A DNA stretch of 64,000 bases from Chiloscyllium plagiosum. Taxonomy: Eukaryota. Location of the stretch: the NCBI RefSeq assembly GCF_004010195.1, contig NC_057734.1:43198957-43262956 (forward strand), read 5' to 3'. The translations under genes were made by a program, and so were the position numbers. Below are positions 1 through 64,000 of this stretch, in pieces. Every line of letters begins with the position of its first letter. Within the stretch, counting starts at the first letter, position 1. The notes below the pieces were generated by a model that ran no database searches, was not told the DNA's origin, and was given only the letters and a program-made list of their open reading frames with translations.

Positions 1-390
1 GGGGTCTGATTGAGACGTATAAGATTATGAAAGGATTGGACACTCTGGCAGTAGGAAACATATTTCCACTGATGGGTGAGTGCCGAACCAGAGGACACAG
101 GTTAAAAATACGCGGTAGACCATTTAGGACAGAGCTCAGGAGAAACTTCTTCACCCAGAGAGTGGTGGCTGTGTGGAATGCTCTGCCACAGGGGGCAGTG
201 GAGGCCCACTCTCTGGATTCATTTAAGAAGGAGTTGGATAGAGCTCTCAAAGATAGTGGAATCAAGGGTTATGGAGATAAGGCAGGAACAGGATACTGAT
301 TAGGAATGATCAGCCATGATTATATTGAATGGCGGTGCAGGCTCGAAGGGCTGAATGGCCTATTCCTGCACCTATTGTCTATTTTCTATT
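1..390 (+). mobile_element. CR1/HER1-type LINE, 3' end of ORF2 plus 3' tail
   Basis: ORF 27..299 encodes the typical CR1 ORF2 C-terminus (TRGHRLKIRGRPFRTELRRNFFTQRVVAVWNALP...FKKELD), followed by a 3' UTR ending in (CTATT)-like repeats. Confidence 0.9.
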
Positions 391-1635
391 AGTTAGGCTT
401 CTGGATAACTAATCCAGTTCTTACCACTATGCCACCCTCCCCCTACCTCTGTACTGTGCTAAACTGCATCATAATGACATTTGGTTAAATCAGCTAACTC
501 AGGCATGATTGATAATTTACAAGTCTATGTGGCATTCTACATGTACAAAGCAATGATGAAATTCAAAAGTACTTCAACCAATTCTTATAAAGAACACAGT
601 CATGTTCTCACGTCAGGTAAAGCACACTTTATTTGCTTCTCTGAAATTCAGTGTCTGACGATGTTTTCCCAGAATTTAAATAACTGGATAAATAAAACTG
701 TAGATCTCTAAACCATTAGACTCATTGTTGAATGCAGACAACTTTCTTCTTTTCTCAATCCAATGAGCAGTCCAGTTGGTCAATTTCTTATCAATCTCAT
801 TAAAAAGCACTCTTCTTAAAACCCAGATGTGCAAAACATTCCAAAATCCTTTTTTTCAAATTCCAACTAAAATGGATCAACTGAAAACTCCCTCAATATC
901 TCCTCGAAGTATTCTAGTAGAATCAGAATGCATGGCTTAAGGGCAACAAATCAAGTATTTATGCTTATGAAGAAAAATATTATGGCACAGATCATGAAAG
1001 AGAGAGGACATTTCGAGTACTTCTATAAATTAGACTTCAGAGACCCTTTTTTTCAGGGTTTTGGTGTCACTATCAATTAGTCAGCAACTCATTCAATGCA
1101 GCTGCTGTGAAGCTTCAAATACAGCTTTTGTTCATTTATAATCCTGCTGCTCTGCCACACAGCATCAGTTGACACGCTGGCTCAGAACCAACAGATCCGA
1201 ATACCTGAGGGAAGGCTGTATACCCTTTGATTGAGATTGGTCTTCATTTTGGTAACTAAAGATCTGTTTGAGCTAATGACTGGGGCACTGAAAGTGAGCA
1301 CATACTGCTTTTATTGCTCTGCAGCATGATAAGGTATTGGGGGTAGGGGTGGGTTGGTTGACGAGAGAGTTTTCTGGTAATCCTAACTCAAACAAACTTC
1401 CACAGCTCAAGTAATACAGCAAAATGTTCTATTTCAAATCAGTGGTTGGAGTGAGTGGTGAACAATTGAACTGTGAGGCTGTTTTTGGTAACATGTATGA
1501 TACAATGTTTCATCCATATTTAATTCAAATGCACAACTAAATGGATTTCACTATATTTCTTCACACCAGGGAATATCAAATATTGTAACAAAGTTCCCAG
1601 GAAGCATTGCTGAGTCTAGAACGCTGCACTTAGTC

Positions 1636-2135
1636 AGAATCATAGAGATGCACAGCACGGACTCGTCCATGCCGACCAGATATTCTAAATTAATGTAGTC
1701 CCATTTGCTAGCACTTGGCCTTTATCCCTCTAAACCCTTCCTATTTATATATACACATCTAGATGCCTTTGAAATGCTGTAATTGTACCAGCCTCCACCA
1801 CTTCCTCTGGCAGCTCATTCCATACAGACACCATCCTTTGCATGAAAAATGTTGCCCCTAAGTTCCCTTTTAAATCTTTTCCCTCTCACCCTAAACCTAT
1901 GCCCTATAGTTCTGGACTCCCCCAACCCAGGGAAAAGACTTCGACCATTTACCCTATCCATGCCCCTTGTGATTTTATAAACATCTATAAAGGTCACCCC
2001 TCAGGCTCCAACGCTCCAGAAAATAAAACAGTCCCAGTCTATTCAGCCTCTCCCTGTAGCTCAAACCCTCCAACTCTGCTAACATCCTTGTCAATCTTTT
2101 CTGAATGTTTTCAATTTTCACAACATCCTTCTTAC
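1636..2135 (-). mobile_element. 5'-truncated CR1/HER1 LINE fragment
   Basis: Minus ORF 1815..1997 (VYKITRGMDRVN..LFP..GESRT.GHRFRVRG) and a CR1 tail near 1640. Boundaries approximate. Confidence 0.85.
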
Positions 2136-3689
2136 CTGTCTAAGAAGGAAGGAAACAAACAAACAAACAAACAAAACTGGTGTTTGATGAGATCAAACGG
2201 ATTTAATGGAGTTTATCCATCCAAGGTTATCCTCTGATTTTATAAAGGATAGCTTTTAAATCTGAGCAGACCATTTAGGTATTGCCTGGGCATTCTTAAA
2301 ATAAATACAGAAAAGTTCTAAAGTAATTCCCCATGACAAATACTGGACTATTTCAACATTACATTTGATAACCTTAAATCTGCAGCTACAATATAGGGCT
2401 TTATGCAACTTTTTAATAACATTAACATTTTTAATAACTCTTTTTAACCCAAGTATTGCAGGGTGCATCACATGTGGTCACACATTGCATAAGTGATAAC
2501 AGCAGGAATCTAGTGTCAGTTTGACCTTTAAGTAGTAACAGAAAGTAGCTAGAGCCAGTTGGATACGCAAAAAGCATTGATACCAGCTATCTATATCAAG
2601 CTAGCTAATGCAAAAACCAATACTCTTCAGCCTGTAAACTCAGCTACCAAATTGCCTGTCAGGCATATTTTCACAGCATTTAATTGCTTCTTAAAGAAGC
2701 TCAAGGTCATCCCACATATTTTTTCTAAAATAAATTTTTTTGGGCTGTGGGCTTAGCTATAGCCAGTTTTAATTCTCTACTTCTCGCTGTCTTGAGAAAG
2801 TGGTGCTAGGTTTTTGAGTTGCTACAGTCCATGTGCTAAAGGTATTCCTGCAGTGTATCTGGTCGGCATGGATGAGTTGGACCAAAGGGTCTGTTTCCGT
2901 GCTCACACCTCTCTGACTAGTTCCAAATTGTGTCCCTTTGTCTTTTGAAGTAACACTCATGATCTAATATTTCTTTATCATTTGATCTCTATTAAATCAC
3001 CTTTAATCATCTCTTCAATGGTCAGATGTCCAAATATCTTTATCTTTCCTACTAATTCTTCATCAAACATTGTGAATCATCTCTGAGTTCTTCATGAGAA
3101 CACCTTTTTTGTGACTCCATGCTCAGAACTGGGCACAGGGCTCAAGGCAGGCTCTAGGCAGAGCAATACTGATTGAGTATCGGTCCTTCAAATGTATTCT
3201 TTTCCTTTTACTTGATAGTTCACTTTAGTTGGTTTTCAGATTGATGCTCCCCATTGAATTAACATGGTGATTAAGTTGACGAAAACTCCTAGTTTTCTGT
3301 TAACGTAGGTTTTCCAAAAACATTTGCATAGTGTGTATATTATCCTTTTATTTCCCATATTAAGCAGTTTACACATTCCCAAAGTATATTCTCAACTGTG
3401 AATCATGAACACTCATGTTTTGTCCAATGATTTCTGGAACTTATACACTACAAAAAAAAACTTGAACTTCTAGTTTTGTTCTTTCTGACAAATCAAATTC
3501 TTTGCACTGAACTGGTTTCCAAATCATTAATGGAAGTTAGCAACAACTGATTACTGGTAGCACCCCACACAAAACTCAACAAGTATTTAGTCCTTCAAAG
3601 TATGAAATAGCATCTATGAACTCCATATGTAATCCCAAATCCTCACTGCCACATGTAAAATTGCAATGTATAACTCATACTAACATCTA

Positions 3690-4412
3690 GGTGTCAGCCT
3701 GAACACATCTGTGTGCCTGCCTGATGGTGCAATGTTTGTCTGTGAGCAAGTTTCAGTCTGACTCTGGATGTCAGTCTGTGGGTGAAGAATCTGGCTGTAG
3801 TTTCTGGGTGCTTATCTATGGATACAGAATCTGGGTGTTTGTCTGTGAAGTCATGTCATGGTGTCAGGCTGGGCAACTGTCTGTCAACATCAGGTGCTAG
3901 GTTGGTTGCCTATGATTGGGTGCATTGTTTGGGTGCAATGCCCGGGTGTAGTATCTAAATGCACTTCAGTGGGTCCCTGTCTGTGGGCAAAGCATCTGGC
4001 TGTAGTGGCTGGGTTACTGTCTGCGGTGCAGTATCTGGGTGCACGTCTGCGAATATCTGTCAAGTTGGCCACCTTTCTGTGGATGCTATATCTGGGTGCT
4101 GTATGTCAGCACAATGGGCTGAGCGCCTGTCTATAGGTGCAGCATCTGGGTTCCTGTGTGTGCATACAGTGTCTGGGTACCAGACTTGGTGCCTGTCTAT
4201 AGGTGCAGTATCTGGGTTCCTGTGTGTGCATACAGTGTCTGGGTACCAGACTTGGTGCCTGTCTGTAGGAGCAGTATCTGGGTTCCTGTGTGTGCACACA
4301 GTGTCTGGGTACCAGACTTGGTGCCTGTCTGTAGGAGCAGTATCTGGGTTCCTTTGTGTGCACACAGTGTCTGGGTACCAGACTTGGTGCCTGTCTGTAG
4401 GAGCAGTATCTG
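3690..4412. repeat. 66-bp minisatellite (about 4.3 near-identical copies, ~4124-4412) grading into a degenerate TATCTGGGTG-rich array
   Basis: Unit GCCTGTCTATAGGTGCAGTATCTGGGTTCCTGTGTGTGCATACAGTGTCTGGGTACCAGACTTGGT; it appears as a 22-aa periodicity in ORFs 3959..4429 and 4060..4365. Confidence 0.92.
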
Positions 4413-4434
4413 GCTCCGGCTGCCCGTGACCTAC

Positions 4435-4697
4435 CTGTAATAGGAGAGGAGCCCGTTACTCAGCACGAACCAGCGGCGCTGGTAACCCTTCAGGTAGTTT
4501 GTCCATTTGTGCAGCCAGCCTTTGTGAGTGTCGCTGCTGGCGGGCGGAGAGAGCAGAGGCGGCGCCGGCCCGGAGGCCTCTCGCAGCGGCTCACTCATCG
4601 TGTGGGAGCGGGAGGCCGGAGCGGGCAGTGACCAGCGAGGACGATCGTAGGCCAGCCGCCCGCAGGCAGGGGGCACAAGAACAGCAGCTTTCCCCAT
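4435..4697 (-). CDS. OSBP2: Oxysterol-binding protein 2 (ORP4), first coding exon (N-terminus and start of the PH domain); the rest of the gene lies left of the window
   Basis: ATG at 4697 in a good Kozak-like context (CCTCCATGG) gives MGKAAV...[30 protein letters not shown]. The MGKAA start and [16 protein letters not shown] match OSBP2 (OSBP1 has NYIKG). Phase-2 donor AG|GTAGGT at 4435/4434; lies in a CpG island. Confidence 0.9.
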
Positions 4698-5159
4698 GGA
4701 GGAGGCGGGACGTGCAGAGGGAGGCGGGCCATTAACCCGGAGCCGGCCATCGGCAGGTCCCTGCAGCTTCAAGATCACCTCACTCGTGGTGCACCTCAAA
4801 CCTCCAGCTCACAAATCACTGCCCAGAATAAAATAAACTAATCAACATTTGCCGATTAGCTACCCATCTTCAATGTTAGCATTCACTGACTAGTAAATCT
4901 AATACTAGCAATAACTATTTATATACCTTGCAGGATACCTGGGACGCCGTCTTAAAGCGTTGCTAAAATTTCGGTTGTACAACAATTATTCGACAAGGGA
5001 GAGGGGGAGAAGGGTCACTTACAAATGGAAGCAGGATTTCCATTGGGATCACTAAAGAAAACCGTTCCGTATTTTACACTTTGCGGGATATCGTTCCTCA
5101 CACAAAGACATGAAAGAAAATCTCTCACAGATAATATCTCTTTAATGGTGTGTGGAACA

Positions 5160-5240
5160 CACACAGCCCACGTGACTATTTACGTGGTCTCGAGGCCCCG
5201 CCCCTCCACGTGCTGCTCCAACTTTTTTTTGCCAATGGTG
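5160..5240 (-). promoter_or_regulatory. Putative OSBP2 proximal promoter cluster
   Basis: E-boxes CACGTGAC (5169) and CACGTG (5207), GC box GGCCCCGCCCC (~5194-5204) and CCAAT (5232-5236), about 500 bp upstream of the OSBP2 ATG. Confidence 0.55.
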
Positions 5241-5251
5241 TGAAAATAAGG

Positions 5252-6890
5252 AAGAGTGTGGTGCTGGAGAAGCACAGCAGGTCAGGCAGCATCTGAGGAG
5301 CAGGAGAGTCATATGTTTCGAGCATAAGCTCTTCATCAGGGCCAAGGGGGCTGAGAGATAAATGAGAAGGGTTGCGGTGGGGCTGAGGGCAAGGTAGCTG
5401 GGAATGCCATAGGTAGATGAAGGTGGGGGTGAAGGTGGTGGGTCGGAGAGGAGGGTGGAGTGGATAGGTGGAAGGAAGATGGACAGCGAGGACAGTGCCG
5501 AGTTGGAAGATTGGATCTGGGGTAGGGTGGAGGAGGAGAAATGAGGAAACTGGTAAAATCTACATTGATCCCCTGTGGTTGGAGGGTCTCAAGGAGGAAC
5601 ATGAGGCTTTCTTCCTCCAGGAGAAAGTGAGTCTTCAGATGCTGGAGATCAAAGTTGAAACTTTATTGCTGGAACAGCACAGCAGGTCAGGCAGCATCCA
5701 GGGAACAGGAGATTCGACGTTTCGGGCTCCTGAAGAAGGGCCTGTGCCCGAAACGTCGAATCTCCTGTTCCCTGGATGCTGCCTGACCTGCTGTGCTGTT
5801 CCAGCAATAAAGTTTCAACTTTCTTCCTCCAGGGTCAGGTGGCTAGAGTTTGGCGGCGGAGGAGGCCCAGGACTAGCATACCCTTGGCGGGGGGGCAAGT
5901 TTTAAATTCGGCCACAGGGCGGTGGGGTTGTTTAGTGCGTGTGTCCTAGGGATGTTCTCTGAAACATACTACAAGTTGGTGTCCTGTGTCCCCAACGTAC
6001 AGGATTAAGTTAAAAATCACTCAACACCAGGTTATAGTCCAACAGGTTTATTTGGAAGCACTGGCTTTCGAAGTGCTGCTCTTCATCAGGAGACCACATC
6101 GACAGCAACAGACCATAGATGATATATGTGAAAGTACAGGTAAATCTGTCGGATGTGGAAGGATCCTTTGGGGCCTTGGATGGAGGTGAGGGTGGAGGTG
6201 TGGGTGCAGGTTTTGCATTTCTTGTGGAGGCTGGGAAGGTGCTGGGAGTGAAGGGTGGGCTACTGGGGTGTTGTGGACGTTACAAGGGAGTCGCAGAGTG
6301 AATGGTCTCTCCGGAATGCAGATAGGGGTGGGGAGAGAAATATATCCCTAGTGGTGAGGTCTCTTTGTAGACCCACTGCCCTGTCGTCAAACACTTTAAC
6401 TCCCCCTCCCACTCTGCCAAGGACATGCAAGTCTTGGGCCTCCTCCACCGCCAAACTCAAGTAACCCGACACCTGGAGGAAGAACGCCTCATCTTCTGCC
6501 TTCGGACCCTCCAACCACACAGGATCAATGTGGATTTCACCAGTTTCCTCATTACCCCTCCTCCCACCCTATCCCAGATCCAACATTTCAACTCAACACC
6601 TCCTTCTTGAACTGTCCGACCTGTCTATTTTCCTTCCCACCTACCTGCTCCACCCTTCTCTCTGACCTATCACCTTCAACCACACCTTCCTTTACCTATT
6701 GTATTCCCAGCTACCTTCCCTCCCATTTATCTCTCAGCCTCCTTGGGTCACCCCCTCATTCCTGATGAAGAGCTTACGCTTGAAACAATGACTCTCCTGC
6801 TTCTCAGATACTGCCTGACCGGCTGTGCTTCTCCGGCATCAAATTCGTCAACTCTGATCTCCAGCATCTGCAGTTCTCACTTTCTCCAAG
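5252..6890. mobile_element. Truncated Penelope-like element with inverted arms (minus arm ~5252-6365, plus arm ~6370-6890) and two nested short insertions
   Basis: GIY-YIG C-terminal remnants (EEERLIFCLRTLQPHRINVDF), pseudo-LTR ends carrying hammerhead cores on both sides, near-identical flanks GTGAAAATAAGG (5240) and GTGAAAATTAGG (6891) consistent with a TSD. Confidence 0.8.
5622..5819. mobile_element. Short palindromic PLE-derived element with an intact hammerhead core
   Basis: Perfect inverted arms; core CTGAAGA-A-GGGC-CTGT-GCCC-GAAACGTC at 5730-5757; 14-bp TSD TTTCTTCCTCCAGG at 5608 and 5820. Confidence 0.85.
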
Positions 6891-6940
6891 GTGAAAATTA
6901 GGCAGGACGCCTGCCCCGTGTCTAAACTGGGATAACGCAT

Positions 6941-7072
6941 ATTCCTGATGAAAGGCTTTTGCCCGAAACGTCGATTTTCCTGCTCCTCAGATGCTGCCTG
7001 ACCTGCTGTGCTTTTCCAGCACCACTGTAATCTAGACTCTGATTTCCAGCATTTGCAGTCCTCACTTTTGCC
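6941..7072 (+). mobile_element. PLE pseudo-LTR fragment with a minimal hammerhead core
   Basis: CTGATGAAAGGCTTTTGCCCGAAACGTC at 6945-6972, followed by the family tail (GATGCTGCCTGACCTGCTGTGC...CAGTCCTCACTTT). Confidence 0.75.
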
Positions 7073-7073
7073 A

Positions 7074-10070
7074 ACGCAGAAAGAATGCTACTCATAATAA
7101 GTATACAGTTTTGGATACTGTTGTGGGGGACAATCTACCAGGGCTCTGTGGCTCAGAAAGGAAGGCATGAGAATAGGGGAGTAATAGTGATAGGAAATTC
7201 AGTCTGAGAGGAACAGGCAGGAGAATCTGTGGTCACGAGTGAGACTCCCAGATAGTATATTGCCTCCAGGGTGCTAGGGTCAGGGATGTCTCAGATTGAG
7301 TCTACAAGATTCTTAAGGGGGAGGGGGAGCAGCCAGAAGTCATGGTACACATTGGTAACAATGACATAGGTAAGGAAAGGGATGAGGACCTGAAAAGAGA
7401 ATATAGGGAGTTAAGTTGCAAGCTAGAAAGCAGATGAGCAGAGTAGTAATCTTAGGATTGCTACTGGTGCCAAGGGCTAGTGAGGCTAGGAATAGAGATC
7501 CAATGCAGATGAACAAGTGGCAGCAGGGTGGTGTAGGAGGGAGGGCTTCAGATGTGTGGATCATTGGGATACCTTCTGGGGAAGGTGGGACCTGTACAAG
7601 AAGGACGGTTGCACCTGAACTGGAGGGGCACCAATATCCTGGGCGGGAGGTTTTCTCGAGTTCTTCAGGAGGGTTTATACTAGATAGGCAGGGAGGTGGG
7701 AACCTGAGCTATGGATCAGATGATGGAGTAGGTAGTGAATAGCTCGATACAGCGTGCAGAGAGATTGTGAAGGGCGATAGGCACTTGATAGAGCAAAGGT
7801 GCGGTCAGTGTGATGGGTTGAAGTGTGTCTGTTTTAATGCAAGAAGTATAAGGGCAACTTACAGCATGGATTAGTATTTGGAATTATGATGTTATGGCCA
7901 TTATGGAGAGTTGGATATCACAGAGGCAGGAATGGTTATTGGATGTTCCAGGGTTTAGATGTTTCAAAAGAAATCAGTTGGGGTGGGGTGGGGGTGGGGG
8001 GGGGGGGTGGAGGGGTGGAGAGGTAAAAGAGGCAGAGGAGTTGCATTGGTAATCAGGAATAGTATCACTGCTGCAGAAAGGGAGGTAATCGAGGAGAGTT
8101 TGTCTACAGAATCAGTATGGGTGAAAGTCAGAAACAGGAAAGGAGCACTCACTTTATTGGGAGTTTTCTACAGACCACCCAATAGCAACAGAGAGTTGGA
8201 AGAGCAGATTCCTAATATTGATTGGAACTCCCTTAGTTCAAATAGTTTGGATGGAGCAGTTTTAGTCAGGTATGTGTATAGGAAGGTTTCCTGAATCAAT
8301 AGTCAGATTGGCCAACTAGAGGGGAGGCCATATTGGATTTGGTACTTGGCAACAAACTAGGCCAGGTGTCAGATCTTTCAGTGGGAGAGCATTTCATGTG
8401 ATAGTGATCACAACTGCCTGACCTTTACTATATTCATCAAGAGGGATAGGAGCAAACAGTTCAGGAAAGTACATAATTGGGAGAGGGGGAATTACAATAC
8501 TATTAAGCAGGAACTGGGGTGCCTAAATTGAGAACAAATGTTCTCAGGGAAATGCACGACAGAGATGTGGAGGTTGTTTAGGAAGCACTTGCTGACAGTA
8601 CTGGACAGGTTTGTCCCACTGAGGCAAGGAAGAGATGGTAGGTTGAAAGAACCTTGGGTGACAAGGGATGTGGAACATCTAGTCAAGAGGAAGAAGGAAG
8701 CTTACTTAAGGTTGTGAAATCAAGAAACAGACAGGGCTTCAGAGGGTTACAAGGTAGCCAGGAAGGAACTGAAGAATGAACTTAGGAAAGCTAGAAGGGG
8801 GGATGAAAAAGGTAGGATTAAGAAAAATCCTAAAGCATTCTACACTTTTTGAGGAGCAAGAGGATGGCCAGAGAGGGTAGGGCCGATCGGGATAGTGGAG
8901 AGAACTTGTACCGGAGTCGGAGGAGTAGGGGTGGTCCTTAATGGATACTTAATGGATGTGGTGCACATGGATTTTAGCAAGGCGTTTGATAAGGTTCCCC
9001 ATGGTAGGCTCACTCAGAAAGTAAGGAGGCATCAGATACAGGGAAATCTGGCTGTCTGGATACATAATTGGCTGGCACATAGAAGACAGAGGGTGGTGGT
9101 AGATGGAAAGTATTCAGCCTGGAGTTCGGTGACCAAAGGTGTTCTGCAGGGATCGGTTCTGGGACCTCTGCTCTTTGTGATTTTTGTAAATGACTTGGTT
9201 GAAGAAGTGGAAGGTGGGGTAGTAAGTTTGCCGATGACACGAAGGTCAGTGGAGTTATGGATAGTGTGGAGTACTATTGTAGATTGCAATGGGACATTGA
9301 CAAGATGCAGAACTGGGCTGATAAGTGGCAGATGGAGTTCAACCTGGAAAAGTGTGAAGTGATTCACTTTGGAAGATCGAATTTGAATGCAGAATACAGG
9401 GTTAAAGGTAGGATTCTTGGCTGTGTGGAGGAACAGAGTGATCTTGGGGTCCATGTCCATAGATTTGTCAAAGTTGCCACCCAAATTGATAGGGTTGTTT
9501 AGAGGGCTTTCATTAGCAGGGGATTGAGTTTAAAAGCTGCGAGGTTATATTGCAACTCTGCAGAGTCCTGGTTAGACCATACTTGAAATATTGTGTTCAG
9601 TTCTGATTGCCTCATTATTGGAAAGATGTGGAAGCTTTAGAGAGAAAATTTACCAGGATGCTGCTTGGACTGGAGGGCATTTAGAAAGATTTAGGGATCT
9701 AAGACTTTTCTCATTAGAGCAAAGACAGAGGTGTACAAGATATTGAGAGGCATAGATAGACTGGATAGCCAGAGACATTTTCCCATGGCAGAAATGTCTA
9801 TCACGAGGGGACATAATTTTAAGGTAATTGGAGGAAGGTTTAGGGGAGATGTCAGAAGTAGGTTCTTTACACAGAGTTGTGAGTGCGTGAAATGCACTGC
9901 CAGCAATGGTAGAGTCAGATACATTAGTGACATTTAAGTGACTCTTGGATAGGCACATGGAAGATAGTACAATGAAGGGTATGTAGGTTAGTTTGATCTT
10001 AGAGTATGATAAACATCTAGCACAACATCAAGGGCCGAAGGGCCTGTACTATGCTCTACTGTTCTATGTT
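7074..10070 (+). mobile_element. Long decayed CR1 LINE (ORF1 esterase-like region, APE, RT, 3' tail) with internal deletions
   Basis: APE remnant (GRGVALVIRNSI...ESVWVKVRN...LLGVFYRPPN), RT remnant (MDFSKAFDKVPH...GVLQGSVLGPLLFVIFVNDL; WQMEFNLEKCEVIHFG) and tail TGTTCTATGTTC; many frameshifts. Confidence 0.9.
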
Positions 10071-10529
10071 CAAGTGTTCTCAAGTAATCTAGAGGTGTTC
10101 TTCAAAACTGTGGACACTGTTAATATGGAATACATATTGACTAATAGTAATAGCATTTACTTATGACAATTCGTAACTTCCCTTCGATTATATGATTAAT
10201 TATTTAATTATTTTGTAATATTGGGGCAACCTTGTGTTCCTTTCTGATTATTTTATAAAACAATACAAAGGCCCACCAGACTATTTATTTGTCAAATGTA
10301 GCCTTTTTAAAAAAATAAACCAGCAAAGCTGACACTGGTTAAGCATCACCAATTAAAAGGCAAATCCACTCAATCCCTCCTTAAGGAGTTGAAAACGTAA
10401 AATATAATTTAAAGAAGAAACTCATTATTTGTGCCAACTGGACTTCATATGTTGATATTCACACAACCTGTGAATATCAAAACCTTTCTATCCCATGTCC
10501 ACATCATGATCATTGGTGGCCCCAAAGAG

Positions 10530-10815
10530 CTATCCATGGCCTCCTTCTATTTCTCATGGACAAGCTGCCCCTCGAAAAATGAAAAAAGTCAGTTTCCAAT
10601 TGTTCACTGACAACACCCAGCTCTACCTCACCACAATTACTCTCCTTCCTTTCTCTGTATTTAAGTTGTCACACTGCTAATCTGATACCAGTATTAGTTG
10701 ACCAGAAATGCCTTCCAGTTCAATGTTGCGAAGAACAAAGTCATTAGCCACTGACTCCATCCCTCTCACCGGAAACTGTTTTGGGCTGAATCAGACTGCT
10801 AATAACCTTGACCTT
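10530..10815 (+). mobile_element. Old L2-like LINE fragment
   Basis: TTCACTGACAACACCCAGCTCTACCTC translates to FTDNTQLYL, resembling the L2 YADDTQLYL RT motif. Confidence 0.55.
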
Positions 10816-10834
10816 CTAAACACATGCTTTTTTT

Positions 10835-11765
10835 GGATGTGAACATAGGAGGTATGGCTAGTAAGTTCACAGATGACACAAAATTGGATGTGTAGTAGAC
10901 ATCAAAGATTACCTCAGTGTACAACGGGATTTGATCAGATGGGTCAATGGGCCAAGGAGTGGCAGATGGAGTTTAATCAAGATAAATGTGAGCTGCAGTA
11001 TTTGGAAGGGTAAATCAGGGCAGGACTTATAAACTTAACGGTAAGGTCCTGGGGACTGTTGCTGAACAAAGAGACCTTGGAGTGCAAGTTCATAGTTCCT
11101 TGAAAGTGGAGTCACAGGTAGATAGGATAGTGAAGAAGGCATTTGGTATGCTTTCCTTTATTGGTGAGTGCATCAAGTATAAGATTTGGGAGGTCACATT
11201 GCAGCTGTACAGGACATAGGTTAAGCCACTTTGGAATACTGGATGCAGTTCTAATCTCCCTGTTATAGGAAGGATATTGTGAAACTTGAAAAGGTTCAGA
11301 AAAGATTTACAAGGATGTTGCCAGGGTTGGACAGTTGGAGTGATCAGGAGTGGCTGAATTAGGCTGGGGCTACTTTGCCTGGAGCATCAGAGGCTGAGGG
11401 GTGAGCTTATAGAGGTTTATAAAATCATGAGGGGCATAGGTAGGGTAAATAGTCAAGGTCTTTTCCCTGGGGTGGGGGAGTCCAAAACTAGAGGGCATAG
11501 GTTTAGGATGAGAGGGGAAAGATTTAAAAAGGACCTAAGGGCAACGTTTTCATGCAGAGTGTGGTACTCGTATGGAATGAGCTGCCAGAGAAAGTACTGG
11601 TACAATTGCAGCTTTTAAAAGGCGTCCGGATGGATATATGAATAGGAATGTTTAAAGCTATCTGGGTCAAATGATGGCAAATAGGACTAGATTAATTTAG
11701 GATATCTGCTCGTCATAGACAAGGTGGACCACAGGATCTGTTTCCCTGCTGTACAACTCTATGAC
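10835..11765 (+). mobile_element. CR1/HER1 LINE 3' portion
   Basis: RT C-terminal remnants (KFTDDTK; WQMEFN; MRGIGRVNSQGLFPGVGESKTRGH) and tail CTCTATGACT. Confidence 0.88.
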
Positions 11766-12859
11766 TTTATGGAACTTTGTGGTATTGTCACCCCAGCATT
11801 GTGTAGTGCCAAATAAGGATTTTTTAAAAAGTAGTTTGCTGCACTAATCCTTCTTTGCTTTTGTTTTGCTTTGGGCCTATCTAATGATTAGTGGCAGACG
11901 ATACAAAGGTAGAGGATGCACCACCATGGAGTTTCTAAAAGTGAGGCACTGTTTGGAGATAACAAGAAGCTTTATTGCACAATCTAAATGTCATAGACAT
12001 AATTACTCAGATCTTATGGAGCTGGTAGAAATACATTCACTTACTCCAAAAGCTAGAGTAAAACTCCTTGTGTCCACCCACATTCTGTGTATCACATCAG
12101 TGGAATTAGCGAAGCCAATATCACATGAATATTAACTTCTTTAGAACCATTGCCTTAAACAAAATCTCGCACCAATCTTTTCCTCCCCATAATTAACCCA
12201 TTACACCACATTTAAAAAATACAAATGTAAACAGCTATATCACAAACCCATCCCACCCAACTCACTGACTTCACAAATATAGATAGTCTGGACTTTTCCG
12301 ATTTTTCCCTGAATACACTCTCTTGGGACTTGAAAGAATGGTAGATCCTTTGCTTGAGGACAGTTAACCATGGTTCAGAGCTATGTATTGTCTCTCTGCT
12401 GGAGGATCTTTTAACTCTCCGATATCCTTTGTGCCAGTCATTGTTCCTTGTCGACATAATCATTGGTTCACTACTTTATCTGGATGATGTTTAATCTTGT
12501 GAATGTCTGCTGCAGAGGAACCGCTATTTCCATCAGAGACTGAAATGGAGCAGCTGTCTCAGTTGGAAGACCTTTAATCTCATGAATGCCCACCATGGAA
12601 GATGGCTTCTTTGTTGAAGTATTTTCTTACTGATGGTATCCTGGACTTCTGGATCTGGCAATTTCTCTCTCAATCAAAGACGTAGGCTTAGTTTTTATAG
12701 TATCGTCAATTCTTAAGACCAGGCAGTTTTTTTTTCCATATGGAGTTGTATGTAGCTGATCTCGCTTTTGCGTTATTGATCAGGCTGTGTCTTCAATCAT
12801 CTTCTGTGGTTGTTTGATTGGTGAAGTAGACATTTTAAGATTCTCAGCTGTGTTCATGG

Positions 12860-13300
12860 AGTCTTAGAGTCATACAGCATGGAAACAGACCCTTCATTCC
12901 AACTCATCCATGCCGAACAGATATCCCAGACATAACTCTTCCCATTTGCTTTCATTTGGCCCATCTCTCTAAACCCTTCCTATTTATATACCCATCCAAA
13001 TGTCTTTTAAATGTTGTAATTGTATCAGCCTCTACCACTTCCTCTGGCAGCTCATTCCAAACATGCACCACTCTTTGTGTTAAAAAGTTACCCCTCAGGT
13101 CCCTTGTAAATCTTTTCTCTCTCACCTTAAACTTGTAACCTCTGGTTTTGGACTCTCTTATCTTTGGAAAAAGACTTTGACGATTCACTTTATCTATGTC
13201 CCTCGTGATTTTATAAACCTCTGTAAAATCACCCCTCAACCTCCAACACTTAAGGGCAAAAAGTCCCAGCCTTTTCAGCCTTTCCTTTTAACTGCAACCC
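12860..13300 (-). mobile_element. CR1/HER1 LINE 3' fragment nested in the Gypsy remnant
   Basis: Minus ORF 12952..13239 (RGDFTEVYKITRDIDKVN...NFLTQRVVHVWNELP). Confidence 0.88.
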
Positions 13301-15511
13301 ACCAATGTTGCTAAAAGCACTGTCTCTGTCACTGCCACTGACTATTCTGTGGCATCAATTTGTTCTGCTCTCTGGATACCTTCAGGTTAAAGATTCAACA
13401 GTGAGCTCAGCGAGTTGTACCACTTGTTTGCATTTTTTGCTGAGTTTTATCTTTTAATTTGTCAGCATTAATGAAAGAAGTGGTTTTCAGTCCTGTGTAA
13501 TTACAGATTTCACAATGTGTTATGAGATGTCCAAGCTCTTGTAAGATCTCTGGCCACCACACCACTGACCTGGACCTGGCTGCGCACTTGACAATGCTTA
13601 TGTATCCCCATTGTATCATTTCCAAAGTATATTCCTGAAGGGAAACTGGAATAAGTAGTCTGTCGATGATTGAAAAATGCTGCTGGTGCTCAAGGTACAT
13701 TTTCTTGGCCAAATTGCTAACCATACTTCAATACAATATGGTGAATAATCATACTGTCTTGGTCACCTCTTTGCTCGTCAAAATTGGTTGATTTTTCTCT
13801 TTAGGTTTTCTGGCCACTGTTCTTTCTTGGCTCTTCAAAACATTTATTTTATGCCATTATATGTAATCTCATTAGATTCTCTCTTTTTTTGGAGTTCCAC
13901 CACGAGTCTAATGAAATCTTCTACCAATTGTCCCTTGACTGGGTAGTCAGCCATAGTTTATTCTTAGATCAATTGTTTTGCAACTGCTTCTGTTGAAGTA
14001 GTTATCCTCTTAGGACCAGTGGGACTCATAACCTCTGAAGGGAATTGAGATTCAAAATGCACATTGGTTCAAAAGTGAAGAATGTCGGGTTGAACTATGT
14101 AAACATTTTTTACTCACTTCAGCTCCTAGTGCTGGAATGCAACTTGCAGCATTCTTATTTCCCTGACATTATTCCATGTGCACCATGTAGTCTCGTCTCT
14201 GTGGGCTGTACCTTCTGCTTCATTGTCCACATCAACTGGGTGGATAAGATACTGACCTTGGCAGTGGTATCAAGGTAAATTGGTTGTGTGTCCATTCATA
14301 AATAAACAAGCTTTTTGTATCCTAGATTATTGAGATCATCACTTTCCCTGTAAACACCTTAGTTACCTTTTCTAAGAGATTATTGTAACAAAGTAAGGTC
14401 TCTGCCTGTGAAATCTGTTTTTCTACCACTGTGTGGTACTTCTGCACTCTAATTTTGAACCAATGCTGTACCTGAAGAACATTTGCCTCCATGAAGTCCA
14501 ATCTTATGTTCTGAATGGTTCATTTCTTACCTTAGATCTGCTAGTATTACATTTCTGTTTCTTCTAATTGATTAATATCATTACTGTAAAGCTGTTTAAA
14601 CTCTGTATTATTGCAATATTGCCTGTAATTTGCTGTTCCTTAAGTTTGTATTCTAGTATTTACAAATACTATTTTAAATTGATTCCTGTAGAGCTTGTGC
14701 AGCATTCCCTTTTTTTTTGTCTTTCTTCACTATTATTATGTGACTGTATAAAATGCAATAAAGCTTTAAATTGTATTTTGGCCTTTATGAAGTAATTTAC
14801 AGTTTAAGCTTTTCAAATCTATTTCTTTGTGATACTGTATCTCAGTACTGCTTACTGGATTTTTCAAACCTTTCTAGGTTTACCTACATTTTAGTGATCA
14901 AAATGGTGGCTACATGCATCTAAGACTTTTCCACCCTCTCCGCCCAAGTTGGGGTTTTCTTACTCCTTCTTGTGGAAAATGCAAGTTTTTCTGCCTTTTG
15001 TAGTCTAAAACGCCAAACACTTTCTTTGACACAGTTTTTAAAATAAAGTCTTTGTAAATCTTCTCACTGAAATTGTGGTTTAATTAGGGAGTCTCAGTTC
15101 TTTTAAACGACTCAATTTTTTTCTAACTTCCTTCTTCTGCTAGATTCTTTCAGTAGATTTCTTTAACTTCTCATCTTAAATAAATTGGGACGCTTTCCCA
15201 ATTCTGTAATCCCAGTCAAAATTTGTTTTCTGGCTTTTTCACCATTCCTTGCAGCTGTGCTTCATTGAGTCAACTGGTGATGGCAGCATTGCTCAATGAG
15301 AGAGGTGAGATCCCTCTACATACTCCCTTGGCCTTTTCTGTTTTGGCAACATTTCTCAAAGTTATCCCCTTCTCCCTTAGGAATCTCTACCTCCTAGAAC
15401 CTTCAGTTGTTCTTTGCTGGGCCTCCTTTGCTATGAATTCTGTATTTTCTGCCTTTTCTCTCTCTTTACCAGTTCAAACTCTTGCCCCAGAGTTTTTTAT
15501 TAATGAAATTT

Positions 15512-16120
15512 GGGGGCGGCATGGTGGCTCAGTGATTAGCACTGCTGCCTCACAGCTCCAGGGACCCAAGTTCAATTCCCACCTTGGGCGACTGTCTGTG
15601 TGGGTTTCTTCTGGGTGCTCCTGTTTCCTACCACAATCCAGGGTAGGTGAATTGGCCATACTAAATTGTCCCATAGCATTAGGTGCTAAGTGTCAGAGAG
15701 GGGAATGGGTCTGGGTGGGTTCCTCTTCAGAGAGTCGGTGTGCACCTGTTGAGCCTCAGGGCCTGTTTCCATACTACAGGCAATCAAAGAAAGGTTGGTG
15801 GCATGGTGGCTCAGTGATTAGCACTGCTGCTTAACAGCGCCAGGGACCCGGGTTTGATTCCCACCTTAGGTGACTGTCTGTGCTGAGTTTGTACATTCTC
15901 CCGTGTTTGTGCGGGTTTCCTCCGGGTTCTCCAGTTTCCTCCCACAGTCCAAAGATGTGCAGGTTAGGTGAATTGACCATGCTAAATTACCTATAGTGTT
16001 TGGTACATTAGTCAGGAGTGATTGTGGCGGAATGGGTCTCGGTGGGTTGCTGTTCACAGATTTAGTGTGGACTTGTTGGGCCGAAGGGCCTGTTTCCATA
16101 CTGTAGGGAATGTAATCCAA
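15512..16120 (+). mobile_element. Two tandem HE1-like tRNA-derived V-SINEs
   Basis: Heads GGCATGGTGGCTCAGTGATTAGCACTGCTGC...GGTTTGATTCC (Pol III A/B boxes) at ~15515 and ~15797; CR1-like tail GGGCCGAAGGGCCTGTTTCC. Confidence 0.85.
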
Positions 16121-17001
16121 TTCTTCTGAATAAGGTCTTGACTTTGGAGTGCTAAGCTTGCCCTTTTACTGCTTCCATAGCTGCTGCTATGATTCAGTTA
16201 GTGTTTCAGTGCTCACAGTCTGTGCCTTCTTAAATCAGTAATACTTGTAAAGAGATAAATTCATCAGTTTCGATTTTTTTGTCTCCTGGATTTCTTCTCC
16301 ATGAATAAGAGTCAGATCTACATCACCACAACCATGTGGTATTTTCCTGATATTTTGAGGTATTTGCCACCCAATCCGATCACCACTTCTCAATATTACT
16401 TTTTAAAAAAGAAAATACATTTTCCCCACTGGGATAGAATTCCTTGTCTCCATTCACAGATTGTGTGACATCAGAATTGGTGCAATCAATGTAACATGAA
16501 GATTAACCCTTCAAATTCTTACATTATACAACCCCAGTCAATGCCAATTCTTTTCTGCTAAACCTCAGAAAATGGTACTTTCATTAAACACCTGGAAGTA
16601 GTGTTAGGTGAAGGGGTAAATGTAGGGGAATGGGTCTGGGTGGGTTGCGCTTCGGGTCAGTGTGGACTTGTTGGGCCGAAGGGCCTGTTTCCACACTGTA
16701 AGTAATCTAATCTAATAACCAAAAAAAACCAGCCCACAGGCTCCCCCAATAAACAAAATATTGGACAGTACAGGATTCAAAACCTTTTTCTCATATGTGC
16801 TTTCATGTCAAAAATTCATCAGTTGAACACAAATAAATTCCGTCGTACTCAAGCATTAAGTATTTCGGCATTGTTTTTCAGTGTTGAGGATCACCTGAAC
16901 TTGGCATTTCCCATTATATACTTGGATGGACTGGTCGTTGTGGGTCCTGTTGAAAACACAAATTGTTCCCTGGAGGAAACAGCACAGCCGTTTTCTTTCT
17001 C

Positions 17002-17162
17002 AGTTAAAAACCACACCGCACCAGGTTATAGTCCAACTGGTTTATTTGGAAGCACTAGCTTTCAGAGCGCTGCTGCTCCTTCATCAGCTGGTTGTGAAGT
17101 ATAAGATTGTAAGACACAGAATTTATAGCATTTATAACTCTGTACACCCCAGTCCAACACCA
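17002..17162 (-). mobile_element. PLE-derived short repeat, second family (AGCU-type hammerhead)
   Basis: The minus strand reads CTGATGAAGGAGCAGCAGCGCTCTGAAAGCTAGTGC. Related copies at ~6009-6090, 18153-18215, 33110-33230 and 61838-61985. Confidence 0.7.
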
Positions 17163-17479
17163 AATCGTTTTCTTTCTCATATATTTAGAGGAAGGAATAA
17201 ATCAATTGCTTTCTCAAAATAAATATCAATGGTTCACTACCGCAGTTAGGCAGTAGTGTGGGGGGGAAATTAAAAAGTAAATAAACGAACAGGAATGTCA
17301 AAACACTCTGCTCAAAAAAGAAACAAAATGGTTATGAGAAATATAACCAACACAGGCGGTACTAACGATAACGTTCAAGATGTTGGAAATTCGATCATAC
17401 CTCGCTTTAAAATATAGAAAGAATGAGATAAATTTAACAGTAGAGAGTCTGGTGATCCAGCTCCTGGGGAGAGGGGTTT

Positions 17480-17760
17480 CCACAAGGGGGTGGAACTGTT
17501 GTGCGAGCACCCGGAGGAAGACGGCGTTGCACCCGCGACCCTGGGACCGTTTGTGCGAGGCCGCAGTTTCCAGCCGGCGGCAGTGGAGGAAGCGCAGGGC
17601 TGGTGGTTGCTAAGGGCCGGCGGGTTGCGGGGAAGGCGAGAACCAACAAAGGCCCGACGGAGGAGGGGAGAGGAGAGGTGGTCTCGGAGTCCGGCTGAAG
17701 GCGGCGGCGGCGGCGGCGGCTCGGTGTACATCCGAGGAAGGTCTCCTCACCGGCTGAATT
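17480..17760 (+). promoter_or_regulatory. MZT2: CpG island: probable MZT2 promoter and non-coding first exon
   Basis: Sharp GC/CpG-rich island 2.9 kb upstream of the MZT2 ATG exon, with a (GGC)7 tract at 17700-17720 and an RFX X-box-like GTTGCTAAGGGC at 17606. The exon-1 donor cannot be fixed. Confidence 0.7.
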
Positions 17761-18359
17761 GTCTCTGGTGCAAGTGTTTAAATATTGCATTAATTCAATC
17801 TACTATTCATGTTAACTTGATTTAAAATATTTACCTGATTCTGCTCGAAAAGTAATAATCCGAAAGCAAAATGAGGCTGAGTATCGCAAATGTATCTCTA
17901 CAGAGGCTGCCGAGTATCCCTATTACGTTTTTTTATGTCAATGGTACAGTTGATTTTAAATTCCTCTGAGTAAAGACTAATCATTTGGCTGTAGTTGGAG
18001 CACATTTTGTATTTTAATTCCAAGCAGTAGACTTCAATAGCAGACAAAAACAAAACAATTTTCTCAACTGGGCTTCAATCAATAGTAGAGTAGTGAAAAA
18101 ACAATATTGTGGCAGTGCATGTAGTAACCCAGAGACAGACATTAGCCATTGATTTGGAAAGCTAGTGCTTCCAATTAAACCTGTTGGACTATAACCTGGT
18201 GTTGTGTGATTTTTAAAATTAGCCATTGGACTTGTTCTGCCATTCAGCTTTACCATGAACTGATCTGTACCTCAATCTCATTTATCTGCCTTTGTCTCTT
18301 TTTGGGAGGAGAATTCCAAATTTTTGCTGCTCTTTGTGAGGGACAATTTTGCTTTTTTT

Positions 18360-18668
18360 TTTAGATTACCTTACAGTGTGGAAACAGGCCCGTTAGCCCA
18401 ACAAGTCCACACCGACCCGCCGAAGCGCAACCCACCCATACCCCTACATTTTACCCCTATATCTAACACTGCGGGCAATTTAGCATGGCCAATTCACCTG
18501 ACCTACACATCTTTGGACTCTGGGAGGAAACCGGAGCACCCGGAGGAAACCCACGCAGACACGAGGAGAACGTGCAAACTCCACACAGTCAGTCGCCTGA
18601 GGCGGGAATTGAACCCGGGTTTCTGGCGCTGTGAGGCAATAGTGCTAACCACTGTGCCACCGTGCCGC
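18360..18668 (-). mobile_element. HE1-like tRNA-derived V-SINE (young copy)
   Basis: The reverse complement reads GCGGCACGGTGGCACAGTGGTTAGCACT...CCCGGGTTCAATTCCCGCC with intact CpGs, ending in a TAATCTA tail. Confidence 0.88.
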
Positions 18669-19304
18669 TTTGTTTACCTTAATTGCATAATTGGTCACCA
18701 TAATAAAAATTATAACTTAAAGGTCATATTCTCTTATTCTGAGTTCTCCTACCAGTGGAACCAAATTGTTAAGCCATCAGTTAGCCATTAATATTTGTTT
18801 TATCAAATCACTTTATCATTTTTAAATAGCCCTTATGGGACCCCACAAGACAAGTTTGTTGAACCTGCTTTCAATTTCATGTTTTAAGCCCTGGTTTATC
18901 ATTACTGACTACATGTCATTAGAAAGAGCTCTTACATGATCCTTCCTATAAAATATGACATTCAATATACCTACAAATAAGTAAAAGTTAATTTTATGCA
19001 AAACTGTTATCATGTCTTAGACTTAATGTTAATGCGGTAATGAAAAGAGAAAGTATAGATGCTCAGATCAGACAGCATATCTAAGGAAAGCATAGGCAGA
19101 GTTGATGTTTCAGGTCAATGACCTTTTCAATGGAATTGGTGAAATGTTCGACCTGTTTTCTCTTTGCAAGTTCTCCTTGACCTGTTGAATATTTCCAACA
19201 CTTTTTGGTTTTTATTTTGAGTTTCCAGCATCAGCTATATTTCATGAATGCAGTGATTTTGTAATGAATAATGCAAAATTTGTTCTTTAGTAAGTTTTCC
19301 ATTA

Positions 19305-19498
19305 GTTGAAACTTTATTGCTGGAACAGCACAGCAGGTCAGGCAGCATCCAGGGAACAGGAGATTCGACGTTTCGGGCACAGGCCCTTCCCGAAACGTCG
19401 AATCTCCTGTTCCCTGGATGCTGCCTGACCTGCTGTGCTGTCCCAGCAATAAAGTTTCAACTTTGATCTCCAGCATCTGCAGACCTCACTTTCTCCTC
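19305..19498. mobile_element. Short palindromic PLE-derived element (same young subfamily as 5622-5819)
   Basis: Near-perfect inverted arms; perfect 15-bp TSD GTAAGTTTTCCATTA at 19290 and 19499. Confidence 0.87.
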
Positions 19499-19728
19499 GT
19501 AAGTTTTCCATTAAACTACTTCGTTTCCGTTAATTTTGTGAGAATGATGTGGTGTTTCTGTTTAGTAGGAAAAGGCAAAGCCATTGGAGAGGTATTGCAT
19601 ATTATATCAGGAAGAGTGAATGGGATTCAATGATCATGGTACTAATGCATCCTAATAACTAATTATAGAGCATAATGGTTGCAACCAAGGTGAAGAATAT
19701 GTCCTCAAATTCTGGAACATACTTCAAG

Positions 19729-19885
19729 TTTTGAGAAGATTTGTAGTTCAGGTTGAGGTTCTGGATGTAGGTTTGCTCACTGAACTGGAAGGCTTGTTTC
19801 CAAATGTTTTGTTACCATACTTGGTAACATCTGCAGTGAGCTTCCGAATGAAGCACTGGTGGTATAGCCCGCTTTCTATTTATAA
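19729..19885 (-). mobile_element. PLE terminal fragment (third family) with a degenerate hammerhead
   Basis: The minus strand reads CTGCAGA-TGTTACC-AAGTA-TGGTAAC-AAAAC: stem II is intact and the core is mutated. Confidence 0.55.
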
Positions 19886-20131
19886 TGTTTGTGTAGAACA
19901 GACTTTCCATAGAAGAATTGGACATGTAAATTAATAAAGAACTTCCCTCATTATATAAACATAAAAACATTGATCAAAGTAACTGCAGGATATAAAATGG
20001 TTAAGATACTAATAAATTAGTGTGATATGATTGAAACCACCTGTAACTAGACTTCCTGCTGGTTGAGGTATGGTAACCATTTAGAGCATCATCTTAGAGT
20101 GCAAGAGATACAGGTATTGCCTTGTTACTTC

Positions 20132-20623
20132 GAGTCCTGTGGTTCTATTGCATGGAAACAAGCCCTTTGGCCCAACTTTCCCATGCTGCCCTAGTTTCAC
20201 AATAAACAAGTTGTATTTGCCCTGCATTTGCTCCATTATCCCTTCATACCTATCCCATCAATATACCTGTCTTAATGTTTCTTAATGATGAAATTGTACT
20301 CGCTTCCACCACTACCTCTGTGGCCTGTTTGAAACACTCATGACTCTGTGTGGGAAGAATTGCCCCCTCTGGACCCTTTTGTATCTTCCCCCCTCCCTCC
20401 CACCTCACCTTAAACATATGCTGTCTAGTTTTAGAACTGCCTACCATGGGGAAAAGGTTTTGGCTATCTACCATATCTATGCCTCTCATGATTTTATAGG
20501 CCTCTATAAGATCACCACTCAGTGTCCTACACTCCAGAAGAAGAACGTCCCAGTCTATCCAACCCCTCCTGATAACCTTAATTATGTCATCGACAGCCAC
20601 GGGTGAAGTGCCCGAAGATTGGA
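20132..20623 (-). mobile_element. CR1 3' fragment (minus) with a short inverted ORF2 piece (20584-20623, plus), abutting the MZT2 acceptor
   Basis: Minus ORF 20250..20669 contains GDLIEAYKIMRGID...SSKTRQH; the plus-strand piece encodes SSTATGEVPEDW, the conserved pre-RT CR1 motif. Confidence 0.8.
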
Positions 20624-20656
20624 TTTCAGTTCGAAGGATTGTTCCAGTGATTACAG

Positions 20657-20838
20657 ATGGCTGTACCACAGCAGGCTGTGAGTTCTGGCCTCGAGGCGCA
20701 GCAAACCCTCCTGGCCACAGTCAGTGGAAATGTACAGAAATACGCAGTCAAGAAGAAGAAGATTCTCAGTGCAGAAGAGCTAGAGTTGTATGAGCTAACG
20801 CAAGCTGCCGGTATTGTCATGGACCAGGAAGTCTTTAA
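20657..20838 (+). CDS. MZT2: Mitotic-spindle organizing protein 2 (MOZART2), coding exon 1
   Basis: MAVPQQ...QKYAVKKKKILSAEELELYELTQAAGIVMDQEVFK matches the MOZART2 motif (KKVLS.EE.ELYEL.QAAG..D..VFK). Phase-2 donor AA|GTAAGT at 20838/20839. Confidence 0.93.
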
Positions 20839-21339
20839 GTAAGTCTGAAAATGATCACAAAGGTGAGAAATAACCCTGGAAATCTGAAATTAAAATTGGA
20901 TAATGCTGGAATGGCTCTTTGACTTGAAATATGATTAAACTTTCCTGCAGGTTTTAATTGATTCTTCATAGCTTAGCAAATAATGCCTGTCTGTGGAATG
21001 GTAAAATATGATGCTTATGAAGCAAATTATTTTCTCAAGCAATGAACATCTGGACCACAGTGCTGCTAAGATGCAGACATTGCAAATTCTTATCTTTATA
21101 GGAACATAGGATCAGGGGTAGGCTATTCAGCCCCTTGAGCCTTTTCTGCCATTTAATGAGATGATGACTGATCTGTGACCTAACTCCAGTTACTTGCCTT
21201 TGGTCCATATCCCTTAATACCTTTGCTGAACAAAAATGATTTATCTCAGATTTATAACTGATCCAGCACCAGTTGCCATTCATGGAATATTATCTCTTGA
21301 ATAGGATTGTTTGAGCAAAGCCTTTTATAATGCTCCTTC

Positions 21340-22415
21340 TGGTAGACAGGTTAGTGAGGTTAAATCGCATGGGATCCAGGGAGAGCTAGCCAGTTGGATA
21401 CAAAATTGGCTTGACATAGGATACAGAGAGTGATGGTAGTGTTGTTGTTCAGACTGGAGGCCTGTAACTAGCGATGTGCTGCAAGGATTGCTGCTGGGTC
21501 AACTGCTACTCATCATTTATGTAAATGATTTGGATAATGCTAAAATTGGCTGTATAGTTCACAGTGAATAATGTTATCTAAGAGTCAATGGGATCTTGAT
21601 TAACTGAACTAGTGAGTTGAGGAATGGCTGATGGAGTTTAATTCAGAGAAGTGCGAGGTGTTGCACTTTGGTAAGACAAATCAGGACAGCACTTGCACAG
21701 TTCATGGTAGGCCCCTGGGGAGTGTTGTTGAACAGAGAGACCTAGGGGTGCAGGTACATAGTTCCTTGAAAGTGGTATCACAGGCAGATAGGGTGGTGAA
21801 GAAAGCATTTGCCTTGCCTTCATCGGTCAGAGCATTGAGTACAGAAGTTGGGATGTCACGTTACGGTTGTACAAGACATTGGTAAGGCCACATTTAGAGT
21901 CTTGTGTACAATTCTGGTCACCCTGCTATAGGAAGGATGATATTAAACAAGATAGGGTGCAAAAAAGATTTACAATATTATTACTGAGACAGGAGGGTTT
22001 GATTTATAAGGAGAGGCTGGATAGGCTGGGACTTGTTTCTCTGGAGCATAGGAGGATGAAGGGTGACCTTTATAGAAGTTTATAAAATCATGAGGGGCAT
22101 AGATAAGGTGAATAGCTACGGTCTTTCCCCCAGGGGAGCCCAAAGATAGAGATGAGAGGCGAAAAATTTTAAAGGGATCTGAGGGGGAACTTTTTCACAC
22201 AGAGGGTGGTGCATGTATGTTATGAGCTGCCAGAGGATGTTATAGAGGTGGGTACAATTACAACATTTTAAAAGACATTTGGACAGTTATGTGGATAGAA
22301 AAAGTTTCAAGGGATATGCACCAAATGCAGGCAAATGGGACTAGTTCAATTTAGAAAACCTGTTCAGCATGGATATATTAGGCTGAAGGGCCCGCTTCCA
22401 TGCTGTATGACTCTA
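21340..22415 (+). mobile_element. CR1/HER1 LINE 3' portion
   Basis: ORFs 21631..21885 and 21867..22085 (MEFNSEKCEVLHFG; YKTLVRPHLESCVQFWSP). Confidence 0.88.
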
Positions 22416-22431
22416 TTATAGAAAGTATGCG

Positions 22432-22627
22432 GTCAGTACAGTCAACATCCAAGGAGCACAAGAATCGACCTTTTGGACATAAGCCCTTCATCAGGAATTC
22501 CTGATGGAGGGCTTATGCCTGAAACGTAAATTCTCGTGCTCCTTGGATACTACCTGACCTGCTGTGCTTTTCCAGCACCACACTCTTGACTCTGATCTAC
22601 AGCATCTGCAGTCCTCACTTTCTTCTA
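22432..22627. mobile_element. Palindromic PLE-derived element with head-to-head hammerhead remnants
   Basis: Centre CATAAGCCCTTCATCAGGAATTCCTGATGGAGGGCTTATG with inverted arms. Confidence 0.75.
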
Positions 22628-22679
22628 GTCAGCGCAATGAAATATATGCTGTGCTTCAGTTTTACATGCAGTTAGCCGT

Positions 22680-23860
22680 AGCTAAGTTTTAGCGCTCTCA
22701 GCTCTGAGTCAGAAAGCCATGAGTTGAAATTCCTCTCCATAGGTTCGCAGGATTAATTCCAGAGATAAAGGTTTGTCCCAAGGGGAGACAGTGAGCAGTT
22801 TAGGCCTATACTTTTTAGAGTTTAGAAGAATGTGAGTAGACCTAATTTAGATATATGATGCTAAATGGGATTGACAAAGTAGACTTAGAGTAGATGTTTC
22901 TCTTTGTGGGCAATCTAGAACAAGAGATCATGGTTTTAGGCTAAGGAATAGCAGATTTAAAAGGACTAAGAATTTTTTCTTTTAAAGTGTCATGAATCTG
23001 TGGAATTCACTACCGTAGAGAGTGGCGAATGCTGGGATATCGAATAAGTTCGTGGAGGAGATAGACAGTGTTTTAATTAGTAATGAGTTAAGGGGAGTGG
23101 GCAGGAAGTTGGACTTCAGACCAAGATGAGATCAGCCACAATTGTATTAATTGGCTTTGAAGGATTGAGGGGTATAAATACCTACTCCTGCTCCTGGTTA
23201 TTACATTTTTATATATTGGAGCACATAATCTAGGCTGACACTTCAATACATTTGTGAGCAGTAGATTTTTTTATTCACTCCCTCATGTATGCTCAACAAT
23301 TCAAATTACAGCTGATGTACATTTTGACTTCACTTTCCTGCCTTAGTTGCATAACATATTGTTATCCTTGTATACCAAAAACCTCGTTTTTGACATTTTC
23401 AATTTATTTCAACTCTGGTGCTTTTTCGGATAGAGGAATTTGCTTTCTGATACACCCTTGAGCAACCTTCCTTGAATATTAACGTTATACCTTAAGTTAT
23501 GTTCTGGATTATTCCACCAGTGAAAATCGTTTGTTAATTTATTCTATCTTAATTAACCTCCAATAAGTCACTTTTCCTCTCAAAAGAAAACAGACATAAT
23601 TTCTTCAACAATGGGAGTGCTGTGCTGTGGAGATGGCATTTTCCTTGGATGAGACATTAATTCAAGACCAATCTGCACGCTGGTTTGGATATTAAAGATC
23701 TAACCAACATTCATCACTCAATTTACACTATTAAAATAGATCCTGTGATCATTATTACATTGCTGTTTTGTTGTGCCTTGTTGCATTCAAATTCTTCATA
23801 AAGCACAATGAGACTTAATGAGGTCATGAAAGTACTTCTACAAATGTAGGTTTGTTCATC
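22680..23860 (+). mobile_element. DeuSINE (SacSINE1-like) relic split by CR1 fragments (~22740-23205 and ~23300-23610)
   Basis: Head CTCTGAGTCAGAAAG, central GGGAGTGCTG...GGATGAGACATTAA and tail TGAGGTCATGAAAG..CTACAAATGTAG. Similar relics at ~29335-29600 and ~61043-61292. Family recognised from memory of the consensus. Confidence 0.55.
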
Positions 23861-24113
23861 AGTTATCTTGAATACCTTCAGTAGCAGTGATTTGTACAGA
23901 AAGAAAAGTTATCTATCTCTCTTTGCCATTTCTGGGCTGCTTGTAACATTCTCTGTCTTCATTGTCATTCAGTCCTGTAACCTTTTTGAATGCTAAGGTT
24001 GTCCTTTCTCATTACTGTTTAATTTTTGTTGAAAGCTTATTTTGAAATGTTAACCGATTTGTATATTTTCAGAAACATTCATTTTCTTTTGCTATTTTGC
24101 CTTTTTATTATTT

Positions 24114-24435
24114 TGGAGAAAGTGAGGACTGCAGATGTTAGAGACCAGAGTCGAGAGTGTGCAACATTTAAGAGGCATTTGGATGGGTGTATGAATAGGA
24201 AGGGTTTGGAGGGATATGGGCTGGGTGCTGGCAGGTGGGACTAGACAGGTTTGACTGAAGGGTCTGTTTCCATGCTGTACATCTCTATGACTCTATGGTG
24301 CTGGAAAAGCACAGGTCAAGTAGCATCCGAGGAGCAGGAGAATTGATGTTTTGGGCATAAGCTCAGATTCCTGATGAAGGATTTATGCCCAAAACGTCGA
24401 TTCTCCTGCTTCTCAGATGCTGCCTGATTGACTGT
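24114..24435. mobile_element. Palindromic PLE-derived element interrupted by a CR1 tail (~24160-24296)
   Basis: GAGAAAGTGAGGACTGCAGATG...GAGAGTGT | CR1 tail | GGTGCTGGAAAAGCAC...CCTGATGAAGGATTTATGCCCAAAACGTC. Confidence 0.75.
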
Positions 24436-25100
24436 ACCCCCATTTTTTATTTTGGCCTAATGAGTGTTTGGCATGCACTTACCCTGTCATTAGGCTAAAT
24501 TTATAAGAAGTTCACATAAGCATTTTTGTTACTTAATGTAGCGTGCATTATCTAAAGACTCAGCCTACAAATCTGAGTTCTTTTGTTTCTTTTTGAGCTC
24601 ATTATTTGCGGTGCTGGATGGTGGAGGGATCATGCTACATAAGTTGCATTTATTCTACAGTTCTCATGTCCAAACGTTTCTCCTGATTCAGCAGAAAAAT
24701 GCATTTATCTTCCATACATTTTACTTCAGGGTTAATTTTTAAAAAGCTCCAGAGCTTGGTTAAGGTAATTTGTTTTGCCTCAATAACGCCAGGTTGAGTT
24801 ATCTCAACCTTTCTTTAGATCAGTGGCCAAAACCTCCCAATCATTCGCCTTGTCTTTTGAACAATTTGATATCTCTTTGTCTTTTAAATGAGCATACAAT
24901 TTTGGGGACATTTTGTGATTTATTTAAGTTACTCTTAATGCTTTTCAAGATTTTCCTGTACTGTAAACTGTACTGTTCATCCTTGTGATGTCCCTTGAGG
25001 TGACACTTCAAGCAAGGCTCATTGATTTTGTGACTATCATCTGCTGAGTTTTGGAAGGATCTTGTTCATCTGATGGCTGTGTCTGTTTCTCACCTGTCAG

Positions 25101-25249
25101 GATAATTGTGGATTTGTTGAAGATGAATGTGGCTCCATTGGCAGTTTTCCAGATGCTGAAAGCCATGTGCGCAGGACACCGAATTACAGAGATGTCTTCA
25201 ACTGAGACGCCATGCACAACAACACAGAGCAATCTCGCAGACACCAGAG
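25101..25249 (+). CDS. MZT2: MOZART2 coding exon 2
   Basis: Acceptor TTTCTCACCTGTCAG|G completes the Lys codon from the previous exon. Encodes IIVDLLKMNVAPLAVFQMLKAMCAG..., the conserved MOZART2 core. Phase-1 donor G|GTGAGA. Confidence 0.95.
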
Positions 25250-26229
25250 GTGAGAAACTAACAGCTGACTGACCAATGGAAGTAATGTCCCAATATCATT
25301 ATCATTACATCTATTTCGTGTATTTTGAGCTTCTAATTTCTCAAATCTTGTTATTCATCCAGAGTTTGTGTGCTGCACAGAGGTGCTGTGTAAAGATTTT
25401 TAAATATTGGAGTTCTCAGTTATTAGCTGCTTTTCTCCAAACATGGACAATTGTATTTCAATTGAAAATACTTTCGCAATTGAAATCTTGAATTTCAAAT
25501 GGGAACTTGTCAACTTAGTATCTAAAGAGCATTTCAAAAAACTTTGTAGATAATCAAAAGTTCAAATCTGATAAGCTCAGTTTCTTGACCATTCTTTAAT
25601 GCAAATGGACCTGGCTCATTGTCATAAATTCCATTTCCCAGTTCTCCAGTTTATTTCTAGGAATGATAAACAGCATAGTGAGATCCTGATCTTGGCCATG
25701 GTTTCAGAGCAAGGATCTTCCATGAAGGGAGGGAGTTTGGTCGGCACTGTTGCAATTTGTCCAAAAACTGATTCACTGCAGGTTTTAAAGGTCAAAATAA
25801 AGCCATTTACAGGAGCCAGGAGCATGCTATCTGCCATCTACTCAACCAGGAATGGTATGCCAAATAAAAAAAAAGAATTTGAGGTGAAATTAATGCAAGT
25901 TGGAAGAAAGCCTTGCTTTTTAAGGACTTGCCACATAGCGTTTCTCAAGGTATTTCAGAATAAAATTAAATGCATACTGAAATCTTGATGTTGAAACAAG
26001 AAACTTCCTCCATTATTTATTTGAATGTTGTCACGAAAATCTGGGGCTGTAGCAAGACAAAAAAGAAACTTGTGTTTAAAAACCTTTGGAAAGAAGAAAG
26101 ATGTCTGTATTAATGTACAGTATAAATTAGAGCAGTAAACCTTCTTACTCTGACTAGCATATCGTAATTTCACATTCAGAAGTGATTGTCCTGTCTCAGT
26201 TACATATTTCTTTTGACTACACAACTCAT

Positions 26230-28400
26230 TGATTTCTGAAGAAAATCTGTTTAGCTCCTCTTCATTTGTTTATGGTGATCTAGCCTCCACAACTCCTGAG
26301 TAGAAAATTTCAACCAGTAACCAACCTCTAACGGAATAAATTCTTTTGCGTCTCAGTTGTAAATATGTTTCCCCTATTTAGAGATTCTCCACTAGCGGAA
26401 ACCTCTTCATAGGATCTACTCTGTCAAGCCTCATACATCTTTGTATGTTCCATTAGATCACCCCTCATTCTTCTAAACTTAAGTAAATAAAGTTTAGCTG
26501 TCTTTGACAATCCTTTCAATCCAGGAATCAGCCTAATGAATCACTTGAGCTAGCTCCAATGCCCGTAAATCCTTTATTAAACATGGGGACAAAAACTACA
26601 CAGTACCGCAGGTGTGGCCTCACCAACACCCTCTATGGTTATAACAAGATACCTATTTTTATATTCTAACCTCTAGTAATAAAAGCCAAATTTTCATTTG
26701 CTTTCTTAATTACTTGTTGCACCTGCATGTTTTTGTTTCATCATATCAACAGTACTCAGATCCCTCTGTGTTATAATTTTTGGACTCTGTCTCTCTTACA
26801 ATTCTTACAATCAAAGTGCATGACCTAACTCTTTCCAGCATTAAAGTCCATCTGCCAGGTTTTTGGCCACCCACTTAACTAACTTCTCTCTCTTTGCAGA
26901 TTCTTTGTCTTCATTGCAACATGCCAGCCCATTTTATTTTGTATTGTTAGCAAATTTGGATGCATTACACTTTCCCTTCTTCCAGGTCATTAACATAGTA
27001 ATTTATTGAGGTTTTAGCACAGACCCTTTGAGATATTCTCCTACTTACAGTTTCCAATCTGAAAAAGACACATTAATCCTGATTCTGTCTTCTATATGTT
27101 AACTAATCTTCAATTGATGCTAGTACTTTACCTTCAATACTGTGAGCTCGTATCTTGTATTATTACCTTTTTATGTTGCATCTTATTGAATGTTTCTGTA
27201 AATCCTAATACATCATATCTTTCGGTTTTCCTTTATCAACTCTGTTTATTTGTTATAGCCTCAAAGAACTCTAAGAAAATTATAAACATGATTCTAGATC
27301 TCCGGCACCACCTCTGAACCCAAATAAGGTTGAAACATTATTGCCAGTGCCCTGAAATTTCTGCTCTCGTTTCCTTCATTACACTTAATGCGTTTCGAAC
27401 TTTAGGTATCAACAGCCAATCCAATATCTAATATCACTTCCATATCAATATTAAACCCAGTTACTGACTGAGTTTCCTCCCCTCTTACCATGGCCTGGTC
27501 AGCATCTGCCTCGTGGGTAGGACAGACTATTAATTTAACTCCTCTTTGTTCATATGTAAGTCCACATTTTGTTCCCTAAATGGCTCTACCTCCTTTTTCC
27601 GCATCCTCTGATGTGCTTATAGAAGACTTTGGGATTTCTGTGTCAACTGTGAATCTTTTTCTCTAATCCTAAGATTTTGAGATGGTGACAGGGCTTGTTA
27701 GGTTAGATGTTGAGAAGATGTTTCCGTTTGTTTGGGAATCTCTAGTTTGGGGACATAGTTTTAAACCAGTGTTCCTTATTTGAACTGAGATACAAATTTC
27801 ACCTTCCAGAACTGGATCTCATTTGCTAAGGCTAGATCACTAATAGCATTTAAAGTGGAGGAATATACATTTTTCAAATGCCAAGAAGTTGAGGGCTACA
27901 ATAATCTGGCATGAAAGCAGAGCTGAAGCACGAGAAGCAGAACAGCTATGATCTTATAGAACGGCAGACAGACTTGATTGGAATGGCTTATTCGTGTTCT
28001 TATTTTTTATGTTCTTAATCCCTTCTCCCTTCTGACTGTCAGTATTCAGTTTGGTTCTCAATTACGTTTACTATGTGCCAACTGCCGTAAACATAGTTTT
28101 TCTTCTTTAATTTCATTTCTATCTCCTTTGATTATCCAGGAAGCTCTGGTTGGTTCTGCCTTTCCATTTTGAAGCTATATATCTTGGCTATGCCTGAACA
28201 ATCTCCTTTATTGAAGGTAGCTAATTGTACAGCTACTCTTTTGCCTACAAACCTTTGTTTCCAGTCTCACGTGACCCAGTTCTATTCTTGGCTTTTTGAA
28301 GTTGGCTCTCCAACTTCTGATTGATCAGAACTCAATTTTATGATGCCAGTGATCATTTGGTTGTCTTTTCTCCCTGCAAAATGTTCACTGAGTAATATTC
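26230..28400 (-). mobile_element. Ancient, highly decayed CR1-group LINE with a plus-strand CR1 tail inserted (~27670-28015)
   Basis: Reverse-complement CR1 hallmarks (TTAGATCACCCCTCATTCTTCTAAAC; CAGGTGTGGCCTCACCAA; CAGCAAATTTGGA-like). Boundaries approximate. Confidence 0.6.
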
Positions 28401-30699
28401 ATGGGCATAAATTACAGTCTGATACCCTGCTAAAGTATGCAGACCTAGGTAAGGAGTTTTGCAGCCAAAGCTGTCTCTGCCCTTTGCTAATATTTACCGA
28501 ATTCACAAACACTTCCCATTAGGGGTGTATTAATAGTGATTGCAAGTAGGAATGATGACTTTTTCTTTATCTAGTTGCGTCCTCTCCCAGCCTGATTTAA
28601 CTAATAATAGCACCCTTGATGCTCCTCTTAGTTAGTTGAATGAACTCAGACTGAGCTTTTAAACCTAGAATCTTCCGATGGCTTAACTACATTTGATTAA
28701 CTTCCGTTTACATAGTTTCAGTATAGGTAGAAACTTGTGACGTGTGGGACAGTTAAAATAGACTATGTGGTCATATGCATGACTGAATAAACAGATTTTG
28801 CGATTGCTGTAGAAGTTTGGAAGGAGTTTGGTAGAAGAATAGAACTGAAGTAGCTAAATGCTCCACCACACATAGTGGAAATGGAGGGAATAATTTACAG
28901 AGTTAGATTGAAGAAAAAAATTGAAGAGTTCACAGATATACAGAACTAAAATTGTTTTGGGAGATGGGGAACCAGCATAGTATAAGTGAGGATCTGATTG
29001 GTGAGCAGGCAAAAATTGTTAGGGTTGTTAGCGGGAAATTGAGTTATTTGGAGTTTGTGTAGCGTATAGGTTGAAAAGGAGTTTCAATAATGCTTGAATT
29101 GAAATTGCATAAGCATTGGGGCACATCAGTAGTGTAGAGGTGACCTTGGCTATGACCAGGAAGTGGGCTTTGGAACTTTGCTTTGAAAAGTTGAGCATAG
29201 AACAGTAAGAGTAAATAGCTTTTGGGAGAGTTCATACTACTTTGGAAGAAAGTCTAACTCATTTGTGATTTTTTATTTCCCACTGATCCTTCAGGGTAAC
29301 TTGCTTTTGGAGCTGTAAAATGTTATTTTCACTCAGGTGACTGCACACTTGTCTCTTGAGTCAGAAGGTTGTGGTTGAGTGACATTTCCTAGGATTGTGC
29401 ACATTAAAACTCTTGCTGTCTATTCCAGTAGTTCTGTTGGGCAAATTGTCCATTGGCACTACTTTTAAGAGTAGGGTGTTTCTCCCTCAGTGTTACCACA
29501 ACAAATATGAACCTCTGATTCATCTTTATTATGGCATTTTGTTGTATTTGTAATGGCAACAGCCTGTGCACCACAGGATAGCTTGTAAGCGTGGCCCATT
29601 GAGATATGTGATATGTTGAGTTTTAAAGTGCAAGTTTATTTCACATTGCATTGTTTGTGTAGTTCTGATGTATCCTACTCTGTGGAGATCAAATATCAGT
29701 ACATATTGATTCCCAGAAATTAAGTAGTTCAGATTTTGAAGAAGTAAGCTGCAACTTCCCATACAAATGCTCTGCCAGTCACTTCAAAATAAGCCTGTCT
29801 TGCCACATCCGCTCTAAAACCTAGGATCCTTCTACTTTGATGCAAAAGGTCTTCCAACGTTACATGTGGATGTGCTGAAAGACCTCTTAGCCTCAAAACA
29901 CCAATGAATGGTTTGCTACAACTGCCATTATAATAATACATGTTTTGAGATATTTGGGCCTATGGATGTTTGGATCATGAACATAACATGGAAACCCTAC
30001 AAATAAAATAGTAAATTGGCATGGGATTTTGAAGAGGACATTTTGGAAGTGAGTTAATTCTTTTTTTCTTCCAGTTCTTTTCTAATCAGGTTATGATTAA
30101 TGTTCCAAAGTTCTGATTTCAGTGAATTTGATGCACTAAAAACGAAACAATCTATCCATCACAAGGAAGAAACATTTGGTAAAGTGCATCTTTTATTCTA
30201 GCTAATTGGCCACATCCTGCATTAAGAGCAATTCTTATTTCAGTCTTAATATCAATTGGGTCGAAGTGGCATTCAACAATATAATTACAAGCTACCCTAC
30301 AGATTCAGTTACCGGTTGTTATACTGTTGCTATTTGTAAAAGCAACTTAGCACTTGGTGACTGGCAGCACAAATGGTGGGAACACCTCTGTAGTCATATT
30401 AATGGGGTTGCTTTTTATTTGTTACATGGTGACTGTTGTGAGGAAATCTCTCAATTTATAATGATGAGATATCATCAACTTGAAACATCATCTTTGCTTC
30501 TTTGATAACAGATGTTGCCTAAATTAATTTCAGCATTTTCTGTTTTTAATTCACAGTGTATAGTGATGGCCTTTAAACCAGTGTTAGAACTTGCTTTGTG
30601 CTTTATTTGCAAATAAAATCTGTTTATAAATTGTTAAAAGGGATTGTTCATTAGGACTAACATAGCAGTGAGGGTTGGGAAAACACCATTTGGAAAGGC

Positions 30700-32075
30700 A
30701 AAGACTGATTAGGGATAGTCAGCATGACTTTGTGTGTGGGAAATCATGTCTCACGAAATTGATTGAATTTTTTCAATAAGTAACAAGAGGATTGATGAGG
30801 GCAGAGCAGTGGATGTGATCTATATGGCCTTCAGTAAGGCATTCTATAAGATTCCTCATGGGAGACTGGTTAGCAAGGTTAGATCTCATGGAATACAGGG
30901 AGAACTAGCTATTTGGAAGAAGAACTGGCTTGATGGTAGAAGATAGACGGTGGTGGGAGAGGGTTGTTTTTCAGACTGGAAGCCTGTGATCCGTGGTGTG
31001 CCACAAGGTTCGATGTTGGGTCCACTACTTTTCATTATTCATATAAATGATTTGGATGTGAACATAGGAGGTATAATTTGTAAGTTTGCAGATTACACCA
31101 AAATTGGAAGTGTAGTGGACTGTGGAGAAGGTTACCTCCAATTAAACAGTTTCTTGATCAGATGGGCCAATGGGCTGAGGAGTGGCAGATGGGGTTTATT
31201 TTCAATAAATGCAAGGTGTTGTATTTTGGAAATGCAAATCAGAGAGCAGGAATTATACACTTCATGGTAAGGTTAATGGGAGTGTTGCTGAACCAAGGAA
31301 CTCTGGAGTGCAGGTTCATAGTTCCTTGAAAGCAGGTAGATAGAATAGTGAAGAGGGCATTTGGTAAGCTTTTCTTTATTGGTCTGAGCATTTAATATAG
31401 GAAGTGGAAGATCATGTTTCGGCTGTACAAGACCTTTGTTTGGCCACTTTTGGAATATTGCGTGCAATTCTGGTCGTCTTCCTATCGGAAGGATGTTGTG
31501 AAACTTGAAAGGGTTTGGAAAAGATTTACAAGGATATTGCCAGGTTTAGAGGATTTCAGCTGAATAGGCTGGGACTGTTTTCCCTGGAGTGTCGGAGGCT
31601 GAGGGGTGACCATATAGAGGTTTATAAAATCATGAGGACCAAAGGTAGGACAGATAATGGTTGTGGGAGTCCAGAACTAGAGGGCATAGGGTTAGGATGA
31701 GAGGGAAAAGGTATAAAAGGGACATTAAGGGACAACTTTTTCACACAGACGGTGGTGAGTGTATAGAATGAGCTGCCAGAGGAAGTGATGGAGACTGGTA
31801 CAATTTACAGTATTTAAAAGGCATCTGAATGAAATAGGAAGGGTTTAGAGGGATATGGCCTCATTCCTGATGAAGAGCACTTGCTCGAAATGTTGATTCT
31901 CCTGCTCCTCGGATGCTGCCTGACCTGCTATGCTTTTCCAGCACCACACTCTCGACTTGCAGGGATATGGGCCAAGTGCTGGCAAATGGGACTCGATTAG
32001 GTCCGGATATGTGGTCGGCATTGTCGAGTTGGACAAAGGATCTGTTTTCGTGCTGTACATTTCTATAACTCTAGG
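30700..32075 (+). mobile_element. CR1/HER1 LINE RT-to-tail segment with a PLE hammerhead insertion (31861-31960)
   Basis: ORF 30950..31270 (GVPQGSMLGPLLFIIHINDLD...KFADYTK). The insertion is flanked by AGGGATATGGCC and AGGGATATGGGCC. Confidence 0.88.
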
Positions 32076-35000
32076 ACTCTCATGCTTGCCAGAGAGAGTG
32101 AGAGACAGAATGTTGAATAGCTGGTCAGCCTTATTTATCAAAGGAGCAGTTACAGAGGCTATGTGTTAATTTCATGTCTATTCATCCTATTGAATAATGT
32201 ACAGTACATGGGTCAATGAGACTTCATGAAATCGATGGAGAAGATGTTGGGTTTAAGATTTTTTTCACCCCCATTTCTCTTTTTTTTTTCCCATTCTCCC
32301 CCCCCCCCCCCCCCCGAAAGCAAATGGTAATTTCCTTTTACCTTTTAAGGTTAAATTAGTGATGATGCCATCAATTGTCTTTAAAAAAGCATCACTAAAA
32401 ATATTCTCATTGGATCTAATCAATTTCATGGAGACTTGAATGAAATCATGCTCTTTATACAATACATGATAAATCCTATAGAGCATTGAGTTTGCAGAAG
32501 GTATTGTTGGTACCAGTGGATGCCACATGCTTCCTCTTGATGCTGCCAGAAACTGGCAAGACAGCAGAAGGGAGGCAGGCAACCAGAGCAATCCCCTCCC
32601 TCCCATGTGGGACGTTCCCTGAATTGCTGCTTCAGTCAGACCATCTATTTGCACAGATAAAATTTTAACTTTAACTTGTCTTGCCAGAACTGTTCTCTTT
32701 CTTTAAAATATAACTTAGTTTATTATCTCCTTGAAGGTCACTCTTGCAATTTTGTTATAATGTTTGGTCGGGTTTTCTCTGCCAGTAGGTCATGTTCACT
32801 TTGCAACAAGATAGTTGCTGTTTATTATTGGAGCCTGTATTTTAAAATGTAGGTCAAAACTTGGCTTTTACTTAAGATCTTGATGACCACACTGAGAAGG
32901 CACATGCAGGTAAATGTCAAGTAAATAGGAAATTGAGCTCAAATGATGATGCCAATGATCAGCTAGCCACCTGAGACTTGACAGTTAGACTTGCATGATT
33001 AACCACTTGGGTTCCTGAGAGCTGCCAGTTTCTATTGGACTGGACCTTATCGCATCTATATCAGCAGAATATATTGGACTGCTTTGTCCTTGTGATATAA
33101 TCTCCATAACCACCTGAGGAAGGAGAAGTGCTCTGAAAGCTAGTGCTTCCAAATAAACCTGTTGGACTATAACCTGGTGTTGTGTGATTTTTAACTTCGT
33201 ACACCCCAGTCCAACACCAGCACCTCCAAATCATAGTCTAAGAATGTACTGAAGGCAAATGTTTTTTAAGATAATTCTTAAAAGTTTATTTTTCTAACCA
33301 ATCTGTTCAGAGATGTTATTACACAACTCTGGTGCAGGTGTAACTTTGAACGCAGGCCTCCCAGTCAAAGGGTAGGGACACTACTACTATACCAGATTTG
33401 TATTGCACAGACCAAGTGGTCTGAACAATAATTCCTGATCATCTTATTGGAGCAGAATGCCACACTAATGGCTCTTAACCTTTTGCTCCACAAATGTGCT
33501 GCTTGAATAAAGATCTTTGACCATCTTTGGATGTTGAAATATGCAGTGATGTGAATCATAGTGAGCAAAGGACCTTCAATTTATTTTTAATTATAATTAT
33601 CAATGTATTTTAACACCTTTTCAGGATGATTACTCCCAACCAGGTTGACTTTTAAAAGCATTAAATCAGTCCTAATTTATTTTAGAAGGTTAACTACATA
33701 ACAGCGTCATCTGTGAAAAGTCAATTCACTGTTTAAAAAAACAGTTTCTGGATTGAGGGCTGTGCTTAGAGCTATTTCATAATGGGGACTTGGCCCTATA
33801 CATTTCGAAAGAACTCATCAAATTCTTGTGAATTTTCCTACCAACTGAGTCTTGCTAATGAGCTATTGAATCCATGTCTTTATGTCCAATCTTTTGATGT
33901 TTTGTGAACATTGGGAGGGGCATTGTAGCTTCTCACTGCTTGTACTAGTCTTTTTTCCTTCCTCATTTTCCTTCACGCCCATTCCCTTCCTTTCTTTGAA
34001 TAGCTTGAGGTAAGACATAAATGTGTTGGACAGTAATGATCTCTTAATAGAGGGCTATAGAGCTACTCAGCATTGAATATGCTTCAACTTTTTTATAAAT
34101 TGGAGAAGAGGTATTATGAAAATTGTATTTTTCTAAAAGAGCGGAGATGATTTACATGTGATGGGAATGCTTTAGTCTATTGTCATCCACACAATATCAT
34201 TAAGTGTATTTTACAACATGACATGCTTTGTTTTAAATTTTACTTGCATAGATCCATTTTAAATACTATCTGTAATGTACTCCCAGAAACCGAACCCCAG
34301 TTATGAGAAATTTGCTATTGTGCAAAAGAAAATGTCAGCGTTGTATAAACTTATTTTGCGTATGTAATATGAAGAGGAAGTCTTCTGTTGGGGTTCCTTT
34401 AAGAAAATAAAATCCTTTTGTTCAATCTATCCATTAGCACATCTGAAATGCTATTGGCTAATTACTAAATATTAATTCTGTTCCTTTACATTATTTATCA
34501 AGTAATTTTCACAGTCAGCTCCCCCATGATATACATAATTAAAAAGCTTCCTAATAAAAAGTGAAAAAGGCAAAATCAAAATGAGGGTACATTAGAAACT
34601 CTCATTGCTTTTTCTTAAAGTGACTTTGATGATGACTCACTCTTTCAATATTGTCATCCGTGGTTATACAACTTAAGTTAAAGCTAAACTGTTTCTTTGA
34701 TAGATCACTTGAGTTCATATCTTTGCAATGGGCTATGTTTCTGTGCCTCTTTCCATCTTGTGTTCCTTTTAATGTGTTTTCATCTCTCTCTTTGAAATAG
34801 AGCATTCGTTTATCTCCGCAAAGAACAGTAAAATCCCAGCACTCTCCTTTTCCTCTGCCCTTCGATCTCCGAGACTAGCCACTAAGATTGTGGTCTACAA
34901 CCCTGCTGATGCTTGCTCACCTCTCTCTCAAGGTCCCCCTGGTTCCTTCCAGTTTTCTTGCTGCCTGTTCTCACCCTTCTCAGGTTGCGTTTATTAGTTT

Positions 35001-38000
35001 ATCTGCTGGGTTCCCGTACAGTCATTGATTGCATTAGGAACTAGATTACAAATTAAAGAATGGAGCAGACTCCTTATACCTTGGGCCAGTATCCAGAATT
35101 AGATTAGTTAACAAAACAGGATAAGAAATTTCTTCTGCCAGACTATTTCCTTTCAATTATACACTTGTGCAATTGACTGATACTAAGCTCTGCAAATTCC
35201 CAAGTCATTTGCTTTATAATTTTCCTAAATTATTAGCATATCACACTTACTTTTTTAATATTATTTCAATTATTTTGCTTAGGTATATCTGTGTATATAT
35301 TTTGTCAAATTCTCTAATTTCTAAAGACATTCTGATGTCTTCAAAATAGAACCAAGAATAGGACAATGGTCCTTAGCAACTTCTTTCAAGTGTGTTTCAG
35401 TGGATGAGCTGAGGCAGAGTGTTCTTGTATGTTGTTTGACTTTGACATGTTCAGCTGGGAGTACTTCATCTAATACAGATCAGGGATTGCATCTACAGTC
35501 ATTCTGGTCTCTATTGCTTAGTATCACACTAAGTACTGTATTTATCCAGTAAACTATTTATTAGCTGGAGTGTAATCTAATCAAGAAAGGAATTTTTAAA
35601 ATATCTTTGAGTGTAAATCATATTGTCAAATTAGTCGGAACATATTACCAATGACCGGCCTAAAATTTAACCCGGTAAATGTTTTGTCTGTGTCTGGGTG
35701 CAGTTTAAAATTTGTTTATCTTAGAATTTAGACGATTCCTTTTGTCCACCTGTATCTATTTTGCATAACTCCAAATCCACTAATGGCCCATGTTTCATGG
35801 TGGCAATGATAGTGAAACCGTTAGTGACCATTGTCATTATTACTCTGCAACTCTCTGCACTCAAATGCAGTGTAATCATATAGAAGTCTCTAAACTGATG
35901 AGAACTTGCACTGTCAGTTTTGAGGTAAAAACCTTTTTTTAAAATAAAAGTTGCACCTTGACAAGTGAGGTGCACCTGAGTTTCTATTGGCAAATGAAGT
36001 TCATAATTAGCCAATGAAAAACTTTTCTGGTCCTGATACCTGATTTGTGTAATTGTATAATGTTAAATTTTTTAAATTATGATTTAAAACAAAACATTTA
36101 AACTTTTAAAAAAAAAAATTCTTTTAAGAAAGTACTTCAATTTAGACCTTAATTCCCATCATTTATCTGGCACAATGTAAAGTTTAATTGAAAATGATGG
36201 ATAACCTATATTTTAATTGTTAGTTTGCTGTCGGAGAGAATACTCTAATATGATTGGCTGCTTTATCTTGATTGAATCCGTAATTGCTAATTGCCTGCAG
36301 ATCCCACTGGCTTCTTGTCAGATTCAAATGAACTGTCAGTTCTTCACTTGCCACATTTGGGTCATGTAACTCTACCAGAACTTCAGTAAATTCTATAAGG
36401 GTAATCATTTGAGGGGCTTGGGCTTGAATATTTTTGTTATGAATGTTACATTTAAGTGATTATGGCTACAGATTGCCAAAATGAATCTGAAAAACTGAAA
36501 TCCAAAATGGAGTATGTTTTCAACAGTTATAATAGGGATTACATTGTCTAACTTAGGTCAGCCTCTGCAAATTAGGACTTGGATGACCAAGGATAATTTG
36601 TATTGATATGTTTGGGAATACTCTGCACGGTAAATTCCAGAAGGTTTTGCTATCTTGATGCATTGCACATTGCAGTGCTCAGATGCCAATGTCTCATTAT
36701 CGTCCACCCTCTTTTCCAATATTCTCTTCTTCAACCTTTTCCCAGCATGTGAATTGTAAAGTGTGCCATATCCCATTTTTGCAGAACACAGCCAGGACCA
36801 TCAATATCTAATATTAAAATTGAAGCATATTTAGTTATGTCTTTAGTTATTTAGGATGCTGTCTCCAGATCATGATTTGAGGTTAAATATTAGGAGTTGT
36901 AAGATGCTTTTTAAAAAGGGAATTTTATGGAAACTGTTGTCATGTTGTACAAAACTGATCCCGTCATATTTTTCAATTCTGTAAGATTCATTAAGGTGAT
37001 GTAATTTGGCCTTTTAAAGTGATCAAGACTTTTTGTTTTCATGTGAAGAGTTTTTAATTTTTTAAATTTTTTTTTCAGTATGTTTAACTTTTTAATAAGT
37101 CAGTGCTCATTATCAGATTTTGTAAATGCTGTATAATTGGATCAATGAGCCTCTTCTATAATAAGAGGTGAACTTTCAAAGCACTCCTATTGGGCCCAGA
37201 TGCAAGGCCAACCCAGTGATGTTAGTCTAGCAACTTTGTGCAGTGCAGCATTTTATTTGGTGAACTCTCATTGGTGGCTAGCATTTACTCTTCCAGTTGA
37301 TCATCTGGTTGCATTATAATAACCTTTTTATTAATATTTGCAGCAAACTATAATAGGTACAATAAAGATGAGAATTTGAAAGGCAGTGTGAGCTCTAAAG
37401 TACAGTCATTCCTACAATTCTGTCCAGGTATAGTTATTGTCGCTTGATTTTTGGCATGTGCTATTAATCTAAATTATTTTGTGAAACAGATACAACTGTT
37501 TCAAATGCAAGGAGTTAAGTCATTGTTTACTGGTAAGCCTGTGAATGATCAGACTAATAGCATGAAGATTTTAATATTCTTAATTGCTTAAATTTTTCAA
37601 GGAGAGTTTTTTAAAGCCACGTTTGGCATTCCATATGTAATCACATTGCCCTAGCTAAGAATAACACCATAAGAAATTTTATTGATTCAGTGCTGAACAT
37701 CAAACTGATTCTATTAGCTGTTAAAGTCCATAACCAAAATAAGAGAGTGTCAGTAGAGCTCACCTACAACTGAATTCTGCTTAGATCTGGTCACAAAGCA
37801 CTAAGGATACACTGTAGCACTGGAGGAACTACAGAAAAGAGCCACAAGCTCAATGTCAGTGATTTAAAACTTGGCCTCGAGGAAGTATCTAATAGGTGGT
37901 CTTATAGATTTATGTTAGATACTTGGGGGCATATCAATTTGGATCACATAAGTAGGGATAATGAAACACCCCTAACAAATCTACTTGGCCTTACCCTCTT

Positions 38001-41000
38001 CTCGGTCAAAAGTAATGTGAGAGTAGTAACTACAAAGAATCCAGATAAGCAGTTGGGTTAAGGGAAAGAAGCATTAAAACAAAATAACTTTTCTCGACAG
38101 GCCTGGTTATCACTACAAAGGGCTCCAAAGATACGCTCCAATAATCAGTGAATTAGAGAGATTAAACAATGTGTGATCTCTGGTTCCTGGTGCGATCTGA
38201 CTGTCTGAGAGGGTGTGGGTTAAGAAGTAGTTGATCTAAGGGTTGGAATTTTCTAGGTCTCCAGATGTGTGGAAGCAATCTGTTGTGCACAAATATACAT
38301 ATCATAAGAACTAACTCACTCATCCTAATGTACATTTTTACAAAATATATTTGCAAAGTAATTCAGTTATAGCAATTAATGCCATTTGAAAGATGGAGTG
38401 GATTCTTGTTGTAATGTTTAGGTTAAAAGCATTGCTTACTGATTTAAGCCTTTAAGATAAAGTGTGAATGCAGAAAACTATTTGAAGATGGCCTATAACA
38501 AGCTTGAGGCAAAGTCATTCACTTAACCACCTCTGAAATTATTTATGTTCTGCTGCTTCATCTAATCGCCTGCTTGTTCACTACCTTTGATGCAATGCTG
38601 CCCAAGAGGCACTGTATTCGGAAACTGTCTCCAATTCTCATGTAGTAACATTGTAGATGTCCATAATGTGCTAGTGTGCTTTTGGAAATTGAGTTATTTA
38701 CTGTGTGCAGGTGTAGAGTTAAGTTGGAGAGTGTTGGTAAAGTCAGGATGGTAACTGAGTAAATAGGAACTGCCAAGTTGACCTTTGTTGACATTGCTTG
38801 GGGCCAGGATGACAAGAGGACCTGGATCTATAAAGCTGTTGTCATATTTGTGTTGATACTAAGGCTGTAAAGAAGCTTCAGTTTATCTGTTGGAGCGTCT
38901 TGTTCAAAGCAATGCATATTTGAATGATTGGTGCTGGGAGTTCCTTTCTCAGTCCTACTTCCTTTTTATTCTGGTCGCGAACAAATGTGAATTTACCTGA
39001 AAATTGACACATTGGTGGCTAATACTTTGGTTTAACTAGTTGTGTTGTAGCACTAAATTATTTTATCACTGGTTCTGTGAGGAAGGTTGAAGAAGTAATT
39101 CCTCTAACATTTCCTACAGGGCAAAAGTTACAATTGGCTTTTAAAAAAAGTGCTTTGCGCAAGTGTGGAAACTCAGATTTCTGACGTCTCAGATTAGCTT
39201 CCCAGTGGTCTCCTATATAGAGAAATTAATGCTTTAGAAATTGCATGTTTGAACTGCTTTCAAGATCTTGTTTGTCTTAAGAATTTTCAAGCGAGAGCCC
39301 AGAATTACACCAGATTGCTATAACCTAAAGATCCTCGCATGAGATCACTGTCTTGAGGTCTTAAAACTTGTTGAATGTACAATTGAACTAACCCATCTTT
39401 GCTTCTGGAGAACTTGCAATTCTCCTGCTGAATTTTGTGGGTCAGTTTCCTCTTGGCCTAAGTCTGTATAGGGAGTAATAGTGTTCAAAACGTTGGTGCA
39501 ACTGAAAATTGTTTATAAGGACAATCTGCTCATAGCATCACAGGTTCACAGGATATTTTGGTCCCATCGACCCGCATTCCAGGTAAATCTGTAGAATATA
39601 GTGCTCTTTATATTATGAAAATAGCTTTTCCCAAAGATCACCATTTATTCTTTAATGATTTTTATTACTACAGCTGAACAGATATGTTACTGATCTCACC
39701 ATTTGTTGCAATGTACTGAAACCAGTGCCTGGATAATGACCACTGTAGAAATTTGAAGTTGTTACCACAGTGTTGTATGTTTCTAGATTCAAATTGTGCA
39801 ACTTATAAAGTGCATAGTGTTTTTCTAATGAATGTTGATTTGAAGCGTGGAATTTTCCAACCCTAAGATGTCTGCAGGTGTAAGGTATCGGTGATAAACT
39901 AATAAACTCCTGTGATATTTATTCTGGACTATGTAGAGATATTAGTTGAATTAGCAGAAACGTTTTTAAGTGGTGTGCTGGGCTTGTATATGGAGTGATG
40001 CATGTCTGCTTGGCTGCTTTTACTTGGCTAGCATATGGGAATCTTATGTATCAAAGGCATAATTCCACTCGGGCCACCAACTGAAAATAAACCTTTTCAC
40101 TGAAGATGTTTGTTTGTTTTTTAATGCCTTATTGGGACAACCATTCAGTAAATTGATGGTAATACTGTTGCTTCTAACAATATTTTAGGTGGTCCCTGAT
40201 GAGTCCAAAGGAACATTTTAACTAAGTATCTTGGACAATGTTTGGACTGATTGACATTCTTTTTTTAAACCTAATTTTCCACTGTTGCAATATATCCCTT
40301 TGACTTTGGAGGAAGATAGTTTTGATATGCCAGAAAATATTTCTATTGATCTACAGCAAAATAAATCACCTGACATACTTATAAGTCAGCAAATGCAGAA
40401 TTCTCCTCATACAGTCCTCGTGTCAGCCCAAGCTGCACAGAAATTTGATCTTGTGGTCCCCAGTTGGAAATCTAATGCTCTAGTTATCTTTTTAATTTCT
40501 TGTGTAATGTAATTAACCTCTGAAATTTTATATGCCATAAACAATATGTTCTTCAATTTTAGCTAGGAATGTCTATGTTTCCCAAAGAATTATAAAACAA
40601 GTACTGGGAAGCCCTGTCCACTTGTTATTGTTAATCAACCTGTGTTCAGACATGACACACCTTTTGAGGAAAGTGGGGCTTGAACCAAGACTCCTGGCCT
40701 AGAGGTAGGAGCATTACCATGGCACCACAAGACCCAAATGCTTGCTTGAATAGTTCCTCTATTTATTGTCTGGCTGTAATGGTCTTATCAATTCATCTGT
40801 CTAAACATTGAGTCAAGGATAGAACAAGCAGCAGTTGGTCTACCTTTCAGTCATTGTTTTGTTCCTTTTTCTAGTTGGTACTATTCAAGCTTTCCCCAGT
40901 GTGAGCAACATCTGATGCCTGAGGACTTAAAGCTGTACATTAATTGCTGACTGTAAGAGAATTTAAATGTGTGACAATAAAGAAAGTCTGCACTTATTCA

Positions 41001-42057
41001 TAATATTTTCCTTTGTTTGAAGACCCAAACTAAAGCCAGCTGCAAACTATAGAGCTTGAGATTCTAAAATTTGAAACATATTGGTTGTTGCTCAGTGCTT
41101 AACACATTAGAAGCAATCCGGTTCCTCAGGAACTAGTGTTTAAACCCTAATTCATTATTGATTCCTTACATGATTGCTAGGATCCTAACCCATTATTTCA
41201 AAATGATAAGATAATTTGCAGTAACTGACCATTCTGGTAGCAGAAGATTAGATGAATCTTTTATTATGTGGAAATCCAAAGAAAATAAAGTTTATTTGAT
41301 TTGCTTTAGGAATTGTTTGATTTTTTAAAAAAAACCTTTCCCAAAGATAATTTGAGAAGCACTGATGTAGATGTTGAGCTGAAGAAGCAGGTTCAAAGTG
41401 CTGAATAGTAGTTCCTCTGCTTATTCATGCTGTTTGACATCAAGGAAATAATACAAATGCTATGCCTCTGAGTCTAGATCATTTCTGTTCTTTATTAGAA
41501 CTGGTCAGTTATTCTATCTCCAGTTAACCATTTTTGGCAAAGGACCATGAAGTGGTTAGGTGTTCCTAATCAAACTTAATTCAGTTTCTCTATTTTGCGT
41601 GCAATTTGCCTGCATCACTGAAGCTACAAAACATTGTGCACCATTTGTAACACACCTACAAGACTAGCCCAATGGTATTAGCAATTAATACTTCAAGTCC
41701 AATTTCCCTTCTAGTCACCATTTATTTTAATGCTCATTTTTCAAACATTTGAGGTTGTCCTCGTTTCTTTACATCCCCCTGCCAAATAACACGTGAATTA
41801 TACTGAACTGAGTGCTTTATTGCTTCACTTTGGTGGTGATTGTATTGCATTGCCAATCCAGACAGCTGGCCTATGAGAAGTGTGAGCTCCACAGCTATCA
41901 AGTTAGTCCTGCACTGCAAATGATCAAACACTGTCAGGTCCTGTCAGTTATTTCCCCCACTATATATCCCAAAGCTGGAGCACAAAAATGCATCAAGTAG
42001 ATAAGTGTAGAAATAAAGTTTTGGGTTAGCCATCAATAGGAAACCTATAAATAGGGA

Positions 42058-42170
42058 CTGAAGAAGAGTCATATCAGACTCGAAACGTTAACTCTGTTTC
42101 TCTCCACAGGTCCTCTGAGTTTCTCCAGCATTCTGTGTTTCAGATTCCAGCATCTGCAGTATTTTGCCTT
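42058..42170 (+). mobile_element. PLE-derived repeat with an intact minimal hammerhead core (distinct stem II)
   Basis: CTGAAGA-A-GAGTC-ATATCA-GACTC-GAAACGTT, followed by a TTTCAGATTCCAGCATCTGCAGT tail. Confidence 0.7.
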
Positions 42171-42339
42171 TTAAGACTGTGTTTAATGTGTACGTAAATA
42201 CAAGAATGTATAAGCTAAAGTTGATGATATTAACAGACTTTCAACTGACTTAGTAGTACCAACATCAGCAAATCTTTCTGTTCACAAAATTAAAACGTGC
42301 CAAATTAGTGAATAAGTGAGAGCCTAAATTTCATGGACT

Positions 42340-44450
42340 TTGAGTACTGTCAAGTCTGAACTGCTGCAGTTCGTTTGGTGTAGATAGACCAAAAAGCCAT
42401 TAGGGACGGTGTTCCAGGATTTTGACTTAGCCAAATTGAAGGAACAGCAATGTATTTCGAAGTCAGGATGTTGAGTGGCTCTGAGAGGAAACTGCAGGTG
42501 ATGGTGTTCTGTGTATTTGTCTTCCAAGATGGTAGTAGTCACTTTCTTGCATGGCGCTTGGTCAATTTCTGCAGTGCGTCTTATAGATGATATAGGCTGC
42601 TGCTTCTGAGCCTTGGTGGTGGAGGGAATGGATATCTGTCGAAGGGTGCCAATCAAGCCAGCAGCTTTGCCCTGGGTTGTGTCAAGCTTCTTGAGTTTTG
42701 TTGGAGCTGCACTCTTCAGGCAAGTGGGGAATATTCCGTCACACTTGACTTGTGATTTGCAGATGGTGGACAGCCTTTGGGGGATGGTAAGTGAGTTACT
42801 CGCAGGAATCCTAGATTCAAATCTGCTCTTTAGCTATATAAATTCTGTGGCTACATCAGTTCAGTTTCTGGTCAATAACTGTTGATAGTGGGGCATTTAG
42901 TGATGATGATGTCATGGAATTATAGTTACGTTCTCCCTTGTTGGAGATGGTCATTGCCAAGGCACTTGTGTAGCCTGAATGTTACTTGCTACTTGTTAAC
43001 CCAAGCTTGGATATTGTCTAGGCCTGACTGCATCAGACCACAGACTGATTCCTTAACCAAGGAATCATGAATGGTACTGGACATTGTACAGTCATCAGCA
43101 AACATTTTCACTTCTGACCTTATGATGGAGGGAAGGTTGTTACAACATGTCAGTGAACCCTTCTGCTAATTAAACCAAACACACAGAAAAGCTCACCTCT
43201 CCTCGTAATCTGTTAAAGTATGAGTGACCGAGAACTACCCAAATTCCACTATTTAACAAAAATATCAATTTTATTTTTTAATGCTGAAAGTGAACATTAA
43301 ACAACAACTACTTACAACTCTAAGCTTCCTTTCTTTTAAAGATTTGTTATCTACCTCCCGCTCTATAATAATGTACTAATAGTGAAGCCCCTATTAAATT
43401 TACAGCAGCTTAATTTTCAAAACCAGACAGCAGCTGTCTCTGGTGTCGATCTTCCTGCATTTGTAGATCTTTCTGCAAACACCAGTCTTCTGCAAAGATT
43501 TTTCATATGGAAAAGGTACCTTTGACAGAGTATGGTGAATAGAAGTCTTTCAAATGGCAGATGGTGCTCTTTCGGCTAACTGTCCAAAATGCCTGCTTTT
43601 CTTTTTACACCAAACATCGGATCGTCTCATTGGTCAATGTTACCAAAACATTAAAATTCAAATTCATTCGGATTTTAGTATTTTGGGAAATAATTTAAAC
43701 TGGTTAAATTTGAACTGCCATGAAAGCAACTGAGGTATATAGGTTACAGCCAAATGTTACATCTTTCAATTCTCCAGCACACTCTGACTGCAAGTCAGTT
43801 ACATGATAAGTACTTGCCAGCTTTTATTCTCTCTTAAAGGTACAGTACATGCCTTCAACTTTATAACAAGGTCATTGATGAAGCGGCTGAAAATGGTTGG
43901 CTCTAAGCCACTAACCTGAGGAACCCCTGCAGGGGTGTCCTGGAGCTAAGATGACTGACCTCCAACAGCCACAACCATTTCCATTGTGCTGGGTATGACT
44001 CCAGTCTGCAGAGAATTTCCCCTAAGTCCCATTAACTCCAGTTTTTCTAGGACTCCTTGATAATACACTCTTAAAAGCAATCTTGAGAATTGTCGCTCTC
44101 ACCTTATGTCTAGAATTCATCTCTTTGATCTATGTTTGAACGAAGGCTGTAATGATGTCAGGAGCTGAGAAGCCCTGATGGAACATAAACTGAATGTCAG
44201 CAAGTTGGTTATCAGTAAACAAGTATTACTTTAGCAATGTTGATGATACTTTCCATCGCATTAATAACAATCTAGTCTGATGGGACAGTTATCGGCCAGG
44301 TTGGATTTGCCAAGTTTTTAGTGTACAGAACCTGGTTGTCAGTTTTCCACTTTGTTGGGCAGATGTCAGTATTGTAGCTGCACTGGAAAGGCTTGGCTCA
44401 GGGGCACAGCAAGTTTGGAACATATGTTAGAGCTTCCAGACGTTTCCTGA
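42340..44450 (-). mobile_element. CR1/L2-group non-LTR retrotransposon RT remnant (not HER1), split by a solo LTR
   Basis: Removing 43138-43868 and one TSD copy restores the minus-strand RT reading GVPQVSGLEPTIFSRFINDLPSIIRSEVKMFADDC. Confidence 0.8.
43138..43868. mobile_element. Solo LTR (731 bp), probably Gypsy-type
   Basis: Termini TGTTACAA...TTATAACA (TG...CA, 7/8 inverted match) and a 4-bp TSD AGGT on both sides (43134-43137 and 43869-43872). Confidence 0.85.
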
Positions 44451-45054
44451 TATCATTCAAAATGAATTGATTGAGGACTTCATCTCTAAGTTTGGGGATC
44501 TCTCGAAGTGTTTAGATGTCCCTGTTTTAAGATGATGAGCAATAATGTTTGCATTAATATTTTATCTTGAACCCAAGCATTGTGAGGTATTTCAGAAGAA
44601 ATGAATCCCAATTTTTTTCTATCTGAATGATGTCCAAATGCTTAATTAAGAAGACTGCATGAGAACTGTGTTTTAGAACTGTTGTGCTCATATGGAAGGT
44701 AAACACTGAGATTTACTGGTCAGGTGGAATGGTCTGGTTTTGTATGTGTTTCTGTGTTTGGCAGGTTTCGCTAAGACAGAGAGAGGTGCTTGTAAAGTTC
44801 CTTCAGGCACGTTGTTACACTTCTCATGGAATAAGCACATTTAAAGAAACTTTATCTGATCATAAAGTCCAATACTTTTTTGGTGCAAAAGGCCTTTGTG
44901 TTAACCCGTATTATTGCTGCAGCAAACAGTGATAAATTGGATAGTTGTATGTTGATTATCACTTTGACTTGGTAAGCGCCTAGATTTTTGGTGAGACCTA
45001 AATGGAAAACTTGAATTAAAAATTCTAATCAAAGACTGTTCGGTTAATTATTAC

Positions 45055-45225
45055 CACCATTACAACATTTTAAAAAACATTTGGACAGGTACATTGTTAT
45101 GAAGGATTTAGAGGGATATGAGCCAAAAACAGGCAAATGGAATTAATTCAGTTTAGGAAACCTGGTCAGCATGGACAAACCGGGCCAAAGAGCCTGTTTC
45201 CGTGCTGTATATCTTTGACTCTAGA
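45055..45225 (+). mobile_element. CR1/HER1 3' tail fragment
   Basis: TTACAACATTTT...TTTGGACAGGTAC...AGAGGGATATG...CCTGTTTCCGTGCTGTAT...GACTCTA. Confidence 0.75.
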
Positions 45226-47028
45226 CCTAGATTGTGTAATTTTGTACGGAATGAGTTTTACTGTTCAACCTGAAAACAATAATGTAGCCACAACTTTGTG
45301 AGGCTGATAATGAATAAGCATTCTTGTTGAATTACAGATCTGTGTAGGCAACAGCCCAGGTGATTTACACAGTCTGTTCCTAAACCTAGTCTGTCCCATT
45401 AACACTCAAGTAATCATTATTGAGTGAAGTTCTAATATGATTCCACTGGTGCCTGTTGTTGGAATAGATGCGCTTGTTACGTGTCGATTTATGAATTCCT
45501 ATAATCTGACTTCCTATTTTGGCTGCTGGCACTGTGGCAGACCTGCTTGCTTTGTGCTGTAGTTTAGTGCTGTGGGCAATGGCAGGGGAAGCAGAAGTAG
45601 GCTGCCAGTAGTTGGCTTCCACATTTCCTTTTTTTATTTGCTATGCTAAAAGCTGCTTTTCTAATTCACTTTATTTCCAGTTCTCTGAACGCTTTGGACA
45701 ATTGCTGGTGTTCCTGTGAGACCAAGAGGAAAGATGTCCATTATAAATAGTCTTTGTGGACAGGTGGGAATGAAATTAGGACCTCAAAAGAACAGGTGTA
45801 CAAAAATCATAGTCACACTCAGGAATTAAGTACATTTAAACAACACAATGATGTCAAAAGTCTTTTCAGCAGTAAAATTTTCAATGTTGACTGACCATTG
45901 TTGATTGTGTAAATAGTTTCTAAGCTAGTCATTAAATTTCCCCACAGAGCATTGACTGTTTTGTGCAGAAGATTCATTCTATCTGTGAATCTTCTGCCTC
46001 CACTCTCCTTGTGTAAGACAAGTACTAGCACAAGTTTTAGTCCTGCTTCTATTTGAGCCATGTGTGCTTTCAAATTAATGAACAGTTTTCACTATACAGC
46101 TTCCAAATGAAAGAATGTGTTCTACACATGTAATTTCTCAAGTTCTTAAATTAACCTTTTATTGGTTTACAGACTTAATTTACTTAATGCCCATTTTTGG
46201 TGAGAACAATTTCAGTTTATACCAGGAAACAAGTAATTTTCTGCATTCGGAAGGGATGATTTACATCAGGATTTAAGGTTTTTGCTTTTGCAAATTCATT
46301 AGTAGTTTTGGGAAAGATGATCTGTTTGCCTAATCTCATCTCAGACAACTTTATCTCAGGCAGCAAAAGAAAAGCCAGGCTCTACGCAGAGGGCAGGCTT
46401 ACTCCACTATCCCTTACATGCTAATCTCCTAATCTTAACAGTGTAGCTATAGCAACCAGCAAACTCCTGTGTCCACCACTGTAGGAAGTGAGGTCTGCAG
46501 GATATCCTATCTTGAAGTTGCCTTACAATGTAGCACTGGTTATTTGCACAACTTTACAATTATGTCATTTAGATCATGCAGAGGTTAAAAGATACACCAC
46601 ACTACTAATTCAAAGTTACTTTAAGTTTAACTAAATCATCATGCATCATCTTAAAACTCACATGACACCATCATTATTACGCTAGGAGGCCAGGATTTCA
46701 CCTGTGTCAGTAAAACCCCTTTTTAAAATTGAATATGTTGCTTTCCTTTTGGCATCATTTCTGTTGGATTGAATCAAAACCACCGGTGGGTTGTTGTCCT
46801 CTCAACAAATAAACAGCATATTTACAGAGCAGCCAGAGCTCCATTTTCTTATCAAACAGGGTATGTTAGTGTACTCTGACCCATCTTTTCTTAGAGGAGC
46901 ACCAGCAAAAAGGGACATATCACCTCTAGTTGCTTGTGATGATTTATTTTCTAGAATGTCCTGGATTATGAAACTGACTGCTGTTTTCTTCCCCCACCCT
47001 CCCTTACCTCCTCTCTACTTTACCTCAG

Positions 47029-47210
47029 TGAGAAATAAATCCAACACTGCCATCAGTGGAGCACAGACACAGATGGAGCGAAGCACCAGCCGTGAAGGAT
47101 CCAGCCAGCGGGTGCCACGGCAGCCTAGTGCAACCAGAGTCCCCAAAGGCAGTGGTGCTGGGAAAACCACAGGAAGTGGCAGCAGCTCACAAACGACATC
47201 CAGTCAGTAG
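47029..47210 (+). CDS. MZT2: MOZART2 last coding exon
   Basis: Long polypyrimidine tract and CTCAG|TG completing Val. Encodes RNKS...ERSTSREGSSQRVPRQPSATRVPKG, matching the MZT2 C-terminal motif (REGSSQRMPRQPSATRLPKG). Stop TAG at 47208-47210; spliced CDS is 513 nt = 170 aa. Confidence 0.93.
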
Positions 47211-47398
47211 TCTAAAGAGTGTTTACCATTTGATATAAAGATGACAGCATTGTTGGGCAGGCCATGTTTAAAATGGGGTCCAGATCTGATTTTTGATTTG
47301 TTTCCCTCATCTGTTGACTATTTGGTAGCAAGTGAAGTCAACTGCCACTGGACTGGTGAGATCCCTTTGGATTTTTTATTTTGGTGCAAGTTTGCAGG

Positions 47399-47404
47399 AA
47401 TAAA
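47399..47404 (+). terminator. Candidate MZT2 polyadenylation signal
   Basis: First AATAAA after the stop codon (~190 nt downstream), followed by GT/T-rich sequence. Confidence 0.55.
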
Positions 47405-47816
47405 CTTGGTTCTGTGACTGTCATCTTTCTCACTATATGTGAGATCTGGTAATTCAGGATTTTTCTTTCATATTTTATATTTTGCTACAAAAACACATCA
47501 GTTAAGAGGTGCTGTTTGAACTGAAAAATGCTGGCCAATATTGAGGTAAGTAAATTCCTATGCAAGTACACCAGATGAAACTAGACAGATAGGTGGAGAA
47601 CATATTTTCTGCTTCACCCCGGACATTAGTACTTCTTCCCCTTAAGTGTGAAAATTACATTAAGGCAAGTATTGTGGACTATTTCATAGTAGTAGGAGTG
47701 GCCCATTCAGTTCTTAAAGCCTGCACTGCCACTTACTTAAATGGAGGCTGCTTTGTATGAATATCTACTTACCTTCAATTTTAAATGGAAAACAATAGGC
47801 AGTGAGCACCAAAATC

Positions 47817-48207
47817 ATTATAGAATCCCTACAAGCCATTCAGCCAATTGAGTCCACACTGAACCTCTTAAGATCATGCCTCTCAGACCCACCCTCCAAC
47901 ACTATACCTGTAATCCTGTGTTTCCCATGTCTAATCCAGTTAGCCTGCACATCCTTGGACGTTATGGGCAATTTAGTATTGCCAATCCACCTAAGCTGCA
48001 CATCATTGGACTGTGGGAGGAAACCTGAGCACCTGGGGAAAATCCATGTGCCCATTGAGATATTGTGCAGACTTCACACAGACAGTTGCCTGAGGGTGGA
48101 ATTGAACTTGTTTCCAGTTCTCTGAAAGATTTGGACAATTGCTGGTGTTCCTGGTCCTTTGTGCTGTGAAGCAGCAGTGCTAACCACTGAGCCACAGTGC
48201 TGCCCCA
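47817..48207 (-). mobile_element. HE1-like V-SINE carrying a 43-bp foreign insertion
   Basis: Reverse-complement head GGGGCAGCACTGTGGCTCAGTGGTTAGCACTGCTGC; insert at 48111-48153. Confidence 0.8.
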
Positions 48208-49044
48208 TGTGCAATTAGTTGCCAAGCTCTTAGGGCTGAACAGTGAATGACTAAAGCTGAATCTTAATTTCCTATATCCTCCTATAAAACATCACTCTGT
48301 TAGCATGCAAATTCACAAGTTTCACCATAAGCATACATTGTGTTTAAATTGATAACCGCAACCTTGCTGCACATCCACTGCTACCAATCAAAGGTTGATC
48401 ATGACACCCACAGATTAGCAGATCTCTAGCTACTTACAGTAATCAGTTACCTGTTGGTGTATAGTTGAAACAGTGCTTATGATGTACAACATATTTTGTG
48501 TGCATATATCTTCCAAAGGCGATACATGCTCCAAATAAACTACTTGTATTCTTGTATTTTGGAAATGAATGGGTCTTATCAACTCATTTTAATAACTTCA
48601 CAATTCCTTAAATTCCTTAAATTTACATAGTATCAAATTTAGACTCACTTTTTATTTTCTCCATGTAGCTTTCTATATGCTATAATTGTAACAAGCTTTT
48701 TGTGTTGATTTGATCTGTCGGTGAAGTGGGCAGTATGAAATAATCAATAAGATCTCAACATTAATACAAAGCCAAAATATGAAATAGAGACAGAAAATGC
48801 TGGATCCTAACATTGGTTTGTACTGCCAGAGCAAATTTGTTTTTGCGATGATCTTTCACATTCCTGTATGCTCCTGTCGGAATTCTTCCGCTCTATGCAG
48901 TCTTACTTGAAACCTACATGAAGTATCGAGTTTTTGCATTTTCCATTTGGACTTCCTTTCTTCTCCATTAAGCCTGTAGTGCCGTTAAGTGTTCAAGCCA
49001 GCTCTTCTTTTCTGGAGGTGATAGATTGATATGGTTCCCTAATA

Positions 49045-49232
49045 GGAGAAAGTGAGGACTGCAGATGCTGGAGATCAGAGCTGAAAATGTGTTGCTGGAA
49101 AAGCGCAACAGGTCAGGCAGCATCCGAGGAGCAGGAGCATTCCCGAAGGAGGGCTCATGCCCAAAGCGTCAATTCTCCTGCTCCTTGGATGCTGCCTGAC
49201 CTGCTGTGCTTTTCCAGCAACACATTTTCAGC
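49045..49232. mobile_element. Palindromic PLE-derived element
   Basis: Inverted arms GCTGAAAATGTGTTGCTGGAAAAG...CTTTTCCAGCAACACATTTTCAGC; TSD ATGGTTCC(C)TAATA at 49031 and 49233. Confidence 0.8.
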
Positions 49233-51613
49233 ATGGTTCCTAATAATTGTCTATTGAGTGCATGACAGATTTACTTCAGTATGCATGTTAATAGTATATT
49301 CAAGGCCTTGTTAAGTTACTTATGAAATTCCTTTTAAATAATGTAAAATATGATTGAATTATATTTTACCTCGATACTTATCCTATCTTTGAAGAAGCTT
49401 ATTCCTCTATCATTCACTTCTGTGTGAACTAACCACCTCCCGTATGTCACCTTCGTGACCTTCCTTTATTTGTGAGCTTCAACACTACACCACAGCGCAA
49501 ACAAAAATTGAGCACACTCTGCTTAAGTTTTTATAGACAAGAAATTGCAAGTATTTGTGATCTGCACTTTCACCCCACCAAGCTCTTATGTCCAGCATCG
49601 AAGAGAAAATTCTACTCATGGTTGATGGTTCCCTTCACTGTGGAGACATCATAGTTAAACTATGTTCAGTCTTCAGCCCAGGTACATAAAACACCTTGTT
49701 AGAAGCGATTTTGTTTTTTTAATTAGACCTGAAAGGCTTTGAGAATGCTTGTTTGTTTTTTTTTTAATTTCAAGGGGCTTCTATAAATGATAATTACAAT
49801 TGAACCATTTTTCTGGATCGGTACTGGAACATGCATTTGATTTTTTTTTCTTTTCCCTCATCAGGAATGGTGTAGATTCTTAACTATTTACCTGGCTGAA
49901 ATCTATTAGCCCCACCATTGACCTGATGTCTGATTGTATATAGTGTTTGAAATTTGAAATGTAAAATATAAAAAGATGTATGATTTACAAAGGGAAATAT
50001 AATTTAAGGGGAACTTGGCATTCAAGCAGGCTATGCCTCACAGAACAGAAATGATTTCATTTGATTGAAATTAGAAAAGACTAATGGAATTTTGAGCATA
50101 TTGAAAACTAATGATGACTACATTTGTTAAATAAACTGATGGAATTAGATTTCTTTCATACATTCCACTGCAATGATTAGCATTCAACATGAAGCTTGGC
50201 TCGCTGAATTTGTTGTACCTCCTGGAATTTTACATTATTTATTCTTTGATATCGGAGACTGAAGCAACTTGTATTGATGTGACTGAGGAACTTACTATGC
50301 TAAATGGGGGGGTTTGGTCTGAATTCAAAATCATTGGAACACTTTTTAACAGCTATCAGAGGAGGCTGATCTACATCCTATTTATTTTGTTGCAGCTACT
50401 AGCCTAGTTAAATATAAGATCCAGGAGCAGGAGAAGGTAATTCATCCTCTTCAATCTGCTCCATCATTTAGTACAGCCATGGCTGACCTCACCTCTACTT
50501 TCCTGCTCATTATTCTCCTTAACCCTCCAAACCCATTACCAAATAAAATCTATCTATCTCTCGATAGATAGCCCAGCATCCACCACATTCTGATGTAATG
50601 AATTCCACAGATTTTGAGAAGTAAATACCATAACTCAAGAAATGTAAAAACAAGCTGTATCAACACAGAATATTTTGTAGGTTAATATCTTGTTTCTGTC
50701 TTGTTTTATGATTTGGTCTATTAGGAGTCAAGTGAGTCGCAAGGAATCTAGCTAGTCTTAATATGTTCATGCTTTTGCAATGAAAAGCATTAGTCCTTGC
50801 TTGCTACTTAACATTAGTCTATGGATAAATACTTAAGAAAACTTGCTTTCTAGATATAAATGTTAAATATAGCTTTGTTAATCACTTAATAGTTCTATAA
50901 CATTTGCTTTGCTATCAGACCTGTTTTTAGTGGCACACATCCTTTGAGCTCAGGTTTTGGACAGCATTCCAGGACTTAGCATCTTTGAGGTTTTCAGTAT
51001 AAATGGATATTATTCAACCATCGTATCTGTACAGGTCTTTCAATACAGGTAGCTCTCCTATAATGCAGTAGTTGCGTTCCTACGTGAGACAGTGTTATAG
51101 AAAATTGCGCAATATAAATAATGGGGCCTATGAGAAAAACTGGGTTATGGACGAACCACCAAAAATATCAGTAAAAATAGTAGTTAGACTGTGCTATCGT
51201 TTGTGTTAGGCTAAGTAAATCTTTAAATCATATTTTAACGAAATGAGTAAATTTAACAATAAAACTAAAATCGCTGATTACAGCACTGTACTTTTCACGA
51301 AGCTCTTCAGCAGAAATCATGTGTTGATGGACCATGTGATGCCACTGTTCTCCTCAAGATTTTCCCCCAGTTTGTAATAAAGTTTCTTCTAAATGTAGAC
51401 TACAATTCCCAGTGTCAAACTAACTTCCAAGGTATTTCTGTTCTAGCTGAATACATTGAATTTGCATTTTGCAGACAGAGGATCCTGAGGCTAGGTTTTG
51501 CTGTTCAGCTAGTGCTGGGGATGGAAATCACATACAGTGAAGGGGAGTTTGCTTTATTTAAAAAAAGTCTGCAATTCACAATCTCACTACAACCAAATCT
51601 CGTTTAATAAATT

Positions 51614-53640
51614 CAGAGGAACCTCGATTGTCCGAATATCAATTATCTGAATTTCGGATTATCCGAAGAAGATCTCAACATCCTGAGAGAAACATTACAT
51701 TCCAACACTATTTACGTCTTTTGTTTACAATGATTAAATTGCAATGACAGTCATTCTAAATCGAAGAGACTACATTGAAAAAGCGAACGCACTACTTACA
51801 GATACCAACACTTACCAACTAGAGAACCGAATCACAGCCCTAATAAAAAAAGCTTTAGAAATCTGGAGAATAAAATAAAACTAGCTCCCAAAAAATGAAA
51901 CAGATGGATCCAACACCCCATGCTTCTACGGATTACTCAAAATTCATAAACCAGGAGCCCCCCTCAGACCCATAGTCTCGCTACCTGGTTCACCACCTAC
52001 AGATTGGCCAAGAAGCTACACAAAACACTAAAACACTTCGTAGAAGACTCCCATCACTCCATCCAAGAATTCCAGAAGACCAAAGACATTAAGATAGAAG
52101 AGGATGAAATAATGGTCTCCTTTGTTATAACAGACCTGTTTACATCAATTGACATTAACCTGGCCAAGGAAACGCTGACTACACTATTAGAAGACCCAAA
52201 GACACGTACATCAAACACCACTTCTTCAGCAAGGACAGTATCGTCAAGCTAGTGGACCACACTCTTCAGCTTCAACAACAAAACCTACAGACAAACCAAC
52301 GGAATACCCATGGAATCTCCGATATCAGGGTTCTTAGCAGAGGTAGTAATGCAGAAACTCGAACAAACAGCTCTGCCAACCATCCAACCCAAACTTTGGG
52401 TCTGCTACTTGCATGACATCTTTGTCATCACTAAATGAAACAAATTAGAAGAAACCTTAGAAGGCCATCAATAATACCCTTGCTGGTATAAAATTCACTA
52501 AAGAGGAGGAAAACAACAACAAACTGCCATTCCTAGATGTCACAGTAGAGCAAACAGCCAATGGGGAACTTCAAACCAGCGTTTGCAGGAAAACATCACA
52601 TACGGACCAAATACTGAACTACAGAAGCAATCATCACAATATCCACAAACGAAGCTGCATCAGAACATTATTTCAACAAGCCAACACACACTACAGCACA
52701 AACGAATTATGCAGAGCAGAGGAAAATTACCTATACCGTGTATTTAAAAAGAATGGGTACCCAATGAACACAGTCCGCCAATTTCTCAGCAACAAAGAAG
52801 CAGACAAAATGCGTCCAGAAACCCTAGCCACTCTCCCCGACGTCAAAGACATCTCTGAAATGACTGCCAGACTACTCAGACCCCTTGGCATCATGGCACC
52901 CCACAAACCCACTAACAACTAAAACAGCAGTTAATGAACTTGAAAGATCCTACACAGACGACAAGTAAAACTAAGGTCATTTACAAAATACCATGCAAGA
53001 ACTGTAACAAACACTACATTGGACAAACAGGCATAAAACTAGCCACCAGGATACATGAACACCAACGAGCCACAAAACGACATGACCCTCTCTCGCTAGT
53101 ATCCTTACATACAGATAAGGAAGGATACCACTTTGACTAGGACAACATATCAATCCCAGGACAAGCCGAACAGAGACATGCATGAGAATTCATAGAAGCA
53201 TGGCATTCCAACTGGAACTCTATCAACAAACACATCGAGTTACAACTTATCTACCACCCCCTGAGAAAAAGAACAAGAAATGACATCACCACAGGAAATG
53301 ACATCGACCCAAAGAAAGGGGTGGATGGGTGGGGCTCACTCGCAGTGTGCTGATGACTAATCTGATTGAGGAGCAGACTTAGTAAGTGTTTGCTGTGTCA
53401 ATCCCATTGAACTGATTAGGGTGTGGGGGAGGCTGCAGGTCCCTTACACACAAGCGCGTGTCTGCTCAGAAATAAACCCTGAGACACAGAGAGGGAGCAA
53501 GGCAGGCAGAGTAAGAAAAAAAAGAAACTTCAGAAAACTCTGGAACCCAGAGGAGAGGCATTGAATCAATTAACCAAATAATCAATTATCCAACCGAAAT
53601 AGTGCCCACCCATCTCGTCCGGATAATCGAGGTTCTTCTG
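51614..53640. mobile_element. Inner pogo/Tigger-like MITE
   Basis: TIRs CAGAGGAACCTCGATTGTCCG and CGGATAATCGAGGTTCTTCTG; right flank TA, left flank TT; internal ATTATCCGAA repeats. Confidence 0.8.
51742..53315 (+). mobile_element. Penelope-like retroelement ORF remnant (RT plus GIY-YIG endonuclease)
   Basis: MTVILNRRDYIEKA..., KIHKPGAPLRPIVS, EIMVSF..TDLFTSI, LPFLDV and VIYKIPCKNCNKHYIGQTG...RIHEH (ORF 52934..53140). Confidence 0.9.
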
Positions 53641-53845
53641 TATTCATGCATTATAGGAGAACTACCTGTATTGCATCCAAAAATTTATTCGACATTCTTC
53701 CATCCTTTCTTTCCTTCAAATATTTATCTGTTTGCTTTAAATGATCTTTATCTAAATTTCCCTTTCTGACAATATGTTCCATGCTTCCAACATTTTTAAA
53801 ACAAAATCATATCACAGTTAATGACAATTGCCACCGTGGAAATTT

Positions 53846-54182
53846 TAGAATCATAGATCCTGACAATGCAGAAAGAGGTAATTCAGCCCATTCAGTCTGC
53901 ACTCTCCCTCCAAATGGCGTCACATCCAAACCCACCCCCAACCCATCCTTGTAACCCTGCGTTGGGGTTTTACTATGCCCAAACCACCTAACTGGACACT
54001 AGGGGGCAATTTAGCATAGTCAATCCACCTTTGGACTGTGGGAAGAAACTGGAGCACAGAGCAGAAATCCACACAGACATGGGGAAAATATGCAAACTCC
54101 ACACAGTTGCTCAAGGCTGGAATCAAACCTGGTTTCTGGTACCTTGAGGTAGCAGTGCTGATCATTGTCCCACCATACCACC
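53846..54182 (-). mobile_element. HE1-like V-SINE (older copy)
   Basis: TTTAGCATAGTCAATCCACCT..GGACTGTGGGAAGAAACTGGAGCAC and tRNA-like head remnants. Confidence 0.75.
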
Positions 54183-55105
54183 AATTAAATTAATTTCATT
54201 GGCTCTGAAACCAGAGAAAGGACAAAAATCTTTAAGCCCTTCATAATTTTAAAATATCCTATTAGATCACCACTATGCATGAAAATAACTCTTGTTTCTC
54301 AGTTCTCTCCTTCAAACCAAATAGTTATATGAATAATTATAGTTTATCATCCCCATTACACTCTGTTTGAGCTTTGAGGTTTTAATGTCCTTTCGATAAT
54401 AGGGCCACTAAAATGCTGCACTGTCATGTAATTATTATCTTGGTCAAATCTTCTATTACTATTAATTTTGGACCAATTGAAATGCTTCAATGCTATTTGA
54501 TTGCTTATGTAGACAAGCAGGAGGCTAGAAGAACACAGCAAGGTGGAGAAGTCAATGTTTCGGGTGTAACCCTTCTTCAAGACTGGGGGTGGGGGTAGAG
54601 GGAGCTGCAGACGAAGGGGCAGCTGGTGAGGTAGATAGGAATAGGTGAACACAGAAACACGATACAACCTGATTGGTCGATGGGAGGAATAGATTTGGTT
54701 GGTAGCCGGAAGGAAGAGTCAATCAGAGGAATGGAATGGCTTGCTGTGTTCTTCCAGCCTCCTGCTTGTCTTCCTTGAATTCCGGCATCTGTAGTTTTTT
54801 TGTCTCCAACCAAATTTGATTGTTTATAGCTTTATTTAAATGCACAAATTCTATAAATTACATTATTTTCCAGAATTTTTCTCATCACATTTCATGTTTA
54901 ATGATATGGCCAAAGCTAAAATGTATTGCCCCTTCCCAGTCACCCATGAGAAGTTCATGGTGAGACCCTCTTGAATCACTAGTGATGAAGGTGTCTGTGA
55001 AGAAATGACAACTATATATGAAAAGGCTAGGCCTCTTGTGGTGTAGTGGCAACATCTGTACACTTGAGCCAGGAGGCCAAGGTTCACTTGCCCCAAGGTG
55101 TCCAC

Positions 55106-55318
55106 AGTGTGGTGCTGGAAAAGCACAGCAGGTAAGGCAGCATCCTAGGAGGAAGGGAATCGACGATTCGGGCATAAGCACTTCATTGTATTCCTGATGA
55201 AGGGCTTATGCCCAGAACGTCGACTCTCCTGCTCCTCGTATGCTGCCTGACCAGCTGTGCTTTTCCAGTGCCACACTCTCCTCTCTGATCTACAGCAACT
55301 GCAGTCCTCACTTTCTCC
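55106..55318. mobile_element. Palindromic PLE-derived element inserted in a short tRNA-derived SINE head (~55030)
   Basis: Inverted arms with centre CTTCATTGTATTCCTGATGAAGGGCTTATGCCCAGAACGTC; flanks TGCCCCAAGG and TGCCCCAGGG. Confidence 0.75.
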
Positions 55319-55574
55319 TGCCCCAGGGATGTGTTCCACCACATTCAAACAGTATCTACATGTCAAAGGAAGGAATGCCATGCAACTTGCAGGGGAGTGT
55401 TCCTATTGCACCTGCTTTTACTTGTACTATTGGTTGATAGAGATGGTGGCGATGGCTCAGGAACATGTGAATTGCGTCCTTTCCAGAAATAAAACATGGG
55501 AGGCTCTTGGGACGCTTTCCTGCATGAATTACGCTGCGTGGATGCAGACTGATGCTGGAGGCTGAGAGAACCAG

Positions 55575-55935
55575 GTGCTGCGCGCCCGTGCGCGCTCCAT
55601 GTCAATAGGTCGCGCGGTCCCGGCTGCTCGGAGCGCGCACGTTCCCCTGGGTTACGCGGCCGTGCGCGCCTCCTGTCACCGCAGTGCTCTTCGTACCGGG
55701 ACCGGACGCCAACAGCCGGCGATACCGTTAAAATGCCGTGAGCGACTGGCGGATCCTCCAGGACTGGTCACCGGCTCCACAACCACCAGCCGGCAGCACG
55801 GTAACGGCAGCGAGCAGCAGCGTCCGGCCGATGAGCAGACCCTCGCCCCACGCCCGGCCCGGCCCACTGAGTCCAGGGGCTGCTCGGAGCCCCGCCCCTG
55901 GGACAGCGGCACCGCCGGCCGCCGCTGGGGGGCAG
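55575..55935 (+). promoter_or_regulatory. CpG island and probable first exon of an unidentified gene (ATG 55733; candidate donor CC|GTGAGC at 55737/55738)
   Basis: Dense CpG, NRF1-like TGCGCGC repeats at 55579-55670, and AAAATGCC immediately followed by a consensus-like donor GTGAGC. Confidence 0.6.
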
Positions 55936-55945
55936 CAAATCATGA

Positions 55946-56900
55946 CAGGTCAGTGAGCAAGACTGACCAGGGCTTGGGATCAGAGGGCAACAGGTCAGGG
56001 GTCAAGACTGACCAGGGCTTGGGAATCAAAGGCTAACAGGTCAGGGGTCAAGACTGACCAGGGCTTGGGAATCAAAGGGTAACAGGTCAGGGGTCAAGAC
56101 CGACCAGGGCTTGGGGATCAGAGGGCAACAGGTCAGGGGTCAAGACTGACCAGGGTTTGGGAATCAAAGGCTAACAGGTCAGGGGTCAAGATTGACCAGG
56201 GCTTGGGAATCAAAGGGTAACAGGTCAGGGGTCAAGACCGACCAGGGCTTGGGGATCAGAGGGCAACAGGTCAGGGGTCAAGACTGACCAGGGCTTGGGA
56301 ATCAAAGGGTAACAGGTCAGGGGTCAAGACTGACCAGGGCTTGAGGAACAGAGGGCAATAGGTCAGGGGTCAAGACCAACCAGGGCTTGGGAATCAAAGG
56401 GTAACAGGTCAGGGGTCAAGACCGACCAGAACTTGGGGTCATAGCTCAATAGGTTGGGGGGGAGATTGACCAGGGCTTGGGGTCACATTGCAATAGGTTG
56501 GGGGAAAGATTGACCATGGCTTGGGATCATTGAGGACAATAAGTCAGGCGACAAGATTGACCAGGACATAAGGATCACTGAGGGCAAAAGGTCAGGTAGC
56601 ATCACTGATCAGTGGAGGTCACTGAGGGAAATAGAGCTGGGGGCAAAACTTGCTAGGATTTGAGGGTCACTGAGAGTAAAGGTCAGTGGAGGGTGAAAGA
56701 CTGACCAGGTTTTGGGGGTCAATGGAGGCAAGACCAACCAGCTTTTGATGGTCACTGAGAGCAGCAACTCTGGAGATTACAATGACCAGATCTTAAGGTA
56801 TAGGAGCAGAACTGAAGATAAGGGACCAACATTGACCAGTGTTTGGATCCGTAAGGTCAAGAAACTAGAGCAGATCAGCAGACAGTAGACCAGAATGACA
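55946..56900. repeat. 46-bp minisatellite (11 well-preserved units to ~56450, then decaying)
   Basis: Unit CAGGTCAGGGGTCAAGACTGACCAGGGCTTGGGAATCAAAGGGTAA, with starts at 55946, 55991, 56037, 56083, 56129, 56175, 56221, 56267, 56313, 56359 and 56405. Confidence 0.95.
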
Positions 56901-57221
56901 GTGATTTGGGAATTACAGAGCAGATACCCATGTCAGAGGAGTCAAGACATTGTGAACAGTTGGCATAGTGTAGACAAAGAGGCAATGCAGTCTGCAGCAC
57001 ATTTTTCAACCATCACGTAGTGGTTAGTGAGGATCATTTCCGAGTCAGTGGGCATGAGATCCACTCCTGGAATTTAAGCACAAAATCTTTGCTGAAATAC
57101 CAGTGAAATCCTCCACAACTAAGCAATTCTGTTCATCGAACCCACTATGTCATTCAATAAAACCATGGCTGATCTGACAGTACCCTGGACTCCCTTTCCT
57201 GCCTGTCTCCTTCATAACTCT

Positions 57222-60118
57222 CGAAGAGTTTAGTGCTGGAGAAGACAGCTGGTCAGGTAGCAACCGAGGAGAGGAGAGTCAATGTTTCGAGCATAATCTC
57301 TTCATCATGTATATGGGGCGGACCCAAAGGGGCTGAAAGATAAATGGGAGGGGGGTGGAACTAGGGGAAAGGTAGCTGGGAATGCGATTGGTAGATGAAG
57401 GTGTGGGGTGATGGTGATAGGTCAGAGTGGAGGATGGAGCAGATAGGTGGGAAGGAAGATGGACAGATAGTACAGTTCAAGAGGGTAGTGCTGAGTTGGA
57501 AGGTTGGATCTGGAATAAGGTGGGTGGAGGGGAAATGAGGAAACTGGTGAAATCCACATTAATCCAGTGTGGTTGGAAGGTCCCAAGGAGGAAGCTGAGG
57601 TGTTCTTCTTCCAGGTGTCGGGTGGCTAGAGTTTAGTGGTAGAGGAGGCCCAACACTTGCATGTCCTTATCGGAGTGGGAGGGGTGTTAAAGTGTTCGGG
57701 CAGATGGGGGGGGGGGTAGGGTTGTTTAGTGCATGTGCCCAGAGATGTTCTCTGAAACGTTCCGCAAGTTGGCATCCTGTCTCCCCAATGTAGAAGAGAG
57801 CACACTGAGAGCAACAGACAAAGTAGATGACGTGTGTGGAAGTACAGATGCAGAAGGATCCTTTGGGGCCTTGGATGAAGGTGAGGGGGGAGCTGTGGGC
57901 GCAGGTTTTGCACCTCTGGCGGTGGCAGGGGAAGGTGCTGGGAGTGGAAGGTGGGTTGGTCAGGGGCGTGGACCTGACGAGAAAGTCATGGAGGGAATGG
58001 TCTCTTCACAATGCAGGTAGGAGTATGGAGGGAAATATATCCATGGGATAATGGGTCTGTTTGTAGGTGGTGGAAATGGCAGAGGATGATGCATTGTATC
58101 TGGAGGTTAGTGGAATGGAAGGTGAGGACTGAGGGCAATTCTGTCCTTGTTGCGATTGGAGAGTGGGATTCAACTCGCGGATACCTCCTCCCTCTGCCCC
58201 CTCAATCACGACCTCACCTTCCATCACCAAACCATCATCTCCCAGACCATCCACAACCTCATCACCTCAGGGATCTCCTACCCACAGCCTTCAACCTCAT
58301 GGTCCGGGAACCCCAAACCGCCCGGTTCTACCTCCTATCCAAAATTCACAAACCTGACTGCCCCGGTCGACCCATCATCCCAGCATACTCCTGCCCCACC
58401 AAACTTATCTCTGCATACTTTGACACTGTCCTGTCTCCCTTGGTCCAGGAACTCTCCACATACATTTGGGACACCACCCACATCCTCCACCTCCTCCATG
58501 ACTTTCATTTCCCTGGTCCCCAGTGCCTCATCTTCACTATGGACATCCATCCCCCATGATGAAGGCCTCCAAGTCCTCCGTTTCTTCCTCTCCTGCCGAC
58601 CCCAACCAGTACCCTTCCACTGTCACACTCAACCAATTAGCTGAAGTAGTCCTCAACAATTTTTCTTTCGAATCCTCCCAGTACCTCCAGACCAAAGGGG
58701 TAGCCGTGGGCACCCACATGGGTCTCAGCAATACCTGCCTCTTCGTCGGATATGTGGAACAGTCCATCTTCCGCAGCAACACTGGCACTTTTTCCCCACT
58801 TTTTCCTCCGCTACATTGATGTATCAGTGCCACCTCATGCTCCCATGAGGAGGTAGAACAGTTCATCAACTTCAGGAACACCTTCCACCCTGACCTCAAG
58901 TTCACCTGGACCATCCTGGACAACACCCTCACCTTCCTGGACCTCTCCATCTCCATTTCCGGTGATCGACTTAACACTGAGATCGACTACAAACCCACTG
59001 ACTCCCACAGTTATCTGGACTACACCTCCTCCCATCTGCATCCTGTAAAAATGCTATTCCTTATTCCTAATTCCTCCGCCATCCCAGAAGGCCTCCTTCT
59101 TCAAAGACTGCAATTTGCCCTCCCACGTGGTTGACAATGCCTTCCAGTACATCTCCTGCACTTTCCACACTTCCACCCTTGGATCCTACCCCTCCAACCA
59201 CAACACGGATAGAACCCACCCACCCCGGTCCTCACCTTCTACCCCACCAACCTCTGGATACATCACATCATCCTCTGCCATTTCTGCCACCTACAAACAG
59301 ACGCCACCATCAGGGATATATTTCCCTCCCCACACCTACCTGCGTTGCAGAGAGACCATGCCCTCTGTGATTCCCTTGTTTGGTCGATGCCCCCGAGGTG
59401 CAAAACCTGTGACCACATATCCCCCCTCACCTTCATGCAAGGCCCCAGAGGATCCTTCAGCATATGAGAGAGATTTACCTGTACTTCCACACACATTATC
59501 TTCTGTGTCTGTTGCTCTCGATGTGGTCACCTCTACATTGGGGAGACAGGATGCCAACTTGCAGTACGTTTTAGAGAACATTACTGGGACACACGCACAA
59601 AACAACCCTACCGCCGAACCTCCTTCCCTCTCCGCCAAGGACATGCAAGTGCTGGGCCTCCTCTGCCGCCAAACTCTAGCCACAAACGCCTGGGGGAAGA
59701 AAGCCTCAGCTTCCTCCTTGGGACCCTCCAACTGCACGGAATCAATGTGTATTTCACCAGTTCCCTCATTTCCCCATCTCCCCACTTTATCCCAGATCCA
59801 ACCTTGCAACTGGGAACCACCCTTTTGAACTGTCATACCTGTTCATCTTCCTTCCCACCTCTCCGCTCCACCCTCCTCTCCGACCTATCACCATCACCCC
59901 CACCCCAGTCTACCTGTCACCTTCCCAGCTGCCTGTCCCCAAAATCACCCCCCTTCCATTTATCTCTCAGTCTCCTTGGGCCCCCACCCCACATGCTTGA
60001 TGAAGAGCTTATACTCGAAACAGCAACTCTCCTGCTCCTTGGATGCTGCCCGACCGGATGTACTTTTCCAGCACCACACTCTTTGACTTTGATCTCCAGC
60101 ATCTGCAGTCCTCATTTC
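57222..60118. mobile_element. Penelope-like element with an inverted 5' arm (minus ~57222-58175; plus ~58176-60118), inserted in an old CR1
   Basis: RT remnants (ARFYLLSKIHKPDCPGRPII; LIFTMDI; YLQTKGVAVGT; LTFLDL), GIY-YIG remnants (C..C...YIGETG), pseudo-LTR hammerheads at both ends, and a 15-bp direct repeat CTCCTTCATAACTCT at 57207 and 60119. Confidence 0.88.
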
Positions 60119-60133
60119 CTCCTTCATAACTCT

Positions 60134-60920
60134 GTAGACCAAATATCCGTCTAGGTCAGCACTGAAGTCTGGGTGATTGCATGTAATTCATTGCTCCCTG
60201 TGGAAGAGAATTCCAAAGACTAATGACTCTGAGAAAAACAAACATTCTTCTCGTCATCTTAACTTGACAGCTTCCTTATTTTAAAGCCGTTCTGTAATTC
60301 TAGATTACGCCACAAGAGAAAACATCCTCTTAGCATTTATCCTGTCAGCAAGATCACTTCTCGTACTTTGAAACTCCACTGATTGTAGGCTCAATCTTTC
60401 TTTGTGAAACAATCCCTTCAGCCCAGTAATCAGCTACAGAACCTTCTCTGACTTATTTCCATTGCAAATACATCTTTCCTTAAGGCAACTAAAACTATGC
60501 ACGGTACTCTAGGTTTGACCTTGCAATGTTCCGTGTGCATGTGGCAAGACTTCCCTAATTTTATATTCCATCCTTCTTACAATAAATGTCAATGTACCAT
60601 CTGTCTTCTTAATTACTTGTTGCACTACACATTGCCTTTATGTAATTCTTGTGTGAGTATACCCGGATCCCATGTACCACAGCATTCGGCCTTTAAATAA
60701 ATATTTTGCTTTTCTATTCTACTTTAGACAGCCATATTATATGCCATCTTTTTGCCTGCTCATTTAACCTATCGAAATCCATTTGTACCTACTCCTCAGT
60801 TTGTTTTCCTACCTAGCTTTATATCGTTTGCAAATTTGGCTGCAATACAGACAGTTATTCAAGTTGTTAATATAGAATATACTGTAAATAGTTGAGACTC
60901 CACCAGTGATCCCCGTGGCA
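60134..60920 (-). mobile_element. Old CR1 fragment (its tail lies at ~57125-57220, across the PLE)
   Basis: Reverse-complement CR1 hallmarks GAAGAGAATTCCAAAGAC, GTTTGCAAATTTGG and GATCCCCGTGGCAC (GVPRGS). Confidence 0.65.
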
Positions 60921-61813
60921 CTGGGCAAATACACCACATCCACTTGTTACATTCTCAAAAGAATTGTTACACCTCAGTGCAGACCTGAGGAATCAGAAAA
61001 CCAGAACAGTCCTGAGGCAAGCGGTGTTTTTCAGCTGAAGACTCACCTGCCCTCAGTTAGATGTAGCAGGTCCCAGGCATAGAGAGAAGGGACATCTTCC
61101 CAGTGCCCTTGCTGATACTTATTCCTAACCACTATCGCTATCTTGTTATTTTCACACTGCTGTGTGTGGGACATTCCTTGTGTAAAATGTTTTCTATCTA
61201 CATTACACTTCAAAAGCACTTGTTTACTTATAAAGCATTTTGGATGTCCTGAGGTGTAGAAAGGCATTGTATAGATGCAAGACTTTCTTTTTGAGGTACA
61301 ATATATTGAATTAAATGGGAATATTAAGATCCCTGATGTTCAGTGCTGTGTAATTCTGTAAAGGAGGTAAACAATCAGGATTAGACAGCCCTGCGTATGG
61401 TGCCAGTAAATAAAGTTCTACTTGTTTTAAGACTGTAACAATCTCATTTGAAATCAAATATTAAGAGAGGGAATGGGAACCTGGATGTGAGGGTCTGGAT
61501 CAAATACAAAGATTTACTGAAGATTACAAAACAAGCAAAGGTTTACCAAAGACCCTGTCTGAAAGATTCATACAGGTGTCAGTGTGATTACTCTAGATGT
61601 GATTTTAGTTCCTCATTTTGGATTGTCTGTTCTTGTGTTTTGTATATGGTAAGGGGGTTTTGAAACAGGGCTGTGCAGCTTCAGTGGCAGACTGGACGTA
61701 GGTGGCTACAGTGTCTCTGGTTTAGCAACGTGCATTAATTTTGGATGCAAAATATCCTCTACCTGTTTGCTTATTTAAAAACCATTCACTGGTTTGTGTT
61801 CTTTATTTCCAAA

Positions 61814-61985
61814 ATGTGGAGGTGCCTGTGTTGGACCAAGTCAGAAATCACACGACACCAGGTTATAGTCCAACAGGTTTATTTAAAATCACAAGCTTTC
61901 ATCCTGCTGCTCCTTCATCACTCCAAAAACTTGTGATTTCAAATAAACCTATTGGACTATAACCTGGTATTGTGTGACTTCTGAC
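61814..61985. mobile_element. Palindromic PLE-derived element, AGCU family
   Basis: Arms AAGTCAGAAATCACACGACACCAGGTTATAGTCCAACAGGTTTATTT and its reverse complement; flanks CTTTATTTCCAAA and CTTTATTTTCAAA. Confidence 0.72.
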
Positions 61986-62405
61986 TTTATTTTCAAAGTT
62001 TGAATTTCAGCTTTTAACAACCTGCAGATTTCTAACCAAACACTCCTGGTTGGAAAGTTTTGCAAGCTAAATTTTGCTACTCAAGTAACTGTGCTTTCCC
62101 TGAGTTGTTCTATCTGTCTTTTTTGGGGAGATATTTTGTTGCTTCTGATCCCAGTCCTCTGAACTGTTTGAACAATTTTTAATCTCTGGGTTTTCTGAAC
62201 TAAAATCCACCCTTGATCATCCTGAATCAAAAACAAGCGAATGACCTTCAAAGTTTTTCCCGCCTGTTGTAAACTTTTCACAGTCAAAACAATCTTCCAT
62301 TAACACTTCAGGGGCTCCCTGCTCTCTAACACATACTGGATTAAGTCACTGTCTCGGAGAACTGTCTGACCTAGTGATGTTTTTTTTAAAAGGCTTTCAC
62401 AAAAG

Positions 62406-62501
62406 CCTCATTCCTGAAGAAGGGCTTGTGCCCGAAACGTCGATTCTCCTGTTCCCTGGATGCTGCCTGACCTGCTGCGCTTTTCCAGCAACATATTTTC
62501 A
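62406..62501 (+). mobile_element. Minimal hammerhead-bearing PLE insertion (96 bp)
   Basis: CTGAAGA-A-GGGC-TTGT-GCCC-GAAACGTC at 62414-62441; 13-bp TSD GCTTTCACAAAAG at 62393 and 62502. Confidence 0.85.
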
Positions 62502-62528
62502 GCTTTCACAAAAGTAGCCCACCCATCT

Positions 62529-62868
62529 GCAGCACGGTGGCTCAGTGGTTAATACTGCTGCCTCACAGCGCCAGGGACCCAGGTTCGATTCCATCCTCGA
62601 GCGACTGTCTGTGTGGGGTTTGCGTTCTCCCCGTGTCTGCGTGGATTCTGCGGAGTACTCCAGTTTCCTTTCACAGTCCAAAGGTGTGCAGATTAGGTAA
62701 AATGACCATGCTAAATTACCCATAGTGTTCACAGATATGTAGGTTCGATGCATTAACCATGGGAAATGCAGGGATTGGACAGGGAATAGATCTGGGTGGG
62801 ATACTCTTCGGAAGGTTGGTGTGGACTTGTTGGGCCGAATGGCCTGTTTCCAAACTGGGGGGACTCTA
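62529..62868 (+). mobile_element. HE1-like tRNA-derived V-SINE
   Basis: GCAGCACGGTGGCTCAGTGGTTAATACTGCTGCCTCACAGCGCCAGGGACCCAGGTTCGATTCC head and GGGCCGAATGGCCTGTTTCC tail. Confidence 0.87.
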
Positions 62869-64000
62869 TTAAAAAAATCTGAATCCAAACAAAATGTTAC
62901 ATTGGTAGATTTTCATGATTAAACATGGAAGCAGTATCCAGTGGAGCATAGAGTCTGACATGGATTGACTGGTTTGCATGGTATATTTCTGTGATGTATG
63001 TACTTGCTAATCCTCTGTTATTAGATAACAGCATAGAATTTACAGCGTAGAAATAGACCGTTCAGTCCAACTGTGTGGTATTTGACTTCCATGCCTCCTC
63101 CCAACTTACTTCATCTTAACCAGTCAGCATATACTGTTCCTTTCTCCCTCACATACGTATCTAGCTTCTCCTTAAATTTATCTACTTTAGTTGATTTAGT
63201 GCTTCCATGATTCTGTTAGCCTGAAGCGGTTATTCGGATTTGTGGAACTGATGACATTTACTGCATGTCCTTTGCAGCCAGTGTTTCCATAATACTGATG
63301 GTTCGGAGGAGAAAGAGGTGAAAAACACAAATGAGAATGGTCGTCCTGGAGGAAATTTTGATTAGGTCTACAAAAAGAAAGTAACAGAGGAGAAGCATCA
63401 GCAGGGTTTTGGCAAAGGGCCTGGCTGATTTCAGGGAGTAGAAAATAAGGAATACACAAAGGATCAGAAAGCATGATAACCCCTTGATTGGAGACAAAGA
63501 AGTCTCTGCCCTCCTTTCCCCGTGTCCCCTTATACCGTTGCTCATCATCTCCCTGCTCCTCTGCTTCTTTTGCCACTCCTCACCCTTCTCCTGCTTCCCT
63601 CCTTCCTAGCTCCCACACCCTACGCCCCTGCCCTCTCTACTGCTGGCCAGGTTTCTTCATGGGATGGGGAAATGAGCATTCCACCTTCTGCAGGCAATGC
63701 ACTCTGGGTTTCAATTGAAAGGGATTATGACCCGCTGATTCAAATCAAACAGATACTAAATTCACAGCCTCCCAGAGAGGGGGCACTAGGTGGCTAGTGT
63801 GAAGAGTGGAAATGCGGCATTTGGACAAACAGGGTATCTCTGTTCTGAGATTAGGGTTAAGGCACACATACTCTGAAATCAAGTTCTCCAATTATTATTA
63901 AGTTCTGTGACATGAAATAGAAATTCCTGTTACATATGTTAATTTAAGCAATTATTATTTTAAAATAATACCTAAAGAAATTTTATAAAAATACATTTGT

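What the first reader, a model, noticed from the sequence alone, without database searches (positions are those of the whole stretch)
5730..62441. Window-wide set of minimal hammerhead ribozyme cores with covarying palindromic stem III
Seen: many repeats carry CUGANGA-A-[stem II]-GAAA-NN-UH. One family has GGGC/GCCC and GAAACGUC (5730, 6945, 62414; degenerate at ~22500, 24370, 31867, 55194). A second has GGAGC/GCUC(C/U) and GAAAGCUA (minus strand ~6060-6089 and ~17053-17089; plus ~33114). A third has GAGUC/GACUC and GAAACGUU (42058). Stem II differs between families but stays paired, and the reduced stem III is always a 4-nt palindrome (ACGU versus AGCU), which is what a dimer-cleaving ribozyme would need. 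Established: Penelope-like elements carry minimal hammerheads reported to cleave as dimers. Inference: at this density a shark genome would hold a very large number of such motifs, several of them sense-oriented inside MZT2 pre-mRNA.
Basis: partly seen in the sequence, partly recalled or inferred. Interest (0 to 1): 0.7.

Follow-up and report, generated by a model that had tools for sequence, protein, structure and literature searches.

The report
Penelope retroelement stubs carrying minimal hammerheads
The tiny self-cutting-RNA (hammerhead) motifs are real and very numerous, but they sit in end-stubs of a known kind of jumping gene (Penelope-like elements), most copies are decayed, and their front ends suggest they were likely copied from the uncut, capped start of the element's RNA.

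Summary
Observation mostly right: 5 intact minimal-hammerhead cores in the window, 0 in 12 shuffles; three exact patterns give 112,757 matches in the 3.56-Gb genome, controls 0. [quoted passage not shown] 'Always palindromic' holds for families, not copies: 76 of 127 keep it; the essential G12 decays like other CpG bases. Only 1 complete motif is sense inside MZT2, and introns show no significant orientation bias. Beyond the literature searched: short copies stop 4-12 nt before the core, about 30 nt after a TATA-like box (66 of 209 at -5..-2; 2 of 209 at the cut site); one family is polyadenylated ~30 nt after the cut site. So the ribozyme likely forms the first ~35 nt of the element's RNA and the stubs are run-off copies of uncut RNA. 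A threefold excess of starts at the cut site is mostly one microhomology junction; inconclusive. Cleavage untested. The scan reported the same readings before on other DNA, this genome included.

The parts
5622..5819 (.). Family A inverted pair: + arm with intact core at 5730 (no tail), - arm with tail but no CUGA core; 15-bp target-site duplication; nested in an older family-A remnant
   Evidence: hairpin -168.9 kcal/mol for 5631-5830
5251..5621 (-). Older family A remnant (endonuclease end plus pLTR; damaged core at 5339)
   Evidence: 72% to L195
6004..6090 (-). Family B stub, core at 6089, palindrome and U16.1 lost
6372..6887 (+). Family A remnant with pLTR, damaged core at 6762
6941..7068 (+). 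Family A stub, core at 6945, helix II closing pair broken
17002..17162 (-). Family B pLTR with TATAAAT box, intact core at 17087 but no helix I, AATAAA signal; 14-bp target-site duplication
   Evidence: poly(A) reads of the family
18157..18216 (+). Family B fragment starting at GAAA (no CUGA core), 11-bp duplication; carries the poly(A) signal
19304..19497 (.). Family A inverted pair, neither arm has the CUGA core; 15-bp duplication
20702..20845 (+). MZT2 coding exon match (host gene)
   Evidence: PF12926 E 5.7e-18
22439..22623 (.). Family A inverted pair, cores 22494- and 22501+, both damaged
24296..24427 (.). Family A inverted pair, core 24371+ with G12 lost
25099..25212 (+). MZT2 coding exon match (host gene)
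31859..31958 (+). Family A stub, core 31867, GAGC/GCUC helix II, palindrome broken; 10-bp duplication
33102..33234 (+). Family B stub with tail; the only complete minimal hammerhead sense inside MZT2 (core 33114, predicted cut after CUA)
42058..42167 (+). Family C stub, intact core and helix II, no helix I
47029..47183 (+). MZT2 last coding exon match (host gene)
   Evidence: E 6e-12 to MZT2B chain; acceptor read
49045..49232 (.). Family A inverted pair, damaged core 49143+; 8-bp duplication
55108..55318 (.). Family A inverted pair, damaged core 55194+
57234..60122 (.). Long family A remnant: inverted 5' part (57234-58161, -), then reverse transcriptase, cysteine linker region and GIY-YIG-like frames running into the pLTR (damaged core 59997+)
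   Evidence: GIY-YIG E 0.061, under cut-off; 70% over 1772 nt to L195
61826..61990 (.). Family B inverted pair, both arms damaged
62406..62504 (+). Family A stub, intact core 62414, no tail, 13-bp duplication

Best explanation
These repeats are end-stubs of several Penelope-like retrotransposon families, each carrying the minimal hammerhead known from such elements, and most stubs are likely dead run-off copies of the uncut, capped front end of the element's RNA. Inferred steps: a TATA-type promoter in the upstream part of the pLTR starts the RNA 4 nt (family A) or about 8 nt (family B) before the core, so the 5' strand of helix I is the first bases of the transcript; the element's protein nicks the target and starts copying at one of two internal sites about 60 and 95 nt after the cut site (the optional tail); when it starts on the 5' pLTR it runs off the RNA end, leaving a 100-130 bp stub, often with an inverted second arm. 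The ribozyme is conserved in the replicating master lineages, where it would cut as a weak, protein-assisted dimer through the 4-nt palindrome; after insertion the copies decay neutrally and do little to host pre-mRNA.
For: Shown: family A pLTR follows RT and GIY-YIG-like frames; family B follows a GIY-YIG-like frame with a cysteine linker in L105. 90 of 209 family-A copies have an inverted arm; 3' ends fall in two peaks about 35 nt apart (83 and 99 of 209) and in 40 of 45 inverted pairs exactly one arm has the tail, in none both, as described for PLEs (PMC8557442, PMC11167929). 5' ends of 209 copies: 66 at -5..-2, 14 at -10..-6, 9 in the 49 positions -59..-11, 40 long, 2 at +27..+30. Family B: 27 of 73 at -12..-1, 5 at -43..-15, 16 long. 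TATAAAT exact in 11 of 16 long B copies at -37..-40; a TTAT-type motif at -33..-40 in 32 of 34 long A copies, so the wall moves with the box. G before the wall in 19 of 48 copies where parents have C or T (p 0.002). Poly(A) tails ~15 nt after A(A/T)TAAA in family B RNA, reads running across the cut site, no pile of read ends. G12 substituted in 18.9% of 127 copies against 15-23% at the other five CpG positions; common non-CpG variation only at N7, loop II and downstream. Orientation in inferred introns: 34 sense, 50 antisense intact motifs (p 0.10); solo copies A 53/58, B 20/18. Fits PMC11167929: anole PLE hammerhead cuts only with the protein, and uncut RNA is the main template in vitro.
Against: No transcription start was measured: the one raw-read run with coverage gave no pile of starts. 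The TATA-like motif of family A was picked by eye and has no control. The extra G is weaker in the youngest copies (by-eye tally: C 15, G 5, T 3, A 3 of 26) and is often part of the target duplication or an inverted arm. The family-B wall is broad. Starts exactly at the cut site are about three times as frequent as at -2 and +2 nt (230 against 66 and 77). Antisense motifs outnumber sense ones, though not significantly. Pfam support for the proteins is under cut-off; no intact element was recovered (4 fetched were gapped); the parent of family C was not traced.
Confidence: 0.72

Rival explanations
1. The stubs are a self-standing non-autonomous mini-element (SINE- or retrozyme-like) with a fixed 5' end, amplified from short master copies.
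For: Sharp 5' wall and target duplications; non-autonomous PLE derivatives with hammerheads are described (bioRxiv 10.64898/2026.07.22.740005).
Against: Stubs lack the upstream TATA-like box; inversion junctions differ from copy to copy, even between the nearly identical pairs 5622-5819 and 19304-19497; each stub type has long copies with the same diagnostic bases; no tandem array of the unit in the window.
Confidence: 0.1
2. The ribozyme cuts often in vivo and cut or circularised RNA is a real template; long copies come from RNA circles and a minority of stubs from cut RNA.
For: 230 copies start exactly at the cut site against 66 and 77 two bases either side; 8 of 30 fetched truncations in +24..+31 start there; core and palindrome are kept across families; poly(A) use ~30 nt after the cut site means the 3' pLTR is incomplete in such RNAs, which a circle or strand transfer would repair (inference). 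The circle model is in PMC4209133.
Against: 62 of the first 100 such copies are preceded by CAG (by-eye tally) and 17 of 20 of these fetched are inverted-arm junctions sharing a GA microhomology (13 by the script's test, 4 by eye); 16 more look like one-base insertions. The class is about 2% of copies at most (estimate). 2 of 209 in the unselected sample. This rival can hold alongside the best explanation.
Confidence: 0.3
3. One reading: dispersed copies act as ribozymes in host pre-mRNA such as MZT2.
For: One complete motif at 33114 is sense in an MZT2 intron; intact motifs are somewhat fewer sense than antisense, 34 against 50.
Against: p 0.10, and 31 against 37 for motifs with 2 bp or more of helix I; neutral decay of G12; no intact partner nearby; active dimer fold 11-22 kcal/mol above the dimer minimum for the 5 intact window copies; published activity is low even as dimers (PMC4209133).
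Confidence: 0.06
4. The 5' wall is made by reverse transcriptase stalling or by microhomology at the hammerhead fold, not by the RNA's start.
For: Junctions often use 1-3 nt of microhomology; many ends scatter inside the motif (44 of 209 at -1..+9).
Against: The wall lies on the far side of the fold, few ends fall in the next 49 positions (9 of 209), and its place differs between families in step with the TATA box.
Confidence: 0.12

Closest known systems
Minimal hammerheads (min-HHR) in pLTRs of metazoan PLEs; Cervera and De la Pena 2014, PMC4209133 (parts 1-2 of 4 read)
   Same: Core boxes, extra nucleotide between 9 and 10.1, G10.1-C11.1, palindromic 15.2-16.2, short helix I, many families per genome, mostly single motifs in truncated PLEs, also close pairs on opposite strands; reported from fish Xena, Poseidon and Neptune elements.
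   Different: Sharks are not named in the parts read; copy number here (over 112,000 exact cores, patterns without helix I) against about 4,000 (coelacanth) and 9,000 (Xenopus) with their descriptor, so not strictly comparable; helix II is 4-5 bp rather than 7-8; they do not map copy ends against the motif.
Poseidon element of the green anole; Frangieh et al. 2024, PMC11167929 (parts 1-2 of 4 read)
   Same: Two internal start sites of reverse transcription giving the optional tail; hammerhead in the pLTR; uncut RNA the main template; no RNA-seq ends at the cut site.
   Different: Families A and B have a Neptune/Nematis-type cysteine linker; a transcription start at the ribozyme, run-off stubs and a poly(A) site after the cut are not reported in the parts read.
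EN+ PLE insertion anatomy; Craig et al. 2021, PMC8557442, and Arkhipova et al. 2013, PMC3846280 (passages read)
   Same: 5' truncation, inverted 5' copy, 30-40 bp tail at one end, target duplications, microhomology junctions; a putative TATA box and initiator in a rotifer pLTR; solo pLTRs.
   Different: Solo pLTRs there were put down to recombination or deletion; here they dominate and share a sharp 5' end.
Drosophila virilis Penelope promoter; Schostak et al. 2008, PMC2377424 (passages read)
   Same: Promoter and start site lie in the pLTR.
   Different: Internal, TATA-less promoter with a downstream intron; here an upstream TATA-type box about 30 nt before the inferred start.
Non-LTR retrozymes; bioRxiv 10.64898/2026.07.22.740005 (parts 1-2 of 5 and passages read)
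   Same: PLE-derived, hammerhead-bearing, non-coding; found in one chondrichthyan.
   Different: Retrozymes are head-to-tail arrays; these are dispersed solo or inverted stubs.

Membership tests
PLE minimal hammerhead (Cervera and De la Pena 2014) | CUGANGA and GAAA boxes, U16.1-H17 | tested here: met
   5 intact in the window; 112,757 exact pattern matches
PLE minimal hammerhead (Cervera and De la Pena 2014) | Extra nucleotide between 9 and 10.1 and G10.1-C11.1 pair | tested here: met
   Extra A in 125 of 127, G10.1 in 120 of 127; families A, B, C
PLE minimal hammerhead (Cervera and De la Pena 2014) | Palindromic 15.1-16.1 without loop, covarying between families | tested here: met
   ACGU in A, C, D; AGCU in B: one double change between families; broken by CpG decay in 51 of 127 family-A copies
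PLE minimal hammerhead (Cervera and De la Pena 2014) | Short helix I | tested here: inconclusive
   4 bp in one A subfamily (L117), 3 bp with a U-U mismatch in two others (L099, L060), 3 bp in B (L032); absent at 17087 and 42058
PLE minimal hammerhead (Cervera and De la Pena 2014) | Located in the pLTR of a PLE | tested here: met
   Families A and B follow RT/GIY-YIG-like frames; family C only by a shared downstream motif
PLE minimal hammerhead (Cervera and De la Pena 2014) | Self-cleavage as a dimer | not testable with these tools
   Needs a bench assay; nearest-neighbour energies put the active dimer 5-15 kcal/mol above the minimum for 4 parent-type RNAs but do not score the core
EN+ Penelope-like elements (Neptune/Nematis type) | Single frame with RT, CX2-5CxxC linker and C-terminal GIY-YIG | tested here: inconclusive
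   Motifs seen by eye in broken frames; Pfam GIY-YIG E 0.061 and RVT_1 E 0.23, under cut-off; no intact copy recovered; no tree built
EN+ Penelope-like elements (Neptune/Nematis type) | Inverted 5' copy, optional 30-40 bp tail at one end, target duplications | tested here: met
   90 of 209 inverted; 40 of 45 pairs with the tail on one arm only; duplications at 8 of 12 window insertions tested
EN+ Penelope-like elements (Neptune/Nematis type) | pLTR-ORF-pLTR partial tandem | tested here: inconclusive
   The 4 long candidates fetched had assembly gaps and showed no clean pair of direct pLTRs
Non-LTR retrozymes | Head-to-tail tandem units each with a hammerhead | tested here: not met
   No such array in the window; copies are solo or inverted
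Canonical type I hammerhead (Rfam) | Match to a curated hammerhead model with full helix III and loop contacts | tested here: not met
   No hammerhead family among 9 matches to E 5

The most novel reading that the evidence does not exclude
The shark-type pLTR works like a retroviral LTR: upstream TATA promoter, a short segment from cap to poly(A) site that is almost entirely the hammerhead, then the start sites of reverse transcription. The 100,000-plus stubs are then integrated strong-stop-like cDNAs, a genome-wide fossil record of where PLE RNA starts, is cut and is primed, and full-length copies need either a strand transfer or ribozyme cutting and circularisation.
Probability: 0.4. Interest if true: 0.6.

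Novelty: new member of a known kind. Interest (0 to 1): 0.3.

Why it matters
As ribozymes these are ordinary members of a class described in 2014, and there is little sign that they affect host genes. What is useful is the number: with over 100,000 copies, the ends of the insertions can be read statistically. They place the ribozyme at the very start of the RNA, indicate that uncut RNA was the usual template, and set a ceiling of about 2% on templates cut by the ribozyme. That bears on an open question, what PLE hammerheads do and how pLTRs are regenerated, and makes it testable with cap mapping and one in vitro assay. I did not find this in print in 7 answered searches; the library lacks most subscription papers and the 2017 dimer-cleavage paper.

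Tried and rejected
Rfam scan: no hammerhead model fits; the miRNA-precursor hits are the inverted pairs. Chance: rejected by shuffles and reversed-pattern controls. Search for an intact parent: the 4 places with the longest open frames were assembly gaps. The RT remnant at 52461 was followed to 8 loci; no strict hammerhead in them. The 2017 paper on dimer cleavage (PMC5785218) is not held; known only from a review's passages. A splice acceptor or an upstream NUH cut as cause of the 5' wall was rejected by reading the sequence (no AG there; no partner for helix III). Orientation test: genes were inferred from the strand of Laminin_G_2 exon matches, not from annotation; 84 motifs give power only for large effects. 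Rows dropped: 61 of 270 anchors (other families, chance, low score) before the 209; 12 of 139 copies with indels before the 127; 3 of 76 family-B copies; anchors within 260 nt of a stretch end. The selection of the 127 allowed at most 3 mismatches in positions 0-11, so low divergence there is partly built in; G12 and the CpG comparison lie outside that filter. Supplements of the papers were not read; their family lists may include sharks.
Full report
Check of the observation. All cited places hold CUGANGA ... GAAA-NN-UH-like sequence. A strict descriptor finds 5 intact motifs (5730+, 17087-, 33114+, 42058+, 62414+) and none in 12 shuffles. Rfam has no matching hammerhead model.

What the repeats are. 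Family A runs on from reverse-transcriptase and GIY-YIG-like frames: window 58491-60122 aligns at 70% over 1772 nt with such a remnant in L195. A long family-B copy in L105 follows a GIY-YIG-like frame with a cysteine linker, the Neptune/Nematis mark named in PMC8557442. Pfam scores are under cut-off and no intact element was recovered, so the clade label rests on motifs seen by eye. Family C was not traced to a parent. I sampled 120 stretches of 10 kb (1,135,319 called bases) plus the window. Of 270 family-A anchors 209 aligned to long copies. 90 of 209 carry an inverted arm; 3' ends fall in two peaks about 35 nt apart; in 40 of 45 inverted pairs one arm alone has the tail. Eight of 12 window insertions tested have 8-15 bp duplications. 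This is the published PLE anatomy.

Conservation. Between families helix II changes and stays paired, and the palindrome switches ACGU/AGCU; within family A a paired A-U change at 10.2-11.2 appears in 4 of 127 copies. Common non-CpG variation is confined to N7, loop II and downstream positions. Individual copies decay without regard to function: G12 is substituted in 18.9% of 127 copies, against 15.0-22.8% at the five other CpG positions, and 76 of 127 keep the palindrome. So selection acts on master elements, not on insertions (inference). Helix I is weak: 3-4 bp in parent-type sequences, and the active dimer lies 5-15 kcal/mol above the dimer minimum (the energy model ignores the core). The copy at 5730 is predicted to sit in a perfect 77-bp hairpin.

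MZT2. Exon matches at 20702, 25099 and about 47029 place the gene on +; its first exon is presumed at the CpG-rich stretch near 17.4-17.9 kb and was not shown. Of five sense cores between matched exons only 33114 is complete. In introns of six inferred long genes, intact motifs are 34 sense and 50 antisense (p 0.10), solo copies 53/58 and 20/18: no strong purge, though a mild one is not excluded.

Where copies begin. With C3 as 0 and the first base after the cut as +28, the 209 family-A 5' ends are: 40 at -60 or beyond, 9 at -59..-11, 14 at -10..-6, 66 at -5..-2, 44 at -1..+9, 20 at +10..+26, 2 at +27..+30, 14 beyond. Family B: 16 long, 5 at -43..-15, 27 at -12..-1, 22 at +1..+22, 3 at +28 or beyond. 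Long B copies have TATAAAT at -37..-40 (11 of 16 exact, 14 with one mismatch); long A copies a TTAT-type motif at -33..-40 (32 of 34; motif chosen by eye) and an initiator-like pyrimidine-A context at -4 (initiator consensus recalled). A G precedes the wall in 19 of 48 copies where parents have C or T (p 0.002), the sign of copying a cap (established for LINE-type copying, recalled); it is weaker in the youngest copies (5 of 26 by eye) and often shared with the target. I infer that the wall is the transcription start and that the RNA copied was uncut, as found in vitro for the anole element.

Cut-site footprint. Prompted by earlier notes on other genomes, I counted starts genome-wide with patterns of equal expected efficiency: 230 at +28, 77 at +30, 66 at +26 (the last needs one more intact CpG base, so about 80 when corrected). 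The excess is real as a count, but 62 of the first 100 share the flank CAG and 17 of 20 of those fetched are inverted-arm junctions with a GA microhomology. After removing that class little excess is left. The class is about 2% of copies at most (estimate). Inconclusive.

RNA. In raw poly(A) run X14, family-B reads carry non-genomic poly(A) starting about 15 nt after A(A/T)TAAA, about 30 nt after the cut site (508 reads at 18194; 386 and 262 at 17026 and 17029); reads cross the cut site and no pile of starts or ends is listed. Reads come from the whole family at 85% likeness, from one run, and may be host transcripts ending in stubs. If the element's own RNA ends there, both start sites of reverse transcription lie beyond the poly(A) site, so copying would have to start on the 5' pLTR, which would explain the stubs (inference).

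Known versus new. The motif class, palindrome, extra nucleotide, dimer model, massive copy numbers and opposite-strand pairs are in PMC4209133. A putative TATA box and initiator in a pLTR are in PMC3846280. The start-site wall and the poly(A) site were not found in the searches named under Why it matters. The scan's own notes report the same readings many times, in this genome and others; my start-site idea was noted before that look-up and those notes are not counted as support.

Verdict. Real feature, new members of a known kind, mostly inert copies; modest added value as a fossil record of PLE copying. Interest 0.3.

Noticed in passing
window 4431-4808 (-): First exon of an oxysterol-binding-protein-like gene (PH domain, Pfam E 8e-6; gene name recalled), facing away from MZT2; the copies at 5.3-7.1 kb lie upstream of it.
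   Followed up: partly
window 52461-53238 (+): Remnant of another PLE lineage (30,938 first-look candidates), linked by similarity to a fourth hammerhead family D (GUC/GAC helix II, ACGU) whose TATAAA box lies about 53 nt before the core and whose copies are mostly long (8 of 9): a useful contrast to the stub-rich families.
   Followed up: partly
G000:C16:42817618-42817933: Tandem array of a ~47-bp unit made of the post-cut part of the family A pLTR (6 matches).
   Followed up: no
L160, L187 and G000:C3:125743582: Copies in which the core's first bases join directly to the first base after the cut site, deleting most of the ribozyme; possible template jump or microhomology deletion.
   Followed up: no
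window 17002-17162 (-): A family B pLTR with its own TATAAAT box lies antisense about 300 bp from the presumed MZT2 promoter and points away from the gene; one unique contig piece of run X2 lies just downstream.
   Followed up: no
window 4059-4454 and 55939-56565: Tandem repeats of 66 bp and 46 bp next to CpG-rich stretches; the stretch at 55.4-56.0 kb may be another promoter.
   Followed up: no
window 15516-16005, 18416-18661, 62529-62729: Copies of a tRNA-like SINE, and LINE reverse-transcriptase remnants at 8853-9362 and elsewhere.
   Followed up: no
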